Shown here: positions 1 through 64,000 of the stretch, piece after piece
Position numbering within the stretch: the first letter of the stretch is position 1
Layout: each line of letters begins with the position of its first letter
NCBI GenBank assembly: GCA_038143065.1
Contig: JAYQLI010000038.1
Span: 1 to 64,000 of the forward strand
DNA length: 64,000 nt
Reading direction: 5' to 3'
From: Rhodospirillales bacterium
GTDB taxonomy: Bacteria; Pseudomonadota; Alphaproteobacteria; Bin95
Program-made: the position numbers and the translations under genes
The notes under the pieces: model-generated
Seen by the model: the letters and a program-made list of their open reading frames with translations, nothing else
The model's database searches: none
What the model was told of the DNA's origin: nothing

Positions 1-22
1 CTTTGAAGTTACGCATTTAAGG

Positions 23-1276
23 TCACACTTTCCTTTTAAATGGCTGTAACCATGATTTTTTATATCCCAGAATGATCCAGCTTAAAGGTGTGAATTTTAT
101 AAGGAGATAGTAAAGAACTACGCTGATAGCGAAAGCCCCAGCTACCACGCCCAATAATACCTGAAATTGAGAAAGGCCCATGCCAATCAATACAGCACTC
201 AAGACTATGCAAGGCGTCAGGTGAAAAATGTAAATTGGGAATGAAAGTGTCACTAGCCAATCCAACAACTTGTTTGATTTCTTCATGAGTTGGTGAGTGG
301 CTAGTGTAAAGAAGACGGCCCAAAGCACTGCATTTAACCCCTTAAGCAACGAAATCCTGAAGGCTTCAGCTTTCGTTTCTGCTGGGATCGCACCGTAGCC
401 CCAGATGCCTGATAGGTCTGGAAGCAAAATATAAAATACTCCAGCCGCCGCAATTAAGCTGAGGATTGTGAGGATCGTACTGTTTGCCGAAATTAGTAAA
501 AAGCGATTTGAATATAGCCACATCCCAGAGCAAAACCATGCAAAGAAGTACAAGAAACCGCCTAGTTTTATCGTGTGGTAGTGACTTGCCACACCGACGT
601 GTCCACCATCTAGTTGGTCTAATGCTGGCCTAACCGCAACCAGAACGGTGGCGATTATCAAAAGTATAATGATAGCTTTGGTGCTGTTATGTAACGTATC
701 AGTATTTTCCGAAGATGACTTCAGCGCAGCGAAGAAACCCGTGATACAGCTGAAGATAAACAGATAGTAAAGAAACCAGATATGCTCCAGCTTTCCGTCA
801 AAGCGCCCATCCATTAAATCAAATAATGATGCAAACAGGAGGGTGGTAATCGCAAGTTTTATAAATCTATCGGTAATGAATTGCCTTGTCGTGCGTTTGG
901 AAAGAACAAGTGCTGTGAAAAAGCCAGAGATCATGAAGAATACTGTCATCCGCCAACTATGTAACCAATAGACGATTGCAGACAACCACGCCTCCATTGG
1001 TGGCATAGTGGCGCTGGACACACCAAAATCTTTGAAGCCATCTGCCATGACTGGAATGTAGTAAAGCATTGGTGCGTGGAAAACTAACCCCATCAGCATT
1101 GCCATTGCACGCAAGAAGTCTAACCCGTGGAACCGTTCAGAACCAACATATGAGTTAGGTGCTGTTTGGCGTTCTATGTTTCTTTTTTTACCAGTCGCCA
1201 CGAATTTTTCGGAAGAACGCTTTTTACTTTTAAGTTCAGCAACTCTATCTTGCAGCTCCGACAGTTTATCTTCCAT
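23..1276 (-). CDS. Acyltransferase family 3 (OpgC/MdoC-like) membrane protein
   Basis: Intact 417-aa ORF with R-x-x-GLDFLRA...H, WRMTVFFMISGFF and HIWFLYYL motifs; many transmembrane segments. Confidence 0.85.
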   Translation of the reverse strand: MEDKLSELQDRVAELKSKKRSSEKFVATGKKRNIERQTAPNSYVGSERFHGLDFLRAMAMLMGLVFHAPMLYYIPVMADGFKDFGVSSATMPPMEAWLSAIVYWLHSWRMTVFFMISGFFTALVLSKRTTRQFITDRFIKLAITTLLFASLFDLMDGRFDGKLEHIWFLYYLFIFSCITGFFAALKSSSENTDTLHNSTKAIIILLIIATVLVAVRPALDQLDGGHVGVASHYHTIKLGGFLYFFAWFCSGMWLYSNRFLLISANSTILTILSLIAAAGVFYILLPDLSGIWGYGAIPAETKAEAFRISLLKGLNAVLWAVFFTLATHQLMKKSNKLLDWLVTLSFPIYIFHLTPCIVLSAVLIGMGLSQFQVLLGVVAGAFAISVVLYYLLIKFTPLSWIILGYKKSWLQPFKRKV

Positions 1277-1321
1277 AGGTTCGCACCGCCTTGTGTTGCT
1301 TAAGTTTTGGCATGAAAATAC

Positions 1322-1645
1322 CTAGGAAGGTGATCTTGTTTCAAATCCATCTAACCATAGCATAGAGGGTGGGCCATCCATTACTGCAAGGAAAGTTTGC
1401 ATGAATTTACTATCTTCTAACCGTTCTGGTATAGAATTGTAGTTGGCAAAGTCTTCTTGCGTTTCCCACTTTTCCCAAAGGTTCCACTTAAGATTACCTT
1501 CTTCATCCGTGGAGTAACCAAACTCTGCAGAGATAAAGCCTTTTTGCTTACTAGTTAAGGCAATTCCTTCTGGTGAATTTAGCATGGCTTCCCACTCAGC
1601 TCTTTTAGCGGTTGATAAGGGAACTTGAATTAAAATCGTGTTCAT
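1322..1645 (-). CDS. ABM (antibiotic biosynthesis monooxygenase)-like dimeric alpha/beta barrel protein
   Basis: 107 aa; QKGFIS...LWEKWETQEDF pattern typical of the ABM domain. Confidence 0.65.
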   Translation of the reverse strand: MNTILIQVPLSTAKRAEWEAMLNSPEGIALTSKQKGFISAEFGYSTDEEGNLKWNLWEKWETQEDFANYNSIPERLEDSKFMQTFLAVMDGPPSMLWLDGFETRSPS

Positions 1646-1751
1646 AAGTCTTTTCCAGATATTGTGGTTTCCATATGTATGTGGGTAGCACGCTAGTGGT
1701 CGTAATGATCTGTACTAGTACAGAAACTGTACCCAATTACGCTGGAGTTTG

Positions 1752-1787
1752 AAAAGTGAGGCCAGCATGACTACGGACTGACCCCAC
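1752..1787 (-). terminator. Putative intrinsic terminator downstream of the DUF3303-like gene
   Basis: Minus strand GTGGGGTCAG...CTGGCCTCAC stem followed by TTTT. Confidence 0.5.
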
Positions 1788-1873
1788 GTGAGGAGACGTG
1801 TGACCAACGATTAATTGCAGCTCGTTAATCGCACTACAATCGCCACAAACAACGACGCTGCAGTAACTCCAAT

Positions 1874-2160
1874 TTATTGCTGCGCTGCTAGCATTGCATT
1901 CACTAATTTGCGTGCAGTTGCATCGTCTACAACTGGGGTCACTGTTGGAAATGTGCATTGCCCAGACCAACCCATGATCCATGAAGTTAAAGCCTTTTGA
2001 TCTGATGCCTCTACAACAATCCAACCATTGCCATTTGGCACATCATGCCACCGACCGAATAAATTCTGGGAAAAAGCTATTTGTTCTGCGACAACTTGCA
2101 AAAAACGCTTGTGTGTCCGCTTGTTTGTCTCTGTCAACTTGATAAGTACACATGAAAATC
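1874..2160 (-). CDS. DUF3303-like protein (5' end uncertain)
   Basis: GRWHDVPNGNGWIVVEA...W...TPVVDD resembles DUF3303. Confidence 0.6.
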
Positions 2161-2629
2161 ATTAGTTTTTTCCCATTTGTGTCATTCGGAAAAGCCTAAC
2201 CATTGATGGAAAATGCTAGAAAAGTATCTGTACTAACAATTGAACGTTTTGGATAACTTTTTGATTGTAAATAAATGAAAGGAACGTCGTTGTTGTTTTT
2301 TGAAATTATTAAGCGGCGACTTGCAGTTTCTACTTTTAGAGCATTTGGGAATAGTAAAAACATGGAGCTGCAAACATTTGGCATTTGAAGGTGGCAGCTG
2401 AGGAAGTTGATCGTGTTGAACGAATTTGCTTCCAAAGCCTGAAGCCGCTGTTCAATAACAGTCGATCCAGATGCGAGATTAAACGCTTATTCTCATTAAA
2501 GCACCAGAAATTACACGCGTTGCTTCAAAGGGTATGACTGGAAACAGCTCTACATACTGACTGCATTATGAAACGCTTCCAAATGGCTTAGCGACGCATT
2601 TCCAGAGCATTCTTCATCTTAGATAGGCT

Positions 2630-5400
2630 AAATGAAACTGGCTGCCGATAGTTATGGGTACGAAAGTTCAGGCGATGAACCGTTAATACAAAGCCTCATT
2701 AATCCATCGTAAGCATAGTCAATGGATAAGATAACTTTTGTGCTGTTTGTGTCAATTGAACCTCTGCATTGGGCCCCTGTTGGCGAAATATAGACTGCTC
2801 AATGTTAGATTGATGACTGTTATGATCACGAACCCTTGGGTCTGCCAGATATTATTTTTGCAGTTAATTTTTTGTATGCCAGACGTGGGTAGCATTTGCT
2901 GGACGCATTTTTCATTATTTTCAAACAGATCAACTTTTGAGTTGGAAAGATGTGACATCTCAAACTTCAACTTTGGGTGTCTTTGAACAGAATATTGTTG
3001 AAAAAGGCTCCACAAGAAATTTGATAGGAAAAAGGGATTAATGGTCGATCTACAAGAACGTTTGCTCTTGAAAAAGTTTCAGCTGCTGGATGCTAACAGT
3101 TCTTTGTGAGTGAAAAAGATGATACATCGTTTAATGCTATGAAAAGTCAGAGCACAACCTGAACGTTATTTAACTTTACGATAGTAAGTCAGAAAATGAA
3201 GCTTCGTTGTTATATCACTGACTCAACGGACTTAGTCGTTCCTGCAAACTACGAGAATTTGGGAATGTAAAACAACAACGCATTTGAAGCTGAGCAGCTT
3301 CAAAGCGATTCTAATGTTCGCCGAACGTTGTCCTTCAATATCAGCTCCAGAGCTTTGAAGATAGTGCTGTATCAGCCCATCGGCAAAAGTTGCTTCTATG
3401 TGTTACGTGATTTCATTTTTTCAGCTTCAGGACGCGCCATCTCATTCTGATGATCCAGAGCATATCGTTTCATCTTAGGTAGCTAATTGAATGATACGAC
3501 TGACCGTTGGTTGGGGCGTAACTGGGCAGAAATTGATGTTGGTGGCGTCCAATGATGGTTATTGCTGCTGTTTGGGTCAATGAATTGTTGCCATTCAGAA
3601 GGATCAGTAATTGGAATTTTGCTATTCCTGAGACGCAATGGTTAGCTGACAGCAAATTGGCACAAAGTATTTCTACCGTTTTTGATACTGCAAAAAGGCA
3701 TAAATGCCTTTATCACGATATAGATGTCACTTGACATAAACGGTGATTTTCAAATTGAACATGTCCACCAAAATTTGTGTAGGACAAAGGATGGGATTAA
3801 TGAGATCCAACATGAACCGGCAGCCAATACTATTTGATCAAGAAGAGGGCGGTCAAACATTTGATCAACAAATAGAATTTATGAACTTGCTACTACTCAA
3901 AGTTGTTTCCGAAATTTGGCTGGTATGTCAGGTGCTTTAGCCCACTTAAAAACAATATTATGGTTAGCCAAAGAAATTATCCAAGCGCATATACCAAACG
4001 CAATTTTCCGAATGTGGGATATTGTTGATGTTCAGTAGTGTATGGCAAAGATGAAGATGGAGACGTAGCTTATCAATTTAGCGTCGTGGTCGTAGTGGTA
4101 TCAGCAGCCAATATGGGGACTGATGCAGATGTTTTGACGCAGAGACATAGACAATGATGACGTGACTTAGACTTGATGCTATATATCAGGGAAGGTGCTA
4201 ACGGTAAGAATTATTCAAATTTGGGAAAATTTTGGTGCTGAATTTTTCTGAAGTCACGGACGAATGGTTGGATTAACAATGTTTGGTCTAATAATGATTA
4301 CTAGTTGATGTACTTGAAACACAACTGCTGATTTCTTGAATACAGATGTGAAAGAAGAGGAAGTGCTGTTATTTAATGTTTTTTTGAATGTTTGAGTTTT
4401 TGCCAAACCAGCGTATCTGAAATAGTTGTATTTCAAAGATAGATAATCTTGATGAGGTTAAATATTTCCTGGAAAAACATGTTTTTGACGGTTGACTTGA
4501 TCAATCAATACAGATGAGTATGGCGGATTTGATCTTAGATGCTAGCTCACTTTAGTCAAGCAAGTGTCGGAATTTAAAGGTCAATATAGACTTCATTACT
4601 CAAATGAATTTGATAGCTTTGAAGATTGTTAACAAGTTCTGACATGATTTAGAATGGAATTTGGTTGTCTGTAGACTAGCTTTTCCCGCTTGCAGCAATC
4701 GCATTTTGATGGATTGATTACTTAGTTCAATTTTAAATCGTGGGTAGCGTTACCAATGCTTTACAGAAATGGACAAAGAATGTCAAGGATCGTAATCGTT
4801 TTAAAATATTTGCCAGTTTAACTTGCTTAAAGAGAATACCAGTAACCATCGTGATCAATGGTGATATTGACGTCAGCGCCAATCAGCTTTTAGAATAAGA
4901 CCGCAAACCTTTGAAAATGAGGTATCAATTGATCTTTTGTGGATGACAACAATTTAAATAGCAGAAGTATTGAAAACAGAGCAACCATCAGAGGTGGAAA
5001 GTGTTGCTTGGATTCGGCAAACTTTTTGTTGAGGCACCAAAAGTATGAGTTTCAAGAGCGCGCGTTTGATTGCGTGGAATATGTTTAATGCTATTGCTCT
5101 TGGAAGCCCAAAAGGAATTGCCCAAAAAGTATTGGTTACTCTTTAAGTGAGTTTTTTTAAACGTTTGTTGCAGATCGGCTAAATTGAATTCATAATAAAC
5201 CTCCCAAATGGCAAAGCTATCATTAAATCGGGTATTGAGATCACACCAGCTTTATCTTTAAAACTGTTATATTCCAGTTTGAGCTGGATAAAGTTGCACG
5301 CTGAGAATGGGAAGATGTATTTTTACATTCTATCAAGTGTTGCATTAATCATATTCGTCCACGATTTGTTATGATATTGCTGAGGGGATTATCAGCATGT
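2630..5400 (+). pseudogene. Heavily frameshifted FG-GAP/VCBS-repeat-like protein (boundaries approximate)
   Basis: Manually read fragments: GLPDIIFAV (~2840), YENLG (~3250), DING-D (~3735), DIDND-x-DLDLMLY...IQIWENFG (4145-4235), NGDIDV (~4860). Confidence 0.4.
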
Positions 5401-5416
5401 TTATCCTTGAGGTTAG

Positions 5417-5791
5417 ATGTTTCTTAATTTTATTCTGAATTCCCTTTTGTTACCAAATGTTTTGATGGCAGAAATGGATGATGTCCGCCGAAATACCTTG
5501 ATCAATATTTGCACCACGGCACAGAAATCATCTGATCTGGGAACCATTCGCAACGTCGCTAATCAGCTTAAGGATGCTAAGCGACCCGATGACATACTGC
5601 TAGGCAAACAGTATGATGAATGCTTGTTGATCGCATATGGTGAGCCAACACCTTCTGTTGATGTAGAAGCACTATTAAAGAAGATAAATGAGACGGCAGA
5701 GCAATTGCATGCTGATTGTCGTAGTTTGCTGAATGCTTCTCCAGAGGTCGCAATCTCTAATCCAATTTGTAAGGACATACTGCTTAAATGA
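5417..5791 (+). CDS. Hypothetical protein, possibly secreted and Cys-containing
   Basis: Intact 124-aa ORF with upstream GAGG RBS, hydrophobic N-terminus and 4 Cys. Confidence 0.6.
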   Translation: MFLNFILNSLLLPNVLMAEMDDVRRNTLINICTTAQKSSDLGTIRNVANQLKDAKRPDDILLGKQYDECLLIAYGEPTPSVDVEALLKKINETAEQLHADCRSLLNASPEVAISNPICKDILLK

Positions 5792-6248
5792 TGTCCAAGC
5801 TGAGATCATTTCTGTTATTTGCAGGAATTTTGCTTTTGTTGATGCTCACGATAGCTGCGAAGATGGAACATATGTCGTTGTGACACGGGCTATTCCATTT
5901 GGAAGACCAGAGCTAAAAAGGCATAGGACGACTAGCCCCACCAAGAAGGTCGGGTAGTCCCTATGCGCTTGATACCTTCCGTGCCGAGCCGACCGTCGCA
6001 TCAAGGCCCAAAGGTCGCGCACATACGCCTTCGGTTGACCGCTACTTGCGACACCTAGTGTGCTAAATGCCGTGGATCAGGCTTCGGTCTTTCAGACTGC
6101 CCTTGGCGTGTGATCCAGCCTCGTGGTGCGCCTTACAATCATGCTGCCACCGTCATATAACCGTCCAGCATGAAGGTTTTAGTTGCTACGATTTGAAACT
6201 AGTCTTCAATCAGATCAGGAGCGTCGTCTTGATCAGATATTTCGCGAT

Positions 6249-6440
6249 TTAATTCGCGTATCCATTGCGCTTGCCCAGTGTGGGTAGCCACCCTGCTTCA
6301 GCAGATTGTTCCCAAACGTAAAAGGCAAATTTCGTCACTTTATTATCTGTGGCTTGCCGCATGAGTATTGGCCAAGTCCATATAATACGGCGCAGCTCAT
6401 GGCGATCCATCGGCCCATTTAAGTATCTAGAATAGCCCAT
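6249..6440 (-). CDS. Small hypothetical protein of prophage-like element
   Basis: Directly downstream of AlpA; IIWTWP...F...WLPT pattern recalled from alphaproteobacterial integrated elements. Confidence 0.4.
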   Translation of the reverse strand: MGYSRYLNGPMDRHELRRIIWTWPILMRQATDNKVTKFAFYVWEQSAEAGWLPTLGKRNGYAN

Positions 6441-6625
6441 TACGATGCTGTTCCAGACTGCTTAGAAATCCATGCTTTAGCTCTTCAGATTTCCATCCGA
6501 CGGCCCGACGACAGTAACTTGATCGGACGTGGGAACTCCCATTCCAGCATTTTTGCGTAAACTGTAGATTTTGGCAGACCCGTAATATCGCAAACAGTTT
6601 TAATGCGATGTATTTTATTATCCAT
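6440..6625 (-). CDS. AlpA family excisionase/regulator (frameshifted)
   Basis: IHRIKTVCDITGLPKSTVYAKM...FPRPIKL is the AlpA HTH signature. Confidence 0.85.
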
Positions 6626-7283
6626 GATTAATCCCAAGATGTTTAAGTCGTTCTTGGAGCATCTCACGAATTAAGAGTGAATTTTAGGGAAGTGAGTTCG
6701 CTAACTCGTTTCCCATGAGGCCAAAAGTCTTTCTTGCAAGGCGCCAAAGCCGTTTTTTATGCGTTCTCCATGCACTCTGTATCGTCTTTGTGGAAGCCAT
6801 TCTATTGTTTTGCAATTTGTTCAAATACCTTCTGGAAGTATATACTTTTCTCTCAAGGCGCAGACTGATACGATTTAGTAACACCTGCTGAAGTAAAACG
6901 CAAAGTGGGTATCAAAATCGCCTTTCAATTTTCGGGAATTGCCTTTTGCGCCCATAGAAATGACGTTTAAATCTAAGTTTTCAGAACGTTTGAATGATCC
7001 CAACAACGCATCAAAGCATATAATGCATTAGTTGGAATTTTGACTTTAGAATTAGTGAATTCTGCGTTAATGCTTCAATAGCATCGTCATTTTCAAAACC
7101 GTTTTCACAATGTGCAACTATTTCCTTTATAACTTCAAATGCAATGTAAGAATTTGGTATTGAACCTTTGTTTCGTAACTCCTCCAAATAGTCAATTTTG
7201 TGATGAAGTTGCACCATTTTAAGAGCATATTCTGACGTCTTTTCTTCTTAATTTTTCAATGTAATCCGTTAACTGATCTGGGT

Positions 7284-8509
7284 CTAACCATTTAAACCCT
7301 CCAGAAATTTGTGCCAACACTCTAGCAACTTTGCGCGCTCATCTAACAAGTCTGTCCTGTAGTAAGCATGCTCAACCTCTGAGCCAAACTTGTGTGCCAA
7401 CTGTAGTTCTGCGGCCTCCCGTGATTGCCCAGTCTCAGCAACCCAGTCTCTGAACGTTGAGCGTAGGCCATGAGGCACTGCTGGATGCAACGAACGTTGA
7501 TCTACAAACCCTTGCTCGCAACCAGCATGCATTCGCTTCATGAGTGCGGAAAGGGTCATATCTGAAAGAGTGGTTAGTTTTCCTGATTTAAACACCAATC
7601 CTGTTTCATCATTTGTGTCACAGATCAGCTCATACATGGCAGCTGTAATTGGCACTCTATGTTCACGCTTTGCTTTCATGCGCTCTGCTGGACGCGTCCA
7701 AATGCCTAGATAGCCACGTTTATTGGCCTCATCTTCATCAAAGAAATGCACTTCTTCCCAACGCATGCCTCTGATCTCTCCTGACCGTGATGCGGTCATG
7801 GTAAGGAGCATTAGGGCCTTAGTACCTGTTCCATCGCGTTGCTTAAGTTCAGCCCACCATCTCTGAGCGTCCTTAAGTTGCAGGGCAGGGTGGTTTCGTT
7901 TTAATTTTGTTTTGGACTTTTGAGGAAGCAAATGAGAGATTACCCTGCCATGCTGCAGGATTTGGTGGCGACATCATTCCTTTGACGATTGCGTAATCCA
8001 GAACCTTTTCTATCCGCCCACGCAAACGACTTGCGGTCTCCGTTTTGTCTTTCCAGATTGGCTGTAACAGAGCGTGTATCTCATTCACTGTGATTTCATT
8101 CACAGGTATGCTGCCAATTGAGGGAACAGCATATGTCTCAAGTGTTGTGCGCCATTGCGCCCTGTGCTTTGCATTTTTCAATTCATCTAGGATTGAAGGC
8201 AGGGCCAATTCCATAACTTCTTTGAAAGATGGGATCGTCTTTGGCTTTAGCCCTTTCCAGTTTAGGATTGATCCCGCTCTGAGCTAGCGCCTTATTCTCT
8301 GTGGCGATGCGACGGGCTTGTGCCAAAGAAATCCTAGGGTAATTGCCTAAACCCAGTTCAAGTTGTTTGCCGCCAAAACGTATCTTCTGTGACCAGCTTT
8401 TTGATCCTGACTTGCGAACATAAATGTGAAGGCCCGTTCCGCTGTCATCATAGTAACGACCAGCCTCCATATTTGTATTCAAGAGTTGTGCAGTTAGTCT
8501 TTTTGCCAC
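7284..8509 (-). CDS. P4-like tyrosine integrase of element A (two frameshifts)
   Basis: Arm-binding N-terminus GLHIYVRKSGSKSW...LGLGNYP; KHRAQWRTTL; catalytic RSGE, K, HGLR and LAH...AY motifs. Confidence 0.9.
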
Positions 8510-8642
8510 TTCGCCCCCACATTCGCCCCCACAAATTTGTAAGAACATATGAGAATTATCTGGCACTAGTGAGAATAAGTGAAGTATAAAATATCAATAA
8601 AATATTGACTATTTAGTATATATGAGACTTTCGTTTCCGCCA
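8510..8642 (+). mobile_element. Right end (att) of element A: arm-type repeats plus tRNA-3'-like core
   Basis: TTCGCCCCCACA twice at 12-bp period next to the integrase start, AT-rich spacer, then TTCCGCCA at 8635-8642. Confidence 0.6.
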
Positions 8643-8949
8643 TTAACCTAAAGATAACAGTACGTTATATGCAAGCCTCAGTGCTACCCATTATATAACC
8701 CACTTATAATGCGAATGCTTCATTTTCTGCCAATTAACTGAGAGCCCGATTCAGCACTTCTAAATCCATTCAATGGCTATGTTGTCGTTCGTCGCGAGGT
8801 ATATTTGAACTAGGGGGTAGAGGGACCGATGGGGTGGGGCATGGCCGTGCAAATAGGTATCCCGTTCACTTCAAACGCCAATTTTAAAAAACAATTTAAG
8901 GTTGTATTGATTGTAATATATAAATTATGAAGACCATAACAGCGTACAA

Positions 8950-9163
8950 TGCAGTGGCTTAGGCGCGTGCACAGGTTACAGAAATTCGCTCCAATCCATG
9001 CTTCGTTTCACAATCTATTCAATTTGCAAAGATCACTCTCAAAACGCAGTACATTCAAACTTAATCGTGACGCTGCTCTCACCGAGTGGCGCTCCTTAGT
9101 GACCCCGTAGAGTTAAGCTGTCTTATGAATACCGATGCTTAGGCTCCTTTGTCTGACAGCACC
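8950..9163 (+). mobile_element. IS6 family remnant (transposase 3' end and right IR)
   Basis: Near-identical to 38770-38880; ends TTTGTCTGACAGCACC, an IS6-type IR. Confidence 0.8.
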
Positions 9164-9471
9164 ATTTGCAGCATCCCAAGTGCTATCTTCTGGCAGACGA
9201 TCTAGTGCAAGTTCCAGCTCAATGCGCTGTGCATCGGATATATTCGGTAAGACCAATGCATCTAGGGCTTCTACTCCACCTCAGGCAGCCATCACTCGAA
9301 GATTTCCATCAATGATGCGATACGAGCGATCTACAAACAATTGGCTTGATAATGCCTAGTTCAGCAAACATCTGCACTGCTTTACGCAGTTGCTTTTTAG
9401 TATGACGTCGAGCCGGGGAATTTGAACAGTGAAGTTCCCCAATGCCCAACGATGCTGTAGTCACCTTCATG
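9164..9471 (-). pseudogene. ParB/Srx-like N-terminal domain fragment truncated by IS6
   Basis: Across frameshifts: RRHTKKQL...LGIIKPIVVD...IIDGNLRVMAA...ELALDRLPEDSTWD. Confidence 0.6.
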
Positions 9472-9712
9472 GCAACCTCCTATCGTTAGAGAATGGTCAC
9501 TTCACTTTGAAGTACGAACTGAATTTTACTCAGTCTATGGCATGCTTGCGCTGAATTCAAACCAACCACAAAATCATGGCGTGAAAAAGGGTGTAGTTCT
9601 TAAAATTTGCTGAGCTATGTATGCTTTGAAGATAGCGGTTCATTCGTTTTCGGATGCTGTAGCGAAATGTACTAACAGCACCTGAGCCAGGCATAATCGT
9701 TTTGTCATCACA

Positions 9713-11270
9713 CTATCTCATACTTGTAGGCAATAAAGCGTCAGGTATATTTTGGCAGCTTACAGGCCGCAAAAACCGTCGAATTGATAATGTTCCAACG
9801 GATGTGTGACCTAAAAGTTAGTAGACGCTGGATATGGTCCACCGTGAACCATCGCATCACAAACCTCGACTCCTAGCGGGGAAACCATTTGAAGCGAGAT
9901 ACGGCCTGCTTTACGCTCCAAAATCGGCTATCAGGCTTCGTCCTTCTTCTGTATCACCCATACCCATATGAGATCGTGCATGTCAATTGTCCTTGCAGGC
10001 TTTTGGCAACAGCAAGCATTTCATTAAAATCTCCGAACTGTTGCTAAACAATGCCCAGAGGTCCGAAAACTTCCTCTGCAAGTTCATGATTTTTCAGCCA
10101 ATCGTCTCCAGTCGTTTGATAAAGATATGGTGTTGCATTTCGCATATCACAAACAGAAGTTAGTACTTCTTGCACACCGACCGATTTGGCTACGCGATCA
10201 CGCCCTGAGCGGTAGGCCTCTGCAATACCGTCCGTAAGCTGCTGTCTGCGCCGGCGTCTTTTCTAATGCACTTGCCGCTGCGTCGGTAAACCGAGAGAGC
10301 ATCATCCCCTGCCACAACAACTGCAATTCCTGGATTGGTACAAAATTGCCCTGCACTCCATTGTCAGAGAGGCAGCCCCATCCTGATGCGAGCTCATCGC
10401 CGCGTGCAGCCAAAGCGTCTGGAAGCATGAACATTGGATTCTACAGACCCCAATCCTCCAAAAAACGGAATAGGGCTAGTCGCGCTGAGCGCAAAGGTCA
10501 AAAAGTGCACGTCACGCCCCCTAACCACGACCCGGTAAAACCGGACTGCATTCATCAAAGGATGCTGCACAAGAGCTGTCCCCACATCCCACGCTTGCCA
10601 CCTTGGATCAAACTAAACACACCAGCGTGTACACCACATTTATTAATTGCTGCATGGACTGCTTCAGCAACAATTTCACCTGTTCCAGGATGCGCTGAAT
10701 GCCCTTTAACTACTACAGGACAACCTGCGGCTAACGCCGCCGCCGTATCCCCACCAGCTGTCGAGGGCGCAAGGGGAAAATTAGAAGCCCCAAACACTGC
10801 CACAGGTCCTATAGGGCGTTGGACCATTTTGATATCTGGACGCGGTAGAGGTGCACGATCTGGTAATGCAACATCATGCCGCTTATCCAAATATGTACCT
10901 TCTAAAAATGTGTTGCGCAAATAGTCTAAGTTGACCTGTTGTCCGACCTCGTTCACCTTCAAGTCGAGCTTCTGGCAAGCCTGTTTCTGATGTTCCGATC
11001 TCTGTTATTTCAGCTCCGCGAGCATCAATCTCATCGGCAATAACATTCAATAAAGAGCCGCACGTTCTTCAGCTGAGCTATAGCCAAAGCTCCAGAATGC
11101 TTCTTCCGCAGCCTGAACTGCAGTATTGACCAATTCTGGCGTTCCAACAGAAAATGTATGATAATCTCCATGAGCTGGACTCACGACTTTCAAAAACTAT
11201 TTGCACCTTGGACCCAAGTACCCGCAATTAGATGCTTACCATGAGGTTTGAATTTTATATTTTTCGTCAT
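9713..11270 (-). CDS. NADP-dependent aldehyde dehydrogenase, alpha-ketoglutarate semialdehyde dehydrogenase-like (frameshifted)
   Basis: [48 protein letters not shown] and [11 protein letters not shown] motifs. Confidence 0.85.
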
Positions 11271-11383
11271 GCCATTTCGGTCCTTTAGATTGATTGTTCA
11301 TTTCAAATCGATCGCGTCAAAATTGCGATGTATTTCAGATCATGAGCTTTTAACTAACTCAGTTTACTACCTAGCGTCGATTT

Positions 11384-12293
<910 letters not shown>

Positions 12294-12304
12294 TGTAATC
12301 TCCT

Positions 12305-13117
12305 TTATTCATGAATTCCATCACCACAAAATGCTCCTCCCTGATATCGTGAATTTACGTCATCTTTAGGTGTGGCGGTGGCATCGCTGCATCGATTTTC
12401 GCTCGGAAGACTTCCGCGTTATCTTTTGGGTTCCATCCGAGATATCCTACTTCACGATTATCCCACCAACTGGCCGAATTCGCGGACGCGCCATAGATGA
12501 TCGGACAGCCTAATCGCCGGAACAAGAAATATACGTTCGACTATTACCACAAGGTCATCGCGCCTCATCCAGTTGACAACATCCTATGGTTTTTCGGTTC
12601 TGGAAAACAGGATCCAATCCGAATGCTGGCGGTTTCAATCCCGAATTTATCATAATACATCGATGCAAGCGCCTCACCAAAAAACCTTTGACACGCCATA
12701 AAGACCATCTGGCCGTGTGGTTGATTTTGCATCCAATCGGAGCAGTTTGTTCTGTGAAATCCAATGGCGTGATTTGAATCCTTGCGAAAATGATCCGAGG
12801 AGTAATTGGCGATTTCCGTGCTGCTTCGTAAAGATTAAACATTCCATCTAAGTTTGCATTACGAATGACCTCCCAAGGTGGCTTCGGTAGATTGGCCTCC
12901 CATGTGCGCAATTCCGTCACATCCATGGACCACATGGCTTCAACGAGCCTTTTTTATCACCGAGATCGCAATATACGATTTCCCCATGTGCTGCAAAGCG
13001 TCGCCCAATCCTTTTCGAGGCAGAGATACGCAATTGTTCAGCCAGATGTGCTAATCGGGTACGACATACCGATCCTAAACCCCCATTAGCTCCAGTTATT
13101 AAAAGTTTTTTTAACAT
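12305..13117 (-). CDS. udh: Uronate dehydrogenase-like NAD-dependent epimerase/dehydratase (frameshifted)
   Basis: LLITGANGGLG Rossmann motif, ANLDGMFNLYEAARK, RIGSCFPEP; adjacent to kdgD. Confidence 0.75.
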
Positions 13118-13136
13118 ATCTACCTCTTTCTTCAAT

Positions 13137-13960
13137 TTATCTGCAGTGTGTGTGAGAGAAAATTGAGGACTGCACTTCTCATTTCTTTTGTCTCAAAGGT
13201 GTCCAGAATTCTCAGATAAAAATATTTGTAAGTTTTCTGCTTTGTATGATCTTTTAACGGTTCTCAATGCGGCTTGACGTGCTTGTAAGGGTGTGGGGGT
13301 GATCCATGCCACCGTGTGCGATAAATTGTCTGCGCGGAGAGAGCTAGCGCAGCAATATCCCCCATATCACAATATTTAAGCAGACCAGGGACAGTTAAAT
13401 ATGGTCCATGATGTATATGCTTATTTTCTTCGATCATTTGAGCCATATTCGCTAAAATGCACAGTTGCACCAACGCATTTTACTTTGGTCTCTATTGCTG
13501 CGAGCCACATTGATAGCGCCGCCCCCATCGACATACCAAAAGCTGTTATTTTGTGATCAATGACGCAGTTTTGATCGCTTAACCAACCAGTAAGGCACCC
13601 CACAAATCTCCGATCATTTGGCCAAAGAGTGGTTTTCTCTATCCATTCACCTCGCCTAGCCTGTTCTGCTTCGGAACTATGCATTGCTTTTTCGTTCACC
13701 GAAACAGGGCATATCGATGCATAAAACACAAAAACCAGCTTGTTAACAAATCGGTAGCGTATGGTTCATAGAGCCACGTTGCAACCTTTAGGTAAGTTCA
13801 TTTCTACCTAAATCATAATTTCCCTCCATGCGCAGGAGCATATAGCACTGCGGGAAAGGGGCCTATGCCCTCAGGTCTGAGGAATGTATATTCCGTGCGC
13901 ATAGGAGTTTGGTCCATCAATAGCGAGCAATGATAGAAGATCTTTACGAAGCGTTTCCAT
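13137..13960 (-). CDS. Dienelactone hydrolase-like alpha/beta hydrolase (frameshifted)
   Basis: GPFPAVLY-HAHGG and GMSMG nucleophile motif; YLTVPGLLKY. Confidence 0.7.
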
Positions 13961-15135
13961 CATGTGTAGCCTGTCGATCCGTCTGGTCGCATCGGCAGTT
14001 TGCGTTCCCAGTGCACATATTGATCGGTTTGTAAGTAATCTTCATCTATTTCGACACCCCAACCTGCTTTTTCTGGTCTTGGATGCAAATAACCGCTCTT
14101 GGGGATATATGGATCACACACATATGCGCTGGTATTTTCATTGGTAGGTGACGTTAACCCTAAAAATGCGTTAGAACCCGGAAGTCGGTACTCTAAGATT
14201 TTAAAGTTTGTTAGTGCCATACAAAAATGAAAATTTATTGCTGTAGCGAGTGGCCCCATTGGGTTATGAGGTGCTACATTCAAATAGTAAGTTTCCGCAA
14301 TTGTTGCAATTTTTCGCATTTCTGTGACACCACCCACGACGCATATATCAGGTTGAATAATGTCGGCCCCTCTAGCGTTGATGAGTCGTGCAAATTCGAA
14401 TTTTGAATAGAGACTTTCGCCAGTAGCCAGTGGCACCTAAGTTGTGATTTAAGATCCCCCATAATTCTATGTTTTCAGGTCGCATGGGTTCTTCATAAAA
14501 AAGTGGATTTAAGTGTGCCAAAGCGTTTCCTAAATCTCTCGCTTGCCAAGGCTCAAACAATCTTGCATGCGCATCATAAGCAAACTCAAATCCTGGGCAA
14601 AGACTGTGGGACCTCGTTCGCCCATTCTGTTGTCGCAGCGAGTGTCTCGCCCAGGGCACAGCGTGGATATCGGTCCGATAGGGAGACATTTTGAATGCGC
14701 TTAAGCCATATTGTTCATTGGCAGCATCAACTTGCTCTTTTACTTCGTTTGCGTCCGGTGCTGTGTAAAGCCCTAAGTATACTCTAACTTTATCACGCAC
14801 GTTGCCCCCCAACAGCATATAAACTGGAACGTTAAGTGCTTTTGCCGATATGTCCCATAGTGCATGGTCGATTGCAGACATGGCGGCTAAACTTAGTGAA
14901 CCGGGTGGAAATCGCGCATGTTGATAAAGTTTGAGCATAATTCGCTCAATTTGGCGAGGATCTTCGTTTTGGATTTGGCTGAATAAGTATTCTAATATGG
15001 GCTTTAATGCACGATCGTAACCATGGTTATAGCATTCACCCCATCCAGTTAGATTTTCGTCCGTGTCCAAGGCAACTAGCACTCGAGGCCGGTTTCCATC
15101 ACGCGACATGAACATCTAAGCCGAACGATCTTCAT
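13960..15135 (-). CDS. Mandelate racemase/galactonate dehydratase-like enolase-superfamily enzyme
   Basis: GWGE, SAIDHALWDI, FYEEP, ATGE, IIQPD and APHNPMGP motifs. Confidence 0.85.
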
Positions 15136-15139
15136 GTAA

Positions 15140-16031
15140 TTATCCCGCGAATGGAACCTGGGGTATACCTTTGAATTCCCAGGTCGTGAATTGCAAACAG
15201 ACTACCCGCATCCGGCTGTTCTCTTTTGCAGGATCTAACCCCATGCTTAATGAGGTAACGTATAGAATATCGAGATTTTCACCGCCAAACATTGGTTTTG
15301 TTGGTTTTTCGATCGGAACATCTATTGTGAGCAGATAATTCACCTTCAGGCGAAATACGATAAATTTGCCAACCTGACACCCCGGTTTCGCCAGTAGCAA
15401 CCATCAGCGTCTACTGTTCCGCCATCTGGACGGCCCGCTACGTTTTGCGTGTCGAAAAACAATCTTTCATTCGTTGGCGTGCCTGTCTTAACATCATAGT
15501 CATACGACCATATTTTTCGAACCTCAGCATTACTATCTGAGCAATACATTTTGCGACCATCTGGAGAAAAAATGCCATTCCGTTCGTTGTGAAAAAACCG
15601 TCTCTCCATTTCGTAACGCTTAAATCAGGATCTAACCTGTAAAATGCTCCAACTTGCTCTGAAGCGCTCCCATCCTTCATCGTACCTGCCCAAAAACGAC
15701 CTTGCATATCCGTTGCTCCGTCGTTGAACCGATTTTCAGGCATGTGTTCTTCTGGGTCTAGTATTGCGGTTCGAAGACCTGTTTCTGGATCAAACAACCA
15801 GAAACCAGATTTAGCTGCTAAAACCAAGCCACCATTTTTCGCGGAGCAAGGCAGCCTACTTGGTTCATTGAAGTCATAGGTTTCATTTTCTTCATTATTC
15901 GGACAATATTTGTGGATTAGACCGCTGACGATATCGACCCACCATAAACATTTTTGATGAACGTCCCAAAATGCGCCCTCACCAAGTTGAGAATTGGTTT
16001 TTGCCGCAATTTCGATCCGAATGCTCATCAT
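15140..16031 (-). CDS. SMP-30/gluconolactonase family lactonase (frameshifted)
   Basis: LGEGAFWD, RFNDGATD..GRFWAGTM and GRPDGGTVDADGCYW motifs. Confidence 0.88.
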
Positions 16032-16747
16032 TTCCCTTAAAAACGCGTCTCTCAGACCCATCGATGTGCTCTTGCCATAGCTGTACGAGCGGCATCTGGG
16101 TTGTTCTTAGCTATGGCATCGACAATTAGGGTCATGTTCTGAAACCATACGCATGCCGCGTCGATCACCTGATACTTTTAAGCTGCGCAGGAAGTGGCCA
16201 ACAAAATTCCACTGGGGTGTTAACAACTCTATTGTTTTTTAAAAAAGCGGTTGTTTGACAGGTTTGCTAAAGTTGTATGAAAGTTGATATCTGCATTTAT
16301 AGCATCTTCGCCTTTTTAAAAGGTTCTTTTTACCTCATCGGCTGAAGTTAGCACCGAATTTCAGCATATGATGCGTTTTCAGCAGCGTAAGTTGCTGCAG
16401 CGGCTTCTATCACTCTGCGATATTCGAAATAGTTTGAAATATCTTCGATGCTAACCAGTTGTGTGAAGCTGACTTGGTCATTTGGTATGCCTGAATTTAC
16501 ATAAGAACCAGAGCCTTTTCGCGATATTATCAATCCAGAGACTCTTAATTTTGAAAGAGCTGCTCGGACAACAGGTCGTGAAACTTTATGTTCTGCACAC
16601 AAATCGTTTTCACTTGGTAGTTTCTGACCAATTTTAAATGTTCCAAATCGGATCTTATCCAATAAGTCCCTATAAACTTGAATTTCGAGGCGATCATCAG
16701 TCAATTCTGCTTGACCCAAATTTTATCACAGTGGGGTCTTCAAGCAT
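16028..16747 (-). CDS. FadR/GntR family transcriptional regulator
   Basis: KLPSENDL...VSRPVVRAAL..L...G wHTH; FCD-like ADINFH C-terminus. Confidence 0.85.
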
Positions 16748-16860
16748 ACCAAGTTTTCCTTACTTATATTACAGCTTATTAAAAGATGTTTGACAAGTAA
16801 AGAGTCATCGTGTCAGGGTGAGATCACTAAATAGCCAATAAAACAAATGGGAGACATTTG

Positions 16861-18761
16861 ATGAACTTACCTACACGTAAATCCATTTTAGCGTCTTTAG
16901 CTATTGGCGCGCTTATTGCCCCGGTGGTGCCCTTGCTTATCAAGACGCGCCTTCACTTGCTGGTAAAGGTTTGCCCTCTGTGGCAGAGCGTTTACCTGAT
17001 CAACCGGTCATATCGCCATTAGCAGATATAGGTACCTATGGTGGCACAATCCGTCGTTTCCTGTCGGGCTCTAATGATCATAATTCAATTTTTACGTTTT
17101 GTAAGTCCCAGGACTAACTCGTTGGGCGGCTGACTTTAGCCAAGTTGTCCCAAACGTTGCGGAGAGTTGGGAAACTTAATGACGATAGTAGCGAGTTTAC
17201 ATTTCGTCTTCGCAAGGGAATGAAGTGGTCTGATGGTCATCCCTTCACTGCAGACGATATCATGTTCTTCGTAGATGATTTGTTGCAAAATCCAGAATTT
17301 TATCCGTTCGCTCCCGCAAGATTTGTTGTGGGTGGAGATACAATGACAGCAGAGAAATTGATGATTATACCGTCAAGTTGAAATTCTGCGCCATATGGAG
17401 CATTTTTGACTGAGCTAGCTACGCCATTGGCTCAAGAGCCTATCCTATGGGCAAAGCATTATTGTCAGCAGTTCCATCCGAAGTACAACGCTGACGTGCA
17501 GTCGATGATAGATCTGACAGAAGCCGTCGATGATTGGCCAAGTTTATTTCGCCTGAAATGTGGTGAGGTTGAAGCTCCTAACAGGTGGTCAAACGCTGAA
17601 CGCCCTACATTGATCCTTGGGTCGTAACGGGTGACGGTTACCCGCTGGATCAACACAAGTTATGATGGAACGCAATCCATATTTTTGGCAGGTAGATACC
17701 GTTGGCAACCAATTGCCTTTATGTTGATACTTTGCAGTGGGGGTGTTTCGGCAAGATAGTCAGGCGATCTTGCTCGAAGCAATAGCCGGAAATGTTGATA
17801 TGCAAGCTAGACGAATTGCAAAAGTCTTTCAAACTTACCGGTTCTTATGAAACCAAGAGAAAGGCGGATATAAACTCTATGAACGCACTGCGGCAGATTC
17901 CAACGATATGGCATTGCACTTTAACCATACGCACAAGGATCCCGAAATGCGTGAACTAATCCGTAATAAGGATGTACGGATTGCACTATCTCTTGGTATC
18001 GATCGTGAAGAGATAATCGATATCGTTTATCAGGGTGTTGGTGAGCCATGGCAAATTGGGCCGCTTCCGCAGCATGTACTGTATAATGAGCAGCTCGGTC
18101 GACAATATACAGACTATGATCCTAAACGCGCTAACGAGCTGTTAGATGCAGCTGGATACGATAAGAAAAATGGCGACGGCATTAGGCTTTTCCCGAGCGG
18201 CAAGCCCATCATTTTCAATGTTAATTTTCGAGTTGAAACTCCGCAGACAGTGACAACCTTGAAATTATCAAAGAACAATGGACAAAAATTGGGATTGGAT
18301 TGAATGCTACTAGTGTTGAACGGTCCATTTACTACAGCCGTGGTGAGGCAAACGAACATGACTTCATGGTGTAAGCTCCCCGGAGGTTTAGATCCAACTT
18401 TATCACCACGTGATGTTTTGGCTGTGCACCCGCAGGCTAGCTGGTTCGCAATTCCTCCTTGACCCGTTGGTATCTGTCAGGGAAAACCGAGGGAGAAGAA
18501 CCGCCCGCGAGCATGAAGAAACGTCTTGCTCTTTATGATCAGTTCAAGGCCGAGGCAGATCCTGCGAAAGCACTCGATATATTCCGTCAAATTCACCAAA
18601 TTGCTGCGGATGAATTTGAGATATTTGGTATAACGACACGCCCGAGTGCCTTTGGTGTTGTGAATGCCAAATTACGTAATGTACCAGAAGCCATTCCTGG
18701 ATCTTGGATGTACCCTGATCCCGGTCCAACTCTCCCGCAAACTTACTACTACGCTGAGTAA
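16861..18761 (+). CDS. ABC transporter substrate-binding protein, family 5 (frameshifted)
   Basis: LPSVAERLP, FRLRKGMKWSDGHPFTADDI, RIALSLGIDREEI motifs. Confidence 0.85.
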
Positions 18762-18773
18762 GGTTTGAAACTT

Positions 18774-18797
18774 GCTGACCCCATTATTGGGGTCGGC
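18774..18797 (+). terminator. Stem-loop after the SBP gene (mRNA stabiliser/attenuator)
   Basis: GCTGACCCCA-TTAT-TGGGGTCGGC hairpin. Confidence 0.55.
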
Positions 18798-18826
18798 ATC
18801 CTCTATTTGGTGCAGTGGAGTTTTTT

Positions 18827-19813
18827 ATGATCTGGCGATATATACTTAAGCGTGTCTTATGGATGATCCCATTCATGTTTGCGGTTTCCATTGTTGCGTT
18901 TATTTTAATCCAAGCACCTCCAGGAGACTATTTAACCACCTATATAGCTAAATTAGGAGAGTCGAACGAACTGCTAGATCAGGCGTCTGTCGATAATTTA
19001 CGAAAGCGGTTTGGTTTAGATCAGCCATTATATGTCCAATACTTCAAATGGGTTTCTAATCTAGTTCAAGGGGATTTTGGGATGTCATTTGAGTGGCGTC
19101 AACCAGTCTCTGACCTCGTATGGGAGCGCATGGGACTTACTCTATGTTTGAGCTTTGCAACCTTATTATTCACTTGGGCAGTTGCATTCCCTATCGGTGT
19201 TTATTCCGCCGTTTATAAATATTCAATTGGTGATTACATTGCTACTACGATTGGTTTTATCGGACCCGCTACTCCAAATTTTTTACTTGCTCTGGTATTA
19301 ATGTATATTGGGGTCGTTCATTTTGGTACCGATGTTGGGGGGCTTTTTTCTCCTGAATATAAGAATGCTCCATGGTCAGCAGCTAAAGTTTGGAATTTAG
19401 TGGAACATCTTTGGTTGCCTGTGATTGTATTAGGCACGTCTTCGACCGCCAGCCTGATAAGAATTATGCGTGCAAATCTTCTTGACGAGTTGTCAAAGCC
19501 ATATGTTGATACTGCTCGGGCGAAAGGCGTTTCAGAGTTTTGGCTTCTTGTTAAATACCCTGTTCGAGTGGCCCTAAACCCATTTATTTCAACGATTGGA
19601 TGGGTTTTGCCAAATCTAGTTTCTGAGCTGTTGTAACGGCAATCGTTTTAAGCTTCGCCTACAGCGGGTCCACTGATGCTGCAAGCACTCTTATCTCAGG
19701 ATATGTATCTAGCGGGAGCGTTTGTACTTTTGCTGTCGTCCCTTACCGTGGTTGGCATGCTCATTTCTGACATATTGTTAGTGTTACTAGACCCTGAGTC
19801 CGATATGAGTGAT
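18827..19813 (+). CDS. ABC transporter permease (DppB/OppB-like)
   Basis: GLDQPLYVQY...GDFGMS and YVDTARAKG motifs. Confidence 0.88.
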
Positions 19814-20930
19814 ACAAGCGTCTCCGTCTCTGTTAACAATTCCGATCACGTTGCAATAGCCTCTCAGTGGCAGTTGACTTGGTGTGGGTTTTCAAGAAAC
19901 ATCGCCTTGCGATGGCAGGTCTCTTTATAATTTGCTTTCTGTATATTCTTTCAATATTCGCGGAGTTTGTTGCGCCGAGCGACCCCACAAAGCAAAACCG
20001 TCGCGCTGTTTATCACCTGCCGCAAATGATACACTTTTGGGATCGCACGGAGGAAGGTATTTCGATTCGCCCTTACGTATATGAGATGGATCGAAAGCGT
20101 GATCCCAAAAGTTTACGCATTTCCTACGTAAAATCTGGTGATAAGATTTTCTTAAACTGTTTGGAGAAGGCCCAGAATATAAGTTTTGGGGCATATGGGA
20201 CTCTAACATTCATTTATTTGCGACAGAGAATCCAAATGACCATTTCTATATTTTTGGCGCAGATCGTCTAGGTCGAGATATGTTCAGTCGAATACTCTAC
20301 GGAACGAGGACTTCGATGTCTATTGGCTTGGTGGGAGTGGCCATAAGTTTATTGTTGGGCATCACTCTGGGTGGGATTTCAGGATTTTATGGAGGATTTG
20401 CCAGATGCCGTAATTCAGCGGCTTATAGAATTTGTACTATCACTTCCTACTATTCCAATATGGCTCGCTTTAGCCGCCTCACTACCTCCAGACTGGCCGA
20501 TGTATCAGCAATATTTTGTGATTACACTCATCGTGAGTTTAGTAGGCTGGACAGAATTGGGTCGAGTTGTGCGTGGACGCTTCCTGGCAATGAAAAATGA
20601 CGATTTCGTTATCGCCGCCCGCCTAGATGGCGCATCTGAGGGTCGGATCATATACCGTCACATGCTTCCCAGTCTAACAAGCCACATAATCGCCTCACTA
20701 ACTTTGCGATACCGATGATGATTTTAGCAGAAACTGGCCTATCGTTTTTGGGTTTGGGTTTGCAACCCCCGGCAATCTCTTGGGGAGTATTGTTGAAAGA
20801 AGCACAGAATATAGTCACCATTAGTCAAGCACCTTGGTTGTTTATTCCAGGCGGTTTTGTGGTCGTTGCAGTCTTAGCATTTAACTTTAGGGACGGCATG
20901 CGTGATGCCGCTGATCCATATGGCCACTGA
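19805..20930 (+). CDS. ABC transporter permease (DppC/OppC-like, frameshifted)
   Basis: GRDMFSRILYG, DFVIAARLDGA and LSFLGLGLQPP motifs. Confidence 0.85.
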
Positions 20931-22627
20931 AACCCCGATATTAAGTATACAGGATCTAAGCATAGGCTTTAGAATGCGTAGTGGTATATCCAAAGTGCTA
21001 CATGGTGTAAGTTTCGATCTGTTCCGTAATCAGACAACGTGTGTTGTTGGTGAGTCTGGCTCTGGAAAATCTGTCACTGCTAGAGCGATTTTGAATATGG
21101 TGCCTCATCCGGGGGTTATCAGCGCAGGTAGTATACGTTTTGAGCCAGATCCTGATGGTTCTACCGATTTGACGAAACTTGACCCACGCGGCAAATCGAT
21201 CCGTCGGATCCGTGGTGGTCGTATCGGAATGATTTTTCAAGAGCCGATGTCGTCATTATCACCGATCCATACAATAGGCAGTCAAATAATTGAGGCAATC
21301 CGTCTACACAGAGACGTGACAAAAAAAGAGGCTGGGGAGCTTGCCATCGAAGCGCTCTCTCAAGTTGAAATTCCAATCCAACAAAAGCAATCGACAAATA
21401 TGCTTTCGAGTTTTCTGGAGGTATGCGGCAAAGAGCAATGATTGCAATGGCTTTATCTTGTCGTCCAGATATCTTGATCGCAGATGAGCCAACAACCGCG
21501 CTAGATGTCACTATTCAAGCGGAAATATTGACTTGATGCAATCACTCCAAAAAGAATTAAATATGGCAATTTTGTTCATCACACATGATATGGGCGTTGT
21601 GGCGGAGATAGCAGACAATGTTGTAGTGATGGAAAAAGGTCGTGTGGTTGAAACAGGTGCTGTCCAGCAAATTTTTAGTTCCCCAAAACATGAATACACT
21701 GAAAAACTATTGAATGCGGTTAAACGGTTGGAACAGCCAGCAACTAACAAAGTTAGAGTTCCCTTAGATGCTCCAGCATTATTAAATGTACAAAATTTAC
21801 GTTTACACTTTGAGAAAAAAGAGGGTTTCTTCCAACGGGTGACTGACATCACAAAAGCCGTAAACGATGTAAGTTTCGAGCTTAAACAAGGGGAAGCATT
21901 AGGGATTGTTGGTGAAAGTGGATCGGGCAAAACGACTGTAGGCCGTTGTATTTCAAAGGTTTATGTTCCTCAATCTGGTTCAGTGAATTATGCTGGAAAA
22001 GATTTGCTAACGATGCCATCGAAGAGTCTGAGAGATACGCGCAAAGAAATACGGATGATCTTTCAAGATCCGTTTGCTTCACTAAATCCTCGAATGACTG
22101 TTAAGCAAATTATTGCTGAGCCACTGATAGTTAATCAACTTGCAGAAGGTCAAGAGTTAGAAGACCGAGTTTCCATATTGTTGCGAGAAGTTGGTTTAGA
22201 CCCATCAATGATGGAACGTTACCCTCATGCCTTCTCTGGAGGGCAACGTCAAAGGATAGTCATAGCTCGAGCAATTGCGCTCGAACCAAAATTTATAATC
22301 GCAGATGAACCTACTTCTGCATTGGATGTCTCTATAAGAACACAGGTGTTAGATCTTCTTCTTCGTTTACAGGCGGAGCGAGGGCTGAGTTTCATTTTTA
22401 TCAGTCATGACATGTCTGTAATAAGATATTTTTGTGACCGTGTCGCAGTAATGTATCGAGGTGAATTAGTCGAGATTGGGGAGACTGACCAAATTATCAA
22501 TAACCCTAAACATCCCTATACGAAGTCTTTATTGTCTTCGATCCCAATTCCCGACCCGAGTCTGGTGGAACGCGTCAGCGTCATCGTTATTTTGGTGCAG
22601 AATGATGAATTTTGCAGATGGTGTTGA
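20920..22627 (+). CDS. Dual-domain peptide-type ABC ATPase (frameshifted)
   Basis: Two GESGSGK Walker A motifs, FSGGQRQR and ADEPT. Confidence 0.9.
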
Positions 22628-23495
22628 AGAGGCTCTGAGTTATGAAGCTCAATTGTCTAACCCGGTTGAAGCTGCTGAGTTTTGGTCTGCCGCAGGAGAA
22701 TTGGTTGACTATGATGATCTTTCATATTTCGGGGATGCAGGTCAGATTCAACGTTTACGTTTGTATCGAGGTGGGGATGCAGATAGGCCAACCTTAATTT
22801 ACATACATGGTGGTGGTTGGGTCGGAGGTTCCATTGAGCTCCATGATTACTCGGCGCGAGGGTTGGCTCGAGAAGGCAATTGTAACGTCGTAAGTATTTC
22901 AGTATCACGCCGAAGCATAAATTCCCTGCAGGACTTAATGACTGTCTTGGTGGCAACGGCTTGGGTTGAAGCAAATGGAGCGCAGGAAGGAATTAATCCA
23001 TCTTGTATTGTTATTGGGGGAGCTTCGGCTGGCGGAAACCTAGCAGCAGCGGCAGCATTGGCATCAGAACAAGGGCGATACGCAGGTCTTCTGATATTTT
23101 ATGGCGTATTAGCTAATAACTTTGAGACCCGTAGCTATCAAACATATGACAAAGGTCCTGGTCTGACCCGAGCGCGTATGAAAGAACTTTTTGATCTTTA
23201 CTTGACTAGATTTGATCAGGCACAAAACGCTCTTGTTTCGCCGCTTTTAGCTCATGATCTATCAATGCTTCCTCGGGCATATGTGGTGGCAGCCGAACAT
23301 GATGTTTTAGTAGATGAAAACTACAAGTTTGCTGAGGCACTAAAAGCGGCTGGAGTGCCGGTTGGTTCCATCTGGAACCTGGTGTCCCCCATGGTTTTTA
23401 TCAATCGCGGACGCATAGTGCCTTCAGCAAACAGATCCATCTCGGTTGCTGCCAAGTTTTTAGTAAATCTTGCTGAAAAGGAAACTTTAGAATGA
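22602..23495 (+). CDS. HSL-family alpha/beta hydrolase (esterase)
   Basis: HGGGW oxyanion motif, GASAG nucleophile, DVL acid residue. Confidence 0.85.
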   Translation: MMNFADGVEEALSYEAQLSNPVEAAEFWSAAGELVDYDDLSYFGDAGQIQRLRLYRGGDADRPTLIYIHGGGWVGGSIELHDYSARGLAREGNCNVVSISVSRRSINSLQDLMTVLVATAWVEANGAQEGINPSCIVIGGASAGGNLAAAAALASEQGRYAGLLIFYGVLANNFETRSYQTYDKGPGLTRARMKELFDLYLTRFDQAQNALVSPLLAHDLSMLPRAYVVAAEHDVLVDENYKFAEALKAAGVPVGSIWNLVSPMVFINRGRIVPSANRSISVAAKFLVNLAEKETLE

Positions 23496-24638
23496 AAATT
23501 ACGGCCGTTAACGTAAAGACTTTCCACCATAAAACTAATACAGTGCGCGATAGTGACGGACACGGCATCCTGGCCCATCAGGGATACTACTTCTGCAGTT
23601 TTAACCATAGAAACTGATGCTGGAGTTTCTGGTAGTGTGGTTACACGGGTTGCAGACGGAAATGAAGCCATACTCGACCGATTTGTTCGCCCCAACGTTA
23701 TTGGTGAAGATCCGTTATGTACTGAAATGCTCTGGTATAAGATATATAAGTGGCAACGTTTAGGTGGTGGTTTATTGACAGATCGTGTTTTGGCTACGGT
23801 CGACCTGGCACTTTGGGATTTGGAAGGGGAAGGCTGCTAAACTGCCTGTATGGAAACTTTTGGGTGGTTATCGTAGCAAGATATTGGCTTATGGATCGAC
23901 CACGTGCGGCGACGATCTGGAAGGTGGTTTGGCGACACCTGACGACTATGTCAGCTTCGCTGAATGGATGGTAGGAACACGGATATAAAGCTGTTAAACT
24001 TCATGGCTGGATGCCTCCAGTCCCAGGTGCCCGGATGTAAAAAAAGACTATAAAGCCTGTGCCGCTGTACGGAGGCCGTTGGCCCAGATATTCCATTAAT
24101 GCTGGATCCCCACCATTTTTATTCCCGGACTGAGACACTATGGCTTGCAAATAAACTTGCTGAACTTGATTTCCGATGGATGGAAGAGCCGATGGAGGAA
24201 GCATCGATCAGTTCATACAAGTGGCTTACGAAGAACACACCTTTAAATATTCTTGGCCCTGAAACAATGACGGGAAAGCATTGGATACGTGCGGGAGTGG
24301 GTGAAACAGGATGCCTGTGATTTGGATCCGGACAGGGGGTGTTGGGATGTCGGTGGAATCACACCGGCTATGAAAGCAGCCAACATGTCTGAGAGCTTCC
24401 ACATGTCCTGCGAGGTGCATGGAACCGGTGCATCAAACTTATCAGTTGCTTTAGCGGTCCCTAATACCAGTTTTTACGAGAGGGCTTTTGCACCCGTTTA
24501 TAGATTATGAGGTGCCAAAAGAATACCAGAACCGGATTGATGACGAAATGGACGCAGATGGTTACGTCCACGGGCGTGAAGAGCCAGGTTTGGGTCAGGA
24601 TTTAAATTGGGAATATATCGATGCTAACCTCGTCTGAC
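23492..24638 (+). CDS. Mandelate racemase/enolase-superfamily protein (frameshifted)
   Basis: DLALWDL, KLH, WMEEP and CEVHG motifs. Confidence 0.8.
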
Positions 24639-25871
24639 ACTCGTATTGCTGAAGTTCGGGTAACACCGATTGCATTTGCCGACCCACCATTGCTAAACAA
24701 TGCTGGTTGTCATGAGCCATTTGCTCTCCGATCGATAATCGAAGTGGAAACTGAAAGTGGTATTGTTGGTCTCGGCGAAAGTTATGGTTCCAAATCTGTT
24801 TTAGACGCACTCGCTGATTTGGTCTTGAGCCTTCCTGGCTTAGATATAACGGATCTAAATGGTCTTAGGCGTAAAGCACAAAATTGTGTTAATAATCACC
24901 AATCCTTTTACGTTGAGAATGAACGTTTGCTACCTCGTGTGGTTGCTGCAATTGAAGTAGCGATGTGGGATGCATTGGGAAAATCGACAGGGCATAGAGT
25001 TTGTGATCTTTGGGGGACAGGTCCGAAGGTCGGTACCATTTTCTGCATATCTTTTTTATAAATTTGGGCAGCATTTTGGTGATTATTCCACTGATATGCG
25101 TGGGGTGAGGCACTCTCTCCAGATGGACTTGTTGAACAGGCCGGACGTATGAAAGAAATGTACGGCTTTGTGCCATAAAGTTGAAAGCCGGCGTCTTTGA
25201 TCCGAAGAAGAAATTGAAGGATGAGAAGCGTTGAATAAAGCCTTCCCAAATTCACCACTTAGGATCGATCCAAATGGCGGATGGACGGTTGATACAACGC
25301 TACGTTTGCTGCCAAAACTCGATGGTTTGATCGAATATCTCGAAGACCCTACCGTAGGGATCGACGGTAATGCGAAAGTACAAGCAGCCACTGATATCCC
25401 TTTGGCTACAAATATGTATGTAGTTTCTCAGGACATCTGCCCCAGAAACATGTCAGCTGATGCTTTCAGAGTAATCCTGAGCGATCATCATTATTGGGGT
25501 TACAGGCTAGTCGCGAACTTGCACAAATTTGTAAGATTTGGGGGTTGGGTCTGTCGATGCATTCCAATTCTCACTTAGGAATTTCGTTGGCAGCTATGGT
25601 TCATCTAGCTGCAGCCACTTCAAACCTGACCTATGATTGCGATACACATTATCCTTGGCAGACGGATGAGATTATCGAAGGAGGAAAACTACAATTTCGA
25701 AATGGAGCTTTAGAAGTGCCTGAGGGGCCTGGTTTAGGGTGACTCCTAGATCGCGCCGAATTGAAACGTTTGCATCAAAACTATCTCGATTGTGGAATAG
25801 TAAACCGCGATGACGAACGCGAAATGAAAAAACACATACCTGATTGGGAATTTGCGCGACCAAAGTATTGA
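24621..25871 (+). CDS. Glucarate dehydratase family protein (frameshifted)
   Basis: IAFADPPLLN..G.HEP, SAYLFYK, RIDPNGGW, YLEDP and MHSNSHLGIS motifs. Confidence 0.85.
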
Positions 25872-25874
25872 GAG

Positions 25875-27377
25875 ATGAAGAACGAACCACTTCTAAATCC
25901 ATTTAAACCAAGTTGATAATGTCGCTGTTGTAGCTAACGATCTTGGCCTGCCTAAAGGTACAGTTCTGACAGGTGGTTTGACACTTGCGAAAGTATTCCA
26001 CAAGGACATAAGATTGTTTTGACAGATTTAGCACCAGGTGATCCAGTCGTTCGATACGGGGTGTTAATTGCATTTGCTTTACAGTCTATTCCTCGCTGGT
26101 GGCTTGGTTAATGAAAAAACACAATCTTACCTGTTGCACCTGAAATAGACGCTTTGCCGATGTCAACAAATTTAGTTGATTTGGGGCCTGCGTTAAGCGG
26201 TGCAACATTTCAGGGATATTTGAATACTAACGGCAGTGTTGGCACTCGAAACCTTCTTGCTATTTCAACTACTGTTCAATGCGTATCGGGGATTGTCGAT
26301 CATGCCGTAAGTCGCATACGCACTGAAATTTTACCGAACTATCCCAATGTAAATGGTATTTTAGGGATTGAACATGTCTATGGTTGTGGTGTTGCGATTG
26401 AGGCCAAAGATTCAGTGATACCCATTCGTACATTGCATAATATTGCTTTGAATCCAAATTTTGGAGGCGAAGTCATGATGGTTAGCCTTGGTTGTGGTGT
26501 TGCAACCTGATCGATTATTTCCGGAATTAGGTGATGTTTCGATGCGGCTTCAGGATCAAACTGACTTGACGCGATGGTGCGGCATCATGGAAAGCCGAGG
26601 ATCATTTGGCACGTTTGAATTTAAGAAGACGTGAGACTTGTCCAGCTGAAGCTTTAATTGTGGGAATGCAATGTGGTGGCTCAGACGCTTTGTCAGGGGT
26701 TACTGCAAACCCTGCCTTAGGGGTTGCTAGCGATATGCTGGTCCGTGCGGGAGCTACGGTAATGTTTTCGGAAAATACTGAAGTTAGAGACGGGATTGCT
26801 CAACTTACATCAAGAGCTGCCACACCTAAAATTGCGCGTGAATTGATTAGTGAACTTACATGGTACGACGAATATCTGCCTCGCAGCGATGTAGATCGCG
26901 CTGCCAATACCACACCTGGAAATAAAGCTGGTGGTTTGTCAAATATTGTAGAGAAAGCGATGGGCTCTATCGCTAAATCTGGAAGTGCACCCATATCGGG
27001 CGTAATTCCTCCAGGTGAACGCGCCACAAAACAGGTTTAAATTATGCAGCGACGCCCGCAAGCGATTTTGTTTGTGGTACGTTGCAACCTGCCGCGGGAG
27101 CTACTGTACATCTTTTCACTACTGGGCGTGGAAACACCATACAGTCTTGAAGCGATGCCAACCATCAAAGTAGCAACTAATAACAATTTGGCTCAACGTT
27201 GGCATGACCTAATTGATGTAAACGCAGGCCCCATCGCAAATGGAGAAAAACCCTCTGAAGAGGTTGGACAACAATTATTTGACAAGATCTTGCAGTAGCA
27301 TCAGGCGAAAAACTTGGGCTGAAAAGCACGATACGCATAATTCTATTGCCTTATTCAATCCAGCACCGATCACATGA
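25875..27377 (+). CDS. garD: Galactarate dehydratase (UxaA/GarD family, frameshifted)
   Basis: SAF domain, [29 protein letters not shown] and [11 protein letters not shown] motifs. Confidence 0.8.
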
Positions 27378-28693
27378 TGCGGCCTCAATTAAATGCTGAA
27401 GAGGCAGTCAAGTTTGATAAAAACGAAGTATTAGGAAAAGAGAAGGATAAGCCCAGACCTAGAAGATACATTTGTTATTATGTTGGAGCATCCAAAAGTG
27501 GCGAGAAACGATCTTTCACGCTGCAGTCGGCATTTGACGCCGCGATTTGGGCAGCTCGTGAAGAGGCTATTCATGTATCAATATTTTTAGAAGATGGAAA
27601 TCATGAAGGCCCAGCGATTTTGCCGAAGATTGATGGCCTAACGGTTGCATTAAATGGAGATAATCCAGACGCCTGCATATTTTCATCTAACATTCACGCC
27701 AGAGTTACAGGAAAGGAATATTTTGATAGATTTGGTTTCTTGTTTAATGACAGTCCACCAGAAGTGAAGGAAATATTCCATGAAATCATCTCATATAACC
27801 AAATTGGTACTGGAAACAGCAGTGTTCTGCGAATAGCGCTGCCTGACACTAAATTGTCGGGATTTACAATTGAAAATACTTACAATTGCGATCGAACCCA
27901 AGATTACCCCCAGAGCCGGGTGCCTTGCGGAACGAAAAAGGTCAATGGTCAGACGAAACACACCAGGCAGTTGCTTTGATGCTTGAAAATGCAGATGCCT
28001 CCGAATGTTATAATTTGCGTTTGAGTAGTTATCAGGACACGTTATATCTGCAACAGGCACCGTGTTGCGTGAAAGCGGCTTACTATTTTAGTAATTGTGT
28101 GATTGAAGGAGACATTGATTTCATATTTGGACCGGCAACTGGCTATTTTGATAAATGTGAAGTTCGAACCCTTGGTGGGAGGTCACAAAATAGCTGGGTT
28201 ACAGCCGCAAGTACTTCAATAAATAATTCTTGGGTTCGTATTTAAAGATTGTCGTTTCACAAATGATGGGCGTGGCGCTTGTGCAAATAGTCGGTTCAAG
28301 CTGGGTCGGTATTGGTTCTCTGGGGTCAGGTTGACCCCTTATAGAACGTTGCAAGAAACTAGCTTCATTTGCCGTTTAGGTGATGAAAACCGATTTTCCA
28401 AATCCACCGGATATATAACTCAGCAAACTCTATTTTCGGTAGGACGATGTTATTCTTGGGTCACATATTGGCAATCATATCGATAGTATTGCTCCATGGG
28501 ACGACTGGAAGGGGTCGGAATTTCTGGCTGACGGAACATTTTCGCACCGCAGTTGGTCGCCATGGTTTCGGCCGGTCCAATTTAGGTTTCTGACATTCAT
28601 AAAAATTTAATTGATTGGTGTGACTACAAGAGATTGAATTTTAAAAAAACTAATGAAAATGTACTGATCGGGGAATTTCAAAACCAGCCATGA
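27374..28693 (+). CDS. Pectinesterase-like (CE8/YbhC) protein (frameshifted)
   Basis: HQAVAL, SYQDTLY, EGDIDFIFG and LGRYWF (LGRPW-like) motifs. Confidence 0.75.
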
Positions 28694-28783
28694 GATCATC
28701 CAACGTGCTATTATGATGAACTTTATAGAGAAACAAGCTGTATGCGGGGCGGCGAAACTGTCAATACGAGAATGGACAGTAGC

Positions 28784-29075
28784 TCATTTATATGGAGTAT
28801 CAGGCGGGAACGGTATTCCATAAAGGAACTTTTTGAGTTTAGCATCGTTTTCATCGCTATACCAAAAGCCATAGCTGGGGCGTTGTTTTGAAACAAGTCC
28901 TGCTAAATGATTAACACCCCAGAGCATTGCCTGATAGTTCGCGTCCATTTTGTCCTGACAGCCCATTATGTAGCCGTAATAGCCTTCGATAGAATCCGCC
29001 ACATTTTGCAATGCGTCGACTAGCGGTTGAGCTTCTTCGCGCAAGTCACTGTGCACTGAAAGTTGTAATTTGGCC
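28784..29075 (-). CDS. Hypothetical protein of element B
   Basis: ORF MAKLQLSVHSDLREE... co-oriented with the replication module. Confidence 0.45.
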
Positions 29076-29111
29076 ATTTTCTTGTCCCCAATGTTTGTGT
29101 GTTGCGTTTGT

Positions 29112-29456
29112 TCAATTCGGATACCACTTAGCGCGAAATCCATCCTCACTATTCGACCACTGCCGTCGTCTAATCCATCCGAGTTTTCGGAGAGCAGAAG
29201 CAAGCTCGCCCACGTGTGGCATGCCACCTTTTCGACCTTTCATGCGCACTTGCAGCTCTAGCAGGCTCAGCCCATTAGCTTGCGTTTTAAGAGAGATCGT
29301 ATCCAACACTTTTTGTAAGCGCGCATGTAGTGGGGAAAGCTTCGTAACTTCCTCACGATAGAGCAAAATTTGGCGGTTTGGGCCTTGCTGGTAGGAAACC
29401 AGAGCTGACAAAAGGCTGTCGGTGAAGTTTTTAGTGTCTCGTGATGAGTCGTCCAT
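29112..29456 (-). CDS. Hypothetical protein, possibly winged-helix
   Basis: RBS AGGAGG; ELASALRKLGWIRRR motif; downstream of the primase-helicase. Confidence 0.6.
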   Translation of the reverse strand: MDDSSRDTKNFTDSLLSALVSYQQGPNRQILLYREEVTKLSPLHARLQKVLDTISLKTQANGLSLLELQVRMKGRKGGMPHVGELASALRKLGWIRRRQWSNSEDGFRAKWYPN

Positions 29457-29570
29457 TTTCGCCTCCTGTTGTGATTTTTATCGAGCGCAACGCGCACCGA
29501 CATCATAGTGTTATAATATAACAAAATGCGAGCAATTTGAATCCCAATTATACGTTCTATTTAAGGTTAA

Positions 29571-29766
29571 TGCCTCAACTTATGGAACCAATACAAACAA
29601 GGTGAGGCAGCTAATTGTATATTAAAAATGGTGCGTTAGTGCCTTTGCCTCAGATGCCTCAGTTAAAATAAAACAACTCGAGAAAGGAATAAGAAAGCTA
29701 CAGCACGGTACAGTAAACAATGTGTAGATTTTCTTGATTAACTGAGGCAAGTGAGGCAATGAGGCA
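29571..29766. repeat. Iteron array, putative replication origin of element B
   Basis: TGCCTCA at 29571, 29646, 29655; TGAGGCA at 29603, 29743, 29752, 29760; AT-rich spacers. Confidence 0.7.
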
Positions 29767-29892
29767 AAACAAAAACACCGCTTGCACATCATCGATATTT
29801 TCGACTTAATTTTTGCATTTTCCTTTGCCAGTTCGGTTTCCGAGGAAATGGCCCATTTATCGTGGTTGCTAAGTGATAGGACGCGGATTTTG

Positions 29893-32225
29893 TTACCCTT
29901 TTGTAGTCCTGATTTGTTTGAGAGATTTTGCACCAAGTCGGATAGCTGCCCTTCGAACTGCGGCCGGTGATGGATTCTGCGTCGGATACAGAGCGACGTA
30001 CAAACCGAGTAGTTGCTGACTGGATGCAACCTCGGAACCAACGAGGTGGGCTGGATTTGAGAAAACGTCCGTGATCCATTCTTCCAACGCGCTTAGGCTT
30101 TCTCCAATCATTTGCACTTTAGAGCTTGTAAGCGGCGCTGGGGCGGTTGGCAGAAACTCATCGAGGTCGACATTATTGAGCAGATGACAAAGCAAGGCTT
30201 CAAGGCCGCCATTGTCGCGCCATTCAACAAAACTTCGATAAAAGCTTTGCTCAAGGGGCTGTGCGGTGACCTCATGAACGAAAAAACGACGGTCCTCTTT
30301 ATCGATGTGAATTGCATCATCATGGTTTGACAAAAAGACAAAGCTTGCAAAGTTTTCGACTGAATATTCAGGTTGGTGCTTTTCGTTAATGGTTACACTC
30401 GTACCAGTGATTAAGACCTTAAGCTGATCAGTTTCAACACGCCGGTCAGATGTCAAAACTTCATCGCCAATGACGAGTACCTTGTTCTTTAGCCAACCAT
30501 TAAAGTCGCGCTTCAAATCGCTTTGCGTGATCGTTTGGGAGTGATTAGATCCAATAATATCCCTGATACACTCAAAGAGTAGGTTCTTACCGACACCTTG
30601 GTTACGGCTCCAGACCAGTAAAGCGGTGTTCATTTTGTTACCTGGATATTTAAGCTTGAACGCAAGCCACCGCATTACATAATCTCGCTCTGAGGCGTTG
30701 GGAAACATGTGCTCTGAAAGCTTTAGGAAAGGGCTGATATCTCCTTTTGCAGGTGTTTTCTCAAGGCCGGTCCACAAGTTAATTGCATTACGAGAAGTAA
30801 TTTCACCTTCCGTTGGATCAAAGACAATGTCACGATGTGAACGGCGGTCACGGTGACCCATCCAAGCTTTTGATTTAGGCATAACCTTTGGCTTGTCTTC
30901 GGAGCCAACGCTTAAAAGATCATTTTGGTATTGAAGGTGCAGTTTGCTCGGCTCAATGAAGTCTTCAAACTCAAAGCGGTAGATGCTTTGTTGCTTTTCA
31001 ACCCACGCATATCTGCTGTTTAACTCGGTCAGCCAGGATTTTGTGTTTAGGGCTCCTACGGGCTTTTTACCGTCTGGTTCTGTTTCCTTGAGTTGTACAG
31101 CCTCGCCTTGAATTGAGCGCGCTTTCTGTGCGCTATTTTCATCCGCAACGGACATTCCCCCCTCACGAGCCATGTAGAACAGAGAGCCGAGTGTTTTTTT
31201 ACTATTTTGGTCTCGCGATGCGTCGCGTTTAAGCGCTTCATGGTAACGTTGCTCGGTGTCGTCGAAGCAATAACTACACATTTCAGGCGTCAGTGACATG
31301 CTAGTTTTATTACATGCTGCATAGAGTTCACCCGAAGCCCATTGATGTGCAATTTGGCGACCTCCTTCACCCAATTCTGTGGCAAGAATACTGGTCACAT
31401 CGAACCAATTGTGGCGAGTTCGCGGGTCAATGTATGGAAGGCATTCTTGGACGCGCAGCATTTTGTCTGCTGTAAATATGTTGATATCTAGGGGCGAATT
31501 AACATGGGGCGGGCGTGGTCCTAGTTGCCAATCTTTGTCTCTAATGGTCACGTTTAGTGATTTCGCCGGTGACGCTCTCAATGCATAATTTGATTGCGCA
31601 ATTTGTTGAATAATTGGTTTACGATCGATCCATTGATCAGGAGTAATCTGTAGCCCTGGTGAATTCACTATAGTCACCAAAAATGGCGTACCGATTAGCC
31701 CCTTTTTCTTATTCACCTTTTGGTGGGGAAGCCAGGTAAACGCATGATGCGGGTTAAGTCATTGATTGATTTGTCAGTATCCCAAGCTTCAATCATCTGA
31801 ATTTGCGCTTCTTTAAACTCAGCGAGCGGACAATCTTTGACAAGCCAATAGTTGTGATAGCGGCCAGGACTTGTCTCTACGACAATGTGTGGCGAATATT
31901 CATCAATGGGCTCTTGAGGAGCCCCATCCGTATCAACAAAAATCGCTCGGACGCGTTTTATATTGGCCTCTTTACGTCCACTAAAATCAGTTTCGTTTAT
32001 TGTGACAAAGACCCCAGCACCCTGTTTGGAAAGTGATGTTAGAGTTTGCCAATGCTTTTCAAGGCTTCCATGAAGCACTTTGTTCAATTTAGCAGACTTA
32101 CGATCGTGATTATCATCCAGCGTTTGAAAGGTGAATGCGGTAGCCTTTGGGTCCAAGAGTTGGAGAAAGCGCTTGGCCATCTCTAAGTCTGGGGCCATTG
32201 GCGAGTTTTTGACATGCTGTGTCAT
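29893..32225 (-). CDS. Primase-helicase (RepB-type primase + PriCT-2 + DUF5906/SF3 helicase); probably one gene split by indels, true 3' end probably near 29750
   Basis: AIFVDTD/ETSPGRYHNYW/RIMRLPG primase motifs; WFDV...W PriCT-2; QGVGKN Walker A, IGDE, FLSN. Confidence 0.85.
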
Positions 32226-32285
32226 GTGTCTGTTCCTTTCGGGAGGCAACACAAATTTAGGCCACGAAAGTGACGTCAAACTTGG

Positions 32286-32550
32286 TTACTGAATGTTCTT
32301 GTGTTTGTTAGGGCTTAGTTGCCGTTGAGATACGCGCGGACATCTCCAACGCGCCATCGGCTTGAGCTCTTGCCTAGACGCAGGGGCTTTACCAAGTAGC
32401 CCAGTTGTATGTCGCGGTAGATTGAAGATCGACTTCGTGATGCGAGCGTAGCTTACCATTTTTAGGTCAATCAGAGCGTCATTTGGAAGTGCCTCAAAAG
32501 TTCGAATACAATCTAAGTGCACAGCCAATTTATTTAGGTTTTGGTCCATT
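32286..32550 (-). CDS. AlpA family excisionase (frameshifted)
   Basis: FEALPNDALIDLK...SRSSIYR...SSRWRVGDVR across frames; adjacent to the integrase. Confidence 0.7.
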
Positions 32551-32789
32551 TTCATGGCCTCCAATTTAGTTCAACTGTGGGAAGGCAAGCTTGCTAAGCT
32601 CCAGCATTATCTGGTCAGCTTGGCTAATTCCGCGATGCGGTAGGAATGGGTGTGCAGCAAAGCGCCCATGTATTTGCCTGTCTGTATTGTGCCAGATAGA
32701 CCCAGAAAATGTCAATATGAAGTATTCAATATTTTTAGGTTGACTAAATCTTGTGCTTAACGGAAGTTTTCGAAAAAATCTTCAATCCC

Positions 32790-34020
32790 TTAATGCGATG
32801 AACGTATCTGGATGACAGCGCCCGGAGCATCGATGGCTCGTTCGCAATATTCTGCCCAAGCAGCCATTAACTTTCGGCGTTTTTCCATCAGCGTTCCTCT
32901 TGCATATGCGGCTTCGGCCTTATCCTTGAGTTGATGCGCAAGCGCGTGCTCAATGACCTCTCGGGAATGCTGTCGTTTCGCCAGCCCAGTCTCGGAAAGT
33001 ACTTCTGAAACCATGAGTCGTGACTGGCACTTCCATGCGCTTCAGAACTGCACCAAGTGTCATGTCAGACAAAACCCCACCTTGCGCTGCTTTAAACACG
33101 ATTTCATTACCTTTTCCCTGTGGGATTTCCGTCAGAATTTCGACCGCACGATCTGAGAGCGGGACGCGATGCTCTTTACGCGCTTTCATTCGTTCCGCGG
33201 GAATTACCCATTCGCGCTTTTTCAGATCAAATTCTTGCCACGTCGCTCCACGAACTTCTCCTGAACGTGCAGATGTCAGAATGAGGAACTCTAGAGCAAT
33301 TGCCGCTGTCCCTTTGCGCTCTCTCAGTCGTTTAATGAATGCTTCAATTTCATGATACGGCAGTGCTGGGTGATGTTTCACGACGCGGATCTTAGAAATG
33401 GAAGGTAGCGCGTTCTCTAAATTCCCCTGCCATCGAGCAGGATTTTCGCCATCTCGGTGTCCATGTACCTTAGCCCAGTCTAAAACCTTTTCTATCCGGC
33501 CACGTGTGCGTTTAGCCGTCTCGGGCGTTTTGTGCCAAATAGGCTTAAGAACCTCTAAGACATGGGCCAATTCGATGTCGTCCACTGCGAGATTACCCAA
33601 GACTGGCAGAGCATGTGTTCGAAGGGTATTTTCCCATTGTTGCCGATGTTTGGCATTGCCCCATTCGGATTGCTTGTCTTCCAGAAACTGACGACAGGCA
33701 TCCACAAAAAGTAAGCGCTTGCGTTGCGCTGCTCGCAACTCATCGTTACGGACTTTGCGTTCCTCGATCGGATCTATCCCAGCTGCAATCTTGCTTCGTA
33801 GTTGCCGAGCAGCTTCGCGTGCCATTGCTAGCGTAACTCCTGGATAACCACCTAAGCCGATATCTCTAACCTTATCTGCGATCTTAACCCGCAATATCCA
33901 AGAGCGCGCTCGCCCTCGGATTTGTAATCCAAGTCCTGGAACGACGCCGACAGCGTTAAATCCAGTTTTGTTAAGGCGCGAAACTTCGAGCGCAGACAGT
34001 TCTTTTGCGATCTTTGGCAT
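32790..34020 (-). CDS. P4-like tyrosine integrase of element B (one frameshift)
   Basis: GLGGYPGVTLAMAR, KHRQQWENTL, ARSGEVR, HGFRSTFRDW and LAH...AAYARG motifs. Confidence 0.92.
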
Positions 34021-34193
34021 TACCCAATATCCTACCCATTATAAAAATTGAGATTGGCTGAGACGCCGTGATACAGTATGTGACAGCTTTTATTTAATAT
34101 AACACATAAAAACAGTAACTTAAATATTAAATAAAGTGTTCATATGACTACACATGAGCTTATATATACTCAGATAAGTTAGATGCAGGGGGA

Positions 34194-34315
34194 CACCTCC
34201 TCCGCCACTTAGCCCAATACCAACAGGGCCAGACCTAACAAGTAAGCATCAGATAATACTCAGCTTTTAAACTAGGCGCTCATTGTGCCGCATCTGATTA
34301 CTGACCATTATGCAG
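34194..34315 (+). repeat. Left copy of ~120-bp inverted repeat containing a tRNA(Ser-like) 3' end
   Basis: CACCTCCTCCGCCA...CTGACCATTATGCAG is the reverse complement of 35529-35649 with a few differences. Confidence 0.9.
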
Positions 34316-35565
34316 ACCAAATTACTGACCAATCGAATCACTTACACGTTTATTCGGGGCGGCTATTACTATTTTTCCCGACGAGTTCCCGCTGATTTGC
34401 AGGGCCATTATCGCTACCCTCGTGTCGTCCAAGGGCTTCATACATCCTCCCCACAAAAAGCTCGGGTTCGGGCGAGTATTGAAGCAGCTAAGCTTGATGC
34501 CTACTGGAGCCAAATGCGCCGAGCTAGGGTCTGATGTCCTTCGAGGTTTTGTCACTCGTTAAGGGGCTACAGATGCCCCAAAGAGAGTTAACGACGGCGG
34601 ATACTTCTAGTCCTGCTGCAATTGTTGGTCAGCCTGAAGATGCACCAACATTACTCGATGCTTTGCAATTATATTTAGGTCAAAGGGTAAGGGTCGCCCG
34701 AAAACATTTCGGTTAGCTGCAGAACGAGTGTGCAGATACGTTATTGAACTGGCAGTGGGAATAAGCCTTTGACGTCATATACTCGTAGCGATGCTCTAAC
34801 ATTGAGGGATTGGCTTGTAGATCGTGGCTTAACTGGCTCCAGCGTCACTCGTAACTTCTCCTATGTGAAAGCGATCATAAATTTTGCCCTTTCAGAATTT
34901 GCTTTGGATGCCCGAAAACCATTCATTGGTGTGTATCATGATCGAACAGCAGGGGTATCCACTCGCAAACCAATTCCTGTTGCTAATATTTTCAAAGTAC
35001 AGCAGGAAAATGCAGGACGATAGATGATGATATGCGCTGGTTGGTCGCCCTGATTTCGGACACTGGTATGCGGCTTGCTGAAGGGGCAGGGTTGTTTAAA
35101 GTCTGATCTTCGAAAATTAGACACTGATATCCTTGCGTCCGTATCCAAAAGCACAATTGGCGAAACCTAAAGACCGCCAGCAGTGAACGTATCATACCCC
35201 TTTGCGGTCAAGTTTTTATGGGCTGCTGAACGAATAGTTGGATCAGACCCAAACTCTCAGTTTGCTTTTCCAAGATATAATCAGCAGGAAACTACGAACG
35301 CCAATTCCGCCAGTGCTGCATTAAACAAATGGCTTAAGCAATATGTACCAATCGGATGTACGTTGCACAGTTTCAGACACTCGATGCGGGACATTTTTCG
35401 ATCAGTTCAATGTCCATCCGACATTGCGGACCAAGTAGGTGGTTGGACAACCGATGGAGTAGGGCAGGGGTATGGCTCAGGTTATCCGCTCGATGTGCTG
35501 CATGGGGGAGTGGATGGAAAAGGCAATCCTGCATAATGGTCAGTACTCAGATGCGGCACAATGAG
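34310..35565 (+). CDS. DUF6538-domain tyrosine recombinase (multiple frameshifts)
   Basis: RGGYYYFSRRVPADL N-terminus; DTGMRLAE, RNLKT..S.R.IP, HSFRHSMRD, GGW and GYG.GY motifs. Confidence 0.85.
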
Positions 35566-35649
35566 CGCCTAGTTTAAAAGCTGAGTATTATCTGATGCTT
35601 ACTTGGGGAGTGGCCCTGTTGGTATTGGGCTAGAGTGGCGGAGGAGGTG
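35529..35649 (-). repeat. Right copy of ~120-bp inverted repeat containing a tRNA 3' end
   Basis: Reverse complement matches 34194-34315. Confidence 0.9.
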
Positions 35650-36077
35650 GGATGTCGACGCCCCCCGCTCTCCGTCAGCAAGCAGCTAACACTCTGATAT
35701 TATTGATAGCAGCATTATGAGTTCATAGCAATGAGGCGCAAAATTGTCAGTAATTTGGTCTTGTAACGCAGGATTACCCCTGCGAGTGCCACCCCACCCC
35801 TAGGGTTATCGTAGACAGGCCTGATCCAAGATTAGGATTTGAGTATCGTCAACTGGCTGCATCAGGCTATTTCATTGGGACTTGACGGTTTTGCCTGTGC
35901 GGTAGGGTGACTGGTCCTGTGGCATCGTGCTGGCGGCTACTAAACCGATATATGATACTACTGTTGGGTGTTGATATTCCCAGGATATCGTTATCTTAGC
36001 ATTAGCGAGGGCTAGGCATGGGCCACAGGGGTGTACGAGGTAAGAATATATGACCTCTGCCAGTGATTAGCCATGTA

Positions 36078-36210
36078 AGCCTGTAAACCACTTTAGGCTA
36101 AGTTTCGGGGTTAGATGACCGCCTTGTTGATCCTTAAAGGGTCAATGGTTCCTATAGAGATATATAGGAACCTGACCCATTAACGGTATTACTCCCCGAA
36201 ACTTCAGGCT
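36078..36210. other. Long imperfect hairpin in non-coding DNA
   Basis: Nested stems AAGTTTCGGGG/CCCCGAAACTT, GGGTCA/TGACCC and GGTTCCTATA/TATAGGAACC. Confidence 0.7.
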
Positions 36211-36703
36211 CAGGCCCGATAGAGATACTCAACTGGTTTTCGTGATCACTTGAAGCTTTGCTGATGGTACGAACCGCATATCTACGTTGATAAATCCATT
36301 TAAAAGGCTCGACGGAGGACTAGCCAAAATGACTTTGGCCTATTAATAATGAGTTTCGGCCGAGTGCAATAGTCAGTCAGAATTTCGTAATCATGATTAT
36401 CTCATATCCTAGAATGAAACAGCTTAAAGGTGTGTTTTTTGGTGCGATCAGATAATTATGGAACAAAAAATCCAGAAAAATGTAATGACTAAATATCCTC
36501 GCTGCAGGATTAAATCTTTGTACAAGTATCATGGTTTTATTGTCGATGCTAACAGCCGATATCATCAATCGCATGGAGACACGTGGATACACAAGCCATC
36601 GAAACATCTACAACATTGTTCTTGTGCGCTTTGATTGCCGGGATGAAAGATGGATCGAAACACAGAATTGTAATAAACAAATCAGGCGTTTGCTGATTGA
36701 AAA

Positions 36704-36940
36704 TATGAAAATTTTAAACAAAGTTTTTGGGGTTGCAAAAGTTTTGACACGAATACTTTGATGTTGATGGTGACGGCGAATTAAGCGCTTCAGAACGCAA
36801 TAATGCCATAAGTAAGATACTTGAGAAGATCGATACCGATGGTGATGGTCAGTTAAGTGCAGATGAACGGAACACTGCTAGAAGCATTGCCGTACGTGAA
36901 AAAATTCGTGAAAGGCTCTCCAACTGGTGTAACAATTAAT
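36704..36940 (+). CDS. Small EF-hand domain protein (frameshifted; start uncertain)
   Basis: FDVDGDGELSASER and IDTDGDGQLSADER, two canonical EF-hand loops in one frame. Confidence 0.65.
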
Positions 36941-38152
36941 GCTGTCACAGTCGAGGTTGACCAGTATTGGACGCTTTCACCTCATGGAATTTCGACAATA
37001 AAGGTAAAGTGACATTTGTTTGGTGCTGTGGTGTGAAACTATGTATCAGCAATGATGTTTCAGGCAAAGAAACTGACCTAACTTCGAAATGATAAAATTG
37101 CTTGTTTACTGCATTCCCTTGTTCCATTTTCCGTTGACTTTTTATCCAGGTGATCAAATGCGCCTGGAAAGTTAGTCGCGCTCCCACATTTTTGCACCAA
37201 TGAATTTGCGCTTATGATTTGCATCGGTTTGTGTGTCGAAGAATGAGTTCATGAAGATCTTATCCGACAACTATAACCTAGTTAATTGCTGAACCAGCTC
37301 GATTAGCCTGCCAGGGGCGCTTTCCATCGGCATTGAAATATTTTTAAAGAATGGGGCCTTTTGAAGCTGATAAATCTTGCGCTCTTAACAATCAAGCGCA
37401 ATCCATTTCAGCATTGCTGAGATTAGGCAGACGAAGCAAAGTACCATAAAGACCAGTCTAGAGCTATATACAGAAAAGCAGGTGTAGCATCGTTCTCAAC
37501 TAGTGAGTTTGCTAATCGAAGAACTACTAAAAAATGGCGTGGGAATTACTGCGTCTATTCAATTTCAAAACACAACAAATTCGGATGAATCAATGCCAAA
37601 TTATCTTGGATGCTTTTCATGAAAATACTTACTTGAAGCTTGCGCTGCTCCAAGCGTTAACCCCAAAAATCTTAGAAATTACGGAGAGTGATGCAACGGC
37701 AGGTAAGTCTGTGATAGAACATGAGCAAGAAAAATATATTTGCGGGTCAAAAGGTGGTTATTTTTCGACAACTCTTGGTTGCTTCGAATAATTAATCGCC
37801 AATTATCGCCTATTGGCCCCTAAAGTTTTGGCTAAATAAAGCTGGCATTAGAAGGTGTAGAATTATATCAGTAACTTTTGTTTCCTGAAGGCGGTTAGTC
37901 TGATAAAAATCTTGTCTATGACGTGTCGTATTAACCTTCTGAACTCCGTAAACTTACATCCCTCACCAAACCTTCTGCGGTCCCTGATTTAGACGTGCAG
38001 CCGTTTAAAATCGGCAAAGACTTCGTTGTTGTAGAAGGCCAGTATCTGATTTGAAAAGCCTCGCCAACTTGAGGATACGTTTGAATGAGACCCACTCAGG
38101 CGATCATAAGCTGAGGTCACTGATCGGGGCGGGCAAAAAAACCATGTATCTC

Positions 38153-38982
38153 GCGGCAATCAGATTAAACCGCCTTGCCTGATTGCGATAGGAACAAAAA
38201 GCTTTTTAGCCATGCTAATTCTTTATCTTTCCGTTATTCAAAACCAGCCCTGAATTATCAACTTGCAGTTATGCTGTAACCCTAGGGGGTTCCCACCTCT
38301 CACTGAGAAATGTGAAGACCTTCTGCATGAACGCGGTGTCGATGTGAGCTATGGATCTGTTCGGTACTGGTGGCATCATTTAATATCTCAGTTTAGCAAG
38401 CCAGATCCAAGACGGAGAGGGAATGCAGTCTAGTAAATGGAAGTGGCACCTGGATGAAGTCTTTGTGAAGATAAACGGGGAAAGACATTACCTGGCGTGC
38501 AGTCGATCGAAGGTGAGGTGCTCGAAATATGTAATAAAAGAAGACAAAAAGCAGCTTTAAAGTTCATGAAGAAAGCCATGCGGTGCTTTAGATCGCAATG
38601 AGATCTGTGGAGATAAGCTTGGGTCTTACGGGGTGCAGCAGCAAAGAGAACTGGGCTGTTCAGAAAAGCAGGTTACAAAGCGATGGGCAAATAACAGAGT
38701 TGAGAATTCACACTTACCGTTTCGACGACGCGAAAAGGCCATGCTTCGATTTAGACGCATGCACAGTCTACAGAAGTTCGCTTCAATCCATGCCTCGTTT
38801 CACAATCTATTCAACTCGCAAAGGTTACTCTCAAAACGCAGTACATTTAAACTTAACCGTGACGCTGCTCTCACCGAGTGGCCGTCTGTAGTGATCCAAC
38901 AGAATATACTCATCAATGAATTTTGGATGCCAGTTCTTGCCCAAGCAAAATCGAACAGAGTGCTCAATTTTTTGACAGCCCC
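38153..38982 (+). mobile_element. IS6 family element (transposase frameshifted)
   Basis: KTSPE..QLAVML, WHLDEVFVKING, NNRVENSHLPFRRRE; right IR-like TGACAGCCCC. Confidence 0.85.
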
Positions 38983-39027
38983 AATCCGACCACTCCGCTG
39001 ATGAGATTTTCGCCAGTAGACGAGTTA

Positions 39028-39995
39028 CTAGGGGTCTTTTCTGGGCATGACAGTCTCAAGTGTTTCGAGGGCATGCTGAAATTGCTCCTCTTTGATACGG
39101 CGAAGTGTTTCAGCGTCTTCGACACCGATAGAGTGGTTTATGGTCTGGCCTGCCGTCATGCGCCCGAGCCGGGGTAGGTCGGCAGAGATCACCGTGGCGA
39201 TCTTGGGGTATCCGCCAGTGGTCTGGCGGTCGGCGAGCAAGATGATCGGCTGCCCGGTTCCAGTCACCTGAATGGAGCCTGCAACGATGCCATCGGAGGC
39301 GATGTTGTAAACCCTCAGCATGCGACAGGGTGGCGCCATCCAATTGCAGGCCCATGCGGTTAGACCTTGCCGTGACCTTGTATCGGGAGGTGAGGAAAGT
39401 CCGGAGCGCCGGGGTGTGAAATAGTCGTCCTGTGGCCCGAGGATGACGCGGACAGGGCCGGGACATTGGCCAGCACGCTTTGATCTGAGCGCCGTTCCGC
39501 ACCGGTGGTCGGGTTCTCGCCGATGGCAGCGCGTCGCCTTTGACAAGCGCTCGGCCCTGCACGCCGCCCATTTTGCCGGGCAGATAAGTCGAGAGGCCGC
39601 CCAATTCGGGGACGATGGCAAAGCTGCCCTGGACGCCAAGGTAGCAGACGCCCGTGTCGCGGGTCGCGCCGATGCGGAACCGGGTGCCGGGTGACAGGAG
39701 GGCGCTTTGACCTGTGGGGATCGTGGGTCGCGGTCCCGCTGATAATCTCGATTGGGACCTGGGTTCCGGTAAGCGCCACCCGTGCCGGTCCGCCTGTCAC
39801 CTGCAGGGTGGGGCCCACCATCCGGATTTCCAGTGCTGCCGCGTTTGGCGGATTGCCGACCAGGGCGTTGGCAAGACGCAGGGCGTCGATGTCGAGCGCG
39901 CCCGAAACCGGTACGCCGAGCGCCTGGTGCCGAAACGGCCGGCGTCCTGGACCGTGGTCAGTCCTGGGTGGTCGACAATGAGCCGCGCGCCGTCA
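39028..39995 (-). CDS. pxpC: 5-oxoprolinase subunit C (frameshifted)
   Basis: TTVQDAGR, GPQDDYF and GQPIILLADRQTTGGYPKI motifs. Confidence 0.85.
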
Positions 39996-40710
39996 CAGCA
40001 GGAACTCTCTTGTGCGGCGAACCCGCCGGTGCGCAGGCGGGCTTCGATTTGATGGTAGTCGTCCAGCCCGACCTCGTGGAACTGCACCAGATCGCCCGGA
40101 GACAGAAGCGCCGGTTGTTGAGCAGTCTTGTCGAAAAGCAACACCGGCGTGCGCCCGATGATGTGCCAGCCGGTGGGGTTGGAATTGGGGTAGATCACGG
40201 TTTTGCCGGTGGCGGTCAGGACCGCGCCTGCCGGGACGTTGGGCACTGGGTTTTCGCGGCGCGGCAGTGCCATGTTTTCCGGCAGGTCGCCCAGATAGGG
40301 CTGGCCCGGAGCAAAGCCGAGCATATAGACGGTCTGCACGGTGCTGGTCATGGCCCTGACGATGTCGCGCGGCGCGCGTTTTGCATAATCGGCAACGGTT
40401 TCGAGATCCGGCGCAAAACCTTCGGCCTCGACACAGATGGGAAACGACCAGCGCGCCGCCAGCGCCGCTGGCGGCCGCCCGCCGGCAGCAGCGGCAATCG
40501 CCTTTTTCAAGGCGGCCTGAGTTGTGGTCAGCGGGTCATAATGCACCAGAGCGACAGATAGGTCGGCACGACCTCGATCGGCTCCAAGTGGGGTCGGCTG
40601 CGTTGATGTTGGCGCAGAGTTGCAGGACGCGGGCGCTGGTTTCGGGGGCGACATCGGTTCCCAGCACCACCCGTGAGACCGGTATCGCCGCTTGAAAGAA
40701 ACTCCATATC
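39993..40710 (-). CDS. pxpB: 5-oxoprolinase subunit B
   Basis: VYMLGFAPGQPYLG and PTGWHIIGRTP motifs. Confidence 0.85.
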
Positions 40711-40734
40711 CACCCTCATAAACGACTGCCGCCG

Positions 40735-41507
40735 GGTCAGTTGAGCGCCTGCGCCATCGGTTTGATCTCAATCCCAGACGCTTCAAGCGCGCGTCGAACT
40801 TCGGCAGCTGCTAAGTGCGCGGGCTGTCACCATGAACGCAGATGCTGTCGATGGCCACCTCAATGCGTCTGCCCGACAGGCTTTCAATGGCGCCGTCCTG
40901 AACGAAACGCACCATGCGCTCGGCGGCTTCCCGAGGGTCTTCGATCATCGCTCCCGGTGTTCCGCGTCGAACGAGCATGGCGTTGTCGTCATATCCTGTC
41001 AGCAAAGATTTCGCGGGCCACTTTCAGGCCAACTCTTCACCGGCGCGTTCAAGTTCGCTGTTGGGCAGGACCAGAAAGATCAGCTCGGGCGCGACGCGCT
41101 TGACCGCACGGGCGGCCGCCATAGCAAGATCCTTGTCTACGCAGGACATGTTTCCAAGCGCGCCGTGAATCTTGTAATGGGTGACCTCGGCACCGCAGGC
41201 GCGCGCGCCATGCCCTGGATGGCACCGGTGGGACCTGATAGATCAGCATTTTTTCGATCTCGACACATCCTGAACCACGATCCGGCGGCGGCCAAATCCC
41301 CAGAGATCCGTTGAAACCGGGATGTGCCTGGATCCCGACGCCGTTGGCCTTGGCCATCTCGATGGTGCGGTGCATGACCACCGGATCGCCGCCGTAGCCC
41401 GCGAGACGTTGGCCGAAGAGATCACCTTGAGGATCTCTTCGTCATTGCCGATCGTGTAGGCGCCGAAGCTTTCGCCCATGTCGCAGTTCAGGATCGATAC
41501 TTGCCAT
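40735..41507 (-). CDS. pxpA: 5-oxoprolinase subunit A (LamB/YcsF, frameshifted)
   Basis: LNCDMGESFGAY...SSANV, AHPG, HGAL and SICVHGD motifs. Confidence 0.88.
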
Positions 41508-41516
41508 GTCGGTTCT

Positions 41517-42816
41517 CTATCCTTTGAACGAAACCACTCCGGGCAGATAGGTTACAATGCCCGGGAACAGGGTGATGAGGGAAGACCATGGCCACCATGA
41601 TCAGGAAAACGGCAGGGTCGCCCTGGCAATCCGTCCGATTTTTTCGCCGGTCAGCCCCTGAATGACAAACAGGTTGAACCCGACAGGCGGTGTGATCTGG
41701 GCCATTTCGACAACGATCACCAGAAACACCCCGAACCAGATCTTGTCAAAGCCCGCATGCAGGATCAGCGGCAGGGTGATCGGCAGGGTCATGACGATGG
41801 TGGAGAGGCCTTCGAGCACCATGCCGAGGGATCGCGTAGAAAACGAGCAGCGCGATCAGCATGAAGGGTGTCAGGTCCATTGCCGCGATTTCGGCGGAGA
41901 TGGCGCGCGGTACGCCGAGAAAGCCCATGGCGCGCGACAGAAAAATTGGCGCCGGCAATGATCAGGCCGATCATCGAGATCGTGCGGATGGCTCCGAAAG
42001 CCGCCATCTACCAGGTTGGCCCAGGTCAGTGCCCTGTAAAGCGCTGACCAGCATCGCGCCCAGCACGCCAACGGCGGCGGCCTCGGACGGGCTGGCATAG
42101 CCGCCATACATCGAGCCGATCACGACCAGGATTAGGAACAGCACCGGCCCGAGATGGCGCAGGGCAAAGATACGTTCGGTCCAGGTGAAGCTCATTTTTT
42201 CGTCCGGAACTACGTCGGATCTCAGGGCCGCACTGATCGCGAGATACCCAACATAGGCCCCAGCAAGCAGGATGCCGGGTATGATGCCCGCAATAAACAG
42301 CCGCAGGATCGACGCCTCGGCCAGAACCCCGTAGATGATCATGATGATCGATGGCGGGATCAGAAAGCCCAAGGTTCCTGCGCCCGCAAGTGAGCCCATG
42401 GCCAGGTCTTTGTTGTATCCACGATTCAGCAGTTCGCTCATGGTGATGCGGCCCACGGTTGCCGTGGTCGCGGCGGAAGATCGAGACTGCGGCAAACAGC
42501 GTACATCCCAGAACGTTCACATGTAGCAAACGGCCGTGTCGTTGGTGGTCCACGGCGTCAGACCCGAGAAAGCGACGACGATAGCTTCGAGCGAAACAGG
42601 ATTCAGCCATCAGAATGAACATCGGCAGGGCGATGAGTTCCGGGGTGGTTGAAACGTTCCAGGTCAACTGCCCCATCAGCAGATCGATAGGCATGTTTTT
42701 GAAGATGGCCAGGGCGACGACGCCAACGATGTAGAGGCCGAAGCTTATCCAGACACCGGTGCGAGGGCAAGCGCAAGAAGGACAACCAGAATGGTGAGTG
42801 AGATATAACTAATCAT
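41517..42816 (-). CDS. TRAP transporter large permease (DctM)
   Basis: AGAGTLGFLIPPSI and ITPPVGFNLFV motifs. Confidence 0.88.
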
Positions 42817-43345
42817 GTCTTACGCCTCATTCGACCGTGAATTTTCGCGGATGGCGTCGTCTTCCGGCGCTTCACCAAGGAGGAGGCGGATGTGGCGCAA
42901 TGACCATCTGAATCGCCAGCAATGCACTGTTTGAAAGCGATGACAGCCTGCGGGATCGCTAATGGAGTGGCCTCAATGGTGGAGATGTGCTCCCGCACGA
43001 GTAGGAACAAGCGCAGAACTGAAACCATTGCATGTAGAAAGTAAATCGAAAACACAGCTCCATAGCTGTTGCGAAGAGCCTCCATGATCCGCGTATTACG
43101 TTCGCTCAAACCCACGCAAGAGTGCCACACGTACGTGCCCGCCAGTCCGCAAAGTATAGGGGGCGCCAAGAAAACAGCGCACCCGTATAAGTAGGCAGCA
43201 TATTCCCGGGCAAAGCTCAATGAAGCGCTAAAGAAAAGACCTTGCTATTATTTCGAAATGATTAGCGCCGCAATTCCGAAAACCAGGATAGCAGCAAGCC
43301 CTGCAATCCAACGCGAAACCGTATCAAATGTGGTGAGAATACGCA
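42813..43345 (-). CDS. TRAP transporter small permease (DctQ, frameshifted)
   Basis: EYAAYL, GGHVRV and TPLAIPQ motifs; lies between DctP and DctM. Confidence 0.7.
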
Positions 43346-43409
43346 AATTGTTGCCTCCGGTGCGGATTGGTCCGATGCGCGGATGGGACCGGACCAACTG
43401 TATACCCTG

Positions 43410-44387
43410 AATCAGCGACCTGTCGCGGCTTAAAAAACTCATCTAGAACCGGTCTGGCGTCTGGAGTTTTGGCGAGGAAGTCGCCAATCATGTTTGCCGT
43501 CGCCGCCCGCATCGCTGCGATCATACCGTCTGAGACATTCGCGGTGGCGAAGCCCGTTGTCAGCTAGATGGCCATTTGGCGGCTTCTTCTGCTTTGGAGA
43601 TCGCCCAGAACTCAGGTTCCAGACTCGCTGCTACTGATTCAATGGCAGCACGATCAGCTTCGGTCAAAGCGTTCCAGCTATCGGGTTTCATTTGATTTCT
43701 GAGATAGCGAATCAAACGTGGCCCGTGGGGTAAAAGTAGTCTAAGAATTCCCAAAATTTGCCATCTACACCCGAGCTGGCAGATGTGGTTACTCCGTCGA
43801 TTGTGCCTGAAGCGAGCGATGGCACGACTTCGCCCCAAGGCATTTGAACGGCTGTCATGCCGATCGCGTTGAATAGCTCGGTTGTAGTGGTTGCTTCGAA
43901 TTTTTTTACACCCGACAAATCGCTAAGCGTATCGGTCTTAACCTTCGAGAAGATGCCAGGTGCGGGCCAAGGGACCATATAAAGAACTTTTTGGTTGTTG
44001 GCTGCTGCAACGTCGTCAACAACTGGTCGGAAAAACGTGTGTAGCTCGGCCAACTCGTCGTAGCCATTCACTAAGAAGGGGATGGACTCAATACCCAGCA
44101 TGGGCGCTTCGCCAACCTGTTGGCTAAGGTAAACATCGCCGATTGGCACCGCTGTCGCGGATGGCACCCAGCATTTCGGGTCCGGAGAAACCAAGCGAAC
44201 CGCTTCCGTGTACGGTGATCTGAACCCGACCTTCGGTGGCTTCCGCTACGGCTACTAAAAAGAATTCGCGTTCTTTGTGTGGAAATTACCATCAGGCCAC
44301 GGCAGCGACATATCCCAATTTTCGGCAAAGCCGTGCCGGTCAGTGACGCCGCTGTCAGGCAGCTATCGTTTTAGTGAAGAATGTCAT
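43410..44387 (-). CDS. TRAP substrate-binding protein (DctP, frameshifted)
   Basis: WPDGNFH and QMPWGEVVPSLASGTIDGV motifs. Confidence 0.85.
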
Positions 44388-44500
44388 TAGAAAACCTCCG
44401 TTTCAGTTTTGTGATGTTATGCCAATTTGGCGTTGGATTAATTTTGCGAGTGCTCTTTATCGGAGCCTTTAGATACCTCTCTCAAGCGGCCGAAGTTACC

Positions 44501-45701
44501 TCATTGTAGGCTTTTTCCCAGACGAGGATGCCTTCGTGGATTTTCTCTGGTGGAACTGACTGTAGGCAAAGCGCAAAAAATTGCCGGGATTTTCGTTTGG
44601 GAAGCATAATCTGCCACTGCCGACTTCGACCCCATGCTCCACGGCACGAGAGGCGACGTAGTCGCCGGAATTGCTTTCAGGCAGCTCAGCCCAGAGAAAG
44701 TAACCCCACTGGGTGGATCGACTTTTGGCTTCGGCAGGAACTCATCCAGTGTCCCTGATCCATCGATCGATATCTCGGCCAGTTTGTTCCGGATCGCATC
44801 ATATGATCTGTCACCAAGTCGATATGCTCGGCCAGTTTGTTCGACCGATCGCATCAACAATGATACGCTGCGTGAACGGCAAGAGCTGCCATCGGATTTC
44901 TGAAGTCCCATCCGTCGCACAAATCTGGCGCGCCGTGGCAATCGCCCAGCCAATCCTAAGGCCGGGGGCATGACCGCCATCGGATTTCTGAGGTCCCATC
45001 CGTCGCACAATCTCGGGAACCGGATCGCCCGATTACCCGGCCATCTGTGTCCATGGATTTGATCGGTGGGACAGGATCTTCCTCTAACGGATACGGCGAT
45101 AGGGATCATCCTCAAGAATGACGAAATCATATTCCTTGGCCAGTCGCAGAAGCTCCTGCGCCGCGCCACCGACATGGTGATCCTGGTCGGGTTGTGAAAA
45201 TCCGGGATGTCGAATAGGAGTTTCGGCAGAGATTCACCGTTGGCACGCATGGTAGCCAGCCGGTTTTCAAGAATGTCGGAGCGCATACCCTCGTCGTCTT
45301 GGGGGATCGAGACAAACGTCAACCCGTGGCTGCGCAGGCACTGCAGCGTGGTCATGTAGTCGGGGCAGTCACGATGATCTAATGCACCGGGTTAAGTGAA
45401 TCGCAGGAGGAGATCGGTGGCATGCTGGCGCTGTTTGTAATCAATACCTGGTCCGGAGTGCAGCGAATGCCATCCGCTGCAACGTAAGACGCGATCGCCT
45501 CGCGCAGGTCTTCAATCCCCATCAAAGGACCGTATTGCATTGACTCTGCGACAAACGCCGACGCTGCCTCCGTCGCCTCGCGAGATAGGTCAGGAAAGTT
45601 GGGGGTAAACTGATCCCACGCTCAGCATGATAACCCCAGGAGCGTGATCATACACCGATTTTCCCAATACCAGCACGTCGTGCGAAACGGTATTGGCCCA
45701 T
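44501..45701 (-). CDS. PLP-dependent class I/II aminotransferase (frameshifted)
   Basis: MQYGP, IPDFHNP, EDDPY and APGLRIGW motifs. Confidence 0.8.
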
Positions 45702-45839
45702 ATTGTATTCCCTTGAAGATTGTTTTGTTGGTTGAACCACTAAATAACAATGTTATGCATTATGCTTTATAATTAAACAAGTCAAAATGATAATATAGAA
45801 TAACCATCAGAATTCATTATCTAATTCTTTGGTAAAATT

Positions 45840-46496
45840 TTACACGTTGAGACTTTTAAGATATTGAATTGTAGCCCTGGCCGTTGAGGTTGCGCTTGAA
45901 TTCCGTATAACTTCCATCGCCAGATTCACACGCTGCAATCAGTTTTCTGTGCTCAGATGTTGAGGTTTAAGCGACTGGTTCATTCCAAAGCGCATACATT
46001 GGAATGAGGACTTCAACGAGAGAATTGAACCATGTAGGCTTGACGTTGCCAAAGCCTTAGAATATTGTGTTGTGAAATTCATTCAAGGCATTTATCTCTG
46101 ATTGATCTTGTCGTATTATTATTGTCTTAACTGCTCGTTGATACGCTTGAGTGATGCGACAAATTCTAAGTGCTATTTACTGCTGTGAGCCTGACTGCCT
46201 CAATTTCTAGCATCCGACGCACTTTAAGATTTGAAGATGTTTTGGGTCATTTCAGCCACCTTGGATTGATTGGTGCGAATGTCTTTCTACAATACCGTTA
46301 CCAGTAATACGATGATCGCCTCACGGATTGGCGTAACTTTTAAACCCAGGTCTTCTTCAATCTGCCTTTGTGAAATCAATTGGCCCGGGCGGTAAATGCC
46401 GGTTTCAATTGCATTTCTAATAAATGCCTCTGCGACTTCACGCTTTGTCATTGCTACGGGGTTGTTGGTAGATAAAGATTTTTTTATCGGAGGCAT
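45840..46496 (-). CDS. GntR family regulator (frameshifted)
   Basis: IRNAIETGIYRPGQ...TPIREA wHTH; EFHN and SEH FCD residues. Confidence 0.75.
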
Positions 46497-46649
46497 TGAG
46501 CGTCACAATTTAGGTATTTGACTGAGTAGTTATTAAGTGAAGGTGAGGAAAATTACAACGAGCAAGTAAATTTTTGATCTGATAGGCTAAATGTTTATTG
46601 TTTCGCATAATGGTCGGTAGTAACCTGATTTGGTAGAAACAAGCGGTAG

Positions 46650-47293
46650 TGTCTCAAATCTTCCAGCTTTGTGGTTAAATGCTGTGTTGAGGTTCCACTC
46701 TCATTGAGAAATGTAGAAGACCTCTGCATGAACGCGGTGTCGATGTGAGCTATGAATCCTATTCGGTACTGGTGGCATAGATTTGGCTCTCAATTCGCAA
46801 ACCAAATCAAAAAGCGCAGGGCAGGGGGAATGCAGTCCAGTAATTGGAAATGGCACCTGGATGAAGTCTTTGTGCAAAGATAAATGGTGAAAGGCATTAC
46901 CTGTGGCGTGCAGTCGATCATGAAGGCGAGGAGCTAGAAAGCTATGTCACTAAAAAGAGATTAAAAAAGCAGCTTTTAAAGTTCATTAAGAAAGCCATGC
47001 GGCGCTATGGAACTCCCAACGAGATCGTCACAGATAAGCTTCGGTCCTACAGTGCAGCAGCAAGAGACCTGGGCTGTTCGGAAAAGCAGCTTACTAAGCG
47101 ATGGGCAAACAACAGAGTTGAAAACTCACATTTACCCATTTCGACGAAGAGAAAGAGCCATGCTTCGATTTCGACGAATGCACAGTCTACAGAAGTTCGC
47201 CTCAATCCATGCCTCGTTTCACAATCTTTTTAACTCGCAAAAGTCACTTTTAAAAACAGTACTTTAAAAGTGCTTGGAAGTGATACCGCTCTC
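46650..47293 (+). mobile_element. IS6 family element, truncated
   Basis: WHLDEVFV, IVTDKLRSY and NNRVENSH motifs; high identity to the copy at 38.2-39.0 kb. Confidence 0.85.
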
Positions 47294-47629
47294 AACAAAT
47301 TGAGTTAAATAGTGATTTAAAAACAATCGCAAAATGAATGCCGATTGTTTGGGGGCATTGGTCTGACAAAGCACCTTCGAAGTTATCATAAAGTTTGTAA
47401 AATTCGATCCCTAGGACCGCTAGTAGAAAAGAATCAGCAAGCGCTTGGAATTCACCTGATAACCAATTCAACTCAAGGCGCATCTACAATCCATACGTAA
47501 ATTCGCTAAGTCGTTTCTGTTCTCTGAAGAAAGTTGCTGGGTTAGCGAATTACCCATTCTCTGAAAAATATCTGAAGTTTAATCCGCTTACGGGCCATAG
47601 ATATTATGAGCCGTCTGCTGGCAAGTGGG

Positions 47630-48579
47630 TGGAAGTCAAGAAATTGCGGGTGTTTTTTCATCCAGAATTATTGAGATTTGCTTTTCGGTTACACTAGGGA
47701 CTTCAGCCTGGGAATTATGTTCTCAAAAATGTGAAACATACTCCAATTGGATGCGACTTCATTATCGTCTTTTTGTGGCAAAGTTGGTGAGCGTGCGAGC
47801 CAACAATTTACATAATCGTGTGACATCATCAGCCGGTCAATATAACCACGTTGGATCAATTCAAACAGATTAGCAATCCTTACTTCGTCGGAAATAATGC
47901 TATCAAGACCAAAACGGTCAAATCCCACATAAACGCCGCGAGCTGCAAGAGAAGCTTGATATTCTAAATCGTTGTGCCCACAGCTATGACCGATCAGAAC
48001 TTGATTGGATTTCATCTGAGCTGCGAGCATGTAGTCGATCTGATCGTGGCCACAATTATCCTTACGTGTGGCTAAGTACCGGTAATCCTATCCTCAGGCA
48101 GGACGCCTGCAGCTTGCAAGATTTTTCTTTCGTACTCTGAAATAGTGTTTAACCCAGTCGCAATCTTTATTATGCCTGGTTTAATTCCGCTGTTCCCGAT
48201 GCCATTTTCGATTTCAAGGATGTAGTTTTCTGCAATTTCCTCGATATCAAAGGTTTCTGAATGTCGCTGACATTCCAAGTTCTTCAAAATAGACGCCGCT
48301 AGAGCAGACAATATTAATCCCGCTGTTTTGTGAAACTTCTGCCATGAAATCTATCATCACGACCCATATCGGCAGGGCAGGGATCAACAACGGTTTTTAC
48401 GTCGTAGTCATGCAGTCGTTTGAAGTTACTTGTGACATGGGCTAAGGCGCTTTTTCGATCGAAAACTCTGGTGACCTGAGTCGAAATAAGGGGCATTGAT
48501 CATGATGATATTCATGTATCAGGGTACGGCCAAGTTCTTCTGCGTCGATAGGACCAAGGACTGTGTTAACTTGCGGCAT
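47630..48579 (-). CDS. Phosphotriesterase family protein (PTE/PLL-like, frameshifted)
   Basis: VNTVLGPIDAEELGRTLIHE(H), GIIK, IGH, GFDRFG and MSHD metal-ligand motifs. Confidence 0.85.
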
Positions 48580-49178
48580 GTAATGTCTCTCGTTCACGCT
48601 GGGATGGGCTCCAACCGTAAAAAGTAGAAGGCCCTGGTTTCTGTGGGGATGCGTTCCAATTGGCGGTTTCTTGTAACTGCGAAATTGTTAAGCATATTAG
48701 ATTTCGCAAATTAGCTTTGGACCAAATTTTAGTCAATGGTTTTGCGATAATCATTTTCTACATGGCGAAGGAAATTTTTTATAAGCAGAAGAATAATGTG
48801 TGAAGCATACTGTCGTTTAGTTGATTCATACAATTTTAGATACTTGAGATAGTGAAAATTTAACTCTTTAAGACTTCAAAAACGAAAGTTTCGACGATAG
48901 TGAGCACCGGATTAGTATTGTGGAGCCGGGAAAATTAGCATTTTATGTATATTATTCTCTAAGGAGAAAAAAATTCTTTACTTTTGTGGTGAAGTAATTA
49001 CGACTTTAATAACGGCAAGGTCAAATGGTGACAGCTTTAGTAGGTGCCAATTTGTGCAAAGCACTAAGGGTTTAGTACAATGATTGCTGAGCAGCCATTG
49101 AGCGTAGCGAAGCTACTAGTCGTGACCAACTATCCCAGCCGCGATTGCGGATGCGGACGACTTAAATGGAGGATAAAA

Positions 49179-50313
49179 ATGAAACTGAATACCACTACAA
49201 TGACTTCGCTCATCGGAGCTGGTCTGATCCCGGTTCGGGCCGCTTCAGCAGAGACATCTCTAAACGCAGGTTCCGGCGTGGGAGAGACAAGCTCGGCTCT
49301 ACTGGGTGTTTGAGCAAATGGCGGCAAAGGCAACTGCTGAAGGCGTGAATGTTGAGGTCTTTGGCGCAGAGTTGCTTGGGCTTGGTGAAATTCCACAGGG
49401 TGTTACTGATGGGGGTCGTCGACATAGGTCTAGTCGTCACCCCTTACTTCCTGCTGAATTTTTCGGAAATCAACCTTGCGGCGAACGCCAGTATGTTGGC
49501 TACGAGCGGCAAACCCACTAAATGGCTGGGACCCGCTGCTGGTTTGGCAATTACCGATTATAACCTGAAGTAGCGCCGACAGTCGGAATCGGATGAAAAG
49601 GCGTAACCATGTTCTTGGGTACTGGCGCTGGTATCCCTTATTGGTTACTGTGTAATGGAAGTCGTATTGAAAGCATCGCCGATCTAAAGGGTAAGAAAAT
49701 TCGTGCGACCGCAAACTTCGGCCGCTGGGCGGAAAAAATGGGGGGCTACGGCTGTAAGCATTGGTGCTGGCGATGTTTATGAGGCTTTGGCACAGGGCGT
49801 CGTCGATTTGTACTGCAATGGAAACCGTTCAGCTAACCAATTTCTCGCTTGCAGATGTGGTGACGAGCGTAACGGCAGGGTTCCTGGCGGTATCTTTAAC
49901 GGTCTTGGCGTAAATGGAATCGTGAGACATGGCAATCTTGAGCGTGGACGAGCGCAATGCATTGTTTGAAGCTGCAATCGAGTCGCATGCTGCTTACACT
50001 TGGGAATTCCAACCAGATTGGTCGCAAGAATTGGGACCGCTTGAAGAGTGGGGCATCGAAGCTGTTCAGGCAGACGACGAAAGCTTCTTGAAGCAACCAA
50101 CGCATTTGTGGAATCTGATCTTGCGGTTGTTCAGTCCCAATTTACCGAAAAATATGGCGTCTCTAACGTGGTTGAAAAACTTGCAAAGATCGCCGAACTT
50201 ACTGAATACTACAAAGGGTTGTTGCTGATGTTGAAACCAACGACCGTGAAGTCTGGGCTCAAATCTTTCGTGACGAAATCTTCAGCAAGATCGATAAATC
50301 GACTTACGGTATG
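49179..50313 (+). CDS. TRAP substrate-binding protein (DctP-like, frameshifted)
   Basis: Signal peptide, ADLKGKKIR and DVYEALAQGVVD motifs. Confidence 0.75.
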
Positions 50314-50405
50314 AATTGATCAACAATGAAGTGGCGTGCCAACTTTTTTGATTTGGCGCTTCTGATACAACAGTTCATGTTGCTTAGAGCTTATTACATG
50401 TAAAT

Positions 50406-50925
50406 GTGAGTATTATGATGCAAATTCAAAAGATACTGGATCGTGTTCTTAGGTTGACTGAATTGGTTGGTTTTTTTGCCGTTGGTTTGATGGTAGTTCA
50501 AATTACAGCCGACGTAGTATCAGAATACGTCTTTCGTTTTCCGTTGCCTGCAACGGTGACTAGTGTGTCAAATTACTATATGCTTGTAATTGCTTTTCTT
50601 CCGTTAGCGTTGGCAGAGAGATGCGACCAGCATATCTCAGTAGAGGTCTTGTTCGACCACTTTCCCGACATATTACAGCACGTTCTAATCGGAGCTAGCT
50701 ATGTTTTCAGCGCATTAGTTTTCGGTGGGTTAGCTTGGCAGACTTGGATTTCCGATGAATGAAGAGCAAGCATCGGCTCATTCATGATGGAGCAAGGCAT
50801 CAAAGTGCTAATTTGGCCCGCTCATTTTATGTTGCCGCTTGGTTCAGGGCTGTTGACACTAGTTCTAATTTTTAAACTCATCTTGTACCAGGAAAAGACT
50901 TTCGAGGAGAGGACTGATGTCTAAC
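50406..50925 (+). CDS. TRAP small permease (DctQ)
   Basis: ADV..Y.F..PLP, YYML...FLPLA..E...HISVE motifs. Confidence 0.8.
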
Positions 50926-52226
50926 GTTGGCATAGGACTTATGGGTATATCGATGCTTCTTGTGTTGATTGCTCTACGCTTTCTATCGGTGCATCGTTAA
51001 TTGTTGTGTCTTTTGGCGGCCTATTTGCAATTTTGGGCGAACGCTCCGCATGGAGTGCAGTCAGGATCGTTTCGTACAATTTTGCTGCAAATTGGCAGTT
51101 AAGTTCGGTTCCAATGTTCTTGTTGATGGGGTTCATCTGCTTTCATACAGGTCTGACAAAAGGTTTATTTCACGCTGCCAGTTTGTGGTTGTTGAGACTT
51201 CCAGGAGTGGCTACTATCTCATCAATTTTTGCTGCTGCTGGATTTGCTTCAGTAACTGGGTCAAGCGTGGCGTGTGCCGCGGCGATGGGAGCGTATCGCT
51301 GTTCCGGAAAATGGCGCGTCATAATTATGACATTTCATTGGCAACTGGAACAGTAGCCGCCGCTGGTACGATCGGAGCGCTAATCCCTCCATCAATTCTG
51401 CTTATTTTGTTTGGAATTATTGCAGAGGTGCAATCAGTGCGCTCTTCCTTGGTGGGATCCGGCGCTGGTTTGGTGACAGCCATTAGCTGCGTATTATAGT
51501 GTTGAAATTGGGTCAGACTTAATCCTGAACTTGCACCGAGCGTCTTTGAAGAGGTTACTTGGGGCGAACGCTTTTCTGCACTGAAAGATACATGGCAGGT
51601 ACTCGTTATCATTATAGGTGTTTTTGGTGGTCTCTTCGGCGGCATTTTCACTGCGACTGAAGCTGGTGCAGTCAGGGCGTCGTTGGCTATACCAGCGGCA
51701 TCGATGAACCATTCTCTCACCTGGAGAAAAGTTGATGGAGGCTTTCCGCGAAACGCCGTTACGTCATCGACATTGTTCATCATCGCTATTGGCGCATCGT
51801 TGTTAACACGCTTTCTGGCAGTGAGTGGTGCTGGGAATTACTTGTCAGAATTGATCAGTTTTGCTGGAGACAACCCTTATCTGCTGCTGATGATTATCAC
51901 ATTAATTTATTTGGTATTAGGTATGTTTCTTGAGCCTATCGGAGCAATGTTGCTTAACGGTCCTGATCCTACTCCCGGTTCTAGAGCCAGCTGGCTTCAG
52001 TCTGATTTGGTTTGGAGTACTTCTCGCCAAGTTTTTGGAAATCGGAATGATTACGCCACCTATCGGCATGAATGTTTTTGTTATCAGAGGTGTAGTTGGT
52101 GATCTGGCACGGACTGGAACAATCTTTAAGGGAGTAACATGGTTCCTGCTGGCTGACTTGATCGTTGTTCTATTACTAATTATTTTTCTAATATAATTTT
52201 TGTTTTTGCCGAATTTGGCCGGTTAA
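50917..52226 (+). CDS. TRAP large permease (DctM, frameshifted)
   Basis: LSSVPMFLLMG, AGTIGALIPPSI and ITPPIGMNVFVI motifs. Confidence 0.85.
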
Positions 52227-52326
52227 GTTTTTGATCCTAAATTGTCCAAAATTGGCCAGACCGAGTTCTCGGGAGAAACGATCTCGGCCAGAATTTTAAA
52301 GATCAACTTGAAATGTGGTAAGAGTG

Positions 52327-53256
52327 CTAGCTAAGTTTGTCTGTCAGCTCTGGTACAGCATCGAACAAATCCGCAACCAAACCATAGTCGGCGACTTGGA
52401 AAATTGGAGCTTCTTCGTCTTTGTTGATCGCAACGATAATTTTTGAATCTTTCATCCCTGCCAAGTGCTGAATCGCACCTGAAATACCAACCGCAACATA
52501 TAGGTCAGGGGCAACAACTTTACCTGTTTGACCAACCTGCCAATCGTTTGGTGCATAACCACTGTCAACCGCCGCACGTGACGCGCCAACAGCCGCGCCA
52601 AGTTTGTCAGCCAGACCTTCGATGATCGCAAAGCTTTCTTCTGAACCGACACCACGGCCACCAGAAACAACAACACCTGCTGATGTCAATTCTGGGCGAT
52701 CGCTGCTTGCGACTTTGTCTTCGACCCATTCTGACAATCCGGGGTTACCCGCCGCTGCGATACCTTCTACAGCTGCTGAACCGCCTTCGCCTGCTGCGTC
52801 AAAGTTCGCTGTGCGGAAAGAAATCACTTTCTTGGCATCTGCGGATTCAATCGTTTGAATTGCGTTGCCTGCATAGATTGGGCGTTCAAACGTATTGCCA
52901 TTCACAACCGCGGTTACGTCGGTGATCACCATAACATCCAACATCGCCGCAACGCGTGGAAGGATGTTTTTGGCAGAATTTGTTGCAGGTGCTACGATAT
53001 GTTCGTAATCGCCTGCCACTGAAACAATCAAATCCGCAACAGGTTCGGCCAAGCCGTTCCCATAGGCCGCGTTATCAGCGCATAGAACTTTTGCAACGCC
53101 GTCCAATTTCGCCGCCGCCTCTGCCGCGCCGCCACATCCAGCAGATGCGCACAGCACCGTGACGTCACCCAATGATTTTGCGGCACTAACTGCTTTCGCT
53201 GTGGCATCCACTGCCAACTCTGCGCCATTCACTTCTGCAAGTAGTAGAACTGCCAT
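52327..53256 (-). CDS. etfA: Electron transfer flavoprotein subunit alpha
   Basis: Intact; VSGGRG, ASRAAVD, QVGQTGK and GISGAIQHLAG motifs. Confidence 0.97.
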   Translation of the reverse strand: MAVLLLAEVNGAELAVDATAKAVSAAKSLGDVTVLCASAGCGGAAEAAAKLDGVAKVLCADNAAYGNGLAEPVADLIVSVAGDYEHIVAPATNSAKNILPRVAAMLDVMVITDVTAVVNGNTFERPIYAGNAIQTIESADAKKVISFRTANFDAAGEGGSAAVEGIAAAGNPGLSEWVEDKVASSDRPELTSAGVVVSGGRGVGSEESFAIIEGLADKLGAAVGASRAAVDSGYAPNDWQVGQTGKVVAPDLYVAVGISGAIQHLAGMKDSKIIVAINKDEEAPIFQVADYGLVADLFDAVPELTDKLS

Positions 53257-54014
53257 TAGACTGCTCCTGCTTCTTTAAGTTTCGATACCAATTCATCAAC
53301 GGAACCAACCTTGATACCCGCCGCACGTGCTTGTGGTTCACCTGTTGAAACGATTTTCAAACGTGGTGTCACATCAACACCAAGATCCGCTGCCGTTTTC
53401 GTGTCCAGCGGCTTTTTCTTGGCCTTCATGATGTTTGGAAGTGATGCATAACGTGGTTCATTCAAACGAAGATCAACAGTGATAACCGCCGGCATCTTCA
53501 CTTTGATTGTTTGCAGACCACCGTCTACTTCACGTGTCACAGTCGCACAGTCACCTTCGACACCAACTTCTGATGCGAACGTAGCTTGTGACCAACCAAG
53601 AAGGGCCGACAACATCTGACCTGTCGCGTTCATGTCATTGTCAATCGCTTGCTTACCGCACAGAACAAGACCTGGCTGCTCTTCATCCACAATCGCTTTC
53701 AGGATTTTCGCAACGGCCAATGGCTCGATGTCATTGTGAACATCGTCTGTCGCTGTGACCAAGATCGCGCGGTCTGCACCCATCGCCAATGCGGTGCGCA
53801 GTGTTTCTTGTGATTTTTCAACACCAATTGAAACTACCACAACCTCTTCTGCCAAACCTTTTTCTTTTAGGCGAATGGCTTCTTCCACTGCGATTTCGTC
53901 AAATGGGTTCATTGACATCTTAACGTTCGCCAGATCGACACCTGAACCATCCGCTTTTACACGAACCTTCACGTTGTAGTCGATCACGCGCTTGACAGGC
54001 ACAAGTACCTTCAT
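53256..54014 (-). CDS. etfB: Electron transfer flavoprotein subunit beta
   Basis: Intact; [22 protein letters not shown] and GKQAIDND motifs. Confidence 0.97.
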
Positions 54015-54342
54015 GATCATAGGTCTCCTTTGATGATTAGTTTCTGTCATTTGATTTGAATTTTTGATTTGCATCTGAACCAATTGGGTCCGTCAACCCC
54101 GCTGATAGACACCAGTCCGTCTCGGATTCGATATGATTGTGTATCAAATAAGATTACGTCGCCGCCGAGCACAAATTTTTTGCCAATATAATGCAGGACG
54201 GAAGCCGAATAATCGGTTCTTCAATTGTCCTCGCTGGCTGAGTCGACTCACGGAGAACCGTTGTAGGCAAAGTGCAGAAGATTGGTAATTGTCACTCCCA
54301 TGTTGTTATCACGTTCTTTAAGCTAAACTGAGCAGGCCAAAA

Positions 54343-55547
54343 TCAGACTTTTTCGAGTATAATTGCAATGCCCTGGCCAACGCCAACACACATGGTGCAA
54401 AGAGCATAGCGCCCGTTAATACGCTGTAAATGGCGTGTGGCAGTCAGCGCCAAACGGCTTCCCGCTCATGCCAAGGGGGTGACCAAGAGCTATCGCACCA
54501 CCATTCGGATTTACGTGGTCTGCGTCGTCTGGCAAACCCAATTCGCGGATTACGGCAAGTCCTTGCGCTGCAAATGCTTCATTCAACTCGATCACGTCCA
54601 TCTGATTGATTGACAGACCCGCGCGTGCCAGAACCCGCCGTACGGCCGGGACCGGCCCAACGCCCATTATACGTGGTTTTACGCCCGCTGCTGCCATGCC
54701 GACAATTCGGGCCACAGGCTGTAAGCCATGTGTGTTGATTGCGATATCATTGGCCAAGAGCATCGCCGCGGCGCCATCATTAACACCCGAAGCATTGCCT
54801 GCCGTGACTGTCAGATCGGGACCGTTGACGCCCCCTTAATTTGGCAAGTTTCGCAACATCAGTGCCGGGACGTGGGTGTTCATCCTCATCTATGATTATC
54901 GGATCGCCTTTCTGTTGAGGTAGGCTGACCGGGATGATTTCTTCGATAAAAATTTTCTTTTCAAGAGCAACGGCGTAGCGCGCTTGAGAACGAGCTGCAA
55001 AAGCGTCTTGATCCTCCCGCGAGATATTGTATTCAGCGGCGACGTTGTCAGCAGTCTCGGGCATGGAATGCGTGCCATGGATTTCATTCATCGCAGGGTT
55101 AACAAATCGCGTCCAATCGTAGTGTCATAAATAGCATTCGCTCGGGCAAAGGCATGGGTTGCTTTGGGTAACACAAAAGGGGCGCGGCTCATGCTTTCAA
55201 CACCGCCTGCTATCATGAAATCTGCATCACCGGACCGTATCGCGCGGGCCGCATTCCCCAGCGCATCAAGACCGGAACCGCACAACCGGTTGACTGTCGA
55301 ACCTGGTACATCGACCGGCATGCCCGCAAGTAGTGCCGCCATTCGTGCGACATTGCGATTATCTTCGCCGGCTTGGTTTGCACAGCCATAGATGACGTCG
55401 TCAAGTTTCTCCCAATTGACCTCAGGATTGCGCTCAATCAATGCTTTAAGAGGTAGGGCGGCTAGGGTCATCGGCCCGAATGGAGGACAGGGCACCGCCG
55501 TAACGGCCAATAGGTGTGCGGATACCGTCGCAGATAAATGCGTCCAT
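54343..55547 (-). CDS. pcaF: 3-oxoadipyl-CoA thiolase-like (PcaF/PaaJ, frameshifted)
   Basis: [34 protein letters not shown] and CVGVGQG motifs. Confidence 0.8.
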
Positions 55548-55570
55548 GTGTTTTTCTTTCCAATCAATTA

Positions 55571-57646
55571 TTAGGCTTTGCGGATCAACGCGTCCAATAA
55601 AATGATGCCTTTTCCTTCAGGCCTTACAAGAACAGGGTTGATTTCGGCTTCTTCTACATCGGGACAAGTTGCTAGAGTTGAGACCGCTACAATCGTTCGT
55701 GCCAGCGCTTCGATGTCGCCTTTGGGTTTGCCACGGTACCCACGCAAAAGGGCGAAGGCTTTAACTTCGTTGACCATCTCACGCGCGGTCTCGATTGAAA
55801 CTGGAGCTGGACGAACTGAGGCATCCTTGTAGATTTCAGTTATCAAACCACCAGCTGCAACTGTCACAATAGGGCCAATCAGTGGATCGCGGGTGACGCC
55901 GATCAATGCTTCACCGAGGCCCTTGATCATTTCTTGCACGAGGATACCGTCGATATGTGCATCTGGTTTCTTTACTGCGACAGAGGCTTTCATAGTCGTA
56001 ATTGCTTCAACGACTTCTTCTAAGCTTTCAAGCCCAACCTGGATTGCGCCCATCTCGGTCTTGTGGGGCAGGTCCTCAGACACAAGTTTGGCGACCATTG
56101 GGAAACCTGAGCTACCTGTGTCTACAGGGGCTTCGGTAGCGAGGACCACTTGGGCTGGTCTGTTCACACCCAGAGCGGCAAAGACTTCACCAGCTTCAAC
56201 CTCGTTCAGCATACCGCTCGCAGCACCCTCAATCAGATTGGTTACGACCCTTGGCAGGGTGGCGTCAATTTTGGGTGTTGGCGAGCAGCCTCTCAACAAT
56301 AACGAGATGGTGTCCGCACAACTTTCAACCGAACGGAAAGCAGGCACACCGCCAGATTCTAGCATGCGGATGAACTCTTCTGCATGAGGATCAGGGAAGG
56401 CAAATACCGGCGCTGCCCTTCCGTTTCGCTTCAGCCACAGCATCAACAATTGGGGTCAGCAAGCTCAGGTTAAATTGCGCAGAAGAACCAATTGCTACAA
56501 CTAATGCTCCTGTTTCCGGGTCGTTGATAAGTTGAGTGACGACCGTTTTCATGGTTTCGTATTTCGTACCTGCCAAGGTTACATCAACAAGTTTACCGTG
56601 TCCGAGCGGAATTTTCTGGGTCGTTAGGATTTTGCGAGATGTTTGGCTGCAACCTTTGATTTCGACACCACGCAAAGAAAGTTGGTCGATTACCATGCCC
56701 ACCACCACCTGTAGTGGACAGGACAGTGACATGCTTTTGGTCGATTGTGCATGCGCGCACATAGATAGTGCAGCAGGAGCCTCCAATAGAGCTTCGAACT
56801 GGCTCACCTGCGCAATACCGATTGACAACAAAAAGGCGTTGACAGCCCTCTGTCCCGCCCGTAAGGGCGCCGATATGTCGAAACCGCTGAGGGCCTGAGC
56901 TTCTTCCGGACTTGCCAAGCATATAGGCAACAATTGGTTTGCCAGCAGAATGGGCGCGGTGAGCAAACTCAGCAAGCGCTTTAGGGTTCCTAATGGTCTC
57001 CATGAATAGAATGAAAGCATCTATTTCATCGTCGTCGAGCAAGATTGAGCCGAATTTTCGCCCAACGCTGGCGCTCGCTTCAGTACCAGCCGAAATTGGG
57101 TAAAAATGTACATCCCGGGCATGACCACGAGACAAAAGTGTACCGATCAAGCTACCGCTTTGGGAGATGACGCAATGCGTCCCGGAATTAGAGTACTTGC
57201 TTTGAAGGCGGCGTTGGTTGTGCAGCTAAAGCCTTTGCGTGTATCAACTATGCCAGTTGAGTTTGGGCCTATCAAAAAGATACCAGCGCTCCGCGCGAGC
57301 TCGACTAGTTTGCCTGACGCTCCTGTCCTCAGGTCCTGCTTCGGCAAATCCGTCAGCAAGTACCGAGACGACTTTAACGCCAGCAGACGCGCAGTCTTGT
57401 AAAGCGGCGAGGACTTGATCGGTACCAACCAGTATGTATGCGTGATCCACCCTGATCTGGGATCGCCGAGACACTGGGGTAGGCTTTAATGCCCTGCACT
57501 GTGTCACAGATTGACCGGGTAATTTACCGGAATACCCATGCTGTTTCATAAATGACAAGGCCGAGCAGGAGCTTTGTCGGATCATCCGAGGCTCCAATTA
57601 ATGCAACTGCTGAAGGGGCAGTGAGCGCTATGAGGTAGTCTTGCAT
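55571..57646 (-). CDS. Acetate--CoA ligase family (ADP-forming acyl-CoA synthetase, frameshifted)
   Basis: CoA-binding N-terminus, ADGFAE, IGPNS.G, HKTEMG ATP-grasp and EINP motifs. Confidence 0.85.
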
Positions 57647-57654
57647 GTATTTTT

Positions 57655-58826
57655 CTATCCGAAGCTCTTAGCTTGGGGTGGTCGTTGTGAGAAGCGGCGC
57701 TCGAATATACCTTCGGCTATCCGATTCTTGAGGATCTCAATAGATCCGCCTGCGATCATCCAGCCGCGTGTGCGTCTCACACAGTATTGTGCAAGGCTAT
57801 CCTCGCTGAAGCCCAAACCTCCAAGTATCTGCATAGATTCATTAGCCGCGAAGAAGCCCGCTTCGTTACAGGCAAGCTTTGCCATTGCAGTATCTTGCGC
57901 TGATGGCAGTTTTGTTTCGGCGTTCACCACAGCGCGCATCAAGAGGGAGTTGTGCAGCTTCTAGTTTGGTTGCAATGTCGGCGCATTCCATTGTAGTCCC
58001 TGGAATTCGCACAGGTCACGTCCAAATTGTTTCCGAGTTGCAGCGTATTCGCGGGCTAAATTAAAGGCGTAGCGACCCCAGCGACTGCGCGGGAGGCGTT
58101 TCCGAGGCGTTCCACATTAAAACCCGCTATTTGTTTCTTAAAACCACCTGCACCCAAAAGTATGTTCTGTTTGGGAATACGACAGTTTTCAAAATAGAGT
58201 TGTGACCAATTTTCGCCATTCATAAAAGCAGAGGGTTTGCCGACCGTGAACCCGGGCGTACCTTTTTCAATTAAGACTGAACCAATTCCATCGACAACCC
58301 GGGCCAAAGCGAACGTAGACTAGGAATACCTCTGCCTCGGCGCTGTGCGTGCCGAATATTTTACTACCATTGATTATTACTTCTTTACCGTCTTCTGTTG
58401 CGGTTGTCCGCAATTCTGTCACGGCTGAGCCAGCTTCAGGTTCAGACATGCCGACCGACATTACGGCTTTGCCTGCAAGGATACGTGGCAGGAAGCGGTC
58501 GCGCTGTTCGTCGGTGGCGTATTCAGCGAAAGTCCGGATCGCACCAAAGTTACCCGCTTGAACAACGTCTGCGCTGCGAGGGCAGTCTCTGCGACCGCCT
58601 GGATCGCTAGCACGGCGTTCATTAGTGAACCGCAAATACCGCCTTTTTCTTCTGGTATGGTGATCCCAAGCAAGCCAAATTCAGAAAACTTCTCAGCAAT
58701 ATCCCAAGGGTATTCGTCTGAATGCGCACGTTGTAAAGCCCCTTCAGCTAGCTCTTTTTCCCAGCAAATTTTCAGACGGAATTGTAAAAGATTGTTTGAT
58801 CTTCGGTAAGCTCAAAATTCAGCCAT
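57655..58826 (-). CDS. Acyl-CoA dehydrogenase (frameshifted)
   Basis: MSEPEAGS, INGSKIF, QFQGLQW, QILGGLG and IAGGSIEI motifs. Confidence 0.88.
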
Positions 58827-58916
58827 GACTCATCTTGTATTGTTTTATCGTTTAAGAATAGGCAAACATATGAGCAAAGAAATTGGTGTTTCATCACAAG
58901 AGGCCAACGAAAAGTT

Positions 58917-59790
58917 ATGACAAGGCGATATCTGAATGTCCCGCTGAATCCGTTGAGAGCGTTTGCTGTCGCTTCGCAGCACAAGACATTTACCGCCGCA
59001 GCACAACAAATAGGGGTAATCAAGTCGCTATCAGCCGTCCAGATCGGTATACTTGAAGACTACTTGGATATTCAGCTTTTTGAACGCGGCGCGCGATCAG
59101 TGAAATTGACGGGAACAAGGGACGTGCCTTTTCACTAGAAATATTCATCACCTTAGACGGTATTGCGGCGGCTACAAACCGACTATCCAGCGAGCGCGAA
59201 CGAATTGGTGGATCTATATACCCAACATTTGCTCATCATTTGTTGATGCCGAATGCCCAGCTTTTGGATGCGCGATCCTGATTATAATGTCGAAACGATG
59301 CTCATGTCGAACCGTTAGATTTTCGCAGCACGCATGTCGACGTTGCAGTTCAGCTTGGAAGCGGTAATTGGCGAGATGGAAGTCACGTATATTATTTCCG
59401 AACGTCTCGATGCGGTTTGCAGTCCTGAATACATAAAAAAGCTGGAAGCGGGCGACGTTGATATTAGACTTTTACACTCGAAATACCGCCGCCGTGCTTG
59501 GGAGATCTGGACGGCATGGTCAGTGTATCTGTACCTTTCGAGAAAGAATTAGAGTTTGAATCCTCCTCATTGACTTACAGTGCAGCGATCAGCGGTATGG
59601 GACTTGCCATTGGTCAGATCGATATTTTGCGGCGTGAGTTGGAGGCGGGGTTGCTTGACGCCTTTTGCCTCGCCACAAGTCACAGGATCGAGTTTTTATG
59701 TCATTTGGCCGATGATCAATCGACTGCTCCGCAGACCAAACGTTTATTAATTGGCTTCTAACCGTGAACGGACAGAATCCGAATTCATTA
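58917..59790 (+). CDS. LysR family regulator (GcvA-like, frameshifted)
   Basis: PLNPLRAFAVA...FTAAA...LEDYL..QLFER; divergent from the acyl-CoA dehydrogenase. Confidence 0.8.
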
Positions 59791-59841
59791 AATATAGCTT
59801 ATGACACTTTGCTCGACCCAGATGTAAGACTTGAGAGAGAT

Positions 59842-60829
59842 ATGAAACGCCAATCCACGATTGATATTAAAAAGTTGCGCCACATTGTAGAGCTTGCGAT
59901 TTCGAAATGTGACGCGTGCTGCCGAAACTTTGGGCCCTGACTCAATCGGCGTTGTCTCGTAGCATACAAGAGATTGAAGCCGAGCTGGGAAAAGCCTTAT
60001 TTACACGGCATTCGGAAAGGTGTCTCGATCACCGATATGGGTAATGATATTGCCCGGCGTGCTGAGGGAGGTACTAGAGAGCTACGAAGATCTTTTAACG
60101 ACACCAGAACGAAGCACGCGCGCCATGTTCAGGCACTTAAAAAATAGGTGTAATTCCAGCTGTCGTACCAAGGCCTAATCCGAAAACCGGTTGCCTCGTT
60201 CGCGGCAGAATTTCCAGAAGTTTCAATTTCGAATACAAACTGGTTCCTCAGATGAATTGACTGCAAACTTGAAACGGGACAACTTGATGTTCTGGTTGGA
60301 TATGGAAACTGGCTGCCGTTGGGAAAGCGTTTTTATCGTAAGGACTGTTGCAGAGATGCATCAAGCAATTCTTGTGCGCAAGGATCACCCGCTCAGTAGA
60401 CTTGAGAAAGTGTCGGATAATGACATCATGGTCATCCTTGTATTCTGCCGTCTTCGATGTACTCAGATCACAACGAAATCTGATGTGTTTCAGGAAAATT
60501 TGGGCTGGTCGCGACCACAAAGGTATCACACTGACGATTTTCAAACGATGCTTGCGATTGTTTAACAATAAAACAGATGCATTTTTTACCATTGCTTGGT
60601 GCAAGCATCCTCAAGTTTTGAGAAGCTAAAGGACAATTTCCTAATACTTCCCGACATAGAAATCCTTCCGCGGCAGGATTTGGTTGTGGCACGACTTTCA
60701 AATAGCCGTAAGAATGAATTACTTACCGTTGTGACACGATTGGGCGGTTCTTACAGACGCCCTGAAGGTGACCGCCGCGAGCTAGAGGATCGCACGCAGC
60801 GGTCTGGGAGGAAGCGTTATTCGTTCTAA
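59842..60829 (+). CDS. LysR family regulator (frameshifted)
   Basis: IDIKKLRH...RAAETL...QSALSRSIQEIEAELG..LFTR across frames. Confidence 0.75.
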
Positions 60830-60853
60830 TCTTCTGGAGAGGTGTCGTGGCTA

Positions 60854-62846
60854 CTATACACTCGCTACTGTCGATGGTTGCTGGAAGTTTCGAATCGCCA
60901 TACCAGGCAATAGAATTATAATTGCCACTACGATTAACACCCAATGGTCCACATTCAACAGTCCACCCCCTGGGGCTGCCAAAACAACGCCTCCTATGAA
61001 CATGAGCAAACGCGATAAAATTCCCAAAGGTGATCTAGGCGCCTTCAATACCCTGGAGATAGCCCTGAAGGGCAGCCGCAACAAATACGATCTGATAACA
61101 AGCGCCGTTACGCAGACAAGTATGACTTCGCCCATGTCTGCTTGCCTATTAGTGCGGGGTTCAACACAAAAAGAAAGGTATGAAGTAGATAATCGATCCT
61201 ATGCGCATTTTTGACCCCTGTCGTCATACGAGACCCTGAACGAGAGATTGTGGATGCAGCAAATGCGGCTGGTGCCACAGAGGCGTTATGAAGCTAGCAT
61301 ACCCCAGTAAAGGAACATGTGGATGGACATCGGATTCAAACCCAACGCGATTAATGATGGTGCTAGGATAATAGCGAGAAAGATATATGCCGCTGTAACG
61401 GTCATACCAATACCTAGAACAAAACTAGTCAAAGCACCCATTATGAGCAGCAGAAAGGGATCACTCCCTGCCAGGAACACTAGGTCGTTGGTTAAGGTTC
61501 CGGTCATGCCCGTTAATTGCAGAGCGCCCACGATTAGGCCAATGGCTCCAAGAAGTGCAGAAATTTCAGCCAAAAGACAGCCCGTGGCATAAAGAAAGGC
61601 AATAATTCGCATCTTGTCCATTCTGTGTCCTTTCTTCAATTGGTTGAGCGCCAACAGAAGGATAGTCGCATGTAAAACGGTGCCTTGGATCTTGCTTCAA
61701 GAAGATCAACATCCATATCAAAACACCAAAGACAAGTAGGTAGTGCCAGCCATCTTTAATAATCGCTGAGATCGTAGGAAGCTCTTCTTTGGGTACACCT
61801 TCGAGTTGATTTGCTGCCGCGTAGGAGATCGATCTGCATGAACAGGCCAAAGTAGTAGAGAGCGGACGGGATCACTGCCGCTAAGGCTACTTCGACGTAA
61901 GATACGTTAAGGAAATTCGCCATGATAAAGGCAGTAGCGCCCATGATGGGTGGCATCAAAACTCCACCAGTAGAAGCGCAAGCTTCAATAGCACCGGCTG
62001 TTTTTAGGCTGCTGTTCTATCTTGGTCATAGCTGGGATCGTCAGCGTGCCAGTGGTTAGTACGTTTGTTACCGGTCCACCTGACATCGAGCCGAATAGGC
62101 CGGACGAGAAGATCGCCACCTTGGCCGGACCGCCGCGTTTATGACCCATCAGTGCAAATGCCATGTTAATAGAAAAATCCGCCAGCGCCTGTATAGATCA
62201 AAGCTACTCCAAATAGCATAAACCCAAGAGACCAGTAGGCCGAGCGCTCGCATTGGGATGCCAAGATAACTCTCTTCTGAATACATGTGGAAGTTTGCCG
62301 TTTCCCAAATAGTTGAAGGGACGCCAGAGATAATTTCGGGCATGCTTGCAACATAAAGCGGATACAGAGAAATGATTGCAACGACGAAAAGGACCGCCAA
62401 ACCACCGGAGCGACGCCCGCCCTCTGCTAATAGTAACCAAAAAGACAATGCAGCATACGTTGCGTACTCTGGCGCGACATATTCCCAGCCATAGTCAATG
62501 ATGGCATCAGATTGAATGACAAAGAAAATTGTAAAGTGCAGGTCCCGAGACAAAGAGTAGGACATCATACCAGGGGACTTTGGTTCGCGAAGATGTTTCT
62601 GTCGCAGGTAGCACTATAAAGACCATAGCAAGCAAAGTCCCACCGATCAGGTAAAGATATCGATTTGCAAAGTAAGACCGTCCCGAAAAGTGGCTTTAAA
62701 AAAGCCAAGCAAAAAAACCTGGTTGATGCAGATCGCAACAATTATTAGCCCCAAAACAATAATAATGGTTTTCCAAACAGGCCCAAGCTCTCGATAGCGC
62801 TTAGACCCAATGTCAGTATCTCGGATGGATTTTTTTCGTTGGACAT
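60854..62846 (-). CDS. TRAP/TAXI fused permease (DctMQ, frameshifted)
   Basis: GGPAKVAIFSSG, MPPIMGATAFIMA, LGIGMTVTAAYI and YWGML motifs. Confidence 0.85.
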
Positions 62847-62866
62847 TGTGCAGCCCCAAGTTTCAG

Positions 62867-62904
62867 AAAAAATGCGTGACGAGCCCTCGGGCCGTCACGC
62901 ATTC
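62867..62904 (-). terminator. Hairpin with U-tract between TAXI SBP and permease
   Basis: AATGCGTGACG...CGTCACGCATT stem followed by T6 on the minus strand. Confidence 0.65.
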
Positions 62905-62925
62905 ATGTTAATTGCGAAGCGGCGC

Positions 62926-64000
62926 TTACCAGGTTTCAAACAGCACAGGCAGTCCGGCTTCTTTTAGAGCGGCAGAGCGGGCAGCAGCCCAGCCAGCCTT
63001 AAACTCGTCGGCGTCTTGCGAAGCGGCGGGCACATAGGCTTCCCATGTTTCTCTCAGAACTTTCTGTCGCAACAGTCCTTTTTGACGGTTGGCTTCAGCT
63101 GCTTCAGTCCAGGCGCCGATTTCTTTATAGTAGCGTACTGCACCGGCATTTATCGGTACAAGTGAACCCTCTAGATTTTGACGATCCAAAGCCCAGCCAC
63201 CGTTGGCAGGCGCTTTATCACGATAATTATCGATATTTTCGTACATCCACTTGGTCATTGCATATGACATATTGTCGTCGCCATTGATCGATATCAGTAC
63301 GGGATAAGGACTGGTGATCCCCTCCATTCCACCTTTGGGCACCGCGGCACCTACCGTGCAAACTTGTGGTTGGTACCACGGTACAACACCCTGTAGGCGG
63401 GCCCAGCCTTCTGTATCATCATGTGGTGTTTCAATGTGTTTAACGCCACGAGGACCTGCTTGCATTTTCACCACGGTGCCCGAAGCTGTCGAAGTTTGAG
63501 TGAAGTCAATCTGACCGGCAATGATGCCATCAACAGCGGCACCATTGCTGCCCACGTCGATTACTTCAACATCGTCCAGTGCGTTAACCCTGCAAATGCT
63601 AGCTGAGCTTTGGCGCCGAGGAGGAACGCCGCCGACGATCGTACCAGACCGAGGCGTTTGCCCTTAAGGTCGGCCATGTTATCCACGTCATCTAGATCAC
63701 CTGCAATCGAGAATATGCTTGAACAAGCGTCCGAAATATTGTGCATCAGTATTGAGGTTGGCTGTAGGCCCCAAGCGCGTTCTCCGAAGGTAAACACGCC
63801 CTCTTGAGAATAAACATTGTCTGAACCGGTCGCAGAGAATTGTGCTTTCCCACTGAGAAGGGGAAGAAGGCGGGAAATGTCGTTCTTGCCTGGCAGGGAT
63901 ACGCAAGTTCACTTCGTCGGTTTGTTTCAGGACACTGCCGATGGCTATGGACTGAGCATTGGCAGTCAGCCGGTCCCGTAGGTTGTCCATACAAGCGTCT
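62926..64000 (-). CDS. TAXI family TRAP solute-binding protein (runs off the window; frameshifted)
   Basis: ADLKGKR and P.N.GAVRYYKEIG.W motifs; upstream of the fused permease. Confidence 0.8.

Follow-up and report, generated by a model that had tools for sequence, protein, structure and literature searches.

The interval 8629-34208 of the window, a stretch of 64,000 nucleotides from a Rhodospirillales bacterium (GCA_038143065.1 JAYQLI010000038.1:1-64000), probably ranks second in a tandem array formed by integrase islands at a tRNA-Ser 3′ end, with a sugar-acid cargo captured through IS6; the assignment was made by sequence comparison. The island with its cargo is real, of an already known kind and putatively mobile. 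It is a small, putatively self-replicating element that inserts at a tRNA-Ser end, and its 19-kb sugar-acid block is one of several nutrient cassettes found on its close relatives in marine bacteria. The att-bounded interval measures 25.6 kb and the core alone 5.5 kb.

The ends had been proposed from TCCGCCA cores at 8636-8642 and 34201-34207. Both cores were confirmed and both ends are real and of the att type, for a better reason than the one first given, namely that TCCGCCA is the 3′ end of tRNA-Ser. The right core (34194-34208, + strand), CACCTCCTCCGCCA(C), was assigned by sequence identity to the last 14 nt of tRNA-Ser(tga); the tRNAs of Thalassovita and of locus L062 have exactly this sequence at their 3′ end, and homology to the second copy of the core and to Thalassovita ends exactly at this point. 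The left core (8629-8642, + strand), TTTCGTTTCCGCCA, is a tRNA-Ser 3′-end remnant at the junction of the cargo element with its left neighbour (element A). In a three-way alignment its TCCGCCA is in register with the 3′ end of the intact Thalassovita tRNA-Ser(tga), and eleven contiguous bases, compared by eye, coincide with the 3′-terminal bases of tRNA-Ser(gct) in locus L061. As tRNA flanks, the right end has a 14-15-nt fragment and the left only 7-11 nt without a tRNA body; ARAGORN found no tRNA body at the left end, and no tRNA gene was found anywhere on the 96.6-kb contig. The left and right 14-mers match at 8/14 positions, seven of them contiguous. TCCGCCA by itself occurs at chance level (eight copies on the + strand and six on the - strand of the window), with copies also at 15418 and 28995, between the two ends.

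ACCCA doublets with a 12-bp spacing are present inside both ends as claimed, but one base away from the positions first given, at 8686/8698 and 34022/34034. The shared TACCCATTATA was likewise found at 8685 and 34033, the exact match being the 12-mer CTACCCATTATA. ACCCA-N7-ACCCA is not a chance feature, since the + strand of the window has only two, one at each end. The right doublet (34022-34043, + strand, located by motif search) lies directly upstream of the start codon of the integrase gene int_B and is likely to be an arm-type or regulatory site; among the loci of relatives, a doublet at -19 to -39 nt, directly upstream of int, is enriched (10 of 78). The left doublet (8686-8702) and a conserved GC-rich block (~8812-8870) belong to an int-distal arm (8643-8956, + strand) defined by three-genome alignment. 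Within it, 8683-8904 is 69% identical over 232 nt (E 1.8e-20) to the sequence adjoining the Thalassovita tRNA-Ser, and the arm is 83.7% identical over 485 nt to contig C15 of the Paracoccaceae MAG G424. The arm was found beside tRNA-Ser in none of the 25 Thalassovita relatives searched, in which homology breaks exactly at the tRNA 3′ end.

To the left of the junction lies a second P4-type integrase gene, int_A (7287-8566, - strand), in three frame pieces that carry the Pfam domains Phage_integrase, Phage_int_M and Arm-DNA-bind_3 on 7287-7973, 7876-8283 and 8186-8593. It is 34-48% identical to int_B (three tblastn pieces). This second integrase island takes the place of the left-hand tRNA body, which argues for a tandem array. 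The interval had also been read as one excisable element. This part was not borne out: the ends agree at 8/14 positions, the left one forms a junction with a different island, both int and alpA carry frameshifts as assembled and no excision junction was seen.

The satellite-like int-alpA-primase-ori module is present in the core. The gene int_B (32793-34020, - strand; Pfam, tblastn) encodes a P4-like integrase, as predicted, with Arm-DNA-bind_3, Phage_int_M and Phage_integrase on 32953-34038. It contains a 2-bp gap at 32962, by which its final 58 residues fall in a different frame, and shares 95% identity with the Thalassovita integrase, an intact protein of 410 aa. The AlpA-like gene (32318-32669, - strand) was located in two frames by tblastn with the 119-aa Thalassovita orthologue and has a frameshift near 32451; its naming stands through this orthologue (PF05930 at 21.9 bits, the cut-off being 21; phrog_66 excisionase/regulator), but the window copy itself has no Pfam match. 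The primase-helicase (29893-32279, - strand) comprises two ORFs overlapping by GTGA, RepB_primase (188 aa) and DUF5906 (607 aa) by Pfam, which correspond to the N- and C-parts of PHROGs DNA primase profiles of 750-855 positions; the P4-family primase model TIGR01613 matches weakly (34 bits, where the cut-off is 108.7). Behind the primase gene, in the gap at 29571-29766, an iteron-like cluster of seven TGAGGCA in both orientations was counted, out of 17 copies in the window; it is a candidate for the iteron origin first reported at the right end. The distal core end (28734-29456, - strand) was delimited by homology to other copies, which extends to 28790 in Thalassovita, 28734 on contig C49 and 29103 in the second copy, and holds two small genes (98 aa, 28784-29077; 114 aa, 29112-29456) for which no Pfam, PHROGs or NCBIfam match was found. 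In agreement with the sequence-only reading, Pfam gave no capsid, terminase, relaxase or T4SS family among 150 ORFs of at least 60 aa at 7.0-34.6 kb.

The two ends being real att ends, the sugar-acid genes at 10.5-28.3 kb lie, as proposed, inside the att-bounded interval. About 18 kb of such genes were confirmed as families, but nearly every frame is broken in the assembly. From the left, the cluster consists of pieces of an aldehyde dehydrogenase and of KdgD (5-dehydro-4-deoxyglucarate dehydratase) at 10558-12308 (- strand; Pfam Aldedh and DHDPS, NCBIfam TIGR03249 on two KdgD pieces); an enolase-superfamily sugar-acid dehydratase (galactonate-dehydratase-like by NCBIfam), an SMP-30/gluconolactonase and a GntR regulator at 13963-16722 (- strand; Pfam MR_MLE_N/C, SGL and GntR); and an Opp/Dpp-type ABC transporter with a binding protein, two permeases and fused ATPases at 16881-22624 (+ strand; Pfam SBP_bac_5, BPD_transp_1, OppC_N, ABC_tran and oligo_HPY, NCBIfam Opp4A/B/C-like). 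These are followed on the + strand by an esterase (alpha/beta hydrolase) at 22476-23495 (Pfam Abhydrolase_3, 5.7e-41), for which no relative above 44% identity was found in 400 genomes of the class; by two enolase-superfamily dehydratases, one of them glucarate-dehydratase-like, and a galactarate dehydratase, all in pieces, at 23517-27295 (Pfam MR_MLE and GD_AH, NCBIfam TIGR03247 and TIGR03248); and by a pectinesterase fragment at 27874-28242 (Pfam PF01095, 1.3e-16). Few ORFs of the cluster exceed 300 aa, among them the esterase and a 364-aa ABC ATPase at 21533-22627. A whole uronate pathway could not be confirmed in this cargo: aldarate and oxidative-branch enzymes are present, but none of its genes received a name as uronate dehydrogenase or as a member of the isomerase pathway.

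Secondary capture of the cargo block by an IS6-mediated event is the most likely origin, because IS6 remnants bracket the cluster. The left remnant (8956-9163, + strand) was recognized by similarity to fuller copies as the 3′ 205 nt with the right inverted repeat; it is 80-88% identical to the ends of such copies, which carry DDE_Tnp_IS240, on contigs C48, C10, C32 and C38, and the junction of the left arm with it is common to the window and G424 C15. The right remnant (28675-28718, + strand) comprises 44 nt of the 5′ coding part, with 86-89% identity to five IS copies of the genome, and metagenome contigs diverge on either side of it. In pseudo-compound transposons of the IS26/IS6 family, the cargo is flanked by the same IS element in direct orientation. 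The present cargo likewise lies between pieces of one IS6-family element in direct orientation; unlike in those transposons, nothing but the 205-nt and 44-nt remnants survives, both copies have lost their outer parts and no target duplication is readable.

Among 80 loci of int_B relatives, tRNA-Ser was found in 28, at the int-distal end in 20; in 19 of these 20, at least 14 nt of the tRNA 3′ end are exactly repeated 163-249 nt upstream of int. The elements bounded by the tRNA-Ser repeat measure 4.5-10.9 kb. The order core, variable middle, arm recurs in three genomes (the window, Thalassovita and G424 C15), in Thalassovita without any IS. The slot holds an acyl-CoA metabolism cassette in Thalassovita (5.4 kb), with HpcH aldolase, hydratase, CoA-transferase and acyl-CoA dehydrogenase genes, and a cassette for phosphate and sugar-type uptake in G424 C15 (~10 kb), with Na/Pi cotransporter, ABC transporter, DeoR, HAD and Ldh_2 genes. 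The core occurs without the sugar-acid cluster in Thalassovita and in the second copy on the same contig (C38:88657-94234). Among labelled relatives, those closest to the element lie in Rhodobacterales genomes; cluster and core are both absent from 40 relatives of the host genome, and a search of IMG/VR gave no close relative (46 loci, none above 55% identity). Fifteen more distant members of the family were examined, and in place of metabolic cargo they had restriction, defence or capsid genes.

The element would then consist of a mobile core (28734-34208) with genes for a P4-type tyrosine integrase, an excision factor of AlpA type and a primase-helicase, two further small genes and an iteron-like origin; an opposite end formed by the ~310-bp arm (8643-8956) abutting the tRNA 3′-end remnant; and, between the two, ~19.5 kb of aldarate/uronate-type uptake and catabolism genes enclosed by the IS6 remnants. 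As the comparison shows, this family recombines within the last 14 nt of tRNA-Ser and leaves that 14-mer at both ends. Int may bind to the ACCCA doublets of both arms, excision may be directed by AlpA and the circle may be replicated by the primase from the iterons. Later entry of the second island (int_A) into the tRNA would have displaced the body of the tRNA, a hybrid core remaining, and the present ends would for this reason share only TCCGCCA.

A different history, in which the ends come from two element copies, is unlikely, although several observations agree with it. The arm at 8643-8956 would be a relic of an older, core-less element, 28734-34208 a ~5.5-kb element lacking its own arm, and the cluster would have been brought by IS6 and never have moved with the integrase. 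Core homology to three other copies does end at 28734-29103, IS6 remnants lie at both junctions and the ends have only 7 contiguous core bases in common; the arm/IS junction is older than the present cargo, because G424 has the same junction with a different cargo; and the summed contig depth of the core is several-fold above that of the cluster in three of four metagenome runs. Against this history, core, middle and arm have the same order and orientation in three genomes, Thalassovita among them, where no IS is present; no second copy of the arm was found in the genome at blastn sensitivity; and near 28.3-29.1 kb neither a repeat of the core 14-mer nor any repeat scoring at least 10 was found.

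Misjoining of cluster and core at the IS fragments of a low-quality long-read consensus is less probable still and would be surprising. The assembly is rich in indel errors, and int_B and alpA each have one frameshift as assembled; long-ORF coverage is 0.33 on C38 versus 0.75 on the main contig, and metagenome contigs differ from the window in the cluster region by 69 gaps versus 47 substitutions over 10.2 kb (first 16 contig pieces listed for runs X1, X5 and X6, the 7 listed X9 pieces being left out). None of 32 listed contig pieces (of 1081) bridges the cluster/core junction at 28.65-29.2 kb, and the link between cluster and core is therefore given by this assembly alone. At 44 and 205 nt, however, the IS pieces at the junctions fall short of the length that would mislead long reads, and the independent MAG contig G424 C15 has the same arm/IS junction and the same layout. 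In this assembly the apparent pseudogenes on the contig are probably consensus errors and should be read with caution. A mere chance resemblance of the ends, with no element boundary at 8.6 kb, can be set aside: pairs of a repeated 12-mer often have an outer 7-mer in common as well (92 of 139 12-mer pairs in the window, chance level; 57-78 of 94-119 pairs in each of ten Markov simulations), but chance is refuted by the arm homology next to an intact tRNA-Ser, the identity with the tRNA 3′ end, the 14-nt rule kept in 19/20 relatives and a doublet that occurs just twice on the + strand.

If the tandem-array member with its cargo moves as a whole, a small satellite-like vehicle would be spreading multi-gene catabolism of sugar acids (pectin-derived and others) between marine heterotrophs. 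Comparing the three genomes gives a concrete picture of cargo exchange, with a conserved core and arm, a cassette slot flanked by IS6 pieces and a 14-nt tRNA-Ser core that follows the host's own tRNA. A broader proposal is more tentative. A P4-integrase/AlpA/primase clade with near-identical cores (integrases 91-95% identical) in marine Rhodobacterales-like bacteria might insert at the last 14 nt of any tRNA-Ser, exchange nutrient cassettes (a pathway for sugar acids, a cluster for phosphate and sugar-type uptake, an acyl-CoA pathway) at an IS6 landing pad between core and distal arm, and pass between hosts as replicating circles. Heterotrophs would then have their own counterparts of tycheposons, in which cargo exchange follows a defined mechanism.

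Among known systems, P4-like satellites and PICIs were searched for by their genes for capsid size, packaging and interference (sid, psu, delta, cos; terS, cpm, ppi), and no such Pfam family was found in 150 ORFs at 7.0-34.6 kb. The PICMIs (phage-inducible chromosomal minimalist islands), as far as described in the available part of the source, are searched with the primase families DUF5906 or DUF3987, lie downstream of fis with 17-bp repeats and are ~6-7 kb long without large cargo (PMC10803314). The present element shares with them int and a DUF5906-type primase in its core, putatively also alpA (here through the orthologue, 21.9 versus 21 bits, and frameshifted), as well as a core size of ~5.5-6 kb with few small unknown genes, the lack of capsid or packaging genes and the marine habitat. 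It differs in its insertion in tRNA-Ser with 14-nt repeats, its 19.5-kb cassette and its 25.6-kb interval; a scan of the ORFs around each end gave no Fis-family match.

VPI-2 of Vibrio cholerae is a 57-kb island that forms a non-replicative circle (PMC3014918, in the part available). The features of a metabolic tRNA-Ser island of this type were all found: insertion at tRNA-Ser, a tyrosine-recombinase integrase, AlpA-like directionality factors, direct repeats (imperfect here, 8/14 positions) and a sugar-acid catabolism cluster as cargo, that of VPI-2 being for sialic acid. What that portion describes differs from the present element, which has a primase-helicase together with an iteron-like origin, is built on a compact core that is conserved, and has a cargo slot whose content varies among close relatives.

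The element had been called a tyrosine-integrase analogue of tycheposons, a wrong premise, as tycheposons already use tyrosine recombinases and tRNA sites. In the portion of the tycheposon study available, tyrosine recombinases are given for 910/937 elements, Ser-tga is one of seven tRNA insertion sites and the integrases are placed in a separate clade (Hackl et al., bioRxiv 10.1101/2020.12.28.424599). Within that description, the likeness extends to a site-specific tyrosine recombinase (here the Pfam Phage_integrase set), probably insertion in a tRNA gene with partial tRNA repeats (as in 19 of 20 relatives; here with just 7-11 nt at the left end), a small integration module with a primase/helicase replication module, swappable nutrient-related cargo of at least 10 kb between the mobility module and the far end, tandem arrays with decayed copies adjoining the tRNA, and the marine habitat. 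The P4-type integrase domain set, found here together with AlpA, differs and suggests that int_B would fall in another clade than the tycheposon integrases. Further differences from the portion available are the intact tRNA at the int-distal end, the IS6 remnants that bracket the cargo and the closest labelled relatives, which here are Rhodobacterales and not cyanobacteria.

The core of the element reads from right to left, between 34.0 and 28.8 kb, as a P4-type integrase (int_B), an AlpA-like gene, a primase–helicase (RepB_primase and DUF5906), a non-coding stretch holding seven of the 17 TGAGGCA copies of the window and two small unknown genes. The sequence-only reading had reported capsid, terminase, relaxase and T4SS genes to be lacking, and no such family was matched among 150 ORFs. 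Integrases 95% identical over the matched segment were found in Thalassovita mediterranea (locus L023) and on two MAG contigs; integrase relatives in IMG/VR were distant only (at most 55% identity in all 46 loci), and a plasmid collection searched with the core and the sugar-acid gene cluster gave no match. A second copy of the core lies on the same contig (C38:88657–94234, locus L021), with 89% identity in int and alpA, 87% in a 114-aa gene and a replicase region unrelated to that of the window. The integrase of this copy is frameshifted at a different place from int_B, its tRNA-Ser-like end (13 nt) differs by one C from the 3′ end of the genome's own tRNA-Ser(tga), an IS6 copy begins 200 nt past that end, and no further distal arm for it was found elsewhere in the genome. 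The 98-aa end gene of the core has a third, partial copy on contig C49 (29909–30218, 73% identical), which is cut at 30218 by an IS6 insertion.

Homology of the core ends at 34208 on the right side and, on the left, at 28790 against Thalassovita, 28734 against the partial C49 copy and 29103 against the second copy; an IS6 fragment lies at 28675–28718. The element was first read as a compact unit of 5.5 kb beside unrelated DNA on the strength of these three breaks and of the absence of an end repeat. That reading was overturned by the homology of a distal arm and by a tRNA-Ser gene past the end of the Thalassovita locus. A short-word BLAST placed window positions 8683–8904 on a Thalassovita stretch (69% over 232 nt, E = 1.8e-20) that lies downstream of the integrase there, at a distance of ~11 kb, and adjoins an intact tRNA-Ser(tga) just past the end of L023. 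The last 14 nt of this tRNA are also the int-side terminus of the core in both Thalassovita and the window (34194–34207), and the left TCCGCCA of the window is aligned in register with the tRNA 3′ end. On comparative grounds the arm reads as element DNA rather than host flank, because 25 Thalassovita relatives match the region only from the tRNA 3′ end onwards and none has the arm sequence beside the tRNA. The tRNA side is syntenic over 2.2–2.4 kb in the two closest relatives and the far side of the 11.3-kb Thalassovita interval is not, so the comparison could not establish that this interval arrived in one insertion. An Rfam search of the arm returned nothing significant (best E 0.49). One GC-rich block within the arm is near-invariant in three genomes (window 8812–8870, L135 6470–6530 and L138 ~2985–3045) and has no Rfam match. 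Just outside the Thalassovita element, a repeat of ~350 nt (L023 9237–9585) recurs in several related genomes, with up to ~10 matches per genome at 72–91% identity.

The integration rule was taken from 80 loci with relatives of the integrase. A tRNA-Ser was present in 28 of them, int-distal and on the opposite strand in 20 and directly upstream of int in eight. Of these 20 loci, 19 carry an exact repeat of at least the first 14 nt of the tRNA 3′ end, 163–249 nt upstream of int (repeat length 14 nt in 17, 15 nt in one and 45 nt in one), and the repeat sequence tracks the host's own isoacceptor. The elements so bounded measure 4.5–10.9 kb; as the surveyed loci extend only ~11 kb past int, longer elements would be missed. 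More distant members carry restriction/defence or capsid genes, and metabolic genes were found in none of the 15 examined. Among the more distant members, L061, L069 and L090 resemble capsid-forming satellites in having capsid, portal, terminase or prohead-protease genes within 9–11 kb. Type ISP enzymes are found in others, as are restriction modules of methylase and helicase accompanied by a second integrase-like gene.

At the ends themselves, TCCGCCA is present as claimed (8636 and 34201), although with 14 copies in the window the 7-mer alone is uninformative. The exact 12-mer CTACCCATTATA occurs at 8684 and 34032. Of the 139 12-mer pairs of the window, 92 also had a 7-mer in common farther out, as did 57–78 pairs per simulated sequence, and no longer repeat joining the two ends was found. 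The ACCCA doublets with 12-bp spacing are also real (8686/8698 and 34022/34034), but had been placed one base off; on the + strand of the window ACCCA-N7-ACCCA occurs at these two sites only. In 10 of 78 loci of relatives the doublet sits a short way upstream of int, and in Thalassovita, the window and a Paracoccaceae MAG contig (G424 C15) it is also found 41–60 nt from the tRNA end. Arm-type integrase sites would be expected in such a placement, and the doublets may have this function. A 17/20 match to the right end at C35:1084234 was treated as chance because it lies within an ORF and no integrase is nearby.

Taken together, the comparisons support the boundaries of the proposed ~25.6-kb cargo element and the position of the cargo within it, but its reading as one excisable element is weakened by the poor match of the two cores, by the position of the left core next to a second integrase and by frameshifts in int_B and alpA, so that the whole unit is at most a candidate for mobility. 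The left 14-mer TTTCGTTTCCGCCA and its right counterpart are alike at eight of 14 positions only, seven of them contiguous. The left 14-mer shares 11 nt with the tRNA of L061 and resembles another tRNA-Ser type. It lies 63–76 nt upstream of int_A, a second P4-type integrase (7287–8566, − strand) directly left of the left end, with 34–48% identity to int_B over three tblastn pieces. The acceptor stem of the left core is found in none of the genome's four tRNA-Ser genes, all of which are on the main contig; the 64-kb window has no tRNA gene. The simplest history would be that the neighbouring island to which int_A belongs (element A) later entered the tRNA, leaving a hybrid core. As DNA, the int_A region gave one weak match in 400 genomes, and the end of element A is thus not defined. 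At and beyond the right end, region 34194–35649 contains a tyrosine recombinase, in four frame pieces (34310–35536), whose N-terminal domain is DUF6538. Inverted repeats of 122 bp, 94% alike, lie on either side of it, and the outermost 15 nt of each are identical to the tRNA-Ser fragment at the end of the core.

The interval 10.5–28.3 kb encodes, in pieces, an aldehyde dehydrogenase, KdgD, three enolase-superfamily dehydratases (one glucarate-dehydratase-like), a lactonase, a GntR regulator, an Opp-type ABC transporter, an esterase, a galactarate dehydratase and a pectinesterase. What had been described as a whole uronate pathway is a set of the aldarate/oxidative-uronate type, but no uronate dehydrogenase or isomerase-pathway enzyme could be named in it. 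The esterase had no match above 44% identity in 400 genomes of the class and one distant match among metagenome contigs, so these searches did not trace where the cluster came from.

The broken frames were assessed against the assembly (4.63 Mb, 52 contigs). ORFs of at least 200 aa span 0.33 of C38 (96.6 kb, of which the window is the first 64000 bases) and 0.75 of the 2.86-Mb main contig, and C38 frames are heavily broken; most small contigs of the assembly have long-ORF coverage of 0.09–0.66. Against the window, the first 16 listed cluster-region pieces from metagenome runs X1, X5 and X6 (10.2 kb; seven listed X9 pieces excluded) showed 69 gaps and 47 substitutions, and two contigs from different studies showed four gaps and no substitutions at 24.43–25.13 kb. 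A cluster of pseudogenes was dropped as an explanation, since public metagenome contigs depart from the window chiefly by gaps, and the frame breaks are probably consensus errors of C38. Uncorrected long-read errors probably affect C38 and most small contigs, so that their frameshifts should not be taken as pseudogenes. The same uncertainty extends to the 2-bp gap in int_B at 32962 (against the Thalassovita, L025 and second copies) and the extra base in alpA near 32451 (against the Thalassovita and L025 copies).

Parts of 27.5–35.5 kb are present in 20 public metagenome runs, which come from eight studies of marine or estuary sites. The contigs aligned to 17.8–37.5 kb came from four runs; gaps in coverage were not counted as evidence, and depths are sums over contigs, not copy numbers. 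Away from the ABC-transporter ATPase genes, cluster bins had summed depths of mostly 0.5–9. The replicase part of the core exceeded the cluster in X1 (35 versus ~3–6), X5 (~6–12 versus 1–4) and X6 (~11–23 versus 0–5), and was about equal to it in X9 (6–9 versus 5–7). Hence core copies with at least 90% similarity occur without the cluster as well. No contig bridging 28.65–29.2 kb was among the 32 pieces listed of 1081, and one joint (28658 to 36705) is unreliable, as a mere 21 letters support it on one side. The DUF6538 region reached summed depths of 25–305 (bin 34225–34881) and 75–876 (bin 35539–36195) over the four runs.

Core and arm are common to the window, Thalassovita and G424 C15 (a MAG labelled Candidatus Salinivivens marinus), whereas the middle differs. 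In Thalassovita it is 5.4 kb long (HpcH aldolase, hydratase, CoA-transferase and acyl-CoA dehydrogenase), and this acyl-CoA block also occurs elsewhere in two relatives with no tRNA nearby. In G424 C15 the middle spans ~10 kb (Na/Pi cotransporter, phosphoesterase, sugar-type ABC transporter, DeoR, HAD and Ldh_2), the replicase is of a third type and the integrase is intact at 412 aa. Same-orientation IS6 pieces flank the cassette in the window and G424, which also share the arm/IS junction (83.7% over 485 nt); this layout points to capture or exchange of the cassette via IS6. Elsewhere in the window (38.2–47.3 kb), two direct-orientation IS6-family copies 8.4 kb apart flank a GC-rich segment (0.51–0.61 versus ~0.45 around) with 5-oxoprolinase-type genes (CT_A_B, CT_C_D, LamB_YcsF) and TRAP transporter genes, a composite-transposon-like layout.

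The window element belongs to an already known kind of island. It had been called a tyrosine-integrase analogue of tycheposons, which draws no distinction: 910 of 937 tycheposons already use tyrosine recombinases, Ser-tga is among the tRNAs at which they insert (10.1101/2020.12.28.424599), and nearly all their structural traits are common with the window element. PICMIs (PMC10803314) have a similar int–alpA–primase core, with its two families of primase, yet they insert at fis and carry no cargo. VPI-2 (PMC3014918) has long been known as an island at tRNA-Ser that carries AlpA-like factors and sialic-acid catabolism, but the circle it forms does not replicate. The window element is most useful for the evidence, drawn from three genomes, that cassettes are exchanged at a slot which IS6 remnants mark.

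Follow-up and report, generated by a model that had tools for sequence, protein, structure and literature searches.

An inverted internal attP-like site in tRNA-targeting integrative islands of marine Alphaproteobacteria

The window, a stretch of 64,000 nucleotides from a Rhodospirillales bacterium (GenBank assembly GCA_038143065.1, contig JAYQLI010000038.1, positions 1 to 64,000 of the forward strand), contains at 34194–35649 a 1.45-kb unit composed of an integrase gene and an inverted repeat. This unit is probably the integrase segment of a decayed tRNA-targeting integrative island, from a family that is widespread in marine Alphaproteobacteria and in which inverted copies of the attachment sequence apparently recombine and flip segments. 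The copy in the window is an inactive fossil: its integrase is frameshifted, its arms have drifted, its cargo and attR are missing, and a P4-like island lies in tandem with it.

The segments 34194–34315 and 35529–35649 are reverse complements and form one joined inverted repeat with 94.3% identity over 123 columns (BLAST), in agreement with a preliminary description of repeats of about 120 bp around a recombinase. The repeat search returned it as three inverted pairs, 34239–34315/35529–35605 (77 nt, 99%), 34210–34231/35611–35632 (22 nt, 100%) and 34194–34209/35634–35649 (16 nt, 100%). In the alignment, the arms differ by one 1-nt indel, one replaced patch of 5–7 nt and one T/G mismatch. As the runner-up inverted pair within 32000–38000 is only 32 nt long with 75% identity, the repeat is far beyond chance. 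The tRNA 3'-end att core that had been described at the outer side of the repeats, and the start of the integrase at the inner side, were both found. The sequence CACCTCCTCCGCCA lies at the outer edges of the arms, at 34194–34207 (+ strand) and 35636–35649 (− strand), and ATGCAG, with which the integrase starts, is the inner edge of both.

The left arm (34194–34315, + strand; inverted-repeat search, BLAST and alignment) is an attL-type site. It consists of the tRNA-3'-end core, read from the sequence at 34194–34209 (+), and a P' arm (+) with a first arm-type unit at 34299–34307 and the ATGCAG start at 34310–34315. Three tandem 12-bp arm-type units with a GACCA core, also seen earlier, are present at 34296–34333 (+): TACTGACCA occurs at 34299–34307 and 34323–34331, with GACCAA at 34315–34320 in between. 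The repeat stops within the second unit, so that units 2 and 3 exist on the left side only.

The right arm (35529–35649, − strand; repeats, BLAST and tblastn) comprises the P' arm and core of an inverted internal attP-like site. It is followed at 35650–36230 (−) by a P arm and a conserved non-coding stretch, termed Z, which were delineated by a motif and by alignment to relatives. The stretch contains a T-arm-like hairpin (~35650–35670), the conserved motif CAGAGTGTTAGCTG (35683–35696), two arm-type units (35744–35760) and a perfect 10-bp hairpin (36147–36171). Z is 75–77% identical to the corresponding sequence of two relatives, L013 and L009, up to position 36230, about 580 bp past the right repeat. 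On the − strand, CAGAGTGTTAGCTG is found in the window and in seven loci of the genome scan presented below (L009, L011, L012, L013, L014, L019 and L032); in all eight it lies behind the integrase gene, on the opposite strand. The features common to these eight loci outside the right arm are the motif, the T-arm-like hairpin, the core and, farther out, two tandem arm-type units. With a conserved P arm thus on its outer flank, the right arm supplies the P' half of an inverted attP-like site that is complete with P arm, core and P' arm. In relatives, the left arm forms the P' half of an attL located on a real tRNA gene. In the window, the integrase segment is bracketed by inverted recombination-type sites, as is typical of an invertible segment. 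No tRNA was found in the window with ARAGORN, and a search of 33900–36100 against known RNA families (Rfam) gave nothing meaningful, with three matches that all had E > 5.

The gene at 34310–35564 (+), analysed with Pfam, three-frame translation and tblastn, is a DUF6538-type tyrosine integrase pseudogene. It had been presented as a DUF6538 recombinase; the domain assignment holds, and the gene proved to be frameshifted. Pfam DUF6538 (PF20172) matches the piece 34310–34534 with E = 1.4e-20 and 73 bits against a cut-off of 27, over residues 12–71. The match is confined to this first piece; the other pieces have no Pfam match, and PF00589 gave none at E ≤ 0.01 on the separate pieces of the window. 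The remainder of the integrase was traced by tblastn with P0006, an intact homologue of 409 residues, combined with three-frame translation. The pieces, in different frames on the + strand, extend over 34310–34531, ~34534–34716, 34769–35020, ~35020–35180 and 35183–35500, with a tail at 35493–35564. Stretches with the catalytic motifs are recognizable (DTGMRLAE, HSFRHSMRD, GGWTT, GYGSGY) and are split over frames with stops in between, so that no catalytic domain R..K..HxxR..(H/W)..Y is encoded in one frame. The gene is a pseudogene of a member of the PF00589 superfamily. Environmental relatives, which are short Logan contigs with at most 34% of the words of the stretch in the best sequencing run, have indels relative to the window at 34681, 35114, 35130 and 35503, which are the sites of the frame breaks.

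When the C-terminal piece was searched, 2965 proteins out of 3841 candidates matched at E ≤ 0.001. The best homologues, up to 87% identical over this piece, possess both PF20172 and PF00589, and the intact homologue of L013 matches PF00589 with E = 1.5e-11. The intact homologues P0006, P0007, P0008 and P0042, together with the L013 gene, share the C-terminus ...EW(M/V)EKAILH(N/F)GQYS(D/N)AA(Q/R). In the window, the last 11 codons of the tail (LHNGQYSDAAQ) and the stop codon occupy 35529–35564, inside the right arm, and the 3' end of the gene does enter the right copy as had been reported. That the right arm encodes the tail of intact homologues gave the earliest indication that the repeat is a feature of the family rather than a chance product of the locus.

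On the tRNA side, the unit is abutted by a P4-like island rather than by an intact tRNA gene. This island includes primase genes at 29893–32279 and an integrase at 32790–34020, which is frameshifted near its 3' end. Integrase and upstream region together span 32790–34208 (− strand; Pfam Arm-DNA-bind_3, Phage_int_M and Phage_integrase) and end in the same core. The P4-like upstream region with its core is repeated on contig C38 at ~94054–94235 with 85% identity (159/188). The P4-like island and the integrase element form a tandem array sharing the core. The core of the right copy, CCCACCTCCTCCGCCACT, equals the end of the tRNA-Ser(UGA) gene in L050 (18/18), and the window thus has the tRNA-island feature of a core next to the integrase that matches a tRNA 3' end. 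The end of selC (tRNA-Sec) was considered as the source of the core and rejected: the selC of this genome is 1 nt off, and the tRNA-Ser(UGA) ends of relatives match 18/18.

Over the whole genome, no further copy of the core with a P arm and no second Z were found, and the window has no direct attR; the cargo and attR are therefore gone from the window element. The integrase and repeat unit is single-copy in the 4.63-Mb genome (BLAST). An IS or transposon with terminal inverted repeats would be expected in several copies, at unrelated sites and with target-site duplications. The unit does not behave like one: it is single, and in every case seen, relatives included, the element adjoins a tRNA end, an att core or a tandem island. 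The arms are 94–96% alike in the window vs 97–100% in most relatives. About 2 kb to the right of the unit, at ~38200–38882, there is an IS6-type element; it shares 80% identity with the IS by which attL is truncated in L013. The sequence upstream of the left arm of L013, which recurs at this place in the window, had been a candidate P arm and was discarded as an IS6-family transposase (DDE_Tnp_IS240). Long ORFs cover 0.25–0.69 of C38 and other small contigs, vs 0.83 of the main contig. The host is an uncultured marine alphaproteobacterium, and its RecA is 85–86% identical to the nearest named sequences, which are labelled "MAG: Alphaproteobacteria bacterium". A DNA search for the element in 60 relatives of the genome gave a single match of 226 nt at 67%.

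The recurrence of the layout was examined in two scans. The genome scan, with one genome per species, yielded 29 loci, nearly all from marine Rhodobacteraceae; in the metagenome scan, 593 pattern matches contained 278 confirmed relatives, of which the 80 best were taken as further loci. A tRNA gene co-directional with the integrase, ending about 95 nt upstream, is present in 17 of the 29 genome loci (11 Ser, 5 Arg, 1 Leu). An inverted repeat around the integrase occurs in 54 of the 109 loci. The count is 38 of 49 for loci with at least 0.8 kb downstream, and 22 of 27 for those with a full integrase and a minimum of 100 nt of upstream and 2.7 kb of downstream sequence. The same repeat architecture, which the preliminary description proposed to look for at other DUF6538 loci, is thus found there; it is not obligatory, since 5 of the 27 informative loci lack it. 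Most repeat-bearing relatives belong to marine Rhodobacteraceae and sit beside tRNA-Ser, Arg, Leu, Thr or Phe genes. Their arms mostly measure 95–126 nt and are 97–100% identical. The right arm may overlap the end of the gene by about 30 nt, which is the case in the window, or lie up to 3.6 kb past the stop codon, sometimes with extra genes in between.

The integrase was also sought in 401 genomes from the family to which G061, the source of L013, belongs. It was present in 24 of them and gave 30 loci, of which 23 were analysed after seven partial matches (L149–L155) had been left out. The repeat is present in 18 of these 23, four of which duplicate earlier loci, and tRNA-Thr and tRNA-Phe are targeted as well. 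One locus, L159, has P-type arms on both sides and was kept unclassified. In nearly all of the arms of 39 relatives, the inner boundary of the repeat falls just before the second GACCAA unit. This holds even in lineages with about 53% integrase identity, with or without a spacer on the other side. Of the two copies, the one proximal to the integrase 5' end always has one or two extra arm-type units. The shared inner boundary is explained by a single old origin kept up by gene conversion.

The full island could be mapped in the three relatives with enough sequence. It consists of attL, the integrase, the inverted site (P'-core-P-Z), the cargo, and a direct attR (Z-P-core). The direct copy of P arm and core, which corresponds to a canonical attR, is located 7.3–10.8 kb downstream in genomes G061, G062 and G065. 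The internal site and attR are inverted relative to each other, with 745 bp at 99.1% identity in L128, 777 bp at 99.6% in L129 and 569 bp at 96% in L130. L128 comes from the same isolate as L009, and L129 from the same complete genome as L013. From this order it follows that the internal site pairs both with attL, through about 120 bp around the integrase, and with attR, through 0.57–0.78 kb around the cargo. In the L009 and L013 islands, the cargo includes a TPR protein and a protein of about 1075 residues (1079 and 1071, respectively). The N-terminus of the latter matches the PHROG families "DNA primase" (E = 7.9e-21) and "replication origin binding" (E = 7.6e-17) in two relatives.

Several observations point to recombination between the copies. 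The arms of 40 loci, with the window as the fortieth, were compared within and between loci. In 28 of them, the left arm resembles the right arm of its own locus more closely than it resembles any other locus; eight loci tie, with near-identical loci, and four score lower. The arms of L014, for instance, are 98% alike vs 69% with the nearest other locus, and those of L109 100% vs 72%. The arms evolve in concert. Orientation was then compared. Among the 54 repeat-bearing loci, 23 with both flanks classified have the tRNA (or an IS, or a tandem element) on the left and the P arm on the right, and 14 and 4 more show the tRNA-left arrangement by one classifiable flank. Two loci, L057 and L075, are reversed on both flanks, and 11 are unclassified. 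Cases reversed by one flank are L053, L097, L103 and L105. L138, on a multi-megabase contig, is reversed too.

Synteny shows that the reversals of L105, L103 and L138 are true inversions. L105 and L009 share a tRNA-Ser and 3 kb of the same chromosomal flank, inverted, at 89.8% identity over 3030 nt. The integrases of L103 and L055 are 98.7% identical, and the upstream flank of L103 is the reverse of the downstream flank of L055. The tRNA-Phe flank of L138 is the inverse of that of L145, at 73.7% over 1459 nt. The cargo is inverted between the L009 and L013 islands, where the 1079- and 1071-residue orthologues (81% identical) and the TPR gene swap sides, an orientation that, across a repeat of about 750 bp, hinges on the assembly of each genome. 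Between genomes, the integrase and cargo segments of relatives each occur in either orientation. Summed over the locus sets, about 53 loci have the tRNA-to-integrase orientation vs 7 that are reversed, most of them on metagenome contigs, where assemblers can mis-orient identical repeats. The safest reversed cases are L075 (arms 82% alike), L057 (96%) and L138 (large contig). From this skew, flipping is rare, biased or selected against. The flipping that had been put forward for the unit is in line with the relatives, where the integrase segment is seen in both orientations relative to the tRNA; the window copy, whose integrase is broken, cannot flip itself.

The inverted attP might have been the by-product of an ancient aberrant event, kept only by RecA-dependent gene conversion, the flips being neutral accidents of homologous recombination. 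Arms of 120 bp and 570–780 bp that are 96–100% identical are good substrates for RecA, and RecA is intact in the genome of the window. The strong dominance of one orientation and the absence of the repeat from 5 of the 27 informative loci agree with such an origin. Nevertheless, we regard it as rather unlikely. The layout is kept down to about 53% integrase identity and at five tRNA types, with a constant inner boundary; the internal site retains a full core, a P arm and arm-type units; and the arms have drifted where the integrase is dead. Persistence of the layout, the intact internal site and the drift in the dead copy suggest that upkeep is tied to the function of the element itself.

In the preferred explanation, an integrative island with inverted attachment sites, recombination between the inverted copies would flip the segments; the enzyme could be the integrase, at the cores, or RecA, on the repeats. 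We hold this step with moderate confidence. Since the end of the repeat always precedes arm-type unit 2, a flip would transfer the arm units next to the integrase from attL to the internal site. A flip could perhaps toggle which of the two sites is the complete attachment site. According to the island map, recombination of attL with attR would excise the island as a circle that contains a pair of inverted repeats, about 0.9 kb in length, with a core in each. To judge from the maps of L128, L129 and L130, the recombinase would then lie in the small segment of the circle and the replication-type gene in the large one.

This predicted circle resembles the 2-micron circle of yeast, on which the tyrosine recombinase Flp is encoded in one of two unique segments between long inverted repeats that bear the recombination site FRT. 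Both orientations of the segments occur in the two systems, here between genomes, and a replication-type gene, recognized here by a PHROG match, is carried by the other segment. In yeast, flipping by Flp amplifies the copy number of the circle. By analogy, the islands may be bacterial counterparts of the 2-micron circle: with replication begun by the island's primase-like protein, concurrent flipping by the integrase would let a single initiation yield many copies, ahead of re-integration or transfer. This extension is speculative and we consider it doubtful. Unlike the yeast circle, the element is integrated at a tRNA gene in a bacterial chromosome and is known here as integrated maps. The integrase, unlike Flp, has arm-type sites, and the two are related only at the superfamily level; the window copy, moreover, is without the second repeat pair.

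Integrases that target tRNA genes normally leave direct att repeats. The relatives found here are members of this class of tyrosine-integrase islands and satellites, typified by P4 and lambda. The integrase is about 95 nt downstream of a co-directional tRNA gene, a core of 16–18 nt equals the tRNA 3' end, P and P' arms contain tandem arm-type units, and a direct attR is found at the far end in relatives. They depart from it by the internal inverted attP: unlike in P4- or lambda-type islands, a third, inverted and nearly complete attP-like site is located just behind the integrase, resulting in two nested inverted-repeat pairs. We know of no P4- or lambda-type element with an internal inverted attP. 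In the open literature, the listings and the opening lines of abstracts contain no description of an attL / inverted attP / attR layout in tRNA-targeting islands and no mention of "DUF6538"; matches for "inverted attP" in the same sources are engineered cassette-exchange constructs.

The Hin/hix system of Salmonella is comparable in that its recombinase gene also lies in a segment with inverted recombination sites at the ends, and that the segment occurs in either orientation. Hin belongs to the serine invertases; its sites measure 26 bp, and its inversions switch a promoter. In the present family, in contrast, the sites are the attL- and attP-type sites of an integrase, the same 5' region is present on both arms, and no switched outward gene is evident. 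The strand-biased circularizing integrative elements of Vibrio reportedly encode several recombinases, end in short motifs and use targets other than tRNA genes, and an internal inverted attP in these elements is not known to us. Like the present family, they are marine, are moved by tyrosine recombinases and depart from the classical island design (PMC9345347).

An inverted copy of the attachment site is thus built into the elements of a common integrase family of marine Alphaproteobacteria and conserved there. This adds a layer to island behaviour, as islands can apparently flip, and perhaps lock or amplify. The repeats break or mis-orient metagenome assemblies around integrase genes of the DUF6538 family. 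The family also represents natural tyrosine recombinases with defined inverted sites. The meaning of the window itself is modest, that of a dead copy exposing the design.

The inverted copy could instead be mainly regulatory. It would provide a second, convergent integrase 5' region, with integrase-binding units and perhaps a promoter, and antisense transcription, a duplex between the 5' and 3' RNA or an integrase-bound loop would lower integrase expression and excision. The arm always spans about 95–120 nt upstream of the start codon plus the start itself, and window-type arms overlap the last codons of the gene, as would befit such a role. Against this, no sigma-70-like promoter is predicted in either arm: the promoter and terminator scan gave no site in either of them, with counts at or below the shuffled expectation. 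The copy lies 0.3–3.6 kb behind the gene in many relatives, with other genes in between, and a regulatory role leaves the second, longer repeat around the cargo unexplained. We consider it improbable as the main function of the copy.

The preliminary description favoured a lone, minimal, self-mobilizing cassette of 1.45 kb with terminal inverted repeats, moving or flipping on its own. The ends of the repeat do match the ends of the gene, and many metagenome contigs consist of the integrase alone, broken at the repeat; assemblers yield short contigs at such repeats anyway. This proposal did not survive and is now very improbable. The right repeat belongs to a full attP-like site in inverted orientation, and beyond the repeat lie a conserved P arm and Z. 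Intact relatives have cargo and, beyond it, a canonical attR 7–11 kb away. The unit is single-copy in the genome, and no case was seen in which it was away from a tRNA end, an att core or a tandem island.

That the right repeat is an assembly artefact from a fold-back or chimeric read, which the low long-ORF content of C38, possibly an error-rich contig, might have suggested, is scarcely credible, as the arms differ at several positions including the replaced patch whereas those of a fold-back would be identical, the outer flanks are unlike each other and both have matches in relatives, and the same layout is found in complete and isolate genomes.

The decayed DUF6538 integrase island lies in tandem with a P4-like integrative element, which occupies positions 29893-34208 of the window. 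This neighbour encodes a DUF5906 protein at 29893-31716 and, at 31713-32279, a piece of a RepB_primase. Its integrase has Arm-DNA-bind_3, Phage_int_M and Phage_integrase domains, and a frameshift close to the 3' end leaves it in two pieces (32950-34020 and 32790-33014). The 5' end of this integrase recurs on the contig of the window, C38, at a distance of 60 kb (~93900-94235), together with the region upstream of it and the tRNA-like core; this second copy matches the window copy at 85%. The end of the tRNA-Sec gene of the genome, located on another contig (C35:2209072-2209168), is 1 nucleotide off the core that is common to the DUF6538 element and both P4-like copies. This gene may be the present or former site of the two types of element in this host.

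In several relatives the core is also found next to an insertion sequence. An IS6-family element is present in the window (~38200-38882) and in the related integrase locus L013 (3104-3844, with a DDE_Tnp_IS240 domain), the two being 80% identical. In L011, L013, L055, L056 and L077, the att core is bordered at one and the same position by an IS6-type end, and this arrangement was recognized by eye in L080 and L053 as well. This recurrence suggests either that the core is a preferred target or that the insertion was inherited.

In relatives that have a spacer behind the integrase, additional genes separate it from the internal attP-like site: a 178-aa ORF in L012 (5207-5743) and ORFs of 269 and 143 aa in L058 (4484-6100). 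Cargo is therefore possible in the small, integrase-bearing segment too. In another relative, L159 (G300:C1:2986957-2991108), the repeat extends into the integrase coding sequence and P-type arms are present on both outer flanks. The arm units of the flanks differ, with ATTACTGACCAG repeats on one versus CGTAGACCAAA repeats on the other; this locus may consist of two elements arranged head to head.

Beyond the P arm, about 580 bp of conserved non-coding sequence, termed Z (window 35650-36230), include a perfect hairpin with a 10-bp stem at 36147-36171. In relatives, Z belongs to a 0.57-0.78-kb repeat around the cargo. Z may function as an origin, a transfer origin, a promoter or a small RNA; the part of it that was scanned had no match in Rfam.

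ORFs of 150 aa or more cover 0.25-0.69 of the sequence on C38 (calculated per 8 kb). The corresponding share is 0.36-0.70 for six further small contigs of the genome and 0.83 for the initial 400 kb of C35, a contig of 2.86 Mb. On C38 and the small contigs, either many genes are broken or errors are more frequent. The G+C content is 0.51-0.61 at positions 38001-46000, versus 0.39-0.49 over most of the window, and this block is probably foreign DNA of a different origin.
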